DNA of 64,000 nt. Source: Alphaproteobacteria bacterium (GTDB taxonomy: Bacteria > Pseudomonadota > Alphaproteobacteria > Bin95). The notes under the pieces were generated by a model. The model worked only from the letters and a program-made list of their open reading frames with translations. It did not search any database and had not been told where the DNA came from. The stretch is taken from the NCBI GenBank assembly GCA_963665325.3, contig OZ224045.1, positions 768,001 through 832,000 of the forward strand. Reading direction: 5' to 3'. Positions 1 through 64,000 of this stretch are shown here, piece by piece. Each line of letters begins with the position of its first letter. Position 1 is the first letter of the stretch. The position numbers and the translations under genes are program-made.

Positions 1-582
1 TTGCTGCTGCTCGCCGCTCTGTGGATCGGCGGGCTTCTGCGCTTCGTGGCGACGCTGCCGACGCAGGCCGAGGCTCCGGCGCGGAAGACCGATGCTGTCG
101 TTGTGCTGACGGGCGGCGCCGACCGCGTCGCCGAAGGCATGCGCCTGCTGGCCGACGGCAAGGCCCCGGTCCTCTTCGTCTCCGGCGTCGGCGCCGGCGT
201 TACGGTGGGGCGCCTGCTGGAACTCTCGGGACGCGGCGCGGATACTGCGCTTGCCTGCTGCATCGAGCTCGGGCACGCGGCGCAGGACACCGTCGGCAAT
301 GCCGTTGAAGTCGCGGTCTGGGCAGCGAACCGCGAAGCCCGGAGCCTGCGCATCGTGACCGCCGCCTACCACCTGCCCCGTGCACTGCATCTGCTGCGCC
401 GCACCGCGCCGGGCGTCGAGATGCTGGCGCATCCGGTCGTCCCGGAGACGCTGAAACTGGATGGCTGGTGGCGATGGCCGGGCACGCGGGGGATATTGCT
501 GCGCGCCTACCACAAATTCCTGCTCGCCCTGACGCTGGACAGTCTCGCCGAGTGGTACGGTTCGACAAGGAACGGCGGGTGA
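1..582 (+). CDS. YdcF/DUF218 family protein (5' end probably outside window)
   Basis: Motifs DAVVVLTGGADR, DTVGNAVE and IVTAAYHLPRA are typical of YdcF/ElyC; the usual neighbour plsC follows. Confidence 0.85.
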   Translation: MLLLAALWIGGLLRFVATLPTQAEAPARKTDAVVVLTGGADRVAEGMRLLADGKAPVLFVSGVGAGVTVGRLLELSGRGADTALACCIELGHAAQDTVGNAVEVAVWAANREARSLRIVTAAYHLPRALHLLRRTAPGVEMLAHPVVPETLKLDGWWRWPGTRGILLRAYHKFLLALTLDSLAEWYGSTRNGG

Positions 583-1301
583 CGACGGTTCGCTCGGTGC
601 TGTTCGCGGCGAGTTTCGTCGCCGCCACGGCCCTGCTTGTCTTCCTGCTGTCTCCGGCGCTTCTCGCTTCGCGCCGCGCCGCGCGCCGGGCCGGCGCCGT
701 ATGGGGCCACGTCACGATCTTCCTGCTGCGATGCACGGCCGGCATCCGGCATGAAATTCGCGGGCCGTTGCCGCCGCCTGGCTGCATCGTTGCGGCCAAG
801 CACCAGTCCGCCTGGGAGACGCTGGCGCTGGCGGCGTTGCTTCCCGACCCGGTCTATGTCGTCAAGCGGGAGCTGCTTTCAATCCCCGGCGTCGGCTGGT
901 ATTTCCGTCGCGCCGGCCAGATCGCGGTAGACCGGCAGGGCGGCGCCTCCGCCCTGCGCCACATGGTGCAAAGAGCCAGGGCCGCGCTGGAGAACGGCGC
1001 CCAAATTGTCGTGTTCCCGGAAGGCACGCGCGTGGCGCCGGGCGAACGGCGGCCCTACCACCCCGGCATCGCCGCGCTTTACCGGGAAACGGGCGCTGCC
1101 GTCGTGCCGGTCGCCCTCAACTCCGGCCGTCACTGGAGCCGGCGCGGCTTCCGCATGCGTCCCGGCACCATCCGGCTCGAATTCCTCGAACCCATCGAAC
1201 CGGGCCTCGCGCGGCGGGCTTTCATGGCGCGCCTCGAGCAGCGGATCGAAGAGGCATGCCGGGATATCGAGGCGGACACCGGGCGCACACGATTGCGCTA
1301 G
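579..1301 (+). CDS. plsC: 1-acyl-sn-glycerol-3-phosphate acyltransferase
   Basis: KHQSAWET (Hx4E) and FPEGTR motifs; GTG start at 579 overlaps the upstream stop (GTGA). Confidence 0.85.
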   Translation: MTTVRSVLFAASFVAATALLVFLLSPALLASRRAARRAGAVWGHVTIFLLRCTAGIRHEIRGPLPPPGCIVAAKHQSAWETLALAALLPDPVYVVKRELLSIPGVGWYFRRAGQIAVDRQGGASALRHMVQRARAALENGAQIVVFPEGTRVAPGERRPYHPGIAALYRETGAAVVPVALNSGRHWSRRGFRMRPGTIRLEFLEPIEPGLARRAFMARLEQRIEEACRDIEADTGRTRLR

Positions 1302-1311
1302 AATAGCGGCC

Positions 1312-2439
1312 ATGACCGTCCAGACACGCCTCCCTGCCGCCTTTATGCGCGGCGGCACATCGAATGCCCTGGTCTTCCACGCCCGGGACCTCCCGGAAGA
1401 GCGGGAGCGGTGGCCGGAACTCTTCTGCGCCGCGATGGGCAGCCCGGATCCGAACGGGCGCCAGCTCGACGGCATGGGCGGCGGCATCTCCTCGCTCTCC
1501 AAGGTCTGCGTCGTCGGCCCGCCCAGCCGGCCGGATGCGGATATCGACTACACCTTCTTCCAGATCGCCGTGGACCGCGCCGAGGCCGATACCTCCGCCA
1601 ACTGCGGAAATATGTCATCCGCCATGGGCCCCTTCGCCTTGGACGAGGGCCTGGTCGTTGCCGGAGACGGCGAGACCGTGGTGCGCATCCACAACACCAA
1701 TACCTCCAGAATCATCCACGCCCGCTTCCCGGTGCAGAATGGCCGCGCGGCCGTCGAAGGCGATTTTTCCCTGCCTGGAGTGGCAGGCACAGGCGCTCCC
1801 GTGCGCCTCGACTTCCTTGACCCCGGTGGCGCCGGCACCGGCAGGCTCCTGCCAACGGGACGGCCGGTGGATCGGCTGGATGTTCCGGGCATCGGGCCTG
1901 TGGATGTTTCCATCGTCGATGCCGCCAATCTGTGCTGCTTCGTCCGCGCATCGGACCTCGGCCTCACCGGCGTCGAGATGCCCGCCGCACTGGACGGAGA
2001 TGCCGAAACGCTGGCCAGGCTGGAAGCCGTGCGCCGGGCAGCAGGAACAGCGGCAGGCCTCGATCCGATCCCGACCGGTATTCCGAAAGTCGGCATGGTT
2101 GCCCCTCCGACCGCCTTTGAATCGCTGTCGGGCGAATACCTCGGCGCGTCGGACATGGACTTTGCCGCGCGGATGGTTTCGGTCGGACGCCCGCATCGCG
2201 CCGTGCCGCTGACCGCCGCCCTCTGCCTGGGAGTCGCAGCATGTATGGAGGGCACGCTGGTTCGGGAGGCGAGCCGCGCATCCGGCGGAAGCGACATCCG
2301 CATTGGCCACCCCTCCGGCGTTGCGCTGGTCGCTGCCGAGGTGTCCGGCAGCGGAGCCGAAGCCCGTGCCGAGCGCGCCATTGTCTATCGCACGGCGCGC
2401 CGGCTGATGGACGGCTTCGTCTATGCGCCCAAGCGGTAG
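1312..2439 (+). CDS. PrpF family isomerase (diaminopimelate-epimerase-like fold)
   Basis: MRGGTS, QLDGMGGGISSLSKV, NCGNMSS and C-terminal RTARRLMDG; ATG at 1312. Confidence 0.9.
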   Translation: MTVQTRLPAAFMRGGTSNALVFHARDLPEERERWPELFCAAMGSPDPNGRQLDGMGGGISSLSKVCVVGPPSRPDADIDYTFFQIAVDRAEADTSANCGNMSSAMGPFALDEGLVVAGDGETVVRIHNTNTSRIIHARFPVQNGRAAVEGDFSLPGVAGTGAPVRLDFLDPGGAGTGRLLPTGRPVDRLDVPGIGPVDVSIVDAANLCCFVRASDLGLTGVEMPAALDGDAETLARLEAVRRAAGTAAGLDPIPTGIPKVGMVAPPTAFESLSGEYLGASDMDFAARMVSVGRPHRAVPLTAALCLGVAACMEGTLVREASRASGGSDIRIGHPSGVALVAAEVSGSGAEARAERAIVYRTARRLMDGFVYAPKR

Positions 2440-2454
2440 CCTGCGGCCCTCCGG

Positions 2455-4050
2455 CTAACCCGACCTCGCCTCGGCAAGCGAGCCCGGAGTGTCGATGTCG
2501 CGCAATATGCCGGCGTCCGGCATAGGCACCTCGACGAGCAGGTCTCCGTTTGCCCCGATCAGGTGTTTGGCGCCCACATCGCCGGAGACGGCGCGCATCT
2601 CCGCAAACAGTTCCCGGCCCCAGAGCACGGGATTGCCGCGCTTGCCGTTGAAGGTCGGCACGCAGATCGACCGCCCTTCCACCGGGTTGAAGGCTGCGAT
2701 CAGGCGGTCGATATGGACAGCCGACACGAAAGGCATGTCACCCAGCAGCACCACCGCGCCGTCGATATCCTCGGGCAACGCGGCGATCCCTGCGGCGAGC
2801 GATGTCGAGAGTCCGTCCGCATAGTCCGGATTGTGGACGGTCGGCGCATCGACGGCCGCCTCGATACGCTCCCGCTCATGGCCGGTCACCACCAGCAGGG
2901 AGGCCGCCTGCGAGGCGCGCGCCGCCTCCAATGCCCGCTGCAGCATGGCGGCTCCGTCCACCTCGGCCAGCAGCTTGTTCGCCGGGCCCATGCGCCGGGA
3001 CTGCCCCGCGGCCAGAACGACGGCGGCGATACGCGGCAATCGGACGGGCTCGGCCGCCGCCCGGTCGCGCACCCGGGGCTGCGGCCGCGTCGGAATGTCG
3101 ATCAGGAGCCCGCCGACACCCATCGACATGATCTCGCGCCTGCCAATCTCGAGGCCCGCCGCAAGACGCTGGAGCACCCAGTCGAAACCGTTGGACTTGG
3201 GCGAGCGGGCGCAACCCGGCAGGCCGATGACCGGCACCGGACCCACTCGCCCGACCAGCAACAGGTTGCCGGGGTCGACCGGCATCCCGAAATGGTCGAT
3301 TTCGCCGCCTGCCGCCTCGATGGCCGCAGGCAATACGTCGCGCCGGTCCACGATAGCCGAGGCGCCCGCAATCAGCAGGATGTCCGGGCCTTGGCCCAGG
3401 CTCTCCCCTATCGCCTTCGCAAGCGCCGCCTCGTCATGCGCGGCGCGGCGCTCGTCGATCAGCTCTCCGTCCAGGGCTTCGACGCGCCCGCGGGTGATGT
3501 TGACCGTCTTGTCGAGCACGCTCGGCTTGACGCTCGGCAGCTCCGTCTGGATCAGCGCAACCCGTTTCGCCTCCAGCTTGTGCAGCGCCAGCAACGGGCC
3601 CTCGACACGCCGAACCGCCTCGTCGGGAGCGGCGAACGGGATGATCTTCACCGTCGCCACCATCTGGCGGCGCTCGACCAGGCTGTATGGCGGAAGCGTC
3701 GCCAGGGTAACGCTTTCGTCGAGCAGGTTCAGCCGGTCCACACGATCCGCCTCGACGGTCAGCACGCCGCGTTCCTCGGCGAAAAGGTTGACGCGCCCGG
3801 TGAACGGCGCCGCGACCTCCAGCCCCTCGCCCGCAACCGCTGCCGCGATCGCGGCCGCCGCGCTGTCCTCGTCCATGTCGCCCGGCTCGAACCGGGCTGC
3901 CGTGACCGTCTCGACGCCCGCTTGCGCCAGCACTTCCAGGTCCTCAACCGACAGCAGCCGCCCCTTGCGGAAGACCGCCCGCTCCACCCGAACGGAGTGC
4001 GCCAGCAGCGCTCCCCCGGCATCCTTCAGCGCGAGCAACCCGAATTTCAT
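2455..4050 (-). CDS. Molybdopterin-binding domain fused to MocA-like molybdenum cofactor cytidylyltransferase
   Basis: GMPVDPGNLL and GLPGCARSPK in the N-terminal part; LAAGQSRRMG, LGDMP, GNPVLW and DIDT NTP-transferase motifs in the C-terminal part. Confidence 0.88.
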   Translation of the reverse strand: MKFGLLALKDAGGALLAHSVRVERAVFRKGRLLSVEDLEVLAQAGVETVTAARFEPGDMDEDSAAAAIAAAVAGEGLEVAAPFTGRVNLFAEERGVLTVEADRVDRLNLLDESVTLATLPPYSLVERRQMVATVKIIPFAAPDEAVRRVEGPLLALHKLEAKRVALIQTELPSVKPSVLDKTVNITRGRVEALDGELIDERRAAHDEAALAKAIGESLGQGPDILLIAGASAIVDRRDVLPAAIEAAGGEIDHFGMPVDPGNLLLVGRVGPVPVIGLPGCARSPKSNGFDWVLQRLAAGLEIGRREIMSMGVGGLLIDIPTRPQPRVRDRAAAEPVRLPRIAAVVLAAGQSRRMGPANKLLAEVDGAAMLQRALEAARASQAASLLVVTGHERERIEAAVDAPTVHNPDYADGLSTSLAAGIAALPEDIDGAVVLLGDMPFVSAVHIDRLIAAFNPVEGRSICVPTFNGKRGNPVLWGRELFAEMRAVSGDVGAKHLIGANGDLLVEVPMPDAGILRDIDTPGSLAEARSG

Positions 4051-4724
4051 CCGTAGAGCGCCTCCGTCATCTGCGCCGCGATTGCGAGCGCAATCTCGGC
4101 CGGCGCGCGGCCGCCGAGATTGAGGCCGATGGGAGCGTTGATACGCCCAATGGCGGCTTCGTCGAACCCGGCCTCGACCAAGCGCTCGACCCGCTTCGCA
4201 TGCGTCCTCCGGCTGCCGAGCGCACCGATATAGAACGCCTCCGAGCGCAGCGCGACATGCAGTGCCGGGTCGTCCAGCTTGGGATCGTGGGTGAGCGTCA
4301 CCACCGCCGTGCGCCCGTCAACGTCCAGGGCTTCGAGCGCATCGTCGGGCCACTCGTCGCAAATCGCGACATCGGGGAAACGCTGGGCCGTGGCAAAAGC
4401 GCCGCGCGGATCGACCAACGTGACATCGTAGCCGAGGCCGGACGCCATCCCGATCAGCGGCTGCGAGATATGCACGGCGCCCACGACAATCAAACGCAGC
4501 GGCGGGTTGAACACCTGCACGAACCAGCGCCCGCCCTCATGCTCGAAATCGTGGCTTCGGTTCTGTTTCAGCGCGGTGAGGGCGACGGCAAGCACCGGCT
4601 CGGGCACAGGCCCTTCGCCGTCCTCCACGACCGCGTCCACACTACCGTCCAGAGCGGCAACGCGCGCCACCGGCCGCCGTTCAGCGCGCGCAGCACGCAA
4701 CCGGTCGAGCGTCTCCGCCTTCAT
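4047..4724 (-). CDS. XdhC/CoxF family Moco-insertion chaperone (Rossmann part)
   Basis: LIVVGAVHI, LTHDPKLDD, YIGALGSRRT, APIGL..P.EIA. Confidence 0.88.
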   Translation of the reverse strand: MKAETLDRLRAARAERRPVARVAALDGSVDAVVEDGEGPVPEPVLAVALTALKQNRSHDFEHEGGRWFVQVFNPPLRLIVVGAVHISQPLIGMASGLGYDVTLVDPRGAFATAQRFPDVAICDEWPDDALEALDVDGRTAVVTLTHDPKLDDPALHVALRSEAFYIGALGSRRTHAKRVERLVEAGFDEAAIGRINAPIGLNLGGRAPAEIALAIAAQMTEALYG

Positions 4725-5056
4725 GCCAGCTTCTCTACGAACACCTCTATCGACCCGCCGCAGGCGAGCCCGACTTCCCAGGCTTCCTCGTCGCTCACGC
4801 CGAAATCGAGAAGGCGCGGCTTGCCGTCAGAGATGGCGCTTTGCGCTTCCATCACCACCGCACCCTCGATGCATCCGCCGGAGACCGAGCCCTCGAAGGC
4901 GCCGCTGTCGTCCACCACGAGCTGGCTGCCGACCGCGCGCGGCGACGACCCCCAGGTCTTGACCACGGTGGCCAGCGCAACGCCCTTACCCGCCGCTGCC
5001 CAGGCCGCCGCCATGTCCAGGATTGCGTCCCCTTCGCCTACAGCCGCGTCAGCCAT
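4721..5056 (-). CDS. XdhC/CoxI N-terminal domain protein
   Basis: LATVVKTWGSSPR, GSVSGGCIEG, VGLACGG. Confidence 0.88.
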   Translation of the reverse strand: MADAAVGEGDAILDMAAAWAAAGKGVALATVVKTWGSSPRAVGSQLVVDDSGAFEGSVSGGCIEGAVVMEAQSAISDGKPRLLDFGVSDEEAWEVGLACGGSIEVFVEKLA

Positions 5057-6243
5057 TCGCTCACTCCCTCCTGCCGGCGGGCCGGCTCGCGCCCGAGCGC
5101 GACGGCCAGATCCTCAAGACTATCGAGATTGTGCGCCGGGCGGAATTCGTCAACATGCGGCATCAGCGCGACCGCACCGCGCGTGCGCGGCTCATACGCA
5201 TCGTAGCGCAGCAACGGGTTGAGCCAGACCAGCCGGCGGCAGGACTTGTGCAGGCGCTCGATTTCCTGCGCGAGCCCTTCGCCCGAATCGCGGTCGAGCC
5301 CGTCGCTGATGAGAAGCACTACCGCGCCCTGCCCCAGCACGCGGCGCGACCAGAGCCGATTGAAAGTCCGGAGCGAGGCGCCGATGCGCGTGCCGCCGGA
5401 CCAGTCCTCGACCGTGCCCGCGACGCCCGCGAGCGCCGTATCTACATCCCTCTGGCGAAGCTGGCGGGTGACATTGGTCAACCGCGTGCCGAACAGGAAG
5501 CAATGCACCCGGTCGCGGTCATTGGTCACGGCGTGCATGAAGTGCAGCAGCATCCGGGAATAGCGCGCCATCGAGCCGGAAATGTCGCAGATCACCACCA
5601 GCGGCGGCGGCCGGCGCAGGCGGCGCCTGCGGCGGAGCGCCACGAAATCGCCGCCGGTGCGCATCGCCCCGCGCAAGGTTGCGCGCAGGTCGGGCCGCCG
5701 CCCCCGCGGATGCAGCCGGAAGCGCCGCGCGGGCACAGGCCGGAGCGGCAGGCGCATCTTCGCCATGGCGCGCTTCGCCGCCTCCTGCTCTGCCAGCGAC
5801 ATGGTCTCGAAATCCATCGCCCGGAGCACCTCGCGGTCCGACCAGGTGAGCTCCGCGTGAATCTCAACCTCCTCGTCCCCCTCACGCTCGCGAAGTCCGG
5901 TTTCCTGCGGCGTCAGCGCCTCCGCGAGACGGCGCGCCAGCGGCTCGGATTCCTCTGCGCCGGTTTCGACGCTGGAGGTCGGGATGACCAGCGACATCAT
6001 CCGATCCAGCAGGCGCGGATTGCGCCAGAAAATGTGGAACGCCTGGTCGAACAATTCCCGCTGACCGCGCCGGTTGACCAGCGCAGCATGCAGCGCCCAG
6101 TAGAACTGCGCCCGATCGGCGACATCGACGGCCGAGGCCGCTTCGATGGCCTTCAGCACCTGGTCTGGGCCGACCGGCAGGCCGGCAGTGCGGAGCACCC
6201 GGCCGAAATGCATGATGTTCTCGGGCAGCCGCCCGCCGTTCAT
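5038..6243 (-). CDS. CoxE-like VWA domain protein
   Basis: DISGSM MIDAS motif, WSGGTRIG, ISDGLD, WLNPLL. Confidence 0.88.
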   Translation of the reverse strand: MNGGRLPENIMHFGRVLRTAGLPVGPDQVLKAIEAASAVDVADRAQFYWALHAALVNRRGQRELFDQAFHIFWRNPRLLDRMMSLVIPTSSVETGAEESEPLARRLAEALTPQETGLREREGDEEVEIHAELTWSDREVLRAMDFETMSLAEQEAAKRAMAKMRLPLRPVPARRFRLHPRGRRPDLRATLRGAMRTGGDFVALRRRRRLRRPPPLVVICDISGSMARYSRMLLHFMHAVTNDRDRVHCFLFGTRLTNVTRQLRQRDVDTALAGVAGTVEDWSGGTRIGASLRTFNRLWSRRVLGQGAVVLLISDGLDRDSGEGLAQEIERLHKSCRRLVWLNPLLRYDAYEPRTRGAVALMPHVDEFRPAHNLDSLEDLAVALGREPARRQEGVSEWLTRL

Positions 6244-7169
6244 GCCGCCCCCGCGGCTGCAAGTTCGACACGCACTTCGTTCAGGATGCGCTCGGCCTCG
6301 CTCCCCTGCATGCGCGCGATGTCGTCCTGGTATTTGAGCAGCACGCCGAGCGTGTCGTTCACCGCTGCCGGGTCCAGCGCGACGGCGTCGAGCTGCATCA
6401 ACGCATGAACCCAGTCGATGGTCTCGGCGATCCCCGGCAGCTTGAAGAGGTCGAGCTCCCGAACCTTCTGCACATAGCCGACGACCTGACGCGAGAGATC
6501 GGCGGGCGCGCCTGGCGCCTTACGGCGCAGGATGTCCAGTTCGCGCCGCGCGTCGGGATAGCCTACCCAGTGGTAGAAGCAGCGCCGCTTGAGCGCGTCG
6601 TGGATTTCGCGCGTGCGGTTGGAAGTGATGACGACGGCCGGCGGAACCGCCGCTGCAATCGGGCCGATCTCCGGCACCGTTACCTGGAAATCGGACAGCA
6701 CCTCCAGCAGATAGGCCTCGAACGGCTCGTCCGTGCGGTCCAGTTCGTCGATGAGCAGCACGGGCGGCTCGGCATCACCGCTGCGCAAGGCTTGCAGCAA
6801 AGGACGCTCGATCAGGAAGTCGGGCCCGAAGAGGTCGCGGCCCAGCCGCGTGCGGTCGGTTTCGCCGGACGCCTCGGCCAGCCTGATCTCAATCATCTGG
6901 CGGGCGTAGTTCCACTCATAGACGGCGGACGCCACATCGAGGCCTTCATAGCATTGCAGGCGGATCAGCCGGCGGCCGAGCGTTGCCGCCAGCACCTTGG
7001 CGATCTCCGTCTTGCCGACCCCGGCCTCGCCTTCGAGGAACAGCGGCCTGTCGAGTTTCAGCGACAGGAACACTGCCGTCGCCAGCGCTGTGTCCGAAAC
7101 ATAGTCGCCGGCTTCGAGGAGTTCGCCGGTCTCGACGACGGACTGGGGCAGAGCCCTTCCGGTTTGCAT
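6240..7169 (-). CDS. MoxR-family AAA+ ATPase (CoxD-like)
   Basis: Walker [18 protein letters not shown], Walker [16 protein letters not shown]; ATG at 7169. Confidence 0.9.
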
Positions 7170-7182
7170 GGGAACGATCCGG

Positions 7183-8751
7183 TCAGTGGCGGAAATGGCG
7201 CATCCCGGTGAATACCATGGCGAGGCCGTGCTCGTCCGCCGCCCGGACCACCTCTTCGTCGCGCACCGAGCCGCCAGGCTGCACGACGGCGGTCGCGCCC
7301 GCCTCCGCAGCCGCCAGCAACCCGTCGGCGAACGGAAAGAAGGCATCCGAGGCCACGACCGAGCCCCGCGTTGCCGGAGTCCCGCCGTTTGCAGCGTCCT
7401 CGGCTTTCCGCGCGGCGATGCGGGCGCTGTCCACGCGACTCATCTGGCCCGCGCCGACACCGACCGTCGCTCCGTCCTTCACATAGACGATGGCATTCGA
7501 CTTCACATGCTTGCAGACGGCGAAGGCCACCTTGAGGTCCGCCATTTCCACCTCGCTCGGCGCGCGCCTCGTGACGGTCCGGAACTCACCCGCACGGCCG
7601 TTGTCGCGGCCCTGCAACAGAAACCCGCCCGAAAGCGAACGGAAGGTCATGCCGGACGACAGCGGGTCCGGCACGGCTCCGGTCAACAACAGCCGGAGAT
7701 TGGTTCTGCCGGCGAGTCGTGCGCGGGCTGCCGTATCGGCGCCAGGCGCAATCACCGCTTCGAGAAAGAGCCCGCTCAACCGCTCCGCCAGCGCCGCGTC
7801 GAGCGGACGGTTGACCGCGACGATGCCGCCGAAGGCGCTCACCGGATCGCAGGCGAGCGCCCTGTCCCAGGCCTCGGAAAGATCGTCCGAGACGGCGACG
7901 CCGCAGGGGTTGGCATGCTTGACGATGACGACGGCGGGAGTCTCGAATTCGCTCACGAGCTCGAACGCTGCGTCCACGTCGTTCAAATTGTTGTAGCTGA
8001 GTTCCTTGCCCTGCACCTGCTCGGCTGTGGCGACCCCCGGGCGGCCGCTGCCATCCGTGTAAAAGGCCGCCGACTGGTGCGGATTCTCACCATAGCGCAG
8101 TGTCTGGCGGCGGGCGCCCGACAGCGAAATGCGCGGCGGGAAGGAGCCGCCCGTCCGCTCCGCAAACCAGTTGGAGACCCCCGCATCGTAGGCCGCGGTG
8201 TGCCCGTAGGCCTCGGCGGCGAGCCGGCGGCGGAGCGCCAGCGAGGTCGCGCCATCGGCTTCCATGTCGGCCCGGATGTCGTCCAGGTGCTCCGGGGTAG
8301 TAGCGACGGCGACGAAACGATGGTTCTTGGCGGCAGCGCGGATCAGCGCCGGCCCGCCTATGTCGATGTTCTCGATGCAGGTCTCTTCGTCCGCGCCGCG
8401 CGCCACTGTCTCCGCGAAGGGATACAGATTGACGACCAGCAGATCGATGGGCTCGATGCCATGCGCCGCCATGGCTTCAACATGCGCGGGCTCGTCGCGC
8501 AGCGCCAGCAGCCCGCCATGCAGCGCCGGATGCAGGGTCTTCACCCGCCCGTCCAGCATTTCCGGGAAGCCGGTGCGCTCGGAGACCTCGACAACGGCAA
8601 CGCCGGCGGCGCCCAGTTGCCGGGCCGTGCCGCCTGTGGAGAGGATTTCGACGCCGCGCTCCGCAAGAAAGCGCCCGAACGCCTCCAGCCCCGTCTTGTC
8701 GGACACGGAAATGAGGGCGCGGCGGATCGGTATGCGGTCGCGGGCGGTCAA
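7183..8751 (-). CDS. purH: Bifunctional AICAR transformylase/IMP cyclohydrolase
   Basis: [48 protein letters not shown]-terminal RHFRH; probable TTG start at 8751. Confidence 0.97.
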
Positions 8752-9129
8752 CGGGCGGCCCTCCGGCTTCGCGTTTCGCCGCCCCCGATAGCACCCGCCC
8801 GCCCTGCCGTCACGCGGCGGCAATGTCGCGCTTGTCTCGGCATTGCCGCGACATTTCCATGCCACCGGAGAGAGCCGGGACGAGTAGTGCCTTGTGTCCA
8901 GGCTGCTGGAACGACAGTCTGTTCAGTAAATCAGATTTAATTCTCATATGTTGCTTGACTACAGAAATTCCGTGCTAGAATAAGCTTGAAGGAGGCGGCG
9001 TCCGCGGTCCGCTTCCCGCCCGCGCCGGCCCGGCGCGGAACGATCCCGATTCGACGCACAGGCGAAGTGCACCCTCCGGCTCGCGCGCGCAATCAGGCGC
9101 GCGAACCGCGCCGACGCGCGCCCGCCCGC

Positions 9130-9140
9130 ACACGCGATAC
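9130..9140 (+). repeat. Left boundary direct repeat ACACGCGATAC (att core / nic-like)
   Basis: Exact copy at 49131-49141; followed directly by hairpin GCACC-TTC-GGTGC (9142-9154). Confidence 0.7.
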
Positions 9141-9141
9141 C

Positions 9142-9241
9142 GCACCTTCGGTGCTAACTATCTGACATGATTATGGAATTTTCCCGTTTCCGGTGCAACC
9201 GGGCGCGAGATCGAACCCGGTTTTGCACACACGTGCAACCG
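9142..9241. promoter_or_regulatory. Hairpin, IHF-like site and repeated GTGCAACCG boxes upstream of integrase 1
   Basis: Hairpin 9142-9154; TAACTATCTGACA 9155-9167 resembles YAANNNNTTGATW; GTGCAACCG at 9193-9201 and 9233-9241 with an imperfect inverted copy ending at 9228. Confidence 0.5.
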
Positions 9242-9258
9242 ATCGGGGAGCCGCAGTC

Positions 9259-10386
9259 ATGGCAGCCATTCGCCTCACCCAGCGCCGGGTCGATACCCTC
9301 CGGCCCCGCAAGGCCGTCCGTAATGTCCGGGACGCGGAACTGAAGGGATACGGCGTCCGGATCATGCCCTCGGGCGCAAAGCGGTATTTCATCCACAGCC
9401 AGCACCGGGGCCATCGGGTCTGGAAGATCGTCGGCGACGCGGCGGTCATGACCGAAGCCGAGGCGCGCGCCCGCTCCCGGTCCATGCTGGCCGCGCTGCG
9501 CGACGACAAGGATATCGAAGCGGTCGCTTCCGGCGATGTGCTGTTCGAGACCGTCGCCGAGGAAGTCTTTTCCCGCTATGGCAGGCGCTGGAAGCCGCGC
9601 ACGCTTGAGGTCAACCGCGGTTATCTCCACAACCAGATCCTGCCCTTCTTCGCGGGCCGGCCTGTCGCGGAGATCGACCGGGAGGAGGTGCAGCGCTGGT
9701 TCCGCTCGCTCCATGCGACCCCGGCGGCGGCGAACCGTTCGGCGCCGGTCCTGTCGGTCATCATGCAGCAGGCCGAAGCCTGGGGGTATCGTCCCGATGG
9801 CGGCAACCCCTGCAAGGGCATAAAGCGCTTCCGGCAGAAGCGGTCCGAGCGCTTCCTGTCGCCGGAGGAATACCGCCGCCTCGGCATGGTTCTGGACCGG
9901 CATGAGCGAGAATACCCATTCCATGTCGCGGCCCTGCGCCTGCTTCTGCTGACCGGCTGCCGGAAGTCGGAGATCGTCACGCTGGAATGGCGCTTCTACC
10001 GCGACGGTCACCTGTTCCTTCGCGACAGCAAGACCGGGCCGCGCACGGTCTGGCTCTGCCAGGCGGCCCGGGACGTTCTCGACGGGCTGCCGCGGTCGCA
10101 GCGATGGGTATTCCCCATCGAAGGCCGTCGCGCGCCCTGGAGCTGGCTGGATGCCTTCTGGATGCAGCTGCGCGCCGAGGCGGGCCTTGAAGACGTGCGC
10201 CTTCATGACACGCGGCACAGCTACGCCAGCATGGCGCTGTCGAGCGGCGAGACGATCCGCACGGTGGGGCGGCTGCTGGGCCATGACCATGCGGCGACCA
10301 CGCTGAAATACGCGCATCTTTCCGACGCGACGGTCCGGGAGACGGTCGAGGCCCTGGCGCCGCTGCTCTCGGGGACGCAGTCATGA
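9259..10386 (+). CDS. Tyrosine integrase 1 with N-terminal arm-binding domain
   Basis: RLTQRRVD..VRDAELKGYGVRI arm domain; catalytic TGCRKSE, SKTG, HDTRH, LGH, KY; RBS GGGGAG before ATG 9259. Confidence 0.93.
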   Translation: MAAIRLTQRRVDTLRPRKAVRNVRDAELKGYGVRIMPSGAKRYFIHSQHRGHRVWKIVGDAAVMTEAEARARSRSMLAALRDDKDIEAVASGDVLFETVAEEVFSRYGRRWKPRTLEVNRGYLHNQILPFFAGRPVAEIDREEVQRWFRSLHATPAAANRSAPVLSVIMQQAEAWGYRPDGGNPCKGIKRFRQKRSERFLSPEEYRRLGMVLDRHEREYPFHVAALRLLLLTGCRKSEIVTLEWRFYRDGHLFLRDSKTGPRTVWLCQAARDVLDGLPRSQRWVFPIEGRRAPWSWLDAFWMQLRAEAGLEDVRLHDTRHSYASMALSSGETIRTVGRLLGHDHAATTLKYAHLSDATVRETVEALAPLLSGTQS

Positions 10387-11690
10387 CGGGCAAGGCAAGG
10401 AAGATACGCCTGACGGATGCAGGCGTCGCGAGATTGCGTCCCGGCAGCACCGAATACATCGTCAGGGACAACCGCGTTGCCGGGCTTGGCGTCCGGATTC
10501 GCCCTTCCGGGCATCGCAGTTTCGTGTGGCACGGGACCGTGAACGGCAGGGCGATGCGGACGACCGTCGGTTCGGCCGCGCTGATGACGGTGGAGGAAGC
10601 CCGGATCGAATGCCGGGCCTTGCTGGACGGCTCGCATCCACTTTGCGCCGGAGACCCTGCCGACCGGATTGCCGTTCCCCTCTTCCGGGATTTCGTAATG
10701 GAGGACTGGCTGCCGGCGCGGCGGAGCCATTGCAGCGCCGGCTGGGGCGAGCGCGTGGAACAAATGGTCCAGCGTCGGCTTCTGCCGGCCTTCGGCACGC
10801 TTCGCCTCGACCGTATCGGCAGGCCCCGGGTCGAGCGCTGGTTCGACGCCGTGAGCCGCAAGACGCCGGGCGCGGCCAACATGGCGCTCTCCCTGCTGCG
10901 CCAGATCATGAGCGCCGCGAAAGCCGCCGGCCATGTCGGCACCGACCCGGTCGCGGGCGTCAGGTCGAACCCGCGCCGGAAGATGACCCGGTTCCTGTCC
11001 GCAGAAGAGATCGGCCGGCTTCACCGGACCCTGGACCGCCTTGTGGAGGAACGGCCCTCGCGCCGGCCGCAGGCCGACATCATTCGCCTGCTTCTGCTGA
11101 CCGGCTGCCGGAAGAGCGAAATCCTGACGCTTCGATGGTCGGAGGTCGATGGCGACATGCTCAGATTGGCCACGGCCAAGACGGGGCCGCGCGCGGTATG
11201 GCTGAGCGAGGCGGCGCAGGTCGTCATCGCCCGCCAGCCGCGAACGGGAAGCACTTTCGTGTTTCCCTCGCCACGGGGCCCGGCAAGGCCGTTCTGCCAC
11301 AATCTCCCTTTCTGGCGCCGGGCAAGGCGGGAGGCGGGGATCCAGGATGTGCGCCTGCACGATTTGCGCCATACGGTAGCGAGCCAGGCAGTGGCCCGGG
11401 GCGTCCCGCTGCCGACCGTTGCCCGGATGCTTGGACATGCGCAGCCGACCATGACGCTGCGATACGCCCATGTCGGTGACCGCGAAGTCGAAGCTGCCGC
11501 AGAGCGGGTCGGGGCGATCATCGCTGAGGCTATAGCCTTTGGGTCGGTTGTGATGGGAGTGCTTCCGGACGCCGGGCTGCCGGTTGCCTGGAATGTTTCG
11601 TCTTCGCCTGCCATGGACAGCAGCCCCGGGGGTGCAGCCCACCGACGCCCGGCGCCCACGGCAGTCCCCGCATGCCGTCCTTTCCCATGA
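10383..11690 (+). CDS. Tyrosine integrase 2, paralogue of integrase 1, with a low-complexity C-terminal extension
   Basis: ATGA overlap with integrase 1; TGCRKSE, AKTG, HDLRH, LGH, RY. Confidence 0.92.
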   Translation: MTGKARKIRLTDAGVARLRPGSTEYIVRDNRVAGLGVRIRPSGHRSFVWHGTVNGRAMRTTVGSAALMTVEEARIECRALLDGSHPLCAGDPADRIAVPLFRDFVMEDWLPARRSHCSAGWGERVEQMVQRRLLPAFGTLRLDRIGRPRVERWFDAVSRKTPGAANMALSLLRQIMSAAKAAGHVGTDPVAGVRSNPRRKMTRFLSAEEIGRLHRTLDRLVEERPSRRPQADIIRLLLLTGCRKSEILTLRWSEVDGDMLRLATAKTGPRAVWLSEAAQVVIARQPRTGSTFVFPSPRGPARPFCHNLPFWRRARREAGIQDVRLHDLRHTVASQAVARGVPLPTVARMLGHAQPTMTLRYAHVGDREVEAAAERVGAIIAEAIAFGSVVMGVLPDAGLPVAWNVSSSPAMDSSPGGAAHRRPAPTAVPACRPFP

Positions 11691-11712
11691 CCGGTGCTCC
11701 GACTGCCCGCCG

Positions 11713-12981
11713 GTGCCTCTCGCGCACCCGGCGCCGCCCCCCGAGGCCGCCGGCGAGGACCGCAGCGCCGCGGCCGGGGAACTGCCCGATGTCTGGATAG
11801 AGGCCGCCGCCGGCGCGTTCAGCGCCAATACCGGGCGCGCGCTGAAGGCCGATATGCGCATCTACAGGGCATGGTGCGCCGAAGAAGGGAGAGAGGCGCT
11901 GCCGGCCGCGCCCGACACGATCGTCGCCTTCGTGGACCCGATGGCGGCGACGCGCGCGCCGGCCACGGCGCGCCGCTACGTCGCCAGCATCGCGATGGCA
12001 CACCGGGCGGCCGGCAGCCCGGAGGCGCCGCGGAGCCCGGAGGTCAAGCTCGCGCTGAAGCGCACGCACCGCGACAGGGGACGCCGCCAGGCGCAGGCGC
12101 CCGGCCTCACCTGGCCGCTCAGGCAAAGACTGGCCGAGGCAACCGGAGACCGCCCGATCGACATCCGCAACCGCGCCCTCCTGGCCGTCGCCTACGACAC
12201 CATGCTTCGCCGCTCGGAACTTGCCGCGCTCAGGGTGTGTGACCTCGAGGTCGACGGGACGACCGGCGCGGGCACCGTGCTGGTGCGCAACTCCAAGACC
12301 GACGCCGAGGGCGAAGGCGCCGTGCTCTACGTCGCGCCCGACAGCATGGCGCTGCTGGCCGAGTGGCTGGAGTGGAGCGGCATTGCCGACGGGCGGCTGT
12401 TCCGTTCGCTCTGCCGCGGGCGGTTGGGCGAGGCGCTCGACCCGAGCCAGATCCCGCGCATCTACAAGACCATGGCGAGGCAGGCCGGGATCGAGGCCGG
12501 CCTGGCCGACCGCCTCTCCGGGCACAGCACCCGCGTGGGCGCGGCGCAAGACATGGTCGCACACGATATGAAGCTGCCGGCGATCCAGCAGGCCGGGCGC
12601 TGGAAGAGCCCCGACATGGCGACCCGCTACGGCGAGCGCCTCCTGGCGTCGCGCGGCGCCGCCGCGCATCTCGCCCGCCTGCAGGGGCGGGACGGACCCG
12701 CCGCGCGACGGTCCCCGCCGGCGCCGGCATCGGCCGTGCTCCCGGTTTGCGGTCTCCCGGATCGGGGCGCGCGCCGGGGCCAGGCCCTCCGCCGCCTCCT
12801 GGGCGGCGATGGCGCCGAATCCCGTTTCCACTGCGCCGATCCCCGACCGCTCGGCCGCGATCTTCTCAGCCTCCGCCAGGAACCTCCCGATCCCGCTCCG
12901 TTGCCTCAACATGCCGATGCCGTCGCGTGGCCCGGCCGCCGGTTCGAACACGAACTGTCGATGAGGAGGCGGCCGCCATAA
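11713..12981 (+). CDS. Cre-like tyrosine recombinase (SAM-like core-binding domain); start uncertain, extended C-terminus
   Basis: SANTGRA..DMRIYRAWC, RNRALLAVAYDTMLRRSEL, SKTD, SGHSTRVG, GRW, RY. Confidence 0.88.
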   Translation: MPLAHPAPPPEAAGEDRSAAAGELPDVWIEAAAGAFSANTGRALKADMRIYRAWCAEEGREALPAAPDTIVAFVDPMAATRAPATARRYVASIAMAHRAAGSPEAPRSPEVKLALKRTHRDRGRRQAQAPGLTWPLRQRLAEATGDRPIDIRNRALLAVAYDTMLRRSELAALRVCDLEVDGTTGAGTVLVRNSKTDAEGEGAVLYVAPDSMALLAEWLEWSGIADGRLFRSLCRGRLGEALDPSQIPRIYKTMARQAGIEAGLADRLSGHSTRVGAAQDMVAHDMKLPAIQQAGRWKSPDMATRYGERLLASRGAAAHLARLQGRDGPAARRSPPAPASAVLPVCGLPDRGARRGQALRRLLGGDGAESRFHCADPRPLGRDLLSLRQEPPDPAPLPQHADAVAWPGRRFEHELSMRRRPP

Positions 12982-13383
12982 TCCGGCCAGGGCTCCGGGT
13001 CGGCTCGGCGAGACCCTCATTCGCCCCCGTCGCCGAAACTGGAGCCGTCCCGCTGGCAAATCCGTGTTTTATGTGAATCCGTCAGGATTCGCGGCAACTC
13101 TGGCCAGGGCATGAAAAGCCCAGCTTATTCAGCAAGTTATGACAGTGCATTTGCCGCCGGCCCACACCCGGTCTTCGTGCCGTAAGCGGGTGAATTTCAA
13201 CTGCTGACCACGACTGGCCCTTCATGACCCTTTCGTCGCAATTCGGAGCGCCCCCGGCTCCCTACCTGTCTCATCCTTGAGCGCCAACCAATGAGTTTAC
13301 GACCGACGCACAAGTTTGTCAGACGGGAACTGGTGCCACCGTACATTGCGGCGACGACTCGCCCATCGTTTTCTCGCGTCGCC

Positions 13384-13758
13384 CTATGTGGACCAAGCGT
13401 CGTAGACATTGCGCAATTCCTCGATCCAAAATTGCTCCTCATCCACTATTTGCCGTCCACGTGACCGGGCCAGCTGGAAGAATCCGGTTCCCGGTTTCAA
13501 ATCGCCCGTCTTGTGCACTACCACGACAGTGAGCAATCCCCGGCCGTCTTCGTCCTCTTCCGACGAGATTTGGCCAAGCATGTGAGCTAGATGAGTCCCA
13601 TTTGGCTCCAGAATGCAGCTCGTGATCTTCCGAACCAAGTCTGAGTAGGCGATCACGCTCTTGGACCGCGCAACAGCGATCATGGCCTGCCGTGCCTCTT
13701 CCTTCGCCGCGGACCATTGATCTTCTGAGAACCCGTGTTTGAAGCCCTCGCGTAGCAT
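13384..13758 (-). CDS. Hypothetical 124-aa protein next to the R-M locus
   Basis: Globular-looking sequence (IAYSDLV...LGQIS...LLTVVVV...PGTGFF); lower GC than host. Confidence 0.7.
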   Translation of the reverse strand: MLREGFKHGFSEDQWSAAKEEARQAMIAVARSKSVIAYSDLVRKITSCILEPNGTHLAHMLGQISSEEDEDGRGLLTVVVVHKTGDLKPGTGFFQLARSRGRQIVDEEQFWIEELRNVYDAWST

Positions 13759-13934
13759 TAGCCGATCCCCGTCTTACCGGGAGGTGCCGTGACCTCCGGA
13801 CACGCCATTTCCCTCTTCCCCGTCAGCGCCGCCCGTCCGCTCATTCCCGACCTCGTAGCAATCCGCATTCCCCAAAGCCCACTTTGTCCTCTCCCCGAGA
13901 TACCGCAAGCCGAGATTCGCCTCCAGCGTCCGGC

Positions 13935-14150
13935 ATTGAAGTGCTGCCATCGCGGGGCGGTCGTCGTGTCTGGTCGGCCGACTCGAAGGCGCGGATCGTA
14001 GCGGAGACGCTTGCGGCGGGGGCGACCTTGCGCGAAGATCTGACGTCCATGAGACGCAAATGACGGGCTGGCGTCGCCTGGCACGGGTTGGACGTCTTGT
14101 TCTGTCGGCGGTGCAGACGGCGGTAGAGTTCGCGCCGCTGGTGGTCGGGA
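13935..14150 (+). pseudogene. IS66-family TnpA (HTH accessory protein) remnant
   Basis: Manual translation IEVLPSRGGRRVWSADSKARIVAETLAAGAT, then after a frameshift MTGWRRLARVGRLVL..EFAPLVV. Confidence 0.65.
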
Positions 14151-14361
14151 GCCCAATCAAGCCACCACGGCCTGTCTGAGCGTTGGCCGGCTCGATACAA
14201 GGCCGGCGCGGTTTGCGGCTGCCACCCCGCCACTTGAGCTATGGGCAACACGCGGACATCATTCGTCTATCACCGAGACCGCCCCTTTGGGCGATAATGC
14301 CGGTCGGCGTCGATCACCTCGCCGACGATGCGGGCCTGAATTCGAGGGGTCAACGACAGTA

Positions 14362-16839
14362 ATGGCCATCAAGAAGTCCGACCTCTACTCCTCTCTCTGG
14401 CAGTCCTGCGACGAACTCCGCGGCGGGATGGACGCGAGCCAGTACAAGGACTACGTCCTGTTCCTGCTGTTCATCAAATACATCAGCGACAAGTACGGGG
14501 ACAGCAACGACCTCGTCCCGCCCGTAACGATCCCCACGGGCGCGAGCTTCTCGGACATGCTCGAGCTGCGCGGCAAGAGCGACATCGGCGACAAAATCAA
14601 TACGCAGGTCATCGCCCCGCTTGTGCAGGCCAACGCGCGCCTGGCGCGCAGCGATTTCCCCGACTTCAACGACCCGAACAAGCTCGGCGAAGGGGACGAG
14701 AAGGTACAGCGGCTGACAAACCTGATCAGCATCTTCGACAGACCGGAACTCGACTTCTCGCAGAACCGCGCCGAGCACGACGACATCCTGGGCGACGCCT
14801 ACGAGTACCTGATGCGCCACTTCGCTACCGAGAGCGGCAAGAGCAAGGGACAATTCTACACGCCCGCCGAGGTCAGCCGTGTCATCGCCCAGGTAATCGG
14901 GATCTCGCCAGCGAACACGAAGGCATCCACCACCGCCTATGACCCGACCTGCGGCTCGGGCTCGCTGCTCCTCAAGGTGGCCGCCCAGGCAGGCAAGCGG
15001 ATTACCCTCGAAGGGCAGGAGAAGGATGTGACCACGGCGGGTCTGGCCCGCATGAACATGATCCTCCACGACTTTCCGACGGCGAATATCGTCGCGGGCA
15101 ACACGCTGGCTGCACCCAGGTTCAAGGACGGCGAGCGCCTCCGCACCTACGACTACGTCGTTGCCAACCCGCCGTTCTCTGACAAGACCTGGACGACCGG
15201 GCTCACGCCGCCCACCGACCCGTTCCAACGCTTTACCTGGGGCGAGCCGCCAGCCAAGCAGGGCGACTACGCGTACCTGTTGCACATCGTCCGTTCGATG
15301 CAGAGCACGGGAAAGGCCGCCTGCGTGCTGCCGCACGGAGTGCTGTTCCGCGGCAATGCCGAAGCCACGATCCGCGAGCAGCTTGTCCGCTCCGGCTACC
15401 TCAAGGGGATTATTGGACTGCCCTCGAACCTCTTTTTCGGCACCGGCATCCCCGCCTGCATCATTGTACTCGACAAGGAGAATGCTGCAGGTCGCAGAGG
15501 CGTCTTCATGATCGACGCCTCCAGGGGTTTCAGGAAGGACGGTCCCAAGAACCGGCTGCGCGAACAGGACATTCACAGGATCGTCGATACGTTCATGCGG
15601 CAGGTTGAAATACCGCGCTTCGCCCGCATGGTGCCATTCGAGGAGATCGCCGACCGGAAGAACGGCTTCAACCTCAACCTGCCGCGCTACATCGACAGCA
15701 CCGAACCCGAGGATCTGCAGGACATCGACGCCCACCTGCACGGCGGCATTCCGGAACGCGACGTGGACGCGCTTGGGGCGTACTGGCAGGTGCTCCCGAA
15801 CGTGCGCAGCTTCCTTTTCGAATGCGACAGTCGCCCCGGTTACGCGCGACTGAAGCCGCCGCTCACCGAGGTGAAGCGTGCGATCTTCGAGCACCCCGAG
15901 TTCACCGGTCTTCAGGAGACGACCGCGAAGGTTTTTCGTGATTGGCGCGAGGCCACCACGCCGCGACTCACAGGCTTCGGCAAGGGTGGTCACCCGAAGG
16001 AATTGATCGAGACCATCGCGGAGGATTTGTTGGCGGCGTTCCGGCAGTCACCGTTGCTTGATGCCTACGATGTCTACCAGCGTCTGATGGACTACTGGGG
16101 TGAATCAATGCAGGACGACGCTTACCTGATCGCCGCCGACGGCTGGCTGAACGGGGCGGAGCCGCGTGAAGTCGTCCAAGTGAAAGGCAAGAATGGTAAG
16201 CTCGCTTGGCCCGAACAGCACGATTACCTGAAGGGCAAGCGGCGCTTCAAATCGGATCTCGTCCCCGCGTCGATTCTGATCGCCCGCTACTTCGTTGCCG
16301 AACGCTCTGCACTTGAAGCGCTGGACGAACGACTTATCGCGCTGGCGCAACAGCTCGACCAATTGCGCGAGGAGAATAGCGGCGAGGACGGGTTGCTGGC
16401 TGAGGTGATCGAAGGCAACGGCGACAAACAGAAGATCACCGCGAGGGCTGTAAAGGCGCGGTTGAAGGAGATCAATTCTGACTATCTTTACGCCGACGAA
16501 CGAGCAGCACTCGAGCAGTACGCAGACCTACTAAAACAGCAATCAGACGTCAACTCGAAACGCAAGGCTGCGCAATGGGATTTGGACCGAAAGATCGACG
16601 CGAAATACCCGAAGCTCACTGAGACCGAGGTCAGAACGTTGGTGGTAGATGACAAATGGATGGTCCACCTGTCAGCCTCCGTGCACAGCGAGGTCGGCCG
16701 CGTCCCTCAGACACTCTACGGCCGCATTTGCCAACTATCCGGGCGCTACGGGACGACGTTACCAGACCTCGTCGACGGTTTGGATACACTCGCCGCTCGC
16801 GTCGAAGAACACCTCAAGATGATGGGCGCCGCACGATGA
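14362..16839 (+). CDS. hsdM: Type I R-M methyltransferase subunit (m6A), long form
   Basis: CDELRGGMDASQYKDY, GQFYTP, YDPTCGSGSLL, NPPF, LPHGVLFRG. Confidence 0.96.
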   Translation: MAIKKSDLYSSLWQSCDELRGGMDASQYKDYVLFLLFIKYISDKYGDSNDLVPPVTIPTGASFSDMLELRGKSDIGDKINTQVIAPLVQANARLARSDFPDFNDPNKLGEGDEKVQRLTNLISIFDRPELDFSQNRAEHDDILGDAYEYLMRHFATESGKSKGQFYTPAEVSRVIAQVIGISPANTKASTTAYDPTCGSGSLLLKVAAQAGKRITLEGQEKDVTTAGLARMNMILHDFPTANIVAGNTLAAPRFKDGERLRTYDYVVANPPFSDKTWTTGLTPPTDPFQRFTWGEPPAKQGDYAYLLHIVRSMQSTGKAACVLPHGVLFRGNAEATIREQLVRSGYLKGIIGLPSNLFFGTGIPACIIVLDKENAAGRRGVFMIDASRGFRKDGPKNRLREQDIHRIVDTFMRQVEIPRFARMVPFEEIADRKNGFNLNLPRYIDSTEPEDLQDIDAHLHGGIPERDVDALGAYWQVLPNVRSFLFECDSRPGYARLKPPLTEVKRAIFEHPEFTGLQETTAKVFRDWREATTPRLTGFGKGGHPKELIETIAEDLLAAFRQSPLLDAYDVYQRLMDYWGESMQDDAYLIAADGWLNGAEPREVVQVKGKNGKLAWPEQHDYLKGKRRFKSDLVPASILIARYFVAERSALEALDERLIALAQQLDQLREENSGEDGLLAEVIEGNGDKQKITARAVKARLKEINSDYLYADERAALEQYADLLKQQSDVNSKRKAAQWDLDRKIDAKYPKLTETEVRTLVVDDKWMVHLSASVHSEVGRVPQTLYGRICQLSGRYGTTLPDLVDGLDTLAARVEEHLKMMGAAR

Positions 16840-18002
16840 GCGCATGGGCTACGCTGCCCCTAGGCCAAGTGGTGACGTTCCAACGTGGCTACGATCTCCC
16901 ACATCACGCTCGGAAAACCGGAGAGATACCGATCATCAGCTCGGCTGGCGTTACCGACTTCCACGACGTGGCAATGGTCGATCCTCCCGGAGTCGTCACG
17001 GGCCGATACGGCACAATTGGAGAGCTCTTCCTAATCACTGAGCCGTTCTGGCCGCTGAACACGACGCTCTACGTCCGAGACTTCCATAGTAACGACCCGG
17101 GTTTCATTTACTACCTCCTGCAGAGGTTTGACTTCGCTTCTTTCAGCGGAAAAAGCGGAGTGCCAGGAGTAAACCGCAATGATCTTCATGTTGAAACGGT
17201 GTCACTGCCTACCAATCCCTTCGAGCAACATGTCATTGCGGCGGCGTTAAGCGATGTGGACGCGCTCTTAGACCGGTTGAGTCGGGTTATCGCCAAAAAA
17301 CGGGACCTAAAGTTGGCCGCTATGCAGCAGCTCCTGACGGGCCGGACGCGCCTCCCTGGATTCGATGGCGAGTGGGTTATTCAACGGCTGGGTGATCATG
17401 TTGAATTTCTACGAAACGGTGTGAACTCACGCGCTGAGCTTCTCCCAGAAGGTACTGTAAGATATCTCCACTATGGCGATATCCATGCTTGCAATGACAC
17501 TTATCTTTCCGTCGCTTTGCTCCCGTGCTTGCCTGACACAAAAGCGGCATCGCTTGATCGCCTGCAAGACGGCGATTTGATCTTTGCCGATGCATCGGAG
17601 GATGTCGCCGGAGTTGGTAAGTCGGTGGAGGTGAAAGAAGTTTGCAGTACGGAGGTCGTGTCGGGGTTGCACACAATCGCAGCACGTTTCGACAAAGAAG
17701 TGCTCGCCGACGGTTTCAAGGGCTTTCTTCAGTTCTGTCCACTGTTCGTGGCCCAGCTTCGTCGCCTCGCCTCAGGAACCAAAGTCTATGCAACTAACCG
17801 TGCACATATAGCGGGTATCGAGATGCCCCTACCTCCGGTTGGTGAGCAAGCGGCGATCACCACCGTCCTCTGCGACATGAATGCCGAAATTGCCGCCTTG
17901 GAAGCGCGGCGCGACAAGACATACGACCTGAAGCAGGCGATGATGCAAGAGCTGCTCACCGGTAAGACACGGCTCGTCGAGCCACAGACGGCTCATGCCT
18001 GA
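16836..18002 (+). CDS. hsdS: Type I R-M specificity subunit
   Basis: Two TRDs, each followed by a conserved EQ..I...L.D.D...KK.DLK.AMMQ.LLTG.TRL helix; ATGA overlap at 16836. Confidence 0.95.
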
Positions 18003-21000
18003 GCAGCTGCGGCCGGAGCGCGAGACGCAGAACCGCGTCGTCGCCCTGTTCAGCGATCTGGCGCGGTCTGACAACCTCGGCTACCGCTATCTTGGCGACT
18101 GGAGCAAACGAGAAGACAACCGCGCGGTCGAAACGGCGCTCCTGCGCGACAACCTCAAGTCCCGCGGCTATTCCGACGCCTACATTTCCGCAGCCCTCCA
18201 GAAGCTGGAGGCTGCCGCCGATTCAACCGGCATTACGCTCTACCAGGCGAACCTCCGCACCTACCGGCTCTTGCGCTACGGCATACCCGTGCAGATTGCC
18301 GCTGGCCAGGCCCACGAGACCGTGCACATCGTCGACTGGGAGGACCCGGAGAAAAACGATTTCGCGCTGGCCGAAGAGGTAACGTTGACAAGCGGCTACG
18401 AACGGCGACCGGACATCGTGCTTTATCTCAACGGCCTCGCCGTCGGTGTCATCGAACTGAAACGCAGCTCTGTGGAAATCGGCGACGGCGTCCGGCAGCT
18501 CATCACGAATCAGGAAGAAATCTTCAATACGGCGTTCTTCAGCACGGCTCAACTCCTCTTCGCCGGCAACGATTCACAAGGACTCCGCTACGGCACGACG
18601 GGCACACCGGAACAGTTCTTCGTGGAATGGAAGGATGAGGCGCCGGCTGCTGCCGAGCCTACTGTGGGCGCACTGCTCGACCGGCCGCTGGCCCAGATGT
18701 GCAACAAGGCCCGGCTGCTCGATCTGATTCGGAATTTCATGATCTTCGACGCCGGGCAAAAGAAGGTGCCGCGGGCGCATCAGTTCTTCGGCGTGAAAGC
18801 CGCGCAGGCGCGTATCGCAAAGCGCGAAGGCGGCGTCATCTGGCACACCCAGGGTAGCGGGAAGAGCATCGTGATGGTGCTGCTTGCGAAGTGGATTCTT
18901 GAGCAGGACCCCGACGCTCGCGTCCTCGTCGTCACTGACCGCGACGAACTGGACAAGCAGATCGAAGGAGTAATGAGGAACGCGGGGGTGATTGGCCCGG
19001 ACGCAGCCTCTCCGCGTATCACGTCGCGGGCTGAGTTCGTCGAGAAGCTTGGAGCGACGATGCCCCGACTCCTGTGTGCGCTGATCCACAAGTTCGACGC
19101 GGCCGACCTCAGGGGCAGTCCGCCGCCGATCTCAGGGCGCTTCTACGTGTTTGTAGACGAATGCCACCGCACTCAGGGCGGCGACATGAACCGCCAGATG
19201 AAGCGCTGGCTGGAAGGGGCGGTCTTCGTCGGCTTCACCGGCACGCCGCTCCTCCGCAAGGACAGGCGGATGACGCGGGATGTCTTCGGAACCTACATCC
19301 ACACCTACAAGTTCCATGAAGGAGTGGCCGACGGCGTCATCCTCGATCTCAAATACGAGGCGCGCGACGTTCCGCAGCGTCTGACCTCGCAGGCCGCTAT
19401 CGACCGATGGTTCGAGCAGAAGACCAAGGGCCTGAACAACTTCCAGAAGGCGGTGCTGCGCCAGCGCTGGGCGACGATGGAAGAGCTGATGAGCTCTGCC
19501 GAGCGTAAGCAGAGAATCATCGCCGACATCATTGAGGACTTCAGTCTTAAACCTCGACTCAATAATGACCGTGGCACGGCGATCCTGGTTGCCGCCTCGA
19601 TCTACGATGCCTGCCACTACTACCAGCTGTTCCAGAATACGGGCTTCGGTCCGTACTGTGGGATCGTCACGTCGTACGAGCCGAACCATAACGCGATTTC
19701 CCGCGAGCCGGCTGGCAGCAACGAACGCTATAAGTTCGACACCTACACCCTGCAAGTCCTCAAGGACGGCCAGACGGCCAACCAGTACGAGGAGGAGGCC
19801 AAGCGCCGTTTCATCGAAGAGCCGGCGCAGATGAAACTGCTGATCGTCGTGGGCAAGCTGCTCACTGGCTTCGACGCTCCGAGCTGTACGTACATCTATC
19901 TCGATAATGAGCTGCGCGACCATAACTTGTTCCAGGCCATCTGCCGCACGAACCGCCTCGACGGCGACGATAAGGATTACGGCCATATCGTCGATTTCAA
20001 GGAGCTTTTCGGCGAGGTGCAGGAAGCGGTGGCGGTCTACAGCTCGGACGAGCTTGACACCGATGCGGGTAATGGCGGCGACAACAACGTTCACGTCAAG
20101 GACCGGCTGAGCGAGGGCAGAAAGAAGCTCGACGAAGCCCGCGAAAAGCTGGGCTACCTTTGCGAACCGGTCCGAATGCCCCGCGAAGTCGAACAGTACC
20201 TTCGCTATTTCTGCGGCGACGCCGCGAACCCGAATGCGCTGCACGAGACCGAGACCCTGCGGATCTCGTTCTACAAGGCCGTTGCTGTCTATGTACGAGC
20301 CTTCGCGGCCATGGCGCAGGACCTGACAGAGGCGGGATACTCGGACCCGGAGGCAACCGCCATCGGGAAAGAAGTCGAGTTTTACGGCGAGATCCGTTCA
20401 GCCATCAAAAAGCACTCCGGCGAGGAACTGGACATCAAGCCGTACGAGACGGACATGCGCCATCTGCTGAACACGTACGTCCAGGCCGACCCTTCCGAGA
20501 GTCTCGGTGAACTGAGCGAGATGTCGCTGATGGAAGCGATTGTCGAGACCGGCATCCACAACGCTATCGCACGCAAGCTCAACGAGAGGGGCAAACTCTC
20601 CAGGAATGCGATTGCGGAAGGGATCGTCAACAATGTCCGAAAGACCATTGTCCGCAACCGGCTTACCGATCCCCGCTTCTACGAGCAGATGTCGAAGCTG
20701 CTCGACGACCTCATCAAGCAGAGCCGCGAGGATGCGGCGGCCTACGAGGAATTTCTCCGAAAGGCGGAGGCGCTCGTGAAACGGCTTATGGCCAGGCAGC
20801 TTGACGACGGCGTGCCGGCCGCGCTTCACGGCAGGCGGGAGGCGACGGTGGTGTACAACAACTTGCCGGAGATTCTCGCCGCCGGTCGCGCCCAAGCGGA
20901 TGGACTCGCCGAGGCGCCGGCCGAATTTGGGGACGAGCGTCTTAGGTTGTCGCTGGAGATCGACCGCGCGATGCGCGAGCAGGCGCCAGCAGGATGGAAG

Positions 21001-21114
21001 GGAGACCACGCGCGCGAGGCGCAGGTATTGAACGCGCTGTTTCCGCTGCTCGACCGGAATCGTGAGGCCACGCTGGCATTGTTCGAACTCTTAAAGAATC
21101 AGCCGGGTTACTGA
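17995..21114 (+). CDS. hsdR: Type I R-M restriction subunit
   Basis: [19 protein letters not shown] nuclease motif, [33 protein letters not shown]. Confidence 0.96.
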
Positions 21115-21830
21115 TGGAAGAGACCATCCAGCTCGGCGAGATTGCCATTGCTCTCACCCGCAAGAACGTCAAGCACGTCTACCTGTCGGTGCATCCGCCG
21201 AGCGGGCGTGTGACGCTCGTCGCCCCGAAGGGGACACGTAGTGCGGTGGCCCGCGCGTACGCGATCTCCAGACTCGGGTGGATTCGGGACGAGCGGATAA
21301 AGATGCTTGGACAGGCGCGCGAGACGGCGCGCCAATTCGTCGAGCGCGAGAGCCACTACCTATGGGGTCGGCGCTACCTCTTGACCGTCAGGGAAGAAGA
21401 GGCGAAGCCCTCCATTCGTCTAAGCCATCGCGCCATCATGCTCACAGTGCGTCCCGGCAGCGGCGAGGTCAAACGCGCAGCGGTCATGCACAAATGGCAC
21501 AAGTCGCTTCTGCATGAGGTCGTTCGGGAACTGATCCCAAGGTGGGAGCCCAAGCTGGGTGTCGAGGTGTCCGGCTACTTCCTGCAACGAATGAAGACGA
21601 AGTGGGGTAGCTGCAATCACCGCGCCCGCACCATACGGCTCAATACGGAGCTCGTGAAAAAGCCCAAGGATCTGCTCGAATACGTGGTGGTCCACGAGAT
21701 GCTGCACCTCTTGGATCCGACGCACAGCGAGCGGTTCCTCGGGCTAATGAACAAGCATTACCCCACCTGGCGAGAAGCCAGGGCTGAACTGAATGAGTTG
21801 CCGCTTACCGCAGCGTCGTGGAACGAATAG
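21114..21830 (+). CDS. M48/YgjP (DUF45) family zinc metallopeptidase
   Basis: MKTKWGSC and YVVVHEMLHL (HExxH); typical position after hsdR. Confidence 0.9.
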   Translation: MEETIQLGEIAIALTRKNVKHVYLSVHPPSGRVTLVAPKGTRSAVARAYAISRLGWIRDERIKMLGQARETARQFVERESHYLWGRRYLLTVREEEAKPSIRLSHRAIMLTVRPGSGEVKRAAVMHKWHKSLLHEVVRELIPRWEPKLGVEVSGYFLQRMKTKWGSCNHRARTIRLNTELVKKPKDLLEYVVVHEMLHLLDPTHSERFLGLMNKHYPTWREARAELNELPLTAASWNE

Positions 21831-22049
21831 TTCCTCAGAACCCTCCCCCATAAAGCCCTGTTGCGCTATAATTTGCTGTCGCACCGCGCGCCACCAGCGG
21901 CCAGCAAGCAAATTGCTGTTCTTTCTCCAACACCTTGGTCTCCAGTGTTAATTCAAGAAATTCTACCTTCTGCAGAAATTTCACCCATTCCATTCCTTCA
22001 TAGATACGCAATAAATTTGTACAATATTTTCACAGCGCTGAGCGACTAA

Positions 22050-22247
22050 GACGGCAAGAGCCTCGGGCAGGTCGAACCCAAGGTGGAGCCGCTGCTCACG
22101 GTCGACCCGTTGCATCCCGGAAAACTGCGCACAAAAAGGAGCCCGATCACCCCTGCCAAGCACGACGACGATACTGCGGATAACGCCACCATCAAGGTCG
22201 CGCTGGGCGACTTAAAGCACCTCAAGAAGCAGTACCTGCCCACGTAG
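22050..22247 (+). pseudogene. Startless C-terminal fragment of an unidentified gene
   Basis: Open stretch DGKSLGQVEPK...NATIKVALGDLKHLKKQYLPT* preceded by an in-frame stop. Confidence 0.3.
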
Positions 22248-22310
22248 ACGTTTCCTGTCGAATTCGGCTCTCGATACGCCCGAGGCCGCATATCTCGCCC
22301 GTCCCAGCAA

Positions 22311-24419
22311 TCATGCGTCAACGGCGCCATTTCCCATTTGCTTCTCGAAAGCTTGGCGCACGAGTCCCATGACGTACGGAAGCTCTTCGACTGTACTCAG
22401 TGCAATTTCTGCATCGCCGTTACCCCATCGGCCGAGGTTGGTCACGTCTCTTGCCAGTCCCTTGGGATCGTGTAGTTCATGAAATTTCAGGTTGAGAGAG
22501 AGCCGCAGGCGGCTCAGTTGCGGCACGACGTCCACGAAGTTGGTCTCAGCCTTGTAGGCAACGTATAGTTTCAAGAACTCTTCGCTCACGCAGCTATCAA
22601 GCGACAATACGGACTTGCGGAAGGCCTCGAACACCGGTTGCATGGGGCTGGTCGGGGCTAGATGCGGATGATCGTTGAGGCTGTAACTCGACGGCGCCTC
22701 GGGCTTTGCGCGGAGATCCGCCAATATATCGGCCGGTAGCGCCGGTGGTGCCCAGACCTTCGCGGCTTTGGTCGCCAATCGCTCAGCACGCTCCTGGATA
22801 GTATCTTCGTTCCAGACTTGCAGCCCACCGAGGCCTTCATTTAATCGCAGTGGACTCTCCTTCAACCCACCTGTCATATCGCGCTTCCTTGCAAAAGCAT
22901 GATCACTGTACTCGGGGTTGTATCCAGTCAGCGTCAAATTCCCGAGCGTATGCAACCATCTAGCCTGCACTTGCTGCCATTCGGAGCCCAGTGCCGCTCG
23001 CCACTCGGCTGAGAGGTTCTCATTCTGCGGCATAATGTGTTCGATTGTGTATTCGTCAACCGGCACCCGCTCTTTACGTTCATGATTTTCCAAGCGACGC
23101 AGCCAGTAGCTGCGACGCGGGAAGTTGTAGAGGTCGCGCACTGCCAGCTCACGCTTGAACTCCTCGTCCCCTGGAAAGCGTCTGTAGGACGGCAGGGTGA
23201 GTAGATGGGCCTGGATGCTCTGGACGTACCGGTCCTTCTTGAGTGCACGACCAAACGTGGCAAAGGTCTTATTGAGCGAGTTGGTAGGTATAGAGCACAC
23301 CGCTCGCCGGAACACGTAGGCTTCGATCAAGCGAACAGACTGGATAAGGTCCAGTTTCGGAAGACGACCGCGAACGTAGTCGTCGTAAAGCTCAAGCAGA
23401 AACGGAAACGCCACGTCCACCTTCAGCTCTCGGAGATCCCGGAATACCGGCGCGAGATCGCCGTCTTGTTCCTTGTCGAGAGCCATCGCGCAGTAGTAGT
23501 CGGCGTAGCCATGAATGTCGGCTACCAACGTATCCACGCCGGCAGAGGCCACATCAGGCGATCGTGCGTGGCCCTTAAACGCTTCGTAAACGGCCCGAAC
23601 GTTGGGGATATCACCAGTCTTTAGTGTCAAATAATGGCGCATAAAGCCATCGAAATGCGTGCCGTATGCTTCCTGCCCGAAAGCAATTTCCATAGGGTGC
23701 CAATGTTCCTCATAAAGGCGCATCTGGTGGGCCGGCTCCAATCCCATCAAAATGAAGTTACGGATCAAGTCTGCTTGGCTAAGCTCACGTCCAGTTGAGT
23801 TCATACTTTCGAATATTAGCTGAGGATTGTCTTGCTCGCGACTCAATGCGACATCCACGATTGTGAGTTTCGCAAGCCCTTTACAGAGAGGCGCAAGTCC
23901 CGTCTTGCCGAGCGCTCGTACCCGTCCATCGAAAAAATCGAAGTTCTGCGTAATGCGCAATGAGTGGCCCATCGACTGGGGCTTTTGCTGCATGAGCGCG
24001 AGTAGGCTTTGTTTATCCGTCTGAGTTAGCAGAAGTTTAAATCCACGTTCTCCCTCTTCCAAAGGGTTGAGGAGATAGTAGTTGCGAAGTTTCTTCGCCG
24101 AAAATCCATCCATTGGCTCATCATCACCCACATGCCTTGCCAAAGCCTCGAGAATCAGCATGACAGTTGTGAGGCGCTGCTGTCCGTCAATGACAAGCAA
24201 TGGCGACTGGCTGGATACCTGATAGAGGCCTTTTTCGATATAAACGATTGAGCCAGTGAAGTGAGCAGGAATAGCGTCATTAATGCCCGTTCGCAAGATG
24301 TCTTCCCAAAGCTGTCGGCACTGCCGCTCCGTCCAGCTATAAGTGCGCTGGTAAATTGGTATTACGAACTGGGGCGATTTCTTTAAGAATTTTAGGAAAT
24401 TGGCTTCAGTTGCTTTCAC
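22311..24419 (-). CDS. GmrSD-like protein (DUF262 + DUF1524 HNH + C-terminal DUF5655-like domain), putative type IV restriction enzyme
   Basis: IPIYQRTYSW, IDGQQRLTT, IFESMNSTG, TIEHIMPQ..LGNLTL..YN, GRWGNGD. Confidence 0.9.
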   Translation of the reverse strand: MKATEANFLKFLKKSPQFVIPIYQRTYSWTERQCRQLWEDILRTGINDAIPAHFTGSIVYIEKGLYQVSSQSPLLVIDGQQRLTTVMLILEALARHVGDDEPMDGFSAKKLRNYYLLNPLEEGERGFKLLLTQTDKQSLLALMQQKPQSMGHSLRITQNFDFFDGRVRALGKTGLAPLCKGLAKLTIVDVALSREQDNPQLIFESMNSTGRELSQADLIRNFILMGLEPAHQMRLYEEHWHPMEIAFGQEAYGTHFDGFMRHYLTLKTGDIPNVRAVYEAFKGHARSPDVASAGVDTLVADIHGYADYYCAMALDKEQDGDLAPVFRDLRELKVDVAFPFLLELYDDYVRGRLPKLDLIQSVRLIEAYVFRRAVCSIPTNSLNKTFATFGRALKKDRYVQSIQAHLLTLPSYRRFPGDEEFKRELAVRDLYNFPRRSYWLRRLENHERKERVPVDEYTIEHIMPQNENLSAEWRAALGSEWQQVQARWLHTLGNLTLTGYNPEYSDHAFARKRDMTGGLKESPLRLNEGLGGLQVWNEDTIQERAERLATKAAKVWAPPALPADILADLRAKPEAPSSYSLNDHPHLAPTSPMQPVFEAFRKSVLSLDSCVSEEFLKLYVAYKAETNFVDVVPQLSRLRLSLNLKFHELHDPKGLARDVTNLGRWGNGDAEIALSTVEELPYVMGLVRQAFEKQMGNGAVDA

Positions 24420-24968
24420 GGCATACCCTTTTCTTCAACAAGATTTCTGCCCTATCCTCGATATGTGTGATCGAAGAGTAATCGATGCAGGCTTCGAACC
24501 TCTCTTGGAAGTTGCTTGCACAACCTAATAGGCGTATATGCGGCGGAATAGCCGGGTCGGTAGCCATCATACCGGCAACTCAGCGTTTGGCTATATTCTT
24601 GGTCACCAGCAGGACGATGCTCAGAAAGTCAGGAATCGTACCGTAACCGCTTCAGGTCGAAGTCGGTTACATCCAGGCGGTCGTTGGTCGCGATCAAGCG
24701 CAGCCAGATCATCGCAGATATCCTTTCAGATCCCGCTTGGTTGATGCCGTAATGCCTGGCATTCTTCCCGACATTCACGTTTCTGCTTGTTCTGTCATAA
24801 CCCGCCGGCCGCGGCCGGGCCGACCGCTGCAACCCCAAGCGAGGCCTCGATTCTCCGGTCCGCTGGAAGGAACCGGCGACGCCGCCGGTCTTCGCAGCAA
24901 AAGCGCGTGATTTCAACCTGCTGTCCCTCACCGGCTTCGCGTGTCCCCGGCCCCCGGCCAAACCCGGT

Positions 24969-25256
24969 TCATCCCCTATGTCGAGAATTCACGGCATCCT
25001 TCAGCGGCTTGCCGGCCTTGAAGACCGGTGCGGTCGAGGCCGCGATCTCGACCTGCTCGCCCGTGCCCGGACTACGCCCTGTGCGCGCCGGTCGGTTTCG
25101 CGTCCCGAACGTGCCGAATCCGAGGATCCGCGCCTCCTCGCCATTCGCCAGGGCCTCGGCAATCACCTCGAACACGCCGTCGACTGCATCCTTCGCGGCG
25201 GCCTTGCTCATTCCCGTCCGGCCTGCCAGACGCTCCGCCAGTTCCGACTTGTTCAT
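24969..25256 (-). CDS. HU family nucleoid-associated protein
   Basis: MNKSELAE..GFGTF..RPARTGRSPGTGE..FKAGKPLKDAVN. Confidence 0.92.
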   Translation of the reverse strand: MNKSELAERLAGRTGMSKAAAKDAVDGVFEVIAEALANGEEARILGFGTFGTRNRPARTGRSPGTGEQVEIAASTAPVFKAGKPLKDAVNSRHRG

Positions 25257-25423
25257 CCATGCGCTCCCGTTCTCGCCAACTGCTTCGTCCCGAGCCTGAG
25301 TAGCATGCTGCGCCCGGCTACTCGATATCCGCGTAACTCCCGTTCCCCTTCGCCCTGCGCATGGACAGTCCCGTCCGGAGCCTGTCTCATGGCCGCGAGT
25401 CCCTTTCGGACAGGCCTTGTGCG

Positions 25424-25849
25424 ATGGAAAGCGACGAGCAGCTTCGGGAAAAACTCGCCAAGGTCGAAGCCCTGTTTCGGCAGGCCGGCAGTCCGGGGGA
25501 GCGGGTAGCTGCCGGGGCCGCAATGGAGCGGCTGCGCGGGCGCCTCGGCAATGCCGGCAAGGAAGGCGGACCGGAGACGGAACTCCAGTTCCCGTTACCC
25601 GACATGTGGTCGGTCAGCCTGTTCATCGCCATCTGCCGCAAGCACGGCCTGCGTCCCTTCCGCTACGCGCGGCAGCGCCGCACGACCGTCATGGTCCAAG
25701 CCCCCGAACGGCCCTTCAACCGCGTGGTATGGGCCGCGTTCAGCCGGCTTCATACCGAACTCCAGATGTACTTCCAGGACGTTATCGACCATCTGATTAC
25801 GCGCGCCATGGGCCTGGACGGCGATGACAGTACCATCGGGCGCCGGTAG
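25424..25849 (+). CDS. Hypothetical protein with DUF2786-like N-terminus
   Basis: LREKLAKVEALF..GSPGERVAAGAAMERL; LFIAICRKHG. Confidence 0.7.
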   Translation: MESDEQLREKLAKVEALFRQAGSPGERVAAGAAMERLRGRLGNAGKEGGPETELQFPLPDMWSVSLFIAICRKHGLRPFRYARQRRTTVMVQAPERPFNRVVWAAFSRLHTELQMYFQDVIDHLITRAMGLDGDDSTIGRR

Positions 25850-25929
25850 TCGCCATGCCACTCCGGCGTGCTTCGGCTCTTCGATGCCGCTCGACCGGCA
25901 AATGCAATCCGCCGGAATCCGTTGGCCGG

Positions 25930-26193
25930 TCAGTCCTCGCGAGGTTCGACAATCACGCGCTTGCGGCCCCGCCGAACGATGTAGCCGCCCCGCCGAATTG
26001 AAAGCCGACCTTCCTGGACCAGGGGCCACAACGCATTCGAGATCACCTCCGCATTTTCATCGGCCTGCGGCGCCTCGACCGCCCGGTCGAGCCATTTCGC
26101 AAATGCCTCATCCGCAATGGCAGGCCCCAGGGACTTGCGAAGGGCATTGAGTTTCCGGAGATTGCCTTTCGAAAGGGCGCCTTCATCGATCAT
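25930..26193 (-). CDS. Hypothetical 87-aa basic protein
   Basis: RBS GGGAGG upstream; LRKLNALRKSLG..AFAKWL; C-terminal beta hairpin GGYIVRRGRKRVIV. Confidence 0.7.
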   Translation of the reverse strand: MIDEGALSKGNLRKLNALRKSLGPAIADEAFAKWLDRAVEAPQADENAEVISNALWPLVQEGRLSIRRGGYIVRRGRKRVIVEPRED

Positions 26194-26332
26194 GCTGGCA
26201 GCCTCCCTTCATCGGATTGCACCGAACAGCCCATTAATGAACGCGATTCGTACAATATGTAACTCCCTCGCCGGCTATCCTTCAAATTCAATTACCCCGC
26301 CGACTGTGCTGGTCCGATCGGCCATCCGCCGC

Positions 26333-26345
26333 CCGGGTGGAAGGC
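26333..26345 (+). repeat. Direct repeat CCGGGTGGAAGGC, copy 1 (upstream of relaxase)
   Basis: Exact copy at 32201-32213; both copies preceded by GCCATC. Confidence 0.55.
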
Positions 26346-26708
26346 ACGGCGTGCGTCTCCTCGAACAATGAACACTTGTCCTGCGCCGCCGGAAGACCGG
26401 GTCCGGCCATGAGGCCGGATCGGGCTTTGCTGCGGGCGAGGAGGACAAGCGAAAGCGGCCGTCCATCCGGAGTCCGCCGGCGTCTTGCCGGGTAGACGGT
26501 TCTTCGTTTTCGGAATTGGCCTTTGGCGACGGCATGTGATCGCTTCCACTTGCTCGCGGAGATCGGGAAGGAGGCGTCGCCGTGCCCTTGAGCAGAGGGC
26601 CTTGCCGTTCAGAACCTGCCGGGAGCGATGCCATGTCGCGTTGCCTTGCGCCAGGTTCGCGCGCGTCCGGTCGTTGCTCCGATGCTGGACGCGTTATGAT
26701 CCCCTCCC

Positions 26709-29700
26709 ATGGTCGCGAAGGTCCGCAATCTGACGTCTTCGTCGTCGACGGCGGAGTATTTCCACGAGGAGGGCGGCTACTACGCGGCGGCCGGCGGCGA
26801 CCGGGAGGCGGCGCGCGCGAAGGCGGCGGAGCACCGCCTGGCGAGCGCCTGGCACGGGCAGGCTCTGGCGGCGCTCGGGCTGAAGGAGGGACAGAAGGTC
26901 TCGGCGGGCACGTTCGAGACGCTTCTTCAGGGCCATGTGCCGGGCACGAACATCCGGCTGGGCCGCAAGCGCGACGGCAAGCACGAGCATCGCCCCGGTT
27001 TCGACATCACCTTCTCCGCCCCGAAATCCGTGTCGCTGGCCGCACTCCTGCCGACGCGGAAACACCCCCGCGGCGACCGGGGCGTGCTGCGCTGCCACGA
27101 TGAGGCGGTGAAGGCGACGCTGGAGTGGATCGAGGAGACGAAGCTCCAGACGCGGGGTTACGACCCGGCGACCGGCAGGCGCCCGCGCGTGAAGGGACAC
27201 GGCATGGCGGCGGCGCTCTTCCGGCATATCGCAAGCCGCAATCTCGACCCGCAGCTGCACACCCATGCGGTGGTGGCCAACATGACCCGCGACGGCGAGG
27301 GCCGCTGGAAGAGCATCGAGCCGACGGAGCTGCACCGGAACGCGATCCTTATCGGGGCCTATTACCGCAATGAGCTGTCGCGGCGGCTGATCGCGAAGGG
27401 CTACTCGGTCCTGCCGGCGATGGCGGGGCGCATCCGGAGCTTCGAGATCGCGGGCTACGACCTGCGGGTCCGGAATGCCTTCTCGACCCGCAGGAGGCAG
27501 ATCCTGACCTGGCTGGACGAGCAGGGCTGGGACCACAGCCAGGCGGCGGCGCAGATCGCGGCGCTTGCGACGCGGAAGCGCAAGGCGGAGCCGCTGCACG
27601 CGATGCTGCGGACGATCTGGGCGGCCCGGGCCGAGGAGATTGGAGAGGTTCCGGTCGTCCGCCGCTCGTGGCGCGGGGTTTCGCTGCCGGCCGCGCCGTC
27701 CGCCCTGGAGATCGTCGGCCGCGCGATGGAGCATCTGGAGGAGCGGCAGTCGGTGTTCGCCGCGCACCAGCTGGAAGCTGTCGCGCTCGGCCACTCGCCG
27801 GGACGGCATACGCTCGAGGCGATCCGGGATGCGATCGCATGGATGGTGCGTGACCGGCATCTGGTCGAGGCAACGCTCCGGCGCGCCGACCAGTCATTCG
27901 TCACCGACCGGGCGCTCAAGGCGGAACGCAAGGTGATCGCCGCGATGAAGGCCGGCATCGGCGAGGGCATGGCGCTTGCCACGGAAGAGCAGGTTGCGGC
28001 CCGTCTCGCGGGCGCGGGGCTCACCGAGGGGCAGGAGGAGGCGGTGCGGACGATATTGCTGACGCCTGACCGGATCGTCGGCGTACAGGGCCGGGCCGGA
28101 ACCGGCAAGACGACCATGCTGAGCCATGTGCGCGAACTCGCGGGCAAGCGGCTTGTGGTGGGGCTCGCGCCCTCCGCGGCGGCGGCGCGGGTTCTGGAGC
28201 GCGAGACGGACATGCCCGCCCGGACGCTGCAATGGTTCCTCGCCCGCTGCCGGGCGGTCGATGGTGCGGGGCCGGTGATCGACCGGCTGAGGGAGCGCTT
28301 CCGGGGCGCGGTGCTGGTGCTCGACGAGGCGTCGATGGTCTCGACCGACCAGATGAAGAGCCTGATGCGGGTTGCGGGGGAACTCGAGGTCGCGCGCCTC
28401 GTGCTGGTGGGCGACCGGAGCCAGCTGCGCGCTGTCGACGCCGGCCAGCCCTTCCGCCTGTTGCAGCAGGCGGGCATGAAGACGGCGGAGATGAACGAGA
28501 TCCTGCGCCAGAGGGAGCCGAAGCTCAGGGCGGCCGTGAACGCGGCGCAGGAAGGAGAGCCCGGCGAGGCGGTGGAGCTGCTCGGCAGCAGCGTGCACGA
28601 GGTTCCCTGGGACGAGCTCGGGCAGAAGGCGGCAGAGACCTGGCTCGCGCTCGACCCCGAGACCCGGTCCCGGACCCTGCTTGTGGCGCCGACGCATGAG
28701 CTCAGGGCGGAGATCAATGCGGTCGTGCGCGAGGCGCTGGCGGCGGAGGGCGTGCTCCGGGGCCGGGCGCTTCGAATCGACCGCCTGGTCGGGCTCGGCA
28801 TGACGCGCGCCGAGAAGGCCGACGTGCGCAACTACAGCGAAGGCGACACGGTGGTGCCGAACCAGGACCTCATGAACTACCGGGTGAAGAGGGACGAGGC
28901 GCTGACGGTCACCGGCATCGAGGAGGACCGCGTGCTGCTGCTGCATCCCGACGGCAGGCCGCGCCATGTCGCGCCGCAGCAGGGCCATGTCCGCTACCGT
29001 CTCGACGTCTACGAGACGCAGCCGATCGAGATCCGGGCGGGCGACCGCATACGCTGGACCCGCAACGACAGGAAGCGGGACCTCGTGAACGGCGAGCATT
29101 CCGAGGTCGTCGCGATCGGGCCGGACCGGGTGCGGTTCCGCCGCGCGGACGGGCGCACGTTCTCGCTCGCGCATGACGACCCCCAGCTCCGCCATCTCGA
29201 CCATGCCTGGAGCTCGACCGTGCATGGCGCGCAGGGCAGCACGGCGGACGGGGTGATCGCGGTGCTCGACTCGGGCCACGGGGCGCTCACCGACCAGTCG
29301 ACCTTCTATGTCGAGATCAGCCGGGCGCGCGACAGCGCGGTGGTGCTGACCGACAATTGCGAGCAGCTGGTCGAGGTCCTGGAGGCGCATACCGGCGAGC
29401 GCGCGACGGCGCTTGAGGCGGTGGGCGAGGAGATCGGCCCGGACATCGGGCCCGTCCGGATCCCCCACAAGCTGCCGGCCTGGTCGGTGCGCGGGGAATG
29501 GACGGAGCTGGAGGAGAAAGCCCGCAATGAAGGCACGATCCTCTTTCGCGTGGAGGGCTATGACGGCCTGATCGGCCGGACACGGCGGCTGGACGAGCGG
29601 TACCCCGGTCTTCCCGCGCCGATCCGGGAGGTCGTGGACGGGCTGCTTGCCTATGACCGCGGCTGCCGCGAGGGCGACCGGGGCGCTGTCGAGTTCCTGG

Positions 29701-32135
29701 GCCTGCTGGATGTCCACGACGAGCGGCGAAGGGTGCTGGAGGAAGAGGCCGAAACCGCTGGCTGCCCCGTCGCCGGACTGGAAGACTACCGGGCCTGGCG
29801 CGAGATGTCGGAACGCCTCACAGCGAACGGCAAAGCCCTGCTCGAAGAGGCGGGCGAGCGCGCCGGCGAGGCCGGACCGAAAATAGCGGAGCGGCTCGAC
29901 CGCCTCGCCGAAACCCTCCTCGTCGATGACGGCGTCTTGCAGTTCCTGGAGGCCTTGCAGGACGTGCGGGAGCGGGCGAAGGCGGCCGGCACGATCCCGT
30001 ACTACGCCGAGGGCCACGACCGTCTGCTGGAGATGGTCCATGCGCTGGCGCCGCACCGGATCGTGCCGTCGCAGGTACGGGCAGCGGTCGACGGGGTCAT
30101 TGCCGAGGCTGCCGCCTGCGAGGAACGCGAAGCGGAGCTCGTTGCGCTCGGGGAGGAAGCGGCGGCGCTAAGGGACGAGCGCGCAAGGCTGGAGTCTCTC
30201 GCCCGCAACGGACCGCCGATGCTGCTGGAGGACTGGCCCGCCTGGTCGGAGCGCTGCGAGGCCGCGGCGGAACGCCGGCGGGAGATGCAGGGCGATCCCG
30301 ACACATGGCGACCCCACCTGAAGGCGATCGGGACCGAGGCGGCGACGATCGCCGTGCTGGACCGGCTCGACGAACTCAGGAAGCACGATCCTGCATGGGC
30401 AGACCTCCACACCGCGCGCGGGACAATCCTGCAACAGGCGAGGGCCGCCGACCGGCCCCGGTTCTACCATGAGCGCTGGGACGGGTTCGTCGGTGAGGTT
30501 CGCGCCTTTGCCCGGCGCGAGGGCCTGTCCGATGCGGCGACCGCGATGGCGAGGCGCGTTCTGGCCCATGACGGCAGGTGCCGCGAGGCGCGCGCCGCCA
30601 TCGCCGATTTCCTCGACGGCGCCCGCGAGCACGGGCGCCGCTGGGACATTCTCGAACGCCAATACGGGCGGCGCAGCCGTCAGCGCCCGAATCTCTCGAT
30701 CACCGACTACCGGGGCTACAGACCGCTCTCGCAATTCGCGAAGGATCTGAGGGAAACGGCGGATCCGTTCCTCGGCGAGGTGAGCCGGCGCCGCCACGGC
30801 GTCGATTTCGACGGGGCATGGGACGGCGGCGCCTGCATCGCCGCCGAACTGGAGCGGCTCAGCCGGCATGACCCGCTGGATGACTTCCTGACCGTCATGG
30901 ACAGGCTGGACAAGGTGCGCCGCGAATCGGAGGCGGGCAATGTCCTGGCCTTCCACCATGACGACTGGTCCGGGATTGTCGATGACGCCGGGAAATTGAA
31001 GGACAAGGAGGCGCTGGAGGCGGCAGAGCGGCGCCGGCTGCAGGCGGTGCTCGACGAGCATGCGGACCGTGCGGCGGAATGGGCGATCATCGAGATGCTC
31101 CTCGACGACCTGGAAGAACTGAAGGAAGAGGAACGATCCCTCAGGGAGAAAGCGGAGCGCGAGGGGCTTCCGGCGACCCTGCTGCCCGAGTGGCGGGACT
31201 GGCATGACGCCAACCTGCATTTCGCGGAGGACGCCACAGCGGCGCTGGCCGATGACGACCTCCGGGAGAGCGGACATTGGCGGAGCCATCCGGACGTGCG
31301 GGACCTTCTTGAGGAAGCCAGGAATGCAGCGCCCGACCGCGGCCTGCTGCCGGAGACGGAAGAGGCGCTTGTCACGGACATGATCCGCGAGGAATGCGCG
31401 CGTCTTCGCGATCCGGAGGCCGAACATGCGTTCCAGCGCCGCTGGCCGGGAACCGAACCGCTTGTCGAAGGCGACCGGTTGCGCGTCGCCTACCATCCCG
31501 ATTTGCCGAACGGCGAACTGGTCGTGGTCGCGGCCGGACTGGCCGGCGGGCTGGCGCCGGAGGACCAGCTGGAACTGGAATGGATTGTTTCGGGGCCGAA
31601 ACCCGACGATCCACACGAAGACGTTCGCGCCGATGAACTCGCAAAAGGAACCGTTTGGCGCGCCGACTGGGTCCATGAGGAGTTGCGCAACGCGGCCCTG
31701 ATGCGGGAACGGCCCGTCTCGTCGGAAGGTTTCTCCCGCCTGTGCAAGGACGATGTCGTGGTCGGCGACCTGCTGCGCTGGAGCGAATACGCTCCGGCCG
31801 AGCCCTCGGCCGACGACCGTCTTGCCCGAACCGGCCGGGAGACCGTCGTGCATGTAGAGGCCGAGCTTCTCGACCGGCGCGCGGCACTGTTGCCGGATGC
31901 GGACATCTGCGTGCTGCGCGAGACGGCGCGCTCGGACGACCGGCCCTGCGGGGAGCGCTACCTGCCGCTTGCCAAACTGACCATGGGGGGCTGCCTGCGC
32001 GCAACCTGGGTCCAGGAGGAAGACCGCGAGGCCGAAGCCCTTGTCCAGGGGCGGAGCCTGGGCGAAGAGCGCCAGGAACTGTGGCGGGAGGAGCTGGACA
32101 TGGGGCAGTATTGGGTCATGAGGCTCTCGCCGTGA
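26709..32135 (+). CDS. MOBF (TrwC/TraI-like) relaxase-helicase with ~900-aa repetitive C-terminal extension
   Basis: EYF..GGYY tyrosines, PGFDITFSAPKSVS, HIASRNLDPQLHTH (HUH), GRAGTGKTT, DEASM, GDRSQL, TVHGAQGST, YVEISRAR. Confidence 0.95.
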   Translation: MVAKVRNLTSSSSTAEYFHEEGGYYAAAGGDREAARAKAAEHRLASAWHGQALAALGLKEGQKVSAGTFETLLQGHVPGTNIRLGRKRDGKHEHRPGFDITFSAPKSVSLAALLPTRKHPRGDRGVLRCHDEAVKATLEWIEETKLQTRGYDPATGRRPRVKGHGMAAALFRHIASRNLDPQLHTHAVVANMTRDGEGRWKSIEPTELHRNAILIGAYYRNELSRRLIAKGYSVLPAMAGRIRSFEIAGYDLRVRNAFSTRRRQILTWLDEQGWDHSQAAAQIAALATRKRKAEPLHAMLRTIWAARAEEIGEVPVVRRSWRGVSLPAAPSALEIVGRAMEHLEERQSVFAAHQLEAVALGHSPGRHTLEAIRDAIAWMVRDRHLVEATLRRADQSFVTDRALKAERKVIAAMKAGIGEGMALATEEQVAARLAGAGLTEGQEEAVRTILLTPDRIVGVQGRAGTGKTTMLSHVRELAGKRLVVGLAPSAAAARVLERETDMPARTLQWFLARCRAVDGAGPVIDRLRERFRGAVLVLDEASMVSTDQMKSLMRVAGELEVARLVLVGDRSQLRAVDAGQPFRLLQQAGMKTAEMNEILRQREPKLRAAVNAAQEGEPGEAVELLGSSVHEVPWDELGQKAAETWLALDPETRSRTLLVAPTHELRAEINAVVREALAAEGVLRGRALRIDRLVGLGMTRAEKADVRNYSEGDTVVPNQDLMNYRVKRDEALTVTGIEEDRVLLLHPDGRPRHVAPQQGHVRYRLDVYETQPIEIRAGDRIRWTRNDRKRDLVNGEHSEVVAIGPDRVRFRRADGRTFSLAHDDPQLRHLDHAWSSTVHGAQGSTADGVIAVLDSGHGALTDQSTFYVEISRARDSAVVLTDNCEQLVEVLEAHTGERATALEAVGEEIGPDIGPVRIPHKLPAWSVRGEWTELEEKARNEGTILFRVEGYDGLIGRTRRLDERYPGLPAPIREVVDGLLAYDRGCREGDRGAVEFLGLLDVHDERRRVLEEEAETAGCPVAGLEDYRAWREMSERLTANGKALLEEAGERAGEAGPKIAERLDRLAETLLVDDGVLQFLEALQDVRERAKAAGTIPYYAEGHDRLLEMVHALAPHRIVPSQVRAAVDGVIAEAAACEEREAELVALGEEAAALRDERARLESLARNGPPMLLEDWPAWSERCEAAAERRREMQGDPDTWRPHLKAIGTEAATIAVLDRLDELRKHDPAWADLHTARGTILQQARAADRPRFYHERWDGFVGEVRAFARREGLSDAATAMARRVLAHDGRCREARAAIADFLDGAREHGRRWDILERQYGRRSRQRPNLSITDYRGYRPLSQFAKDLRETADPFLGEVSRRRHGVDFDGAWDGGACIAAELERLSRHDPLDDFLTVMDRLDKVRRESEAGNVLAFHHDDWSGIVDDAGKLKDKEALEAAERRRLQAVLDEHADRAAEWAIIEMLLDDLEELKEEERSLREKAEREGLPATLLPEWRDWHDANLHFAEDATAALADDDLRESGHWRSHPDVRDLLEEARNAAPDRGLLPETEEALVTDMIREECARLRDPEAEHAFQRRWPGTEPLVEGDRLRVAYHPDLPNGELVVVAAGLAGGLAPEDQLELEWIVSGPKPDDPHEDVRADELAKGTVWRADWVHEELRNAALMRERPVSSEGFSRLCKDDVVVGDLLRWSEYAPAEPSADDRLARTGRETVVHVEAELLDRRAALLPDADICVLRETARSDDRPCGERYLPLAKLTMGGCLRATWVQEEDREAEALVQGRSLGEERQELWREELDMGQYWVMRLSP

Positions 32136-32200
32136 TGAACGCGGGGGATCTGTCCTTCCCGGTCCCCAGGGCTCCGAGGGCCGCGCCCGGACGCCATCGG

Positions 32201-32213
32201 CCGGGTGGAAGGC
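32201..32213 (+). repeat. Direct repeat CCGGGTGGAAGGC, copy 2 (downstream of relaxase)
   Basis: Exact match to 26333-26345. Confidence 0.55.
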
Positions 32214-32259
32214 CCTGCCGTATCCTGCGTCCGTCGGGGAAAGGGGCTCCGGGCCTGTC

Positions 32260-33645
32260 ATGGTTCTCCACCTGGTAACGAACAGGAAGGCGAAGAATCC
32301 GCTCTCCATCGTCCGGGCGCTCCTGCCGGAAGAGGAGGCCGCGCTCCGCCGGGTGAAGCAGGGCATCGACCTTCCCGGGGAAGATCCGGTCTACCGCGCG
32401 ACGGTCGCTTCCGCACGGGAGAGGCGCCTGTGGATTCTCTGCGACTGCCGCGACGGAGGCGCTTCGGACCGACCGGCCATCAGCCTGGTCAGGAAGGAAG
32501 ACGGCCGGATTTTCCTGTCCAACCTCCCCAGAGCGGAGGTCCCGCATGTTGACGGCTGCATCTTCGCTCCCGGCGACGGGGCGCGGAGGAGGATGCCCGT
32601 TATCGTCTTTCGCGATGTGCTCCGCCCGGTCGCGGGCGGCAGGGAGCGCACGGACGAGGAAAGGCCGGGCGAGGCGCCGCAGCGGCGGTTGACGGGGCCC
32701 GGCACGGGCAGCCGGGACCCGAGCCTGGCCGGCCATCTGCGCGGGCTGATGCAGGCCGCAAGCCTGCACAGGCTGAGCGTCTCGGAAGGGTTCGCATCCC
32801 CGGAGGAGTGGCTTGGCCGGATCGTCCGTGCGGCCAGGAACTTTCGCAGCCCGGAGGAAATCATGGTGTCCCGTCTTCTGGTCACGAAGCCGGAGGCATG
32901 GACATCGGGCTTTGTCGCGCAAACCCTGGACGAGCTGGAACCGGAGTGGCCGAAGAAGGGAACGCCGTTCGTGTGGCTGTGCTGGATGGCACGGGACATC
33001 GCCGACCGCGAGATCAACGGAGCGCACCCGGCGCTTGGCCATGTCCGGGTGCTGGCCGACGTGACCAGCCCGACCGTCGGGCGCAACAGGGTGGAGGGCC
33101 CCTGGCTCTTTCTCGGAGAGGTGGGCCGGTCCCCGGAGACCGGGAGATGGGAATGCATGGAGGCCTCTGCCCAGCCGATCGCGTCGGCCCGGTGCCCGGT
33201 CCCGATGGACTCGCACAATGAGCGCCGGGCTCTCGGCGCGCTGCGCTCCGCGATCTGGAGCCTGGAGAACAATGCGAAGCTGGGCGAGGCGTTCGGCGGC
33301 GCCATCCGCATCGACCTCGAGAAGCCGCTCTTCGACATCGAGACGGTCGGCGGCCGCTGCCGGCCCGACTTCATCCTGACCGTCATCCGACCGGGCTGCG
33401 ACCCCGCCGGCGGCCGGCACCTGCTCGGGGATTCGGCGCGCTACGTCATCGAGGTCATGGGGTTCGACGACCCGGAATATGAAAGCAGGAAGGCCGAAAC
33501 GCACCGGCGCATGCGAAAGCTCGGGCGCCTCTTCCGCCTGGATGCAAGGCAGTTCGACTCACGTGGCAACGGCCTGCAGCGCCAGGCCGACAGGATCGCC
33601 CGGCATGTCCGCAACGATCTGATGCTGCGGTGGAAGCTGGATTGA
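32260..33645 (+). CDS. Hypothetical protein with CxC..H..C zinc site and PD-(D/E)XK-like nuclease domain (DUF1173-like)
   Basis: WILCDC...PHVDGC; EKPLF..RPDFIL..VIEVMGFDDPEYESRK. Confidence 0.7.
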   Translation: MVLHLVTNRKAKNPLSIVRALLPEEEAALRRVKQGIDLPGEDPVYRATVASARERRLWILCDCRDGGASDRPAISLVRKEDGRIFLSNLPRAEVPHVDGCIFAPGDGARRRMPVIVFRDVLRPVAGGRERTDEERPGEAPQRRLTGPGTGSRDPSLAGHLRGLMQAASLHRLSVSEGFASPEEWLGRIVRAARNFRSPEEIMVSRLLVTKPEAWTSGFVAQTLDELEPEWPKKGTPFVWLCWMARDIADREINGAHPALGHVRVLADVTSPTVGRNRVEGPWLFLGEVGRSPETGRWECMEASAQPIASARCPVPMDSHNERRALGALRSAIWSLENNAKLGEAFGGAIRIDLEKPLFDIETVGGRCRPDFILTVIRPGCDPAGGRHLLGDSARYVIEVMGFDDPEYESRKAETHRRMRKLGRLFRLDARQFDSRGNGLQRQADRIARHVRNDLMLRWKLD

Positions 33646-34028
33646 GACGTCGGGTTTCGCCGTTCAAGGCCGGAACGGCAAGGCCCACCCCACTGCCGTT
33701 CGGTGCGGCCATTGAGTGCCGATAATCATGAAGCGCTGTTGCTGCAATTGTCACGAACTGGCGGGTCAGGAGATCGCGCCGAACCAACACGATACACGAC
33801 GATTATTGACCGCATTATGGCGCCGGTTGTGGCGAATAACGCCTCCGCACTTTGCGCATCATGCCTTCGCGGCGCTGGCGGCGCCAGCGCGTTGACGGAA
33901 CCGGGAGGATCGAGACCCGCCGAGCACGTGACGGGGCGCCGGAGGCCCTGCCCCTTGCGCGGCGGGCTCCGGCCCCTATTCTGCCCTGCCCGGCGCCTGG
34001 ACGGCCGGAAAGGACAGGGTAAGCCGCT

Positions 34029-34838
34029 TTGTTCGCCGCCTTGCGTATCGCCAGCCGCCTGCCGCTCGCCTGCCTCTACCCGATCGGGCGCCTGCTGATC
34101 CCGCTTGCCCGCGCGTTCGTGCCGAGCCGGCGCCGCGTGGCGGAGCGCAACCTCGCCGCTGCCTTCCCCGACGTGGAACTCCGGGCGCTGATGCGCCGCT
34201 TCTATGCCACCAGCGCCGATCTGGCGGTGGAGTCGATCCGGCTCATGTCCATTCCGAAGGCGCAGCTGGGCGTCCGTGTCCGGTTGGAAGGCGCGGAAGC
34301 GCTGGACGAGGGCGGCGCGCTGGTGCTGGCGGCCCATCACGGCAATATGCTCTGGGCCGTTGGCGCGCTGGCGGACGCTGTGCCTGCGCCGGTCTTCGTG
34401 GTCTACAAGCCGCCGCATGGAGACATCCTGCACCGCATGCTGGAGGCGATCGGGGCACGCTTCGACGGAACGCTAGTGCCGCTGCGCGAGGTGCGCCGGA
34501 CCGTGCTTCGCTGCCGGCAGGAAAGCGGCGTGCTCGTGCTGGTGGCCGACCAGCGGCTAGGCTCTGCCGAGCGCCGCAAGGTGGAGTTCTGTGGCCGACA
34601 GACGCCCTTCTTCGCCGGGCCGGACCGCATCGGCCGCGCGCTCGGATGGCCGGTCTATTACCTGTCCTGCCGGCGGACGGAGCGGGGCCGCTATCGCTGC
34701 CGGGTCGAGAAACTCTGCGAACCGCCTTATGCGGAGGGCGACGCCGGCATCGTGCAGCGCTACGCGGCGCGGCTGGAGGCCGACATCCGGAGCGCGCCGG
34801 AAGACTGGCTCTGGTTCCACAAGCGCTGGAGGGATTGA
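34029..34838 (+). CDS. Lipid A acyltransferase (LpxL/HtrB family), atypical catalytic motif
   Basis: RNLAAAFP, HHGN, LVADQ, FCGRQT, LEADIRSAPEDWLWFHKRW. Confidence 0.8.
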   Translation: MFAALRIASRLPLACLYPIGRLLIPLARAFVPSRRRVAERNLAAAFPDVELRALMRRFYATSADLAVESIRLMSIPKAQLGVRVRLEGAEALDEGGALVLAAHHGNMLWAVGALADAVPAPVFVVYKPPHGDILHRMLEAIGARFDGTLVPLREVRRTVLRCRQESGVLVLVADQRLGSAERRKVEFCGRQTPFFAGPDRIGRALGWPVYYLSCRRTERGRYRCRVEKLCEPPYAEGDAGIVQRYAARLEADIRSAPEDWLWFHKRWRD

Positions 34839-34858
34839 AGAGGGGGGAGCGGAAGGCG

Positions 34859-35131
34859 ATGACAGACGGCTGGGTAAGGCTGGACGACAGCGTTGTAGAC
34901 GGAGTGGAAATGGCGGAGAGGGCGGGGCGGGCGGCGACCGGCTTCGCCGGGCTCGGTATCCGCCTCGGCGATGCGGTCGGCATGCTTGGGGCCTACGCTG
35001 TGCCGATCAACTGGTATCTCGCGCGCGACGAGGTCTGCCACATCCTCGCCGACAGCGGCGCGAGCGTGACCGTCATTCGAGCCCTCCGCCCATCCCATGA
35101 CTTCCTGTTGACTTCTGTCTCGCCCGACTGA
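34859..35131 (+). pseudogene. N-terminal fragment of an AMP-binding acyl-CoA ligase with internal deletion
   Basis: RAATGFAGLGIRLGDAVGML joined directly to GAYAVPINW..EVCHILADSGA, then premature stop. Confidence 0.7.
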
Positions 35132-35309
35132 ACCATTCTTCAGCGATCCGTCCGGTCCCGGGTCCGCGCCGAATCGGACTGTCTCCGGTCGGGCTAGAGT
35201 CATCTTCCCGCCCGGCGCGCGGGACATCCTTTTGGTCGCGCGGTTTCACAGGCCGGGACCGTGCCTCGCATCGCGCTGAGTGCCCTGTCCGCTATCGGGA
35301 AGACGAAGC

Positions 35310-36143
35310 ATGCGACGATCAGAGATTGACGAGGCCCGGCCGCCCGTATCCTGCTACATTTGCCCTATCGATGAAGAGACACGGATTGAGGCGACTGTCC
35401 AGGCTGCGTTGCGTGTCGCGCGTGAGGTCGTGGTGGTTGACTCCGGATCCACAGACCGTACGGTCGTAATGGCCAGGGCGGCGGGCGCAAGAGTCATCGA
35501 ACGAAAGCGTTCGGATCCGGGAGCCCGGACGCGCGCCGGAGAAGACGCATGTCGGCGCGACTGGCTTCTCTATCTGGATAGCGGCGAAATCGTCACCGAA
35601 GAACTGGCGCGGGAAATGCATGACCTGTTTCATGCCGGCGAGCCATCCGCCGATGCATTCCGTCTTCCCGTCCTTTGCGTCGATCCGTCCGGCCGGATCT
35701 GGAAGAACTCCCGGCCTCGACGCAGTGTCAAGCTCTACGACCGGCGCAAGGTTCGCTTACCCGTCGATGGCGCCCAGGACCAGTTTCACGTCCCGCAGGG
35801 ACTCCGTGTCCGCCGCCTTCGCGGCCCGATCCTGGACCATGCGTTCGAGGATATCGGGCACCTTTCGCGCAAGCAAAGGGATCACGCCATCAGGCAGGCC
35901 CGGGTCGTGGATCCCAATCCGCCCTGGCTGACTGCGCTCAAGGTGTATCTGGGCCTGCCCTGTTTCTTTCTCTGCAGCTATGTCGTTCGCGGCCGTTGGC
36001 TGGAGGGTCGCTATGGTTTCCTCTTCGCTGTCGTGGCGTCCTACTACCGCTGGTATCGCTACGCCATTCTTTACAGGCGGAGGCTGAGGAGACTCCGGAA
36101 GCAGAGAACGGGCACCTCTAAATCGGCTGCGGCGCGGAATTAA
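35310..36143 (+). CDS. Glycosyltransferase family 2 (LPS core WaaE/KdtX-like)
   Basis: VVVVDSGSTDRTV; C-terminal GRWLEGRYGF; DxD position reads DSG. Confidence 0.8.
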   Translation: MRRSEIDEARPPVSCYICPIDEETRIEATVQAALRVAREVVVVDSGSTDRTVVMARAAGARVIERKRSDPGARTRAGEDACRRDWLLYLDSGEIVTEELAREMHDLFHAGEPSADAFRLPVLCVDPSGRIWKNSRPRRSVKLYDRRKVRLPVDGAQDQFHVPQGLRVRRLRGPILDHAFEDIGHLSRKQRDHAIRQARVVDPNPPWLTALKVYLGLPCFFLCSYVVRGRWLEGRYGFLFAVVASYYRWYRYAILYRRRLRRLRKQRTGTSKSAAARN

Positions 36144-36274
36144 ATCTCTCCAAGGCGATTTGCACTGGCTTCAGAAACGGGCCGGTGCCAGTTCTGATCC
36201 AGACGAAGCTGGACGATGGGCCCGTCGTTAGGCGCCGGGTCCTGATCCTTCAGGATCCAACGCTGATCAATCGC

Positions 36275-36427
36275 TTATGACGCCGATCGGTGGCCAAGCA
36301 GCGCGCCGAGCAACAGGGTGCTCACGCCGGTCCGCTCGGGGACAATGCCCAGCGCGCTCAAATTGCCGGAGATCGCCGCCCAGCGATCCAGGCGGCGGTC
36401 GAGTTGGATCACGAATACTGGCAGCAT
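36275..36427 (-). pseudogene. Truncated glycosyltransferase family 25 paralogue
   Basis: Manual translation MLPVFVIQLDRRLDRWAAISGNLSALGI...LLLG, matching the start of the intact gene at 44578-45294. Confidence 0.75.
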
Positions 36428-36463
36428 GATGAATCTCGCCAGCCCGACCGGGCCCGGGTATCG

Positions 36464-36552
36464 GGCTGTTCTGTTCAGCGGACGCCCCGACAGAGCGGGA
36501 CACGTCAGCGGTCGCGGAGCGGATGGTCGTTCGAATCGACCGGGAGAGTTAA
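36464..36552. repeat. Conserved upstream element of GT25 genes, copy 1
   Basis: Aligns with 45401-45489; exact 14-bp core CGACAGAGCGGGAC. Confidence 0.7.
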
Positions 36553-36565
36553 CGGAAGCTGCAGC

Positions 36566-37408
36566 CTATCCGTCCCGGACGGAACCGCCGCCGTCGGCGT
36601 CCGGGTTCGAAATCACTCCGTTCCGTCTCGCTTCCTCCATGCGCCAACGAGAGCGGACCATGGGGTTGGAACGAGGGTAGAACTTCCAGCGCAGATGATC
36701 GCTCCGCTTTCTTATCGAGCGGACGAACCTATCGGGGAAGACATGCGGTTTGGCGAAGTCGGGCACATGGCGTCCATCCCCGATATGCCGAACGGCCGGT
36801 TCCGCGAGATAGGCCACCCGGTAGCCGAGTTCCAGATAGCATCGCGCCACCCGGGATTCCCTGGCCCAGGCCCGGAAATCCGAATAGCGTCCGACGATCC
36901 TGTAGTCCCGCATGCGCCGCAACCCCGGGTTGAAGGACAGGCCCGCAAACGCCCGGGCCACAGCAGGATCGGCAACGTGATATGCGACGCCGGAGTGTGT
37001 GGTGAGCTGTGGTCCGATGTAACCGGGGGCGAATTCGGAGGCAATTCTGAGCCCGACCATCGAGTAACGGTCGGATTCCTTCAGGACGGCAAAGGAGGGC
37101 TCGATGAATCCGTCGGAGAAGAATTCCCAGTCGTCCTCGCAATGGAAGACCCATTCGGTCTCGACACGGGAATAGAGCCGGTCGATGCTTCGGATGAGCC
37201 CGATCGGCTGTTCGTTGACGAGCACCTCGAATTTCAGTCCGCTGCCCGAGAAGCGGCGGATCACGGCGTGAACGGCCGGATCACCGCTATCCTCGGTGAC
37301 CACAAGCTTCGCGACCGGACCCTCCAGGCGCGGCAATAGGGAGCCGAGCGTCCGCTCCAGAAGGTCGAAGCGCCCGCAGCTCGTCAAAGCGACGGTGTAG
37401 GGCTCCAT
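36566..37408 (-). CDS. Glycosyltransferase (GT-A fold, family 2-like)
   Basis: LTSCGRFDLLERTL, VTEDSG, FHCEDDW, SFNPGLRR, VRHIG; RBS GGGAG. Confidence 0.85.
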   Translation of the reverse strand: MEPYTVALTSCGRFDLLERTLGSLLPRLEGPVAKLVVTEDSGDPAVHAVIRRFSGSGLKFEVLVNEQPIGLIRSIDRLYSRVETEWVFHCEDDWEFFSDGFIEPSFAVLKESDRYSMVGLRIASEFAPGYIGPQLTTHSGVAYHVADPAVARAFAGLSFNPGLRRMRDYRIVGRYSDFRAWARESRVARCYLELGYRVAYLAEPAVRHIGDGRHVPDFAKPHVFPDRFVRSIRKRSDHLRWKFYPRSNPMVRSRWRMEEARRNGVISNPDADGGGSVRDG

Positions 37409-37759
37409 CCACACTCCCGGCAACCGGCGACGGGCCCGCGGTCGCCACAGCGCCGTCTCCTGTGCGAAAACAAACGAGCCGCCCGGCCCGTGGGATCTGG
37501 AGCCGTATCGCTCCGAATGTGGTACCAGAGGGCCCTATTGCCGCGGCAAGCAGCGTGGCCGATGCTAGAGTTGAACGGTTGCAAATTCAATTGGCACTCT
37601 TCCGTAATCGATCCCCAGTTGCTGGTCCGCGTCGGAAAGGTTGTTCCGCGCCGTCCCGTTGCCGCCCGGCCCAAGCAAGCACGTCCTCCGGGCTGACGGC
37701 CATCCGTTGCGGCACCAGGGCCGCATCGGCCGGCGATCCGGCCGCCGCATGACACGGCC

Positions 37760-39043
37760 TCATTCCCGCCTTCGATTGGTTCGTCCAGCCAGAACATCCG
37801 CTATCAGCGTTTCATAGCCGTCAATCGAGCGTTCGACCGAGAACCGCGCCGCGTTGATGCGGAGCGCGGCCTTGTTCGCCGGCTCGTCGAGCGCGCGCCG
37901 CATGACGCGGGCCAGCGCCTCCGCGTCGCCGACCGGGGCAAGCAGGGCCGGGTCCCCCAGGACTTCCGCGGGACCGCCCGGGCAGTCGGTCGAGACTGCC
38001 GGGCAGCCGCAAGCCAGCGCCTCCACCAGCACATTGCCGAGCCCCTCGTGCCGCGAGGAGAGCACGAACAGCGCCGCGCGGGCCATGAAGGCAAACGGGT
38101 TCTTCACCCAGCCCGGCAGGGATACGCAATCGTCAAGGCCGAAGCTAGCTATGCGGGCTTCGAGTGTGGAGCGCAACGGACCGTCGCCCAGAATGACCAG
38201 CCGGTAGGGCCGATTTGCGCGGAAATGCCGGAAGGCGTCGATCAGCGTCGAAAAGTCTTTCTCCCACACCAGCCGCCCGACACCGAGAATAACGGGCGGT
38301 CCGTCATCCGAAAACCAAGGATGCTCCGGCTCAAGCACTGCCAATTCTCCTATATCTGGAGCGAAGGCGGGATTGTATATCATTGTTATCTTATCGGCCT
38401 GCACACCGACCACTGCGGCAAAGTTATCCGCCACCCCACGGGATATCGCGACTACCCTGGACGCTGCCGAAAACACACAATGATCCGTTTCCCATTTTTC
38501 AACAATACTGCGAGCAATCGGGATTATCTCCGGGCAACCGTGTGTCATTCCAGCCGCAAAGAATCCTGCCTTATTCGCCGCCAGGAGATTGGTAAAAGCG
38601 ACATCGGGCTTCCGTTCCTCAAAATACCGGCCGAGGCGAAGCGCCCGGATGAAAGCTGCCCGCCTCTGGCGCCTGGCAAGGTCCAGGAGCGGCCAGCGAT
38701 GCTTTCTTACAAGACGGTATAAAAGGCAGGGCAGCCGGACGAGCGGCAAACGACGCATAAACCAGTGCGCGCTATCGGAAAAGCTGAGCTCACGATAGCG
38801 TTTCTTTTGCTTCCGAAACAGGTTAGCCGCCTGCCGTCTTGTCCGGCTCCACCTATCGGGACGCCGGGACAACACAAAGACCGATGCCCGCTCCGATATG
38901 TCGCCCGAGTAATCGTTCGTCGGTTGGAATAGCACCAGATCGACAGAGTGTCCTCGTTGGCAAAGCCCGTTGACACTGCGGATAACCGACCTCTCGGCCC
39001 CTCCCCCTCTCAATTCTGCAATAACCCAGCAGATATGCGCCAT
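37760..39043 (-). CDS. Glycosyltransferase family 4 (GT-B)
   Basis: GGGAER, IYNP, VGRL..EKDF, SRHEGLGNVLVEALACG (Ex7E). Confidence 0.88.
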   Translation of the reverse strand: MAHICWVIAELRGGGAERSVIRSVNGLCQRGHSVDLVLFQPTNDYSGDISERASVFVLSRRPDRWSRTRRQAANLFRKQKKRYRELSFSDSAHWFMRRLPLVRLPCLLYRLVRKHRWPLLDLARRQRRAAFIRALRLGRYFEERKPDVAFTNLLAANKAGFFAAGMTHGCPEIIPIARSIVEKWETDHCVFSAASRVVAISRGVADNFAAVVGVQADKITMIYNPAFAPDIGELAVLEPEHPWFSDDGPPVILGVGRLVWEKDFSTLIDAFRHFRANRPYRLVILGDGPLRSTLEARIASFGLDDCVSLPGWVKNPFAFMARAALFVLSSRHEGLGNVLVEALACGCPAVSTDCPGGPAEVLGDPALLAPVGDAEALARVMRRALDEPANKAALRINAARFSVERSIDGYETLIADVLAGRTNRRRE

Positions 39044-39050
39044 GGTGGCC

Positions 39051-39839
39051 TTACTCCAGCCTTTGGAAGATCGTATTGCGATAGCTTGGCGACGCCTTCG
39101 GCTCAGCCGTGAAACCCAAATCGGACATAAGTCGGATGATCTCCGCCTGGCGCTCGTGGCTGCCTTCAAGCTCGACGATCATGGACCGGACGGATGGCGC
39201 GGAGAATGTCTTCGTCCCCCCCTCCAAAATGCCCAGCTCCAGTCCGTCCACATCGATTTTTACATGCGTCGGCAATGGCGGTGAAAATTGCTGCACGAAA
39301 TCATCCACCGAAAAACCGATTGCGCCTTGGCGGAATTTAGTGGCAATGGGGCGCTCAAGCTGGTCCTTCTCCGTGTTGAAGCCGTGCATTGCAGTTCCGA
39401 CGCCAGTATCCGCCTGGTTGAGCCTCCCGAGTTTTGTGTTTGAGTCGAAGGCAATCTGATACGCGACGATTCGACTGTCTATCCCGGCACGCTCTATGGT
39501 CTCGTTCAGCAACGCATAAGACGCGGCTTGAGGCTCGAACGCCAACACCTGTATATTGCGCTGAAGGGCGGCATACAAGCTATAAGCCCCGACATTCGCG
39601 CCAATATCCCATAGCATTGTCGTACGGTTGACGGAAATGTTGTCCAGCCATCCTCTCGTGTCCGCTTCGAAGTCGCCACGAAGCCGAAATGTAGGGGAGC
39701 CGGGCTTATAAAGTGCAAGTATGAGCTTGCGAAGCGGTACTAGCGTTTTCCTGAAAGTTCGTAACTTCTTCTCTGGACCAAGGGGAGCCGTTATGAACTT
39801 AATGAATAAAATGATGATGGTACTCAAAAAGCTGGTCAT
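39051..39839 (-). CDS. FkbM family methyltransferase
   Basis: WDIGANVGAYS, AFEP, HVKIDVDGLE. Confidence 0.88.
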   Translation of the reverse strand: MTSFLSTIIILFIKFITAPLGPEKKLRTFRKTLVPLRKLILALYKPGSPTFRLRGDFEADTRGWLDNISVNRTTMLWDIGANVGAYSLYAALQRNIQVLAFEPQAASYALLNETIERAGIDSRIVAYQIAFDSNTKLGRLNQADTGVGTAMHGFNTEKDQLERPIATKFRQGAIGFSVDDFVQQFSPPLPTHVKIDVDGLELGILEGGTKTFSAPSVRSMIVELEGSHERQAEIIRLMSDLGFTAEPKASPSYRNTIFQRLE

Positions 39840-40771
39840 TTTGATAATTTTTCCAGGATGAATGGCGCCGGCCAGCTCCACGCTTCGGCGCGGGCCTGCG
39901 CATCGAGGTGGTAGCTGGGGTCGAAAAACTTTGCGAGTTCTATGTTGGCGTCGGGCGGAATCAGCAAGTCATCCATGCCTCGCGGGCAGGATATTAACTC
40001 GCCGGTCCTTATACCCGCTTCGCAGACATATAGGTTTACCAGAACGAGTGGAAACGGCAAGGCGAGAAGCGACGCAATCCTCAAAATCTCCGTCAATCGT
40101 CGGGACACTTTATCGTCTTTCGGCCCGGTCGGGACTCCAAAGGTGATCGGTAGTTGGTTCCACTCAAGGTCGTAGAAGTTCTGCGTGAGCGTCCCGAACC
40201 GATCCGAGTCCACCCGGACCATCTTCGGGACGCCATGGAAACAGAACAACTTGCAATCCTTCGGCACGGGCACGCCGTCTTCGGAAAGGAATTCCTCGAC
40301 GATGATCTTCGGGCGGAGAAGGCGGTAATTGCCTTCGCTTGTGCCTCCATAGTGGTCCTTCTCAAGCCATTTGCGGAGGAAGTCGCGGCCGACGGCCTCG
40401 TCCGGGTCGGTGTGGAAGAGAATCGGGCCGCTCATATGCGTCGGTTTCATCACGCAGGATGCGCGGTCCAGGACAAACGCTCTTATCTCGTCGGGGCTCC
40501 TAAGCACCCGGTAGGTCTCCGGCGCATAACCCGGCCCGACCGTGTTGTCGATATAGAGCTTTGCCAACTCCTTGTCTGTGATGAACTGGTATAACGGGTC
40601 CAGCAGTGAGCGGTCCGTCTTGATCCGGTAAATCAGGTCGGTCAGCCGCCCCGCACCTTCGGGGTCTGGCTGCCGGCCTTGCCTGCGCACGAACCGCCGC
40701 CGGCAGAACTCCCGGTCCCCCCAAGCATTGCGCGGCAGCCAGCGCCGCGGGATCAGGCAAAGAGGGTTCAT
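39836..40771 (-). CDS. TupA-like ATP-grasp amidoligase, possibly degenerate
   Basis: ITDKELAK, KPTHMSG, IIVEEFL, DCKLFCFHG; usual RVD position reads LVN. Confidence 0.75.
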   Translation of the reverse strand: MNPLCLIPRRWLPRNAWGDREFCRRRFVRRQGRQPDPEGAGRLTDLIYRIKTDRSLLDPLYQFITDKELAKLYIDNTVGPGYAPETYRVLRSPDEIRAFVLDRASCVMKPTHMSGPILFHTDPDEAVGRDFLRKWLEKDHYGGTSEGNYRLLRPKIIVEEFLSEDGVPVPKDCKLFCFHGVPKMVRVDSDRFGTLTQNFYDLEWNQLPITFGVPTGPKDDKVSRRLTEILRIASLLALPFPLVLVNLYVCEAGIRTGELISCPRGMDDLLIPPDANIELAKFFDPSYHLDAQARAEAWSWPAPFILEKLSK

Positions 40772-40888
40772 TGTCCGGGGTGCCCGCTCATGTGCGGCCG
40801 ACAAGGCAACGGGCAAGCGTCGTAATTTGAGCCACGGGAATGCTCCAGCCGGTACCGACCGGCACAGTGTCCGGAAGATAGCTGCGGG

Positions 40889-41009
40889 CGGCGGTTCTCG
40901 CATCCGCCAAGGCCGCGCCAGACCCGCCAGCTCCGCCATCATCCAGCCCGTCTTGCGCTCGATCCCCGAAAGAAGCCCGTCCGGAAACACACCCCCGCCG
41001 CCCTGATTT
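40889..41009 (-). pseudogene. IS701-family transposase fragment
   Basis: Peptide DGLLSGIERKTGWMMAELAGLARPWRM matches the IS701 transposase N-terminal signature as I recall it. Confidence 0.65.
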
Positions 41010-41176
41010 GGCCTGCATGTTTGATTCGTTCTCAACGCGGGTTATTCGCCCGTATCGCCTATCTCGTTCCAAGCCGCAACAAAAGATTGCCGTATCTCTG
41101 AACCCGTGGTTCGCAGACGGCCGAGGCGGTAAGATCAGCCGCGAAACGGATCACGAACTCATGCGGCGCGGTTATC

Positions 41177-42403
41177 ATGGCCCACATCACGATGCTCATC
41201 CAGAAGCTCAAGGGCGGTGGGGCGGAACGGAGCATATTCAGAACCGCCGGCGGGCTGGTGGAACGGGGGCACGACGTGGATATCGTGCTCTTCTCGCCGA
41301 CTTTCGTTTACCCCGGGGAATTGCCCCGGACGGCGCGGTTGATCGTGCTGTGCGGCCGCTTCGGCTGGATACGGCGCACCCGAAGCGATGTCCCGCAAGA
41401 AACGCTCTGGCGGCCTTGGCTGGCCTCGCCTTTCCGCCTGGCGCGCTTCGCGGCCGGCCTGTTTCATGAATTCGGAGCCTCCGCCCGGGTCCTGATGCGT
41501 CCAGCTTCGCTGGGCCATGCGCTGCGCCTTGCCCGCTATTTCGAGCGCGAACGGCCGGACATCGTCTTCGCCAACCTGGCGTCGGCGGAATATGCGGCAT
41601 TCTTCGCCGCGCGCCTTGTGTCTTCTCCCCCGCCGATCATCCCGATCCTGCGCGGCGCCGATGATCCGGGCGCAAAATCGACCAGACGCCGCCGGTTGCT
41701 GTTCCCGATGGCCGCCCGTCTCGTGGCGGTGTCCCGCGGCGTGTCAGAGAACATCGCCGCCATTGTCGATGTGTCGACGGAAGTGGGAATCGTGACGATT
41801 TACAACCCGGCGTTTGCACCGGAGATTACGCGACACGCGGAGGCCGCGCCGGACCATCCGTGGTTTCGTGACGGCGAACCGCCCGTCGTGCTGGGCGTCG
41901 GGCGCCTCACGCCGCAAAAGGACTTCCCGACACTGATCGAGGCGTTCCGCCGCGTGGTCGTCAAACATCCCTGCCGGCTGCTTATCCTGGGCGAGGGTTT
42001 CGGTCGCGCGGAACTGGAAAGCCGGATCCGAGCGTTGGGTCTTGAGGACCGAGTGTCGCTGCCGGGATGGGCCGATAACCCTTGGGCTTTCATGGCCCGG
42101 GCCGCGCTATTCGTGGTGTCGTCACGGTACGAAGGCCTGAGCAATGTGCTGGTCGAAGCGTTGACCTGCGGCTGCCCCGCCGTCTCGACGGATTGTGCCG
42201 GTTCGTCGGAAATTCTGGAGGATCCCGATTTGCTCGCGCCGATGGGCGACCCGGAGAGGCTGGCGAAAGCGATGCTGCGGGCGCTCGCCCGCCCGGCTGA
42301 CAGGTCAACCTTGCGCGGCCGCGCCGCCCGGTTCTCCCTGGAAAGGACTGTGGACGGATACGACGAACTGATTGCCGCGGTTCTGGCCCAGGCGAAGTCG
42401 TAG
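41177..42403 (+). CDS. Glycosyltransferase family 4, paralogue of 37760-39043
   Basis: GGGAERS, ALRLARYFE, IYNPAFAP, SRYEGLSNVLVEALTCG. Confidence 0.88.
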   Translation: MAHITMLIQKLKGGGAERSIFRTAGGLVERGHDVDIVLFSPTFVYPGELPRTARLIVLCGRFGWIRRTRSDVPQETLWRPWLASPFRLARFAAGLFHEFGASARVLMRPASLGHALRLARYFERERPDIVFANLASAEYAAFFAARLVSSPPPIIPILRGADDPGAKSTRRRRLLFPMAARLVAVSRGVSENIAAIVDVSTEVGIVTIYNPAFAPEITRHAEAAPDHPWFRDGEPPVVLGVGRLTPQKDFPTLIEAFRRVVVKHPCRLLILGEGFGRAELESRIRALGLEDRVSLPGWADNPWAFMARAALFVVSSRYEGLSNVLVEALTCGCPAVSTDCAGSSEILEDPDLLAPMGDPERLAKAMLRALARPADRSTLRGRAARFSLERTVDGYDELIAAVLAQAKS

Positions 42404-42438
42404 ACGCCGGGCGCCGGTTCAGCGGCCTCTCCGCAATT

Positions 42439-43563
42439 TCAGAGCAGTTCCCGATAGACTGCAAGCGTCTTCGCACACATCAGGTCCTGCGTGAAATGAG
42501 CGAGGACATGCGTACGCGCCCTGGCTGCGAGAGTGGGGCCGGCTGCGAAGAGCGCCTTTCGGATGCCCTCGGCGAGCGCGGCCGGATCGCCCGGCGGGAC
42601 CAGCCATCCGGTTTCGGCATGACGGACAATTTCGCGCGCGGCGCCAAGATCGCTGGAGACGGCCGGCAGACCCATTGCGCCCGCCTCCGCCAGCACTCGC
42701 CCGAACGACTCCGGACGGATGGAAGCGGAGACCACAACATCGCTGGCTGCGTAGGCGGCCGCCATGTTGTCGGTATGATCCGCAAAGCGCGCCGGCAGTC
42801 CTTCGGCCAGCGACTCCAGTTCGCGCCGGTATGCCTCTCTGCTCCGGTCGGAACCGATGAACACCGCGACAAGGTTCATGTCCGCAAGCCCGCGCATCGC
42901 GTCGATCAACACCCCATGGCCCTTGAGGCGGGTCAGCCTGCCGGGCAGGAGCGCTACAAGCGCTCCTTCCGGGATTCCCCAGGCCGTGCGCAGCTTCACC
43001 TTTTCCTGGGCGCGTACGGCGGAAGGGTCGAATGCCGCCGCGTCTATGCCCTGATGCACCACCCGTACGCGATCGCGCGGGCAGCCGTAGAGCTCCTCCA
43101 CATGCTCCGCGATAAAGTCGGAGACGGCGATCACGCGGTCACCGGAAGCCATGACGCGGTTGTAGGCGCGTTTGGCGGCACTACCGGCGCCGTAGGCGCC
43201 GTGGACAGTCGTGACGAATGGCACCCTTGCGCGCCGCGCCGCCGCGCGGGCGCTCCACGCCGGCGCGCGCGAGTGGGCATGAACGAGGTCTACGCCTTCT
43301 CGAGCGATAAGGGTTCCAAGCCGGCCCGAATTTCGCCACAGCCCGATGGGATTCTTGGTGTCGACAGGCAGGCGGACATGGTCAGAACCGAGGCCCGCAG
43401 CCATCCGCCCGCCCGACGAAGCCACGAGCACCCGCACACCAGCGCCGCGCAAGGCAGCGGCAACGTCCAGCGTGCCAAGTTCGGCACCGCCCGCTTCGAG
43501 CGCCGGAAGCACCTGAAGCACGGTTTTGCCGTGCAATTCCGTTCCGGCCCGGGACGATTCCAT
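42439..43563 (-). CDS. Glycosyltransferase family 4
   Basis: VLQVLPALEAGGAE, HAHSRAPAW, PGRLTRLKG, PESFGRVLAEA; start could be GTG 43575. Confidence 0.9.
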   Translation of the reverse strand: MESSRAGTELHGKTVLQVLPALEAGGAELGTLDVAAALRGAGVRVLVASSGGRMAAGLGSDHVRLPVDTKNPIGLWRNSGRLGTLIAREGVDLVHAHSRAPAWSARAAARRARVPFVTTVHGAYGAGSAAKRAYNRVMASGDRVIAVSDFIAEHVEELYGCPRDRVRVVHQGIDAAAFDPSAVRAQEKVKLRTAWGIPEGALVALLPGRLTRLKGHGVLIDAMRGLADMNLVAVFIGSDRSREAYRRELESLAEGLPARFADHTDNMAAAYAASDVVVSASIRPESFGRVLAEAGAMGLPAVSSDLGAAREIVRHAETGWLVPPGDPAALAEGIRKALFAAGPTLAARARTHVLAHFTQDLMCAKTLAVYRELL

Positions 43564-43674
43564 AGCAACTGTCACAATCGGAAATTTGGGCGGCCATGTA
43601 AAGGGCGGGCATTTCCAGCGATCCTCGACTGTCCTCTGGAGCGACGGACCACGCGTGCCATCGCTGAAAGCCGC

Positions 43675-44298
43675 TCAGGAAATGCCCTGCGACGCTTCCA
43701 CCACGCACGAAACCCGTCGGTCGAACTTGCGCAGTTGGCGGGCGATCAGCCGGTCCTTGACCAAAGGATGGAGCGACGCCAGCCACCGGTACCTGCGGTT
43801 TTCCCATCCCTCAATGATCATCAACTTCCAGTCGCCACCGTCCAAACGCACGGCCACGACGTTATAGGGAGCCGTGTCCATGGTTAACAGGCGTTCCTTC
43901 CGCAGCCACCGCTTCAACCCGTCGATCGCCCGGACCAGAGAAGGCGTCAGGCCGTGTTCCCGAATAACCTGGGAGAGATTGCGGGAAATGCGGCCGTCAT
44001 GGTCCCGGCACAGCCGCATGACGATGCCCCGGCCCAGATCGGTATCGACGACGCCCTCGATCGCCGGGATGCGGTCGAACACCGAGTCCGCCCCGCGCGC
44101 CCTCAGTCGCCGGTTGTCTTCAAGATCCCATCTTTGCTGGCGAAGACAGTCCGCATCGTCACGGACCGCCACCTTGACGCACAGATCCGGATCATCCGGG
44201 TGGACGTAGCAATGCCGCTTGGTGCCCCTCGCGAACGGTTCGCGCCCGGAGAGGGCAAGGGGGCGTTCGGGGGATGTCGGCGGTCCGGATATCTTCAA
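43675..44298 (-). CDS. YrbL-family kinase-like protein, copy 1
   Basis: FARGTKRHCYVHPDDPDLCVKV, VDTDLGRG, DTAPYNVV, IIEG. Confidence 0.8.
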   Translation of the reverse strand: MKISGPPTSPERPLALSGREPFARGTKRHCYVHPDDPDLCVKVAVRDDADCLRQQRWDLEDNRRLRARGADSVFDRIPAIEGVVDTDLGRGIVMRLCRDHDGRISRNLSQVIREHGLTPSLVRAIDGLKRWLRKERLLTMDTAPYNVVAVRLDGGDWKLMIIEGWENRRYRWLASLHPLVKDRLIARQLRKFDRRVSCVVEASQGIS

Positions 44299-44577
44299 TG
44301 CCTGATCTTCACTTAATGGACGTGCCTTCGGTCAATGCGCCGAAGCGGTCTATACGAAATTGTGGATATCTTGTAATCGATGCAGCCGGAGTGACCGAAG
44401 GTAATCGCTTTCAGCTTAGCGATCTGCTGCGCGGATCCTGTAAAGGAGGAAGTTATCGTTCCACGCGGCGCGTTCAGGTTTGCTGCGCATGGTCATTGCC
44501 CAACTCCCGCCCGGCGATGCTGAGGACGAGCCTGCGCATAGGGGCGAGGCGTGCTTTTCGTCCTTGATGTCGCTCCT

Positions 44578-45294
44578 TCAGGGTCGATAGGGCACTTCCA
44601 CTCTGCGAACCTGCCCTGTCATGCGCCGCAAGCAGATCCTGGCCTTCAAAACGGCTCGCACCGCGGGGCCGGTCGTGCGTGGGAAGAACTCTCCTTCATT
44701 GTCCGAGCCGAAATGATCGGCGTGGCGCGCTATTCCCGGGACGACATGGGACGGCTTCAGGCGGCGCGCGATGGGAGAACCGGGCATATGGAACAGCATT
44801 GAGTCTGCCGTCATGCCCACCGAGGACGCCATGTTGAGGATGATTTCAGCGCCTGCGCGGTTGAGCATATAGGCGTAAGCGCCTGCCGAGGCCCACGAGA
44901 TCGGGCGAATTGCGCTGCCGTACGGCGTCTCGCCGATTGGCCGACCGAGCAGCAGAGCCTTGCGGCGGCCGTTCAACTTTATCGCATTCGTTCCGGCAGG
45001 CCACCACTCGACCGATGCCAGCAGCCTGCGAACGTCGGGCGCAAGCTCGGCATCGTCTTCGAGGATGAGAGACGCCGGCGCATCGGTTCGCAGGAACTCG
45101 CTGATGGCAACAAGATGGCTTTCCCTGCAACCGGACTGCGGCAGGGACAAGCCGTCATGGATCGATCCTACGATGCTTCCGGCGTCGATACCCGGAATTC
45201 GCATTGCTTCGATGCGGAGACGGTCCAATTGGCCCATTATCGCCGTCCAGCGGTCGGGGCGCCGGTCGAGATTGATGACGAACACGGGCAGCAT
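44578..45294 (-). CDS. Glycosyltransferase family 25 (LPS biosynthesis)
   Basis: FVINLDRRPDRW, GCRESH, LILEDD, AYAYML. Confidence 0.88.
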   Translation of the reverse strand: MLPVFVINLDRRPDRWTAIMGQLDRLRIEAMRIPGIDAGSIVGSIHDGLSLPQSGCRESHLVAISEFLRTDAPASLILEDDAELAPDVRRLLASVEWWPAGTNAIKLNGRRKALLLGRPIGETPYGSAIRPISWASAGAYAYMLNRAGAEIILNMASSVGMTADSMLFHMPGSPIARRLKPSHVVPGIARHADHFGSDNEGEFFPRTTGPAVRAVLKARICLRRMTGQVRRVEVPYRP

Positions 45295-45400
45295 GGCGGA
45301 CCCCGCAAGGCCCGTCGCTGGTGCCGGGCCATTGCGACTGCCAGCGCGTAAGCATGGCTATCTGTTCGCCGGGCTCGGGTCGTGCTTCCTCGCCAGGTTC

Positions 45401-45489
45401 GGCTGTTCCATTCAGCGGGCACCACGACAGAGCGGGACGCGCCAGTAGTCGCACGAGCGAGAATCCGGCCATATGGGCGCGAGAGTCAA
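45401..45489. repeat. Conserved upstream element of GT25 genes, copy 2
   Basis: Aligns with 36464-36552; includes a minus-strand TTGACT. Confidence 0.7.
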
Positions 45490-45532
45490 GCCGTAGTATG
45501 GCGCGGTGCGCTCCGTGAAAGGGTCGCACCAC

Positions 45533-45676
45533 ATGGCGAAGGACACTGACGACAAGCCGGTGGCGCGGCTGAAGCCGTCCAATTGCCAGCCGAGCGAGGC
45601 GGAACTCGAAGAGGATGTGCGGATCGACGCGACGCCCGGATCACTGCTCCGGACGTCATGGCGGTCGTTCGGGTAG
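45533..45676 (+). CDS. Small 47-aa ORF, possibly degenerate at the 3' end
   Basis: MAKDTDDKPVARLKPSNCQPSEAELEEDVRIDATPG...; GAAAGGG upstream; not in the ORF track. Confidence 0.4.
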   Translation: MAKDTDDKPVARLKPSNCQPSEAELEEDVRIDATPGSLLRTSWRSFG

Positions 45677-45721
45677 AGACCCTCAAGCCCCGCTAAACGG
45701 GCTGTTCGTCACTCGCCCATA

Positions 45722-46354
45722 TTATTCCCGTTCGAAGCGACTTTGCCGCTTTCGGTCCGGGATTCGATTCCCGGTCAATTTCGAAACGCGCCGGTCGAAC
45801 TTGTGCAGCTGACGGGCGACCAGGCGATCCCTTGTGAAAGGGAAGAGCCACGCCAGCCACCGGTACGTCCGGTTCTCCCAGCCTTCGATGATCATCAACT
45901 GCCAGTCGCCGTCGCCCGAACGCACGGCCACGACATTATAGGGGGCCGTGTCCCTGGTCAGCAGGCGCTCTTCCCGCAGCCACCGCTTCAGCGCCTCGAC
46001 CGCCCGGATCAGGGACGGCGTCAGGCCGTGTTCCAGGATGACCTGGGCAAGATTGCGCGATATGCGGCGGTCGTGGTCGCGGCAGAGCCGCATGACTATG
46101 CCCTTGCCCAGATCGGTATCGACGACCCCCTCGATCGCCGGGATGCGGTCGAACACCGAGTCCGCCGCGTGCGCTCTCAGCCGCCTGTAGCCGTCGAGAT
46201 CTCGTCTCTGTTCGCGAAGGGCGCGCTGATCTTCGGGATTGGCCACCACCTTGACGCAAAGATCGGGATCGTCGGGATGGACGTAACAATGCCGCCTTTT
46301 GCCTTTGGCAAACGGTTCGCATCCGGCCAGCGCGAGCGAGCGCATCTCAAGCAT
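45722..46354 (-). CDS. YrbL-family kinase-like protein, copy 2
   Basis: Close paralogue of 43675-44298 with long identical DNA stretches; start uncertain (up to 46378). Confidence 0.8.
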   Translation of the reverse strand: MLEMRSLALAGCEPFAKGKRRHCYVHPDDPDLCVKVVANPEDQRALREQRRDLDGYRRLRAHAADSVFDRIPAIEGVVDTDLGKGIVMRLCRDHDRRISRNLAQVILEHGLTPSLIRAVEALKRWLREERLLTRDTAPYNVVAVRSGDGDWQLMIIEGWENRTYRWLAWLFPFTRDRLVARQLHKFDRRVSKLTGNRIPDRKRQSRFERE

Positions 46355-46386
46355 CGGCGGATTCGAACCCCATGGCACGGGGCTGC

Positions 46387-47438
46387 CTATCGGTGCGCGC
46401 GCAGCATGCGGCGCGCAATGACCGTGCGGTGGACCTCGCTCGGCCTTCAGAGACGCGCATGAGCCGCACTTTCCGCGCCATCAGCTGCAGCGGCAATTCC
46501 CTGGTGACACCCATTGCGCCGAACGCCTGCTGGGCATTGTCCACGATCTCCGTCGCCATCTCGGTGGCATACACCATTATATCGAGGCTTCGGTGCGCAC
46601 GTCCTCGTCCCGATCCTGTTTTACGGCCGCGTCCATCACCATCAGCGAGCAAACATGGACCTTGGTCGCCCCGTCGGCAATCCACCACTGGATCGCCTGC
46701 CGGTCGGCGAGGCGCTCGCCGAAGGTCACGCGCTGGCTCGCATGTTCGCAGAGCATCTTGAGCGCGCAGCGCGCCATGCCCACGCATCAGGCGCCCATCT
46801 GCAGCCGGCGCACGGTCAGCCGAAGCTGCATCGGGCCGAAGCCGTTGCCCACCTGGCCCAGAACCTGGCGCTCATGCTCGCGGCAGTTCTCGAACACGAC
46901 CTCATAGGTGCGCGCGCCGCCCAGCATGGGAATTTCGCGCTCCACGATGAAGCCGGGCGTGTTCTTTTCGACGATGAAGGCGGTGATGCCGCCGCGCGCG
47001 CTTCTCCGGGTCGGTCAGCGCCATGACGATGGTGAAATCGGCGTAAGGCACGCGGCTGATCCAGATCTTGCGCCCGTCGATGACCCAGTGGTCGCCGTCC
47101 TTGACCGCGCGGGTGGTCATGCCGGCCGGGTCGCCGCCGGCGTCCGGCTCGGAGATGGCAATGGCGGAATGCGTCTCGCCGCTTGCATAGGGTTCCATGT
47201 AGAGCCGCTTCTGGCGCTCGTCGGCGACCGCGAGCAGCATGTGGAAGTTGGGCGAGTCGGGCGGAAAGACGAAGGGCGTGATCGTGCGGCCGAGCTGCTC
47301 GTTGACACCGACCAGCGCCACGGCCGGCAGGTTCATGCCGCCGACCTCCTCCGGCGCGTCGAGCGCCCAGAGGCCGAGTTCCCGGCACTTGTCGGAGCTG
47401 GTCCAGTCACAGACAGACCGCTCGTCCCAGTTCAACAC
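46387..47438 (-). pseudogene. Acyl-CoA dehydrogenase, 5'-truncated and multiply frameshifted
   Basis: AISEPDAGGDP..DGRKIWIS; RVTFGERLADRQAIQW; AQQAFGAMGV..EG and SEVHR fall in different frames. Confidence 0.85.
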
Positions 47439-47560
47439 CCTCGCCCGGATCGCTCATCTCTTCCAGAGCTATCACATATCGACATCAGAGCGATGGATCG
47501 CGACTGCGGCTGCCATCAGGTGCGTGGAAAAATGAGAGTTTGGGACGACAGCTTCTCCAG

Positions 47561-48067
47561 CTAGAACAGTTCGGGCTGACGCGGCGGCCCGCCGCGCCCG
47601 TCTTTCGTCCCATCCCCTTTTTGCGTCTGCCGCCCCGGCGTCCGGGGTTCCTTCGGCTCGTCCGGCATGAAGGCGGCGGCGATCACCTCCGCGCGCGCCT
47701 CCCCGAACACGGTGCAGAGCCCGTCGAGGGCCTCCGCACGGCGGCCCTCCCGAACCATCGCCTGCAGCCGCTCCCGAAGCAGGTCCCGCGCGAGCGCGCC
47801 GAAACGGGCAGACGCTTCGTCTCGCGCGCCTTCGGCCAAGTCTCGCGCAACGCGGGAAATCCGGCGCTGTTGCTGTTCATCCAGGACCAGCGGCGGGGCT
47901 GCAATCCTTTCCGGCGCCGACAGGTCGACGGTCAGGACGCATTTGGCCCACCACCGCGATACCGTCTCGCCGGCCGCCTTCGCCCATCCGTTGATCGCTG
48001 CCCACTGCGCGTCCGTGTAGGAAACCGAGTGCCCCGTGCCCGGCTTCCGTTTTCTCGGTTTCTTCAT
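47561..48067 (-). CDS. Ribbon-helix-helix (MobC/CopG-like) domain protein 3
   Basis: HSVSYTDAQWAAINGWAKAAGETVSRW strand-helix-helix pattern; ATGA overlap with the upstream ORF. Confidence 0.65.
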   Translation of the reverse strand: MKKPRKRKPGTGHSVSYTDAQWAAINGWAKAAGETVSRWWAKCVLTVDLSAPERIAAPPLVLDEQQQRRISRVARDLAEGARDEASARFGALARDLLRERLQAMVREGRRAEALDGLCTVFGEARAEVIAAAFMPDEPKEPRTPGRQTQKGDGTKDGRGGPPRQPELF

Positions 48068-48396
48068 GAGCCCTTGCCGCCGTCCCACAGATGGACACAA
48101 CGGAGGACTTCGTGCTGCAGACCGGTCGCCTCCCGGCCGCCCGCAGCCGAAACCGTGAAATGCCCGAACAGGGCCAGGCGTTGCAGGTCCGCGTCGAGGC
48201 GTTGCTGTTCGTCGGTCGAGAGCGCAAGGGCATGCCCGGCCGGCTGCGGAACAGGAGCCGCCGCCTCCTGGGCCGCCCGCTCGCAGCAGAGCCACCCGAA
48301 CCGGGAGATCTTCATCTTGTGCTTCCTCGCCCGCTTGCCACCCGCCTCCCAGATCTCGGGCGGGAGGTAGAGGCTGCGAGGCCTAGCCCGGTCCAA
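48064..48396 (-). CDS. Ribbon-helix-helix-like protein 2
   Basis: RSLYLPPEIWEAGGKRARKHKMKISRF; TTG start with GGGAG RBS. Confidence 0.6.
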   Translation of the reverse strand: MDRARPRSLYLPPEIWEAGGKRARKHKMKISRFGWLCCERAAQEAAAPVPQPAGHALALSTDEQQRLDADLQRLALFGHFTVSAAGGREATGLQHEVLRCVHLWDGGKGS

Positions 48397-48409
48397 CCTG
48401 CCGCTCCCT

Positions 48410-48736
48410 TCAGTCGAACGATGTCTGGCCGTCGAGCCACAGGTCCGCATCGGCGCCCAGCTTCCGCCATGTCCGCCCGCCATCGAGATCATCGAGGCGC
48501 AGCTTCTCCGCCTGCTCGAGAATGCGCAGCATGCGCATCATGCTGCGCAGCACCTGCGGCGGTATTCCCGTTGCCGTCGCATCGGTCGCCGTCTGCCAGA
48601 AACGGTGGGTGTGGACGAGATAATCCCCATGCCGCAGTCCTTCGGCTCCGGCGGCTTCGTGAATGCGCGCCCAGTCAGCATCGGTCACCAGCACGCTGCG
48701 CCGTTTCTTCGGTTGCTCCCCGGTCCCTGTCGCCAC
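48410..48736 (-). CDS. Ribbon-helix-helix-like protein 1
   Basis: KRRSVLVTDADWARIHEAAGAEGLRHGDYL; probable GTG start with GGGAG RBS. Confidence 0.65.
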   Translation of the reverse strand: MATGTGEQPKKRRSVLVTDADWARIHEAAGAEGLRHGDYLVHTHRFWQTATDATATGIPPQVLRSMMRMLRILEQAEKLRLDDLDGGRTWRKLGADADLWLDGQTSFD

Positions 48737-48779
48737 CGCCCTGCTCCCTGTCCGTCTCATCCCTTTGCCCATGCCACAT

Positions 48780-49130
48780 AAGAAAGCAAATATCATGTAT
48801 CAAAGGCAGAATTAACATACACCCGCCACTGTCACATGGGCAAGCTGGCATGATAACCGTATAATCGCCACATAATCAAACTGTATCTGTTCATACACCG
48901 CGACTACCTGATTCCACACCGTCCTGTCCTTTCACAGATGGCAGCCAGAACTAAATTACACACCTGTGTGTGACTTTTCGCTCTCAATGCTTTCTTCATT
49001 ATACGGCGATCCATCCTTCCGGGAACCACTTGACATGACTCATAACATACTGTATTTCAAGCAAAGAAACAGGAAATTGCCTCAATCCATGTCAGCTCTG
49101 TGAGCATTAATCTCGCTATAGATTTCTGCT
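48780..49130. promoter_or_regulatory. AT-rich control region with repeated ACACC boxes between the RHH operon and the right boundary
   Basis: CATACACC at 48816 and 48892, CCACACC at 48914, palindrome ACACAC-CT-GTGTGT 48958-48971, inverted TGACATG/CATGTCA at 49031/49088. Confidence 0.5.
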
Positions 49131-49141
49131 ACACGCGATAC
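49131..49141 (+). repeat. Right boundary direct repeat ACACGCGATAC (att core / nic-like)
   Basis: Exact copy of 9130-9140; minus strand reads GCGTATCGCGT-GTAGCAG. Confidence 0.7.
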
Positions 49142-49360
49142 GCGCGAAACAGGGACCCGCCTGAGGCCGACGGCGGCGCAGACGGAACGGTATCGAGAGG
49201 AAAGACCGTGCCGAAGACACAGCGGCCAACGAGCCGGGAAAAGGCCCCGGGCCTCCGCCCGAAACCATGGCGTCATGCCGGAACGGACTATCGGATATGA
49301 GCCAAGCGCATGCGGATCATGACAAATCATGACACTCCGCAGGGTGTCCTCCCGCCCCGC

Positions 49361-50737
49361 TCACCGCCCGCCGGCGGGGCCGCTTCGTGCGGGGATGAGG
49401 CCGTGGGGGCGGAAGCGCATTACGAGGAGGAGGATGAGGCCCATGACCAGCGGGCGCACATGCGCGGCGCTGTCGAGCAGGTGTTCGCGGAGGGCGCTGT
49501 CGGCCGGCAGGCCCGAGGTCAGCGTCTGCATCAGCCAGAGGCCCGCCGGCTCAGCCTCGATCCAGACGAACCAGACGAGGAAGCCGCCCAGCACCGCGCC
49601 CAGATTGTTGCCGGAGCCGCCCACCACCACCATCACCCAGATGAGGAAGGTGAAGCGGAGCGGCTGGTAGCCCGCCGGCGTGAACTGGCCGTCGAGCGTG
49701 GTCAGCATGGCGCCCGCAATGCCGACGACGGCCGAGCCCAGGATGAAGACCTGGCGGTGGCGGCGCGTCACGTCCTTGCCCATGGCGCCGGCGGCGGTCT
49801 CATTGTCCCGGATCGCCCGCATCATCCGGCCCCAGGGCGAGTGCAGCGCGCGCTCCGAGAGCCAGAACACGACCGCCAGCACAGCGAGGAAGAGGCCCGC
49901 ATAGCAGAGCTTCACGAAGAGGCTCGAGGACTGGACCGCGAACTCCCGGAGCGCCTCGCCATGCGCCTCGCCCGTCAGCGCCTCCAGGCTCCGGCTGTGC
50001 AGCACGGCCACCATGTCGAGGAACGCCGGGTCCTGCTGCAGGTCCACCTCGTATGGCACCGGGCGGCCGAGGCCGGTCACGTTCTTCACCCCGCGCGTCA
50101 GCCAGTCCTCGTTCTTGAGCACGGCGATGACGATCTCGGAAATGCCGAGCGTGGCGATGGCGAAATAGTCCGAGCGCAGGCCGAGCGCGATCCGCCCGAT
50201 GACGAAGGCCGCGGCCGCGGCGAACAGCCCACCCACGAACCAGGAGAGGATAATCGGCAGGCCGAGGCCGCCGAGATAGCCGGTCTTGGCGGGCTCCACC
50301 GCCTCGATGGCATCGACGGCGGGATCGAAGAACGCCCGCGCGCCGAGAAGGCCGGCGAGCGCGACGACCGCCAGCGCCGCCGTGCGGGCGCGGCTGCGGG
50401 GCATGTAGCGGGCGAGCGCCAGTGCAAACCCGCCTGCCGCCATCAGGATGACGAGCGCGATGAACAGGCCCCCGCCGCCTGCGGCCCAGGCGGCCGGCAC
50501 GGGCGGCCGCGAGACGAGCACGCCCGCAAGGCCGCCGAGCGCGGCAAAGCCCATGATGCCGATATTGAAGAGGCCCGCATAACCCCACTGGATGTTGACC
50601 GCGAGCGACATGAGGGCGGAGATCAGGCAGAGGTTCGCGACCGCCAGCGCGAGCGACCAGGACTGGCCGAAGCCCATGGCCGCCAGCGCCGTGCCCACGG
50701 CGGCCAGCGCGATCGCGTTCCGCACCGCTGGCCTCAC
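49361..50737 (-). CDS. Branched-chain amino acid ABC transporter permease (LivM-like)
   Basis: NIQWGYAGLFN, LRSDYFAIATLG, SPWGRMMRAIRDNE. Confidence 0.92.
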   Translation of the reverse strand: MRPAVRNAIALAAVGTALAAMGFGQSWSLALAVANLCLISALMSLAVNIQWGYAGLFNIGIMGFAALGGLAGVLVSRPPVPAAWAAGGGGLFIALVILMAAGGFALALARYMPRSRARTAALAVVALAGLLGARAFFDPAVDAIEAVEPAKTGYLGGLGLPIILSWFVGGLFAAAAAFVIGRIALGLRSDYFAIATLGISEIVIAVLKNEDWLTRGVKNVTGLGRPVPYEVDLQQDPAFLDMVAVLHSRSLEALTGEAHGEALREFAVQSSSLFVKLCYAGLFLAVLAVVFWLSERALHSPWGRMMRAIRDNETAAGAMGKDVTRRHRQVFILGSAVVGIAGAMLTTLDGQFTPAGYQPLRFTFLIWVMVVVGGSGNNLGAVLGGFLVWFVWIEAEPAGLWLMQTLTSGLPADSALREHLLDSAAHVRPLVMGLILLLVMRFRPHGLIPARSGPAGGR

Positions 50738-51750
50738 AGCACCCGCCCCCGGAAGATGCCCGACGGGCGCAGCAGCAGGACGAGCACCAGGATCGCGAAG
50801 GAGACCGCAAACTTGTAGTCGGTCGAGAGAAGCTGGGCGAGGCCGTCCGGGCGCCACGCTTCCGGCAGCAGGTAGTAAAGGAACTTCTTCCAGGCGTAGG
50901 TCACGGTGACCTCGGAGAAGGCCACGATGACCGCGCCGACGATGGCGCCGTGAGGCTGGCCGATACCGCCCAGTATGGCGGCGGCGAACATGGGCAGCAG
51001 CAACTGGAAATAGGTGAACGGCTTGAAGCTCTTGTCGAGCCCGTAAAGCGCACCGGCAATGGCGGCGAGCGCGGCCGCGATCGCCCAGGCGATAAGCACC
51101 ACGCGCTCCGGATTTATGCCGGAAAGCAGCGCCAGGTCCTCATTGTCCGAATAGGCGCGCATGGACTTGCCCGTGCGGGTGCGCTGCAGGAACCGGAACA
51201 GCAGGAGGACCACCACGACCGCGACGACGACGGTCAGGCACTGCGTCGTCTTGATCGAGAGGCCTTCGGCAAGGCCGGTCGCCTGCTTGAACTCGCGCGC
51301 CTTCACCAGGAAACGCGCGCCGTCCGTGAATTGCCGGTCGTCCGGGCCAATGACGAAGCGCACCGCGCCGTTCAGCATGAACATGACGCCGAGCGAGGCC
51401 ATGACGAGCACGATGGGCGCGCTGCGCTTGCGGCGGTAGAAGCGGAACACCAGCCGGTCGGCGGCGAGCGCCGCGGCGATGGCGGCGGCCATGCCGAAGG
51501 GCAGCGCCATGAGCGCCGTCGGCAGCGGACCGAGGCCCACGCCCCAGGCCTGGAGCTGCCAGGTGACGAGGATCGTCGCCATGGCGCCGAAGGCCATCAG
51601 GTCGCCATGCGCCAGGTTGGCGAAGCGCAGAATGCCGAACACCAGCGTGATGCCGAGCGCGCCGAGTGCAAGCTGCGCGGCATAGGCAAGCCCCGGCACG
51701 ATGACATAGTTGCCGAGCAGGATCGCGGCATCGGCCAGGTCGGGCAGCAC
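50734..51750 (-). CDS. Branched-chain amino acid ABC transporter permease (LivH-like)
   Basis: LRFANLAHGD, TRTGKSMRA, AAILGGIG, LLRPSGIF. Confidence 0.92.
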   Translation of the reverse strand: MLPDLADAAILLGNYVIVPGLAYAAQLALGALGITLVFGILRFANLAHGDLMAFGAMATILVTWQLQAWGVGLGPLPTALMALPFGMAAAIAAALAADRLVFRFYRRKRSAPIVLVMASLGVMFMLNGAVRFVIGPDDRQFTDGARFLVKAREFKQATGLAEGLSIKTTQCLTVVVAVVVVLLLFRFLQRTRTGKSMRAYSDNEDLALLSGINPERVVLIAWAIAAALAAIAGALYGLDKSFKPFTYFQLLLPMFAAAILGGIGQPHGAIVGAVIVAFSEVTVTYAWKKFLYYLLPEAWRPDGLAQLLSTDYKFAVSFAILVLVLLLRPSGIFRGRVL

Positions 51751-51753
51751 CCC

Positions 51754-52458
51754 TCAGCCCCCGAGGAACGACCGGCGCACTTCCGGATTGTCCAGAAGCG
51801 CCCGGCCGCTGTCGGTAAAGCGGTTCCTGCCGGTGACGAGCACATAACCCCGGTCGGCGATGGCGAGCGCCTGGCGGGCGTTCTGCTCGGCCATCAGGAC
51901 GGCGATGCCGGCGCTGCGGATTTCCAGCATCCGCTCGAACAGCCCGTCCATCACGATGGGCGAAACGCCGGCCGTCGGCTCGTCCAGCATCAGCACGGCG
52001 GGTTCCGTCATCAGCGCGCGCCCGACGGCGACCTGCTGGCGCTGGCCGCCCGAGAGCTCGCCCGCCGGCCGATCCCGGTTCTCCCCCACTGCCGGGAAGA
52101 GCTCGAAGACCCTCTCCATGGTTTCGGCGATGCCGCCCTGCCGGAGGAACGCGCCCATCTCCAAGTTCTCCCGGACCGTCATGGTGGCGAACACATTGTC
52201 CGTCTGCGGCACGAAGGCCATGCCGCGCCCGACCCGGTCCTGTGGCGAGAGGCCGGTGATGTCCTCGCCGTCCAGCCGCACCGCGCCGGACCGAAGCGAC
52301 AGCATGCCGAGCAGCGCCTTCATCGCCGTCGATTTCCCCGCTCCGTTCGGCCCGACGATGACGGCGATCTCGCCGCGCTCGACCGAGATCGAGCAGTCGT
52401 GGATGATGTCGGCTCCGCCATAGCCGCCGGTCATGGCCTCGCCTTCGAGGTAGCTCAC
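51754..52458 (-). CDS. ABC transporter ATP-binding protein (LivF-like)
   Basis: GPNGAGKS, LSGGQRQ, LDEPT, AEQN. Confidence 0.92.
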   Translation of the reverse strand: MSYLEGEAMTGGYGGADIIHDCSISVERGEIAVIVGPNGAGKSTAMKALLGMLSLRSGAVRLDGEDITGLSPQDRVGRGMAFVPQTDNVFATMTVRENLEMGAFLRQGGIAETMERVFELFPAVGENRDRPAGELSGGQRQQVAVGRALMTEPAVLMLDEPTAGVSPIVMDGLFERMLEIRSAGIAVLMAEQNARQALAIADRGYVLVTGRNRFTDSGRALLDNPEVRRSFLGG

Positions 52459-53249
52459 GGGCCCCCCGCCTCCGGGGCGGGATTGTCCGTATGCGCGCCC
52501 CGGCCGAGATAGGCTTCGATCACCGCCTCGTCGGCCATGATCCTGTCCGCCGGCCCCTGGGTCAGCACCGCGCCCTCCACCATCACGATCACCGGGTCGC
52601 AGAGCCGGGAGATGAACTCCATGTCGTGCTCGATCATGCAGAAGGTGTAGCCGCGCTCGCGGTTGAGTCGCTGGATCGAGTCGCCGACGACGCGCAGGAG
52701 CGTGCGGTTGACCCCGGCGCCGACCTCGTCCAACAGCACGATGCGGGCATCGACCATCATCGTGCGGCCGAGCTCCAGCAGCTTCTTCTGGCCGCCCGAA
52801 AGGTTGCCGGCCGGCTCGTCGGCGACGCGGTCGAGGCCGAGGAAATCGATCACCTCGTCGGCCTTCTCCCGGTTCGCGCGCTCGTCCTCCCGAACCCTTC
52901 CGGGCTTGAGCCACGCTCCCAGAAGGCTTTCCCCGGTCTGGCCCGCCGGCACGGTCATCAGGTTCTCGCGCACTGTCAGCGTCGGGAACTCATGCGCGAT
53001 CTGGAAAGTCCGGAGCAGGCCCCGGTGGAAAAGCTGGTGCGGCTTGAGGCCGGAGACGTCCTCCGCGCCGAGGAAGATGCGGCCCGAATCGGGCGCGAGC
53101 ACGCCCGCGATCAGGTTGAACAGTGTGGTCTTGCCGGCGCCGTTCGGTCCGATCAGCCCGGTGATCGAGCCCTCGGCGATCTCCAGGCTCGCGCCGTCCA
53201 CGGCCGCGACGCCGCCGAAGCGCTTCGAGACCCCGGCGACGCGGATCAT
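52455..53249 (-). CDS. ABC transporter ATP-binding protein (LivG-like)
   Basis: GPNGAGKTT, RTFQ, LSGGQKK, LLDE, IEHDM, EAYLG. Confidence 0.92.
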   Translation of the reverse strand: MIRVAGVSKRFGGVAAVDGASLEIAEGSITGLIGPNGAGKTTLFNLIAGVLAPDSGRIFLGAEDVSGLKPHQLFHRGLLRTFQIAHEFPTLTVRENLMTVPAGQTGESLLGAWLKPGRVREDERANREKADEVIDFLGLDRVADEPAGNLSGGQKKLLELGRTMMVDARIVLLDEVGAGVNRTLLRVVGDSIQRLNRERGYTFCMIEHDMEFISRLCDPVIVMVEGAVLTQGPADRIMADEAVIEAYLGRGAHTDNPAPEAGGP

Positions 53250-53325
53250 CTCACCTGCGCTGCCTTACGGCACCGGGGCCGGAAGGTCGGGCGGCGGACA
53301 TGGAAGCCGCGCCGCCCGTTCGCAA

Positions 53326-54510
53326 TCAGCGATACCGGACGGTGACGATCTTGCCGCCCTCGACCGCGATCTCGCGGTAGTTGCCGGCGCTCTCGCCCTG
53401 GCCGATCAGTTCGACCGCGGACGCGCCGACATAGTCCACATCGCCGCCGCCGGCGATGATTTCGAGCCCCTTGGCGAGCTCGCCCGGATGGATCTTCTCG
53501 CCGGGCGCGTTGGCGACCGCCATCACATGGTCCTTGAGCTTGCCGCTGTCGGCGGAGCCGGCGGCCTGCATGGCCAGCATGATGAGGGCTGCGGCGTCGT
53601 AGGCTTCGCCGGTGAAGGGGCCGGCCTTGAAGCCCGCGGCGCCCGCCATCTCGGCGAAGGTCGCGGCTCCGGTGCTGTCCGTGCCGGGAACCGTGCCGAA
53701 GGAGCCGTTGAGGTCTGCGCCGATGGCCTCGACGAGGCTGTCGCCGACCATGCCGTCGGGCAGCAGGAAGGTCTCGAATGCGCCGGTGTCGAGCGCAGCC
53801 TGGATGATGCCCTTGCCGCCCTGGTCGAGATAGCCGGCGACCACGAGCACGTCCCCGCCGGCGGCGGCGAGCGCGGCGACCTCGGCCGCATAGTCGCCCT
53901 TGCCGTCCTCATGCGCGGCCTCGATGGTCACATTGCCGCCCATCGCCTTGAAATTGGTGGCGATGCTGTCGGCGAGGCCCTTGCCGTAGTCATTGTTGGT
54001 GTAGGTGATGGCGATGGTCCCGACGCCGCGCTCCTTCAGCACCTCGGAAATCACCTGGCCCTGGCGGGCGTCCGAGGGCGCGGTGCGGAAGAACAGGCCG
54101 TTGTCCTCCAGCGAGGAGAGCGCCGGCGAGGTGGCGGAGGGCGAGATCATGACGGTGCCGTTCGGCATGGCGACATTCTGCAGCATGGCCGTGGTCACGC
54201 CCGAGCAGTCGCCGCCGACAATGGCGTTCACCCGGTCGGCAGTGATGAGCCGCTCCGCCGCCGCGCTCGCCGCCGCGGAATCGGTGCAGGTCGTGTCGCC
54301 GCGCACCGGCGTCACGGCCGCACCGCCGAGCAGGCCCTTGCTGTCATTGACTTCTTCGATCGCGAGTTCCGCGCCGGCCGCCATGTCCGGCGTCAGCGAC
54401 TCGATAGGCCCGGTAAAGCCCATCATCACACCGATCTTGATTTTGTCATCCGCGGCCTGGGCCGAGGCGACCGCCATCACGGCCGCAAGGGCGATGATAA
54501 TCCTGCGCAT
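53326..54510 (-). CDS. ABC transporter substrate-binding protein (LivJ/K family)
   Basis: Signal peptide MRRIIIALAAVMAVASAQA; ISPSATSP, FFRTAPSD, NNDYG. Confidence 0.92.
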   Translation of the reverse strand: MRRIIIALAAVMAVASAQAADDKIKIGVMMGFTGPIESLTPDMAAGAELAIEEVNDSKGLLGGAAVTPVRGDTTCTDSAAASAAAERLITADRVNAIVGGDCSGVTTAMLQNVAMPNGTVMISPSATSPALSSLEDNGLFFRTAPSDARQGQVISEVLKERGVGTIAITYTNNDYGKGLADSIATNFKAMGGNVTIEAAHEDGKGDYAAEVAALAAAGGDVLVVAGYLDQGGKGIIQAALDTGAFETFLLPDGMVGDSLVEAIGADLNGSFGTVPGTDSTGAATFAEMAGAAGFKAGPFTGEAYDAAALIMLAMQAAGSADSGKLKDHVMAVANAPGEKIHPGELAKGLEIIAGGGDVDYVGASAVELIGQGESAGNYREIAVEGGKIVTVRYR

Positions 54511-54697
54511 AGCGTCCTCCCTTGAAAAACCGGGCGGCGCCAAACTCCGCGTGCCGACAGCAGCGGACCGCCCGAAAGCCTTTTCCCAGTGTAGGTTATC
54601 GGGTTCCGCCGGGCAATCGATGTGCTACCAAACCCGGTCAAATCCATTTGCAAACGACATCGAGGAGGCGGCCCGACCCCATGACCGGAACCGGATC

Positions 54698-55243
54698 GTG
54701 ATCCGCATTATCGGTGGGCGCTGGCGGGGGTGGCGGCTCGCCGTGCCGGCGGACCGCTCCGTGCGCCCGACGGCCGAACGGGTGCGCGAGGCGGCGTTCA
54801 ACCGGCTGGTCCATGCTGGGCTCGATCCGCCGCTCGAAGGCGCGGCCTTCCTCGATGTCTTCGCCGGCACGGGCGCGGTCGGGCTGGAGGCGCTCTCGCG
54901 CGGGGCCGCGCGGGCGTCCTTCATCGAGAGCGATCCTGCGGCGCTGGCCCTGCTCCGCCGCAATGTGGGCGAGGACGGCCAGGTCCATACCCGCGATGCC
55001 GCCTCTCCGGGACCCGCGCCCGCGGCCCATGACATTGTCTGGCTGGACCCGCCCTGGCGCTCCGGGCTGGCCGCGCCGGCGCTCGCCGCGCTCGGCCGCG
55101 AGGGCTGGCTGAGACCGGGCGCGCTGGTCGTCGTCGAGAGCGCCCATGACGATGCGCCCGACCTGCCCGGCCTCATAGACCGCCGCCGCTACGGCCGCAC
55201 AGCGCTCGCCTTCCTGCGCTTTTCGCTTGCCGGGCCGGGCTAG
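54698..55243 (+). CDS. rsmD: 16S rRNA (guanine966-N2)-methyltransferase
   Basis: RIIGGRWRG, RPTAERVREAAFN, DVFAGTGAVGLEALSRGA, DPPW, RRYG. Confidence 0.9.
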   Translation: MIRIIGGRWRGWRLAVPADRSVRPTAERVREAAFNRLVHAGLDPPLEGAAFLDVFAGTGAVGLEALSRGAARASFIESDPAALALLRRNVGEDGQVHTRDAASPGPAPAAHDIVWLDPPWRSGLAAPALAALGREGWLRPGALVVVESAHDDAPDLPGLIDRRRYGRTALAFLRFSLAGPG

Positions 55244-55545
55244 CCGGCGGCTGCCTCGAGAGTCGGTATCCGGGAAACGTCCACTTTACGCTCTGCAAGC
55301 GCCAGGTCGTAAATGCGTTGCAGATTCATCCAGAACCCGGCGCCGTTGCCGAACAGCTTGCCGAAGCGAACCGCCATTTCGGCAGTGACCGGCTGCTTCT
55401 CATTGAGGATGTCGTAGAGGGTCTGGCGGGATATTCCCAACGCCGCCGCAACGGCCGACTTGCTCATGGAAAGCGCGGGCAGGATGTCTTCGCGGAGGAT
55501 TTCCCCGGGATGAACGGGTTCTATGGAGGAGTGCCTCTCAATCAT
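55240..55545 (-). CDS. higA: HigA family antitoxin
   Basis: HPGEILRE, HTH, VTAEMAVRF, FWMNLQ..YDL. Confidence 0.93.
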   Translation of the reverse strand: MIERHSSIEPVHPGEILREDILPALSMSKSAVAAALGISRQTLYDILNEKQPVTAEMAVRFGKLFGNGAGFWMNLQRIYDLALAERKVDVSRIPTLEAAAG

Positions 55546-55823
55546 CGGTGGTAGTCCTCTATGTCAACATCGGTTGCGCCGTCATCGTCCCACCCGAAGG
55601 TGACGCGGAAGTTGGCTGTAAGGCGAACGGAGTATCGGCCTGCAAGGCCGCCTTTCAGCGGATGGAAATAGGAACCGGGATAGTTCATTTGCTCGGGCCT
55701 GTCGGCCGCCTCCAACGCAAAGAGGATTCGACGCAGCTTCCGCCTCCATTCAGCCTTCAACCCTTTCGTGTCGCCTTTGGTCCAGTAGTTCCGCAGTGCC
55801 TTGTGCCGGATGCCTCCGATCAT
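55542..55823 (-). CDS. higB: HigB (RelE-like) toxin
   Basis: IRHKAL, HPLKG..GRYSVRLTANFRVTF, C-terminal DYH; toxin upstream of antitoxin. Confidence 0.92.
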   Translation of the reverse strand: MIGGIRHKALRNYWTKGDTKGLKAEWRRKLRRILFALEAADRPEQMNYPGSYFHPLKGGLAGRYSVRLTANFRVTFGWDDDGATDVDIEDYHR

Positions 55824-55852
55824 CGAGACAGGCTGGGAGGATGCGGAATGTT

Positions 55853-55871
55853 TGTCAAGTATTGGCTTACA
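55853..55871 (-). promoter_or_regulatory. higBA operator palindrome overlapping a TTGACA -35 box
   Basis: TGTCAAG-TATTGG-CTTACA imperfect palindrome; TTGACA on the minus strand at 55858-55853. Confidence 0.5.
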
Positions 55872-55966
55872 ATTCGAGAGGTGTGAGTACGCGACGGCGC
55901 TCGCCTTCTTGCGCTTTTCTCCCCTTCAGCCTAACAGGGAGGGGCGAGATTGAGGGGGTTGGGTTC

Positions 55967-56188
55967 ATGGCGGCAGTGCCGGTGCTGTCCGAGATTCCGG
56001 GGACGGTGTTCAAGATCGAGGTCGAGGTCGGCGACGAGGTGGCGGAGGACGATCCGGTGATCATCCTGGAGTCGATGAAGATGGAGATTCCGGTGGGCGC
56101 TCCCCGCGCGGGCCGGGTCGCCGAGATTCTGGTCGAGGAAGGCGAGGCGGTGGAAGAAGGCCAGGAAGTCGCCGTCGTCGAGGCCTGA
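55967..56188 (+). CDS. Stand-alone biotin carboxyl carrier protein
   Basis: LESMKME biotinylation motif, 73 aa. Confidence 0.88.
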   Translation: MAAVPVLSEIPGTVFKIEVEVGDEVAEDDPVIILESMKMEIPVGAPRAGRVAEILVEEGEAVEEGQEVAVVEA

Positions 56189-56201
56189 GGCGGCTAAGGC
56201 C

Positions 56202-58175
56202 ATGCCCGCCGACACACCTCCGTTCGGCAAGATCCTGATCGCCAATCGCGGCGAGATCGCCTGCCGCATCGCGCGGACCGCGCGGCGCCTGGGGATCGGC
56301 ACGGTGGCCGTCTATTCCGAGGCCGACGCCGGCGCCCTGCATGTGCGCATGGCCGACGAGGCGGTCGCCATCGGCGGGTCCGCGCCGTCGGAGAGCTATC
56401 TGGACGGCGCACGTATCGTCCGGACGGCGCTCGAGACCGGCGCAGAGGCGATCCATCCGGGCTTCGGGTTCCTCTCCGAGAACGCGGGTTTCGTGGAGGC
56501 CGTCGAGGCCGCGGGACTGGTGTTCATCGGCCCTGGTGCGGCCGCCATTGCCGCCATGGGCGACAAGATCGAGAGCAAGCGCCTCGCGGAGCGGGCGGGC
56601 GTGCCCGTCGTGCCCGGCGACGCCGGCGAGATTGCGGACGCGGAAGCGGCCGTCGCCAGCGCGCGCCGGATCGGCTACCCGGTGATGGTCAAGGCGTCCG
56701 CCGGGGGCGGCGGCAAGGGCATGCGCATTGCGCGCTCGGACGAGGAGCTCCGGCAGGAGTTCGGCTCGACCGTGAACGAGGCCGTGAGCGCCTTCGGGGA
56801 CGGGCGCGTTTTCGTCGAGAAATATGTCGAGGAGCCGCGCCATATCGAAGTCCAGCTGCTGGCCGACGCACACGGCAATGCCGTCTATCTCGGCGAGCGC
56901 GAATGCTCGATCCAGCGCCGCCACCAGAAGGTCGTCGAGGAGTGCCCGAGCCCGTTCGTCGATGAGGCGCTCCGCGAGGAAATGGGGGCGCGCGCCGTCG
57001 CGCTCGCCCGCGCCGTCGACTACCGCTCGGCCGGCACAGTCGAGTTCATCGTGGACCGCGAGCGCAATTTCTACTTTCTGGAGATGAACACCCGCCTCCA
57101 AGTGGAACATCCGGTGACCGAGATGGTCACCGGCCTCGACCTCGTGGAACAGATGCTGCGCGTCGCGGCGGGCGAACCGCTTGCCTTCGGCCAGGCGGAC
57201 ATCCGCCTCGACGGCTGGGCCATCGAGGCGCGCGTCTATGCGGAGCGGCCGGAGCGCAATTTCGCGCCTTCCATCGGCCGGCTGGAGACCTTCCGCCCGC
57301 CGCCGGAGGAAGGTGGCGTGCGCATCGACACCGGCGTGGTCGAGGGCTCCGAGATCACCATGTTCTACGACCCGATGATCGCCAAGCTCGCCGCGCACGG
57401 CGCCACGCGGGAAGAGGCGCGGCTGCGGCTCGGGGAGGCGCTGGCGCGCTTCGCCATCGCCGGTGTCGGGCACAATATCGACTTCCTGGCCGCCATTGCG
57501 GACCGCCCGCGCTTCGCGGAAGGCCGGCTCAGCACGGCCTTCATCGACGAGGAGTTCCCGGACGGCTACGACCCGGCGGGCGGCGCCGAAGCGCACCGTC
57601 GATTGTTTGCGGCCGTGGCCGCGGCGCTCGCGCACAGCGAGGTAGCCGCCTCGGGCGGCGCGGTGCGCCGCGACTGGGCCGTCCTGTTCGAGGACGATGC
57701 GGCCACGGTAGCGGTGGAGCCGGACGGAGACGGCCTCAGGCTGGAGATCGACGGCGGTCCGGCGCAGCTGGAAGGCGCCCGCCCGCCGGGCGGGACGCAT
57801 TTCGAGGGACGGTTCGACGGCGAGGCGGTTGCGGTGCGGGTCGAGGAGAACGGCGCCGGCTGGCTGCTGTCCTTCCGGGGAACCCAGGCAAAGGTGCGGG
57901 CGGTGCCGCCGCGCGTTGCGGAATTCGCGCGGCTAATGCCGAAAAAGGCGCCGCCGGACACCTCGAAGGTGCTGCTTTCGCCGATGCCGGGCCTGTTGGT
58001 CTCGCTGGCGGTTACGGAAGGCGACGAGGTCGAGGCCGGCCAGACGCTCGCCGTGGTCGAGGCGATGAAAATGGAGAACGTGCTGCGCGCCGAGCGGCCG
58101 GGACGGGTCAAATCCGTCCCCGCTGCCGCCGGCGACAACCTCGCCGCCGACCAGCCGATCCTCTATTTCGAGTGA
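56202..58175 (+). CDS. pccA: Propionyl/acyl-CoA carboxylase alpha subunit (biotin carboxylase + BCCP)
   Basis: ILIANRGEIA, GGGGKGMR, ECSIQRRHQK, EMNTRLQVEH, EAMKME. Confidence 0.85.
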   Translation: MPADTPPFGKILIANRGEIACRIARTARRLGIGTVAVYSEADAGALHVRMADEAVAIGGSAPSESYLDGARIVRTALETGAEAIHPGFGFLSENAGFVEAVEAAGLVFIGPGAAAIAAMGDKIESKRLAERAGVPVVPGDAGEIADAEAAVASARRIGYPVMVKASAGGGGKGMRIARSDEELRQEFGSTVNEAVSAFGDGRVFVEKYVEEPRHIEVQLLADAHGNAVYLGERECSIQRRHQKVVEECPSPFVDEALREEMGARAVALARAVDYRSAGTVEFIVDRERNFYFLEMNTRLQVEHPVTEMVTGLDLVEQMLRVAAGEPLAFGQADIRLDGWAIEARVYAERPERNFAPSIGRLETFRPPPEEGGVRIDTGVVEGSEITMFYDPMIAKLAAHGATREEARLRLGEALARFAIAGVGHNIDFLAAIADRPRFAEGRLSTAFIDEEFPDGYDPAGGAEAHRRLFAAVAAALAHSEVAASGGAVRRDWAVLFEDDAATVAVEPDGDGLRLEIDGGPAQLEGARPPGGTHFEGRFDGEAVAVRVEENGAGWLLSFRGTQAKVRAVPPRVAEFARLMPKKAPPDTSKVLLSPMPGLLVSLAVTEGDEVEAGQTLAVVEAMKMENVLRAERPGRVKSVPAAAGDNLAADQPILYFE

Positions 58176-58204
58176 AGCGGCGGCGCGAAAAAGGGAGCCT
58201 CGCC

Positions 58205-58672
58205 ATGCCGGAAGATCGCCACAGTTTCATGGGCCTCGCACTCGAGGAAGCGGAGCGGGGAAAGGCGGACGGCAATATCCCGGTAGGCTCCGTCATCGTG
58301 CGCGATGGCAAGGTCATCGGGCGCGGGCGCAACCGCGTCGCCTCGGACCGCGATCCGACCTGCCATGCCGAGGTGGACGCGCTCCGGGACGCCTGCCGCA
58401 ACCTCGATAGCCCGGACCTTTCGGGCGCCGCCTGCTACACCACGATGGAGCCCTGCCCGATGTGCTGCTGGGCGCTGAAGGAAGCGGGGGTCGCGCGCCT
58501 CGTTCTGGGTGCCCGCCATGCGGAGATGCGCCGGACGGACTACGGCCGCTACAGCGTAGAGACGCTGCTGGAGCTGACCGGCCGCTCGCTGGAGATCGAG
58601 ACAGGCGTGCGCACGGCGGAATGCGAGGCCATCCGCCGGAGTTGGACCGGCTGGGTGGAGCCCAAGGCCTGA
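58205..58672 (+). CDS. Nucleoside/nucleobase deaminase (TadA/cytidine deaminase-like)
   Basis: HAE and EPCPMC zinc motifs. Confidence 0.88.
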   Translation: MPEDRHSFMGLALEEAERGKADGNIPVGSVIVRDGKVIGRGRNRVASDRDPTCHAEVDALRDACRNLDSPDLSGAACYTTMEPCPMCCWALKEAGVARLVLGARHAEMRRTDYGRYSVETLLELTGRSLEIETGVRTAECEAIRRSWTGWVEPKA

Positions 58673-58704
58673 GCAGCGCGCCACACGGCGGGGAGGAGAC
58701 GGAG

Positions 58705-59553
58705 ATGGAGACGGGAAACAGCGAGCTGTTCGCCGTGTTGGGCGAGCAGCGCTACCGGATCGACCGGCCCTGGGGCCGCTGGCCGGAGCACATTCCGGTC
58801 GGGATCATCAGCAAATGCGCGGTCGATGCTGGCGGCAACCTCTATGTCTGCCAGCGGCGCTCGACCCCGGTCCTGGTGTTCGACGCGGAAGGAAATTTCG
58901 TTCGAAGCTGGGGCGACGGGCAAATCGCCGACCCGCATGGAATTGCCGTGGCCCCCGACGGGCGTGTTCTCGTGGTGGACCGGGACGCGCACCAGGTGCT
59001 CGTCTTCGATGTCCAGGGCGAGTTGCTGCTGGCGCTCGGCGAGCGGCACCGCCCCCGGACCCAGGCGCCCTTCAACCATCCGACCGATGTCGCGGTCGGG
59101 CCCGGCGGCGACTTCTATGTCTCCGACGGTTACGGCAACACCATGGTCCACCGATTCGCGCCCGACGGCGCGCTCCTGCGGAGTTGGGGCGGAAGGGGGA
59201 GCGGCCCCGGCGAGTTCACGACGCCGCACGGCATCGGCGTCCTCGGCAACGGGCGGGTGCTGGTCGGCGACCGCGAGAACAACCGCGTCCAGGTCTTCTC
59301 GTCCGAAGGCGACTACCTCGAAGATTTCGGCCCGTTCTACAAGCCGATGGACATCCATATCGACGGCGAGGAGCGGATTTACGTGTCCGACCAGGTCCCG
59401 CGCGTGACGGCGCTCGCCGCCGACGGGACCGTCCTCGGAAGCTGCAAGCCGGTGGCGGTGATGCCGCACGGGGTCAGCGGCGATGCGGCCGGGGCGCTCT
59501 ATTTCGTCGAGACCCACACGACCGTCATCACCCGCCTCGCGCCCGTTTCCTAG
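58705..59553 (+). CDS. NHL-repeat beta-propeller (peptidyl-alpha-hydroxyglycine lyase-like)
   Basis: Repeats DPHGIAV, FNHPTDVAV..SDGYGN, FTTPHGI..DRENNRVQVF. Confidence 0.88.
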   Translation: METGNSELFAVLGEQRYRIDRPWGRWPEHIPVGIISKCAVDAGGNLYVCQRRSTPVLVFDAEGNFVRSWGDGQIADPHGIAVAPDGRVLVVDRDAHQVLVFDVQGELLLALGERHRPRTQAPFNHPTDVAVGPGGDFYVSDGYGNTMVHRFAPDGALLRSWGGRGSGPGEFTTPHGIGVLGNGRVLVGDRENNRVQVFSSEGDYLEDFGPFYKPMDIHIDGEERIYVSDQVPRVTALAADGTVLGSCKPVAVMPHGVSGDAAGALYFVETHTTVITRLAPVS

Positions 59554-61310
59554 CCGGGCCTGTCCTTACCGTCGGCGGATGCGAGCAGGGCCTCGGGGTC
59601 CGGCACGCCATAGTCGCGGCGCGCGCCCTCCGGCGTCACATAGCCGTCGGCCAGGTCCTCGCCCAGCCTGGCCGGGTCGCGCTCACCCGGAGGGCCGTAG
59701 CCGCCCGAACCCGGCACGTCGAAGACCACGAGCCCGCCTGCCGGGGCGTCGAAGGAGCCCTTGCTGTTCAGGATGCGCTCGGCCCCGTCCGCATCGACGA
59801 CCGAGATACGCGCCGGCGCTCCGGCCGCCCCGCCCTCGATGCCGAAGGGCGGCGACTTGGTGCGCTCGCAGCAAACGGTCGCGCGAGAATCGCGTTCGAG
59901 GATCCGCCAGGTCCGGCGCGCACCGAGCCCGCCCCGGTAGCGGCCCGCGCCGCCGGAATCGGGCAAGAGTTCGTAGGTCTCCACCCGCACCGGGAAGCTC
60001 ATCTCGATGACTTCCACCGGCGTGTTCATGGTGTTGGAAATGCCGCTGGCGACCGCGCTTATGCCGTCCCGGTCGGGGCGTGCGCCGAAGCCGCCTTTGA
60101 CCGTTTCGTAACTGACATAGTGTTCCTCGGTCCGGTAGTCCGTGCCGCCGAGCGTCAGCACCGCCGAGGTGCCCTGGGAGCAGGCCATCACCCGGTCCGG
60201 GATGACCGCTGCCAGCGCGCCGAACACCATGTCGCAAATCCGGTGCGACATCTCGTGGTTGGCATAGACCACCGGGGCCGGATATTGCGCGTTCACCACC
60301 GAGCCCTCCGGCGCGACTACCTTGACGGGTCGCCAGGCGCCTGAGTTCGGCGGCACGACGCCGGCCGAGTCAACCGCCATCTTGAGCCCGGCGAAGACGC
60401 CCGAGGAGGTGACCGAGAGCGGCGCGTTCATCGGCCCGGCGACCTGAGGATCGGAGCCCTCGAAGTCCGCCGTCACCTCGTCGCCCCGCTTGGCGATACG
60501 CAGCCGGATATCGAAGGTCTCGTCCCGGTTCGAGCCGGCAGCGATGATGCCGTCCCCGTCGCAGAAGTCCTCGAACGAGCCCTCCCCGTCGGGAATCTCG
60601 CGGAGCAGCGTCCGCATCATCGCCTCGGAATAGTCCATCACCTCCTGCATGATGCGCTTCAGGTTTTCCGTCCCGTATTTGCGGGCGAGCGCGGCGAGCC
60701 GCTCGCAGGCCCGGCGGTTGGCCGCGACCTGCGCGCGCAGGTCGCCGCGGCGCTCGGCCGGCGTGCGGACATTGGCGAAGATCAGGTCCTCCACATCCCG
60801 GTTGACCACGCCGGCCTTGTGGATGCGCACCGGCGGCAGGCGCAGTCCCTCGCCGTAGACATCCGTCACCGCGCCGTAACTTCCCGGCGTGGCGCTGCCG
60901 ATATCCGGCCAGTGGGCGCGCACGCAGCAGAAGCCGAGGAGTGCGCCGTCCACGAAGGCAGGCGAGACGACATTCACGTCCGGCAGGTGCGAGCCGCCGA
61001 AATAGGGGTCGTTGTGGACGAACACATCGCCGGGCTCGATCTCTTCCCAGGCGCGCACCACCGCCCGCACCGCGTCCGGCATCGAGCCGAGGTGGATCGG
61101 CAGGTCGGGGCCCTGGGCCACCATGTCGCCCCGGTCGTCGAAGACGCCGCAAGAGTAGTCGCCCGCCACCTTGAGGATGGGCGAATAGGCGGTCTTGGCG
61201 AGCACCACCTTCATTTCCTCGGCCACCGCATAGAGGCTGTTCTTGACGACCTCGAAGGTGGCGGCGTCGGTCTTCACGACGGACGGATGGGAAGCAGCCA
61301 TATCACGCAC
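59550..61310 (-). CDS. Hydantoinase B / 5-oxoprolinase family subunit
   Basis: PIHLGSM, NDPYFGGSHLPD, AHWPDIG, NTPVEVIE, DSGGAGRYRGG. Confidence 0.92.
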   Translation of the reverse strand: MRDMAASHPSVVKTDAATFEVVKNSLYAVAEEMKVVLAKTAYSPILKVAGDYSCGVFDDRGDMVAQGPDLPIHLGSMPDAVRAVVRAWEEIEPGDVFVHNDPYFGGSHLPDVNVVSPAFVDGALLGFCCVRAHWPDIGSATPGSYGAVTDVYGEGLRLPPVRIHKAGVVNRDVEDLIFANVRTPAERRGDLRAQVAANRRACERLAALARKYGTENLKRIMQEVMDYSEAMMRTLLREIPDGEGSFEDFCDGDGIIAAGSNRDETFDIRLRIAKRGDEVTADFEGSDPQVAGPMNAPLSVTSSGVFAGLKMAVDSAGVVPPNSGAWRPVKVVAPEGSVVNAQYPAPVVYANHEMSHRICDMVFGALAAVIPDRVMACSQGTSAVLTLGGTDYRTEEHYVSYETVKGGFGARPDRDGISAVASGISNTMNTPVEVIEMSFPVRVETYELLPDSGGAGRYRGGLGARRTWRILERDSRATVCCERTKSPPFGIEGGAAGAPARISVVDADGAERILNSKGSFDAPAGGLVVFDVPGSGGYGPPGERDPARLGEDLADGYVTPEGARRDYGVPDPEALLASADGKDRPG

Positions 61311-63381
61311 TCCTCGTCATCAGGATGAAACCGCTCTCGTCGCGCCGGGCGCGCCAGCCGGGCGGCACGGCCGTGGTGCAGTCCATCTCCTCCACGATAA
61401 ACGGGCCCGGCCGCCCTTCCGCGCCGGTGGGCAGATCGCTCCGGGCAACGACCGGGCAGCGGACCCGGCTGCCAAACAGCACCTCGCGCTCCCGCTCTCC
61501 GGCGGAACCGGCAGGCGCCTCCGCATCGGCACGAAACTCGACGCCCGGCAGCCGGCCCGTGGCCGTGACACGGACATTCACCATCTGCACCGGCTCGTCG
61601 GGGTTTTTGTGCCCGTATGTTCGCAGGTGCCGGGTATGGAACTCGCCTGCTAGCGCGTCGAGCATCTCGCGCGTCACGGGACCGTCCCCGAGCGGCGCGG
61701 TGAGTTCGTACGCCTGCCTGGTGTAGCGGCAGTCGGCGGAGCGCTCGATGGACCGGTCGGCCTCGGGCAGCCCGGAATTGTGCAGCATGGTCCGGGCTGC
61801 GCCTTCCAGCTCGGCGAGCCGCCGGTTGAGCGCATCCAGGTCCGCCTCGTCGATTCGGGTATAGAAGGTGTGCGAGTAGTCGCGGCGAAGGTCGGTGGCG
61901 ACAAGGCCGAGGGCCGAGAACCCGCCCGGAATCGGCGGCACGATCACTTCCTCTATGCCGAGCTCTTCGGCAAGCGCCGCAGCGTGGACCGGCCCCGCAC
62001 CCCCGAAGGCGGCGAGCGAGAACTCGCGCGCGTCGTGGCCGCGCTCCACCGACACGATGCGCAGCGCCTCTGCCATGCTGTTGTTGACGACCCGCACGAT
62101 GCCCGCCGCGGCCTCCGCCACGTCCTGCCCGAGCGGGTTTGCGATGTGCTCTCGGATCGCCGCTTCCGAGGCAGCCGCGTCGATGGGCAGCCGCCCGCCG
62201 AGCAAGTGCGTGCGGCTGAGATAGCCCAGCACGACATTGGCGTCCGTCACGGTCGGCAGCGTGCCACCCTGCCCATAGCAGGCAGGGCCCGGCTCCGCGC
62301 CCGCGCTCTGAGGGCCGACCCTGAGCGCGCCGCCGGGGTCGAGCCACGCGATGCTGCCGCCGCCCGCGCTCACTTCCGCCAGGTCGATGACCGGCACCCG
62401 GATGGGATGGCCGGTGCCGTGGAGCCAGCGCCCGACGTTCCCCTCCCCGCCGACCTCGTATTCGGAGGTGGTCTCGATGCGCCCGTCCTCGATCAGGCTC
62501 GCCTTGGCGGTGGTGCCGCCCATGTCGAAAGAGATGAGGTTCGCCCGGTCGAGCTGCCGTCCCATGCGCTGCGCGGCGATGACCCCGGCGGCGGGACCGG
62601 ATTCCACGGCCCCGGCCGGCATCTTGATCGCCTCGGGCACGTCGAAGACGCCGCCGTTCGAGCCCATGACATAGAGCGACGGCAGGCGGAGTTCGTCGAG
62701 CGCGGCTTCGAGGCGCTCCAGATAGGAGGCCAGCACCGGCCCGACATAGGCGCAGACCGCCGTGGTGCTGGTGCGCTCGAACTCACGGATTTCGGGCAGC
62801 ACCTCGCTGGAGAGGAACACCGGAACGCCGGGCAGGGCGGCCCGAAGCCGTTCGCCGATCCGTCGTTCATGCGCGTCGTTGAGGAAGGAGAACATGAGGC
62901 AGACCGCCACCGCATCCACGCCCAGGCTCCGGATCGACTCCACCGCGGCATCCAGCCCGGCCTCGTCGAGCGGGACGACCACCTCGCCCTGGGCGTCGAT
63001 CCGCTCAGCCACCTCGAAGCGCTGGCGGCGCGGCACCAGCACCGCCGGCGCGTTCTGGAACAGGTCGTAAAGGTCCGCGCGGGCCGAGCGCCGGAGCTCC
63101 AGCACATCGCGGAAGCCCCCGGTCGTGACGAGGGCGACATTGGCGCCCTTCCCCTCGAGCAACGCGTTGGTGACAACCGTGGTGGCGTGGGAGACGAGGG
63201 AGACCGAACCGGGATCGATGCCGTAATCCTGCATCGCGGTCCTTATGCCCTCGATGACCGCCGCGCCGAAATCGCGGGGCGTGGTCGATACCTTGGCGAT
63301 GCCCGCGCGCCCGCTCTCTTCGTCCAGCACGGCGACATCGGTGAACGTCCCGCCGATATCGACCCCGATACGCCAACCCAT
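61303..63381 (-). CDS. Hydantoinase A / 5-oxoprolinase family ATP-binding subunit
   Basis: DIGGTFTD, SGPAAG, DMGGTT, AGGGS, GPQSAGAEPGPACY, FGGAGP. Confidence 0.93.
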   Translation of the reverse strand: MGWRIGVDIGGTFTDVAVLDEESGRAGIAKVSTTPRDFGAAVIEGIRTAMQDYGIDPGSVSLVSHATTVVTNALLEGKGANVALVTTGGFRDVLELRRSARADLYDLFQNAPAVLVPRRQRFEVAERIDAQGEVVVPLDEAGLDAAVESIRSLGVDAVAVCLMFSFLNDAHERRIGERLRAALPGVPVFLSSEVLPEIREFERTSTTAVCAYVGPVLASYLERLEAALDELRLPSLYVMGSNGGVFDVPEAIKMPAGAVESGPAAGVIAAQRMGRQLDRANLISFDMGGTTAKASLIEDGRIETTSEYEVGGEGNVGRWLHGTGHPIRVPVIDLAEVSAGGGSIAWLDPGGALRVGPQSAGAEPGPACYGQGGTLPTVTDANVVLGYLSRTHLLGGRLPIDAAASEAAIREHIANPLGQDVAEAAAGIVRVVNNSMAEALRIVSVERGHDAREFSLAAFGGAGPVHAAALAEELGIEEVIVPPIPGGFSALGLVATDLRRDYSHTFYTRIDEADLDALNRRLAELEGAARTMLHNSGLPEADRSIERSADCRYTRQAYELTAPLGDGPVTREMLDALAGEFHTRHLRTYGHKNPDEPVQMVNVRVTATGRLPGVEFRADAEAPAGSAGEREREVLFGSRVRCPVVARSDLPTGAEGRPGPFIVEEMDCTTAVPPGWRARRDESGFILMTRSA

Positions 63382-63527
63382 CGCGTTGTCCCCTCCCGGC
63401 TCCTGCCCCTTGCGGGCGAGTTTACCCTAACAGTCCGGGGCGCGCGAAAGGGCGCCCCGCATGCTTGATGGCCGGGCCGGGCGGCGGCATGCTTCGCCGG
63501 ACACCGGCCCCGAGCGAGGCGTTCGCA

Positions 63528-64000
63528 ATGTTGAGACCGGAAGACAACGAACTGCTGTGCCGGACCGGCCCCGGCACGCCGATGGGCGAGCTGTTCCGCC
63601 GGTTCTGGATTCCGGCGCTCCTTCCGGAGGAGCTGCCAACTCCGGATTGCGACCCGGTGCGCCTCAGGCTGCTGGGCGAGGACCTGGTCGCATTCCGGGA
63701 CACGGCAGGGCGGATCGGCATTCTCGACGAGAGATGCCCGCACCGGCGCGCCTCGCTCTTTTTCGGCCGCAACGAGGAATGCGGCCTGCGCTGCGTCTAT
63801 CACGGCTGGAAATTCGATGTGGACGGCAATTGCGTCGAGATGCCGAACGAGCCGCCCGAGACCGACTTCAGGCGCAAGGTGCGCACGAAAGCCTATCCCG
63901 CCGCCGAGTGGGGCGGCTGGATCTGGGCCTATATGGGGCCGAAGGACAGGCAGCCGCCCTTGCCCGAGTTCGAATGGGCGATGCTGCCGCCTGAGCACCG
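63528..64000 (+). CDS. Rieske aromatic oxygenase alpha subunit (phthalate 4,5-dioxygenase-like), runs off the window
   Basis: Manual translation MLRPEDNELLCRTGPGTPMGELFRRFW...CPHRRASL...CVYHGW (CxH..CxxH); absent from the ORF track because it has no stop. Confidence 0.9.
   Translation, partial: MLRPEDNELLCRTGPGTPMGELFRRFWIPALLPEELPTPDCDPVRLRLLGEDLVAFRDTAGRIGILDERCPHRRASLFFGRNEECGLRCVYHGWKFDVDGNCVEMPNEPPETDFRRKVRTKAYPAAEWGGWIWAYMGPKDRQPPLPEFEWAMLPPEH

Follow-up and report, generated by a model that had tools for sequence, protein, structure and literature searches.

A 40-kb island with paired P4-like integrases, a MobF relaxase and target-matched ends: a probable integrative mobilizable element in an alphaproteobacterium

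Tn554 has the tandem tyrosine recombinases TnpA and TnpB, which are not P4-like; it has one preferred site and is not known to carry a relaxase. In GInts, genomic islands with a ginABCD operon, the core sequence can change and thereby redirect target choice (Bardaji et al. 2017, PMC5385486). Among conjugative systems, the R388 nic region reads GCGCACCGAAAGGTGCGTATTGTCT/ATAGCCC... (PMC4814116 Table 1), and its nic-proximal positions 12-25 are essential. In pCU1 TraI, the core pentanucleotide alone sets the nick site, and the other oriT regions tolerate mutation.

Here we describe an island in a window of 64,000 nucleotides from an alphaproteobacterial genome (G000). A preliminary description had read its two ends as the halves of a MOBF nic site, with an R388 sequence identical to the printed one as its model. 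We consider it likely that positions 9141-49130 form an integrative mobilizable element of 40 kb with a predicted integrase activity of its own.

Limits of the island and the interrupted host repeat

A sequence search of the window confirmed two exact plus-strand copies of the 11-bp sequence ACACGCGATAC, starting 40,001 bp apart (Table 1). At least two matches to this 11-mer with at most one mismatch occurred in 12 of 100 shuffled sequences, and the repeat pair alone is weak support for the island ends. Genome-wide, the 11-mer occurs three times, each time at an island end. The flanks derive from a single copy of a ~450-bp genome repeat, one half on each side, and nhmmer with the repeat model places the break at model positions 203-212. 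The 27 unoccupied copies run unbroken through ...cgcGATACGCGCGAAAC; GCGATAC is part of the host-repeat consensus, and the full 11-mer is in none of their cores. The island sits in one copy of this multi-copy host repeat, at a conserved motif with ...CGCGATAC before and GCGCGAAAC after the insertion point.

The genome contains a second copy of the island, whose junctions fall on identical bases; this copy spans two contig ends. In another species (G016), two sister islands are homologous to the window from 9140/9141 up to 49134. The three independent comparisons (split host repeat, second copy and G016 sisters) agree that 9130-9140 and 49131-49141 are the true island ends, where the preliminary description had placed them. 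The two flanks are non-syntenic in relatives, so two separate insertions may underlie the window's two repeat copies, with recombination between their island copies or mis-threading of these in assembly. Neither an excision product nor a circle junction nor an empty site of the exact locus was seen in the assembly or in the public runs, which were searched as fragmentary contigs.

Table 1. Features of the island and its borders (window positions; C1, contig coordinates)
Feature	Position	Strand	Remarks
Left half of interrupted host repeat	8946-9140	+	model positions 3-212; nhmmer match C1:776946-777140
Promoter-like TTGAC..TAGAAT (candidate)	~8953-8981		read from the repeat half; directed into the island; not flagged by the promoter scan
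Putative attL core, ACACGCGATAC	9130-9140	+	ACAC + 7 target-matched bases
Hairpin GCACC-TTC-GGTGC (GCACCTTCGGTGC), then TAACTATCTGACATGA	9142-9154		inside the island
TGACATG word, candidate arm-type integrase site (P' arm)	9163-9169	+	kept in sister left ends
intA, P4-like tyrosine integrase	9259-10386	+	ATG at 9259; ORF open from 9193
intB, second P4-like tyrosine integrase	10383-11690	+	HDLRHT and LRYAH motifs
intC, third tyrosine recombinase	11584-12981	+	outside shared backbone; Pfam 1.5e-17
Defence cargo	14287-24419		type I R-M, YgjP-like peptidase, GmrSD
Type I R-M hsdM/hsdS/hsdR	14287-21114		defence cargo
YgjP-like peptidase	21114-21830		defence cargo
GmrSD	22311-24419	-	defence cargo
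MobF (TrwC-type) relaxase-helicase, 1808 aa	26709-32135	+	Pfam TrwC 2e-71, AAA_30 1.4e-48
461-aa backbone gene	32260-33645	+	81-83% identical in G016 islands
Second cargo region	34029-46378		lipid A acyltransferase, glycosyltransferases, FkbM methyltransferase, TupA-like ATP-grasp, two YrbL-like genes
NikA-like ribbon-helix-helix protein, 168 aa	47561-48067	-	
Small backbone ORF, 83 aa	48064-48315	-	conserved in G016 islands
128-aa backbone ORF	48410-48796	-	adjoins AT-rich arm
Conserved AT-rich right arm (putative P arm)	48797-49130		alignments of 7 right ends, 3 backbones
Putative attR core, ACACGCGATAC	49131-49141	+	direct repeat, right end
Right half of interrupted host repeat	49132-49338	+	model positions 203-423; nhmmer match C1:817132-817338

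Backbone genes and cargo

Homology with the G016 sisters is confined to three blocks (9140/9141 to 11524, 26695 to 33660 and 47626 to 49134), and these are the shared backbone: intA and intB on the left, the MobF relaxase and a DUF1173-like gene in the middle, and a right-end module of NikA-like ribbon-helix-helix genes with a 330-bp AT-rich arm. The only conserved non-coding DNA of the backbone is at the two ends and in 124 bp at 32136-32259. The third integrase, the restriction genes and the LPS genes are cargo.

Every member of the family has two conserved P4-like tyrosine integrases with arm-binding domains at its hairpin end. IntA matches the Pfam families Phage_integrase (5.8e-16), Arm-DNA-bind_3 and Phage_int_M; its orthologues are 85-89% identical in 10 other genomes of the genus, and IntA-type matches number 26 in G000 and 44 in G005. 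IntB is 37% identical to IntA, and the NCBIfam model for gamma-mobile-trio GmtZ matches it at E = 0.0058 (14.6 bits, cut-off 600). An IntA-like gene followed by an IntB-like gene recurs at about 10 further G000 loci and in 15 of the 16 other genomes of the genus. IntC is in neither G016 sister island, and its homologues, 55-60% identical, lie at other positions in other genomes. No ginD-like gene was found after the integrases, and intC is followed by no coding-like plus-strand ORF.

The relaxase scores 234.9 bits against NCBIfam MobF (cut-off 100) and has the residues Y17, Y24 and Y25 and the motif H...D..LHTH. It is 88% identical in the G016 islands, and its relaxase domain is at most ~41% identical to plasmid relaxases in PLSDB. 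The 461-aa protein has no Pfam or NCBIfam match; an Atlas feature score of 0.97 to DUF1173/Endonuc-like_C clusters is a lead that it may be DUF1173/endonuclease-like. The 168-aa protein is a probable relaxosome accessory factor: its own NikA-like match is below cut-off (E = 0.17), and 11 of 22 aligned homologues match PF21983 (best 4.9e-6). The 83-aa ORF has no family match. For the 128-aa ORF, Atlas scores of 0.91-0.93 to NikA-like and ribbon-helix-helix clusters are likewise a lead, and in G000 other relaxase genes have distant homologues of it upstream. Where island ORFs were scanned, in part, across C1:776-817 kb, PF02534 and PF10412 had no match, and PF03135 had none anywhere in G000; the absence of coupling-protein and T4SS genes given in the preliminary description held, with no T4CP or VirB4 family match in the scanned part of the island.

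The junction and the role of the repeat

In all sister elements, the junction reads ...TTTTGCY, then ACAC plus 6-7 variable bases, then SC-GCACC-loop-GGTGC-TAAC. This formula is seen in 7 aligned right ends and, by regular expression, in 21 of 30 left ends. ACAC and the variable bases are the same on both sides of a sister element or at most one mismatch apart, and the flanking repeats of 10-12 bp follow suit: 11 of 11 positions agree in the window, the repeat is ACACATCTCG in one G016 sister and has one mismatch in the other, and it is ACACATCATG in G006 and ACACCGGGCAGC in a relative of 11.2 kb. Elements with near-identical sequence around the core differ in these variable bases, and each set matches its own target: GTATCGC in the window, and CGAGATG, CATGATG and others in sisters with 88% identical relaxases. 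The boundary GTGT does not vary within the family.

The hairpin, located inside the left end as the preliminary description had it, is present at 14 sites in G000 and in the loci of 21 of 30 relatives (regular expression), with the variant arms GCATC/GATGC in the loci of four more. Its folding is unexceptional (z of -1.0 and -1.7). Loop length and sequence vary, and the arms stay complementary, even through the double change GCATC/GATGC. The spacer between hairpin and GTGT is 5-8 nt and the loop 3-5 nt; their sum is 10-11 in all 14 G000 sites, so ACAC keeps a fixed distance to the distal arm and TAAC, and the hairpin keeps none to GTGT. A spacer offset by loop length would fit a double-stranded geometry rather than a relaxase ruler. 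Palindromes lie on either side of the core, and the right-hand one, AATCT-N6-AGATT at 49108-49123, is symmetric even where it has changed (AATCT/AGATT versus AAAATTT/AAATTTT); the right arm ends in TTCTGCT. TGACATG, the only 7-mer that occurs three times across the two non-coding ends, is in the right arm at 49031 (+) and 49088 (-). The 11.2-kb relative combines the hairpin, a 12-bp repeat, the integrase pair and NikA-like genes, and has no relaxase.

These comparisons suggest that the 10-12 bp repeat is probably an integrase att core and that the element uses its own IntA and IntB. This reading is supported by the sister-homology limits, the split host repeat and its 27 uninterrupted copies, by the integrase pair at the hairpin end, the junction formula and the 11.2-kb relaxase-less relative, and by the target-matched bases, the fixed ACAC-TAAC distance and the palindromes on both sides of the core. 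IntA and IntB, possibly as a heteromeric pair, would exchange strands in the classical tyrosine-recombinase manner within the 6-7 bp that follow ACAC, with the repeat as the common attP/attB core. The int-side hairpin and the right-side palindrome would be parts of core-proximal protein-binding sites, and the TGACATG words would be arm-type sites. The excised circle would carry a ~450-bp non-coding attP region between the divergent int and ribbon-helix-helix operons. The oriT is probably at or near attP, since there is no other conserved non-coding DNA near the relaxase gene and the NikA-like genes abut the right arm. The relaxase and NikA-like proteins would then nick an oriT, most likely in this region, and the element would be moved by the T4CP and T4SS of co-resident elements.

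The end shares with R388 a 5-bp hairpin with identical arms GCACC/GGTGC (R388 IR2) and a loop of GAA(A), a T immediately before the proposed cut, TAGC after it, and a MobF relaxase encoded in cis. By manual count, 26 of about 34 positions of the R388 nic region agree with the inferred circle junction. This count speaks against an att core, as does the invariant GTGT, which resembles the nick-fixing pentanucleotide of pCU1 TraI; complementary arms with a varying loop would also suit a single-stranded hairpin. However, the reading of the ends as two half-nic sites proved unsupported, because the R388-like bases lie largely in the variable, target-matched core, which differs among sisters; the corresponding bases are essential in R388. 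The inverted repeat has no fixed distance to the proposed nic (hairpin to GTGT about 10-13 nt, spacer plus pentamer, versus a fixed 9 in R388), conservation of nic-proximal bases within the relaxase lineage is lacking, the same hairpin and repeat are in the 11.2-kb relative without a relaxase, and two tyrosine integrases stand at the hairpin end of every member. An alternative nick region at 26200-26700 is not conserved, since sister homology starts 10-14 bp before the relaxase ATG. The R388 likeness, mostly not common to the sister islands, would be 5-bp hairpin arms held in common plus chance matches in a target-matched core.

The second alternative of the preliminary description, which we judge unlikely, is that the attP core lies within a functional oriT, with the hairpin as the relaxase-binding inverted repeat and the nick directly after GTGT. 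IntA/IntB integration would part the hairpin and GTGT from the post-nick arm, so that a complete oriT would exist in the excised circle only. The hairpin arms are those of R388 IR2, and the post-boundary RGCA(A/G)AAAT is loosely like R388 ATAGCCCAGATTT; yet the hairpin-GTGT distance varies, and in a third (C3/C5/C2) subfamily the palindrome and ACTATCTGA are found beyond the GGTGT boundary, 3' of it on that strand. GTGT is invariant and pCU1 TraI tolerates changes outside its pentanucleotide, but the 6-7 bases 5' of the proposed nick vary among elements with 88% identical relaxases, against the essential positions of R388. The conserved non-coding DNA at the ends, the NikA-like genes beside the right arm, and their retention with the hairpin in the relaxase-less element, as if mobilized in trans, agree with this alternative, whereas an oriT wholly within 48797-49130 would account for the same facts without a split. 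It is doubtful, and slightly more so, that the crossover core separates the hairpin bound by the relaxase from the nick in the element's own oriT, with only the excised circle nicked and transferred. If true, an oriT split by integration would be a built-in interlock against Hfr-like chromosome transfer, and the MobF relaxase would have to accept whatever 6-7 bases immediately precede its nick.

Insertion and excision by the relaxase-helicase itself, through HUH nicking and strand transfer at nic-like targets with the integrases as accessories, is very improbable. Its models are IS91, Helitrons and TrwC, which can integrate DNA at nic-containing targets (PMC3264647), and the paired tyrosines, the histidine motif, the hairpin close to one terminus and the invariant GTGT would suit it. 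However, the hairpin-adjacent bases, expected to be element-borne and constant, vary with the target; relatives with the same ends have no relaxase; all members have the integrase pair, but not all have the relaxase; and palindromes and candidate arm-type words are at both ends, as in an att site. The preliminary proposal of a rolling-circle transposase or integrase is hence unlikely to hold. As a class, an IS91/Helitron-like element, which would have an HUH enzyme as its sole recombinase and leave no core-derived repeat on insertion, was rejected: the tyrosine recombinases number two or three, and target-matched repeats of 10-12 bp bound each element of which both ends are known. Finally, it is barely credible that the repeat is incidental, a conserved host-repeat motif around an island placed by homologous recombination between host-repeat or island copies, as the non-syntenic flanks, the second copy across two contig ends and GCGATAC in the consensus might suggest, because sisters at unrelated targets have the same ACAC-type duplication equally far from the same terminal sequences, and the full 11-mer is confined to island ends and missing from every unoccupied core.

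Comparison with described elements

With Tn554 the island has in common a neighbouring pair of tyrosine recombinases and a short junction core. GInts, compared here by description, resemble it in the grouping of several tyrosine recombinase genes at one end, in variable cargo, in an AT-rich far end that is short and poorly conserved, and in imperfect flanking repeats of 10-17 nt that are attP/attB hybrids; core bases that change and match the target, as seen here, are described for GInts too (PMC5385486). In contrast to a conserved ginABCD operon of three integrases and a small fourth gene, only two integrases are conserved here, both P4-like with arm-binding domains; the third is missing from the sisters, and no ginD-like ORF follows. 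GInts are described without a relaxase, a word absent from that paper (PMC5385486), whereas this island encodes one.

In composition the island agrees with integrative mobilizable elements that have their own relaxase. Recombinase genes stand at one end between flanking att repeats, and a MobF relaxase and NikA-like accessory proteins are encoded with no mating-pair apparatus or coupling protein among the ORFs scanned. It differs from such elements in its tandem integrase pair, in its many copies per genome, judged by the IntA-type matches in G000 and G005, and in its low target specificity, with ACAC and a matching core as the target, including sites inside a multi-copy host repeat.

Boundaries and gene content of the island

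The ends of the island lie where the preliminary description had placed them, and three independent comparisons give the same bases. The exact repeat ACACGCGATAC occurs twice in the window, as had been reported. The word count by itself is weak evidence, because 12 of 100 shuffles held at least two matches at one mismatch or fewer. A host repeat of about 450 bp is split by the island into a left half at 8946-9140 (model positions 3-212) and a right half at 49132-49338 (model 203-423; nhmmer). In 27 uninterrupted copies of this repeat, the site reads ...cgcGATACGCGCGAAAC. The alignment of the window with two sister islands (37 and 27 kb) in a related genome, G016, starts at 9140/9141 and ends at 49134. 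A second, near-identical copy of the island in the source genome (G000) has the same junctions and is divided over the ends of contigs C4 and C3. Its left part corresponds to window 9009-23436 (C4:14439-1, 99.7%) and its right part to window 35643-49154 (C3:1325264-1338693), with 36781-49154 identical to C3:1337637-1325264 at 100%. Its left core, ACAAGCGATAC, has one mismatch.

In no relative examined are the purH and permease flanks of the window island adjacent. In G012 and G016, purH adjoins a homologue of C3:1323391-1324703, which flanks the other copy of the island, and in G002 the permease flank adjoins a homologue of C4:19314-20771, near that copy's left flank. Since the flanks are not neighbours in relatives and the C3 and C4 contig breaks both fall within island sequence, either the two copies recombined or the assembly mis-threaded them. 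The core repeat stays 10/11 or 11/11 under either flank pairing. A programmatic search of the G000 assembly returned no match to the circle junction. Logan contigs of public runs yielded short pieces, none across 9101-9114, and neither an empty site nor a circle could be read from them.

Features of the island
Feature	Position	Remarks
Left core repeat (attL core)	9130-9140	
Hairpin	9142-9154	inside left end
intA, tyrosine recombinase	9193/9259-10386	P4-type arm-binding domain
intB, tyrosine recombinase	10383-11690	P4-type arm-binding domain
intC, tyrosine recombinase	11584-12981	left end
Defence cargo		type I R-M genes, YgjP-like gene, GmrSD; after recombinase genes
MobF relaxase-helicase		1808 aa; Pfam TrwC 2e-71; NCBIfam MobF 234.9 bits (cut-off 100)
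461-aa gene		after relaxase; DUF1173/endonuclease-like, an Atlas lead only
LPS/glycosyltransferase cluster		3' of 461-aa gene
Right-end ORFs		three, minus strand, followed by the arm
orf128	48410-48796	minus strand; 128 aa
Right arm	48797-49130	AT-rich, 330 bp
Right core repeat (attR core)	49131-49141	
Backbone block	9141-11524	hairpin, intA, intB
Backbone block	26695-33660	relaxase and 461-aa gene
Backbone block	47626-49134	ribbon-helix-helix (RHH) module and AT-rich arm

The relaxase carries the tyrosines and the histidine motif of its type, and its activity is predicted. Of the right-end ORFs, that of 168 aa is NikA-like, with E = 0.17 for the ORF itself and with PF21983 matched by 11 of 22 aligned homologues (best 4.9e-6). 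The 128-aa ORF adjoining the right arm is RHH/NikA-like according to Atlas leads. No coupling-protein family matched within the island and VirB4 (PF03135) had no match anywhere in G000, in agreement with the earlier remark that no coupling-protein or T4SS gene is visible. Because PF03135 is unmatched, a mating apparatus in G000, if there is one, would be of another type or has been missed. Seven TrwB-like genes are present outside the island, directly beside other relaxases of one class. About 17 TrwC-type relaxase homologues occur in the genome.

Only three blocks are common to the window island and the G016 islands, and the conserved non-coding DNA of this backbone is essentially that of both ends. 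IntC is missing from the G016 islands, so the element is not defined by an integrase trio; homologues of IntC with 55-60% identity are found at other places in other genomes. Within the glycosyltransferase cargo are two YrbL/PhoP-network-like paralogues (43675-44298 and 45722-46378) with 82% DNA identity. At 46386-47401 lies a truncated acyl-CoA dehydrogenase fragment (ORF 46902-47438, minus strand), whose DNA has 92% identity to C1:2388571-2389589; the island appears to have captured it from a chromosomal gene. No Rfam family reached its gathering score within the window. The window has no tRNA genes, and a tRNA was rejected as the target of the island.

A genus-wide family and its host repeat

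The island is an integrative mobilizable element, and the family to which it belongs is multi-copy, genus-wide and has a tandem integrase pair. Of 16 other genomes of the genus, 15 have IntA-type genes at the survey threshold (E <= 1e-60); of the 20 genomes searched in two sister genera, none does. There are 26 IntA-type matches in G000 and up to 44 in one relative. About 10 tandem IntA-like/IntB-like pairs are present in G000, with identities of 57-61% (IntA) and 50-55% (IntB). Upstream of IntA-type genes, 14 sites in G000 read (G/T/C)ACAC(C/G/A) - spacer - GCACC - loop - GGTGC - TAA..., and a regular expression found the motif in 21 of 30 loci fetched from relatives. Among the other nine, L049, L061 and L064, and also L052, have doubly changed arms (GCATC/GATGC), L039 has a 4-bp arm version, L051 and L066 have an imperfect hairpin only, and two are truncated by contig ends. 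C5 carries a third, decayed element of the island's subfamily, with an IntA (C5:192388-193149, L086; 84% identical) that is cut at residue 231. Its target, ...gggctaccgcatgCACACATCTCAG, differs from that of the window island and is also that of the sister islands in G016, G008, G013, G004 and G015.

The host repeat has 98 nhmmer matches in G000, and most genomes of the genus contain it in abundance. An intact example is C4:139263-139714 (L014). The repeat matches no Rfam family, an intact copy giving only a chance-level ssnA match (E = 0.34). Its 5' end is promoter-like (TTGAC..TAGAAT); after it come a conserved GC-rich core and a variable middle, and the 3' module has three CATGACA repeats spaced by about 11 nt. 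The repeat may itself be mobile, because it is found at different places in different species. About five copies have, after the 5' module, a gene whose N-terminal domain resembles a small terminase (Terminase_2; E ~4e-12), for example C3:720912-721892 (L085:413-1393) and C5:194934-196127 (L086:2935-4128). Possibly the short repeats derive from a longer unit that bears a gene. Another copy contains an IS110-family transposase gene (C1:1919235-1920662; L084:736-2163, minus strand).

The family has multiplied strongly within one genus, and it unites a tandem P4-like integrase pair with a MobF relaxase module and a cargo of defence and cell-surface genes. It acts more as a site-selective transposon than as a classical tRNA-targeting island. 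The target need is ACAC plus a short matching core, and landing is often inside the multi-copy host repeat, which offers many possible sites per genome. As a result, rearrangement can act on islands and repeats alike, as is seen in the swapped flanks described above. A limited full-text literature search on paired integrases and on oriT/attP overlap returned no account of such a family.

Junction rule and likeness to transfer origins

The alignment of seven right ends extends to ...(A/G)ATTT(T/C)TGC(T/C), with ACAC... beyond the boundary, and the repeats were derived by pairing these ends with left ends. The repeat of the window island is that given earlier; in the G016 islands, it is ACACATCTCG (G016a) and the same with one mismatch (G016b). 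In G006, G004 and G010, it is ACACATCATG, which in this host repeat family belongs to the 3' module with the CATGACA repeats. An 11.2-kb element at C1:1786973 is flanked at either end by ACACCGGGCAGC. We infer an attP of the form right palindrome - TTTTGCY - ACAC - N6-7 - SC - hairpin - TAACTATCTGACATGA. The N6-7 bases vary between elements whose adjoining 45 nt are nearly identical, and they always equal the element's own target.

The preliminary description likened the island ends to two halves of a MOBF oriT, and the nick region of plasmid R388 that it gave for comparison is correct (GCGCACCGAAAGGTGCGTATTGTCT/ATAGCCCAGATTTAAGGA, PMC4814116 Table 1). By manual count, the inferred circle junction matches R388 at about 26 of 34 positions. 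Eight of these roughly 34 positions are the spacer 3' of the hairpin, with 5 of 8 matching. This spacer is largely the variable target-matched core, and sister islands read CGAGATG, CATGATG and others there. At the level of the family, the likeness to R388 is reduced to identical 5-bp arms, GTGT and a loose RGCA that follows it. The split-oriT reading in its original form is therefore unsupported, and a weaker form, in which attP and oriT overlap, survives.

Such an overlap is unlikely. In its favour, the right arm is adjoined by NikA-like genes, the backbone has no conserved non-coding DNA available elsewhere, hairpin complementarity survives a double change, and the pCU1 relaxase TraI needs little beyond a core pentanucleotide (PMC2943615). 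However, the target-matched bases vary among sister islands, and in R388 positions 12-25 are essential (PMC4176350). If true, the overlap would be a new way to couple excision with transfer.

An alternative oriT at 26200-26700, also named in the preliminary description, is not conserved, because homology sets in no more than 10-14 bp ahead of the ATG of the relaxase gene; the whole of 25850-26694 is likewise not conserved in sister islands. An oriT upstream of relaxase genes was rejected, nine upstream regions having no common hairpin or motif, and no AT-rich oriT was evident upstream of the seven TrwB-like genes. The left end (71 bp) gave only chance-level matches to plasmids (best E = 0.1). 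The closest relaxase domains of plasmids have about 41% identity, a distance too great for judging whether plasmid homologues use the hairpin. Among the listed GCACC..GGTGC hairpins, G(G)TAT follows at both island copies and at one other site, C1:1531420. That hairpin (C1:1531407-1531420, minus strand) is followed by GTATCG about 3 kb downstream of another element's relaxase gene (C1:1524136-1528239), and is possibly an internal oriT of that element. Insertion driven by the relaxase itself is very improbable; the 11.2-kb element has no relaxase. NikA-like and orf128-like genes are still present at the right end of that element.

The core as a putative integrase crossover region

Spacer (5-8 nt) and loop (3-5 nt) compensate each other, their sum being 10-11 at all 14 G000 sites. 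It is thus the separation of ACAC from the distal arm and TAAC that is fixed, and not the hairpin-GTGT distance. Such spacing is as expected for proteins on duplex DNA. In folding, the hairpin does not stand out from shuffled sequences (z -1.04 and -1.74). A palindrome lies 6-7 nt from the boundary at the right end, with its symmetry kept and its sequence different between elements. In the right-end alignment, it reads AATCT-N6-AGATT in the window and G016a and AAAATTT-CGC-AAATTTT in G006. In a third subfamily (C3:993385, C5:332860 and C2:83105), a palindrome and ACTATCTGA follow a GGTGT boundary on the side of the RHH gene. TGACATG is conserved across sister elements; the left end has one occurrence and the right arm two, and no other 7-mer was found three times there. 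As candidate arm-type sites, these words would suit integrases that have arm-binding domains. The roles of integrases, relaxase and palindromes are predicted.

The ACAC + N6-7 core is read as the probable crossover region of the integrases because its target-matched behaviour is that reported for GInts. The family provides a clean natural series for change in tyrosine-recombinase core specificity. In the excerpts of PMC5385486, GInts have imperfect repeats of 10-17 nt that are attP/attB hybrids, staggered cuts of 6-7 nt, and core variants that redirect targeting. Membership of the island among the GInts was rejected, since the third integrase is not conserved.
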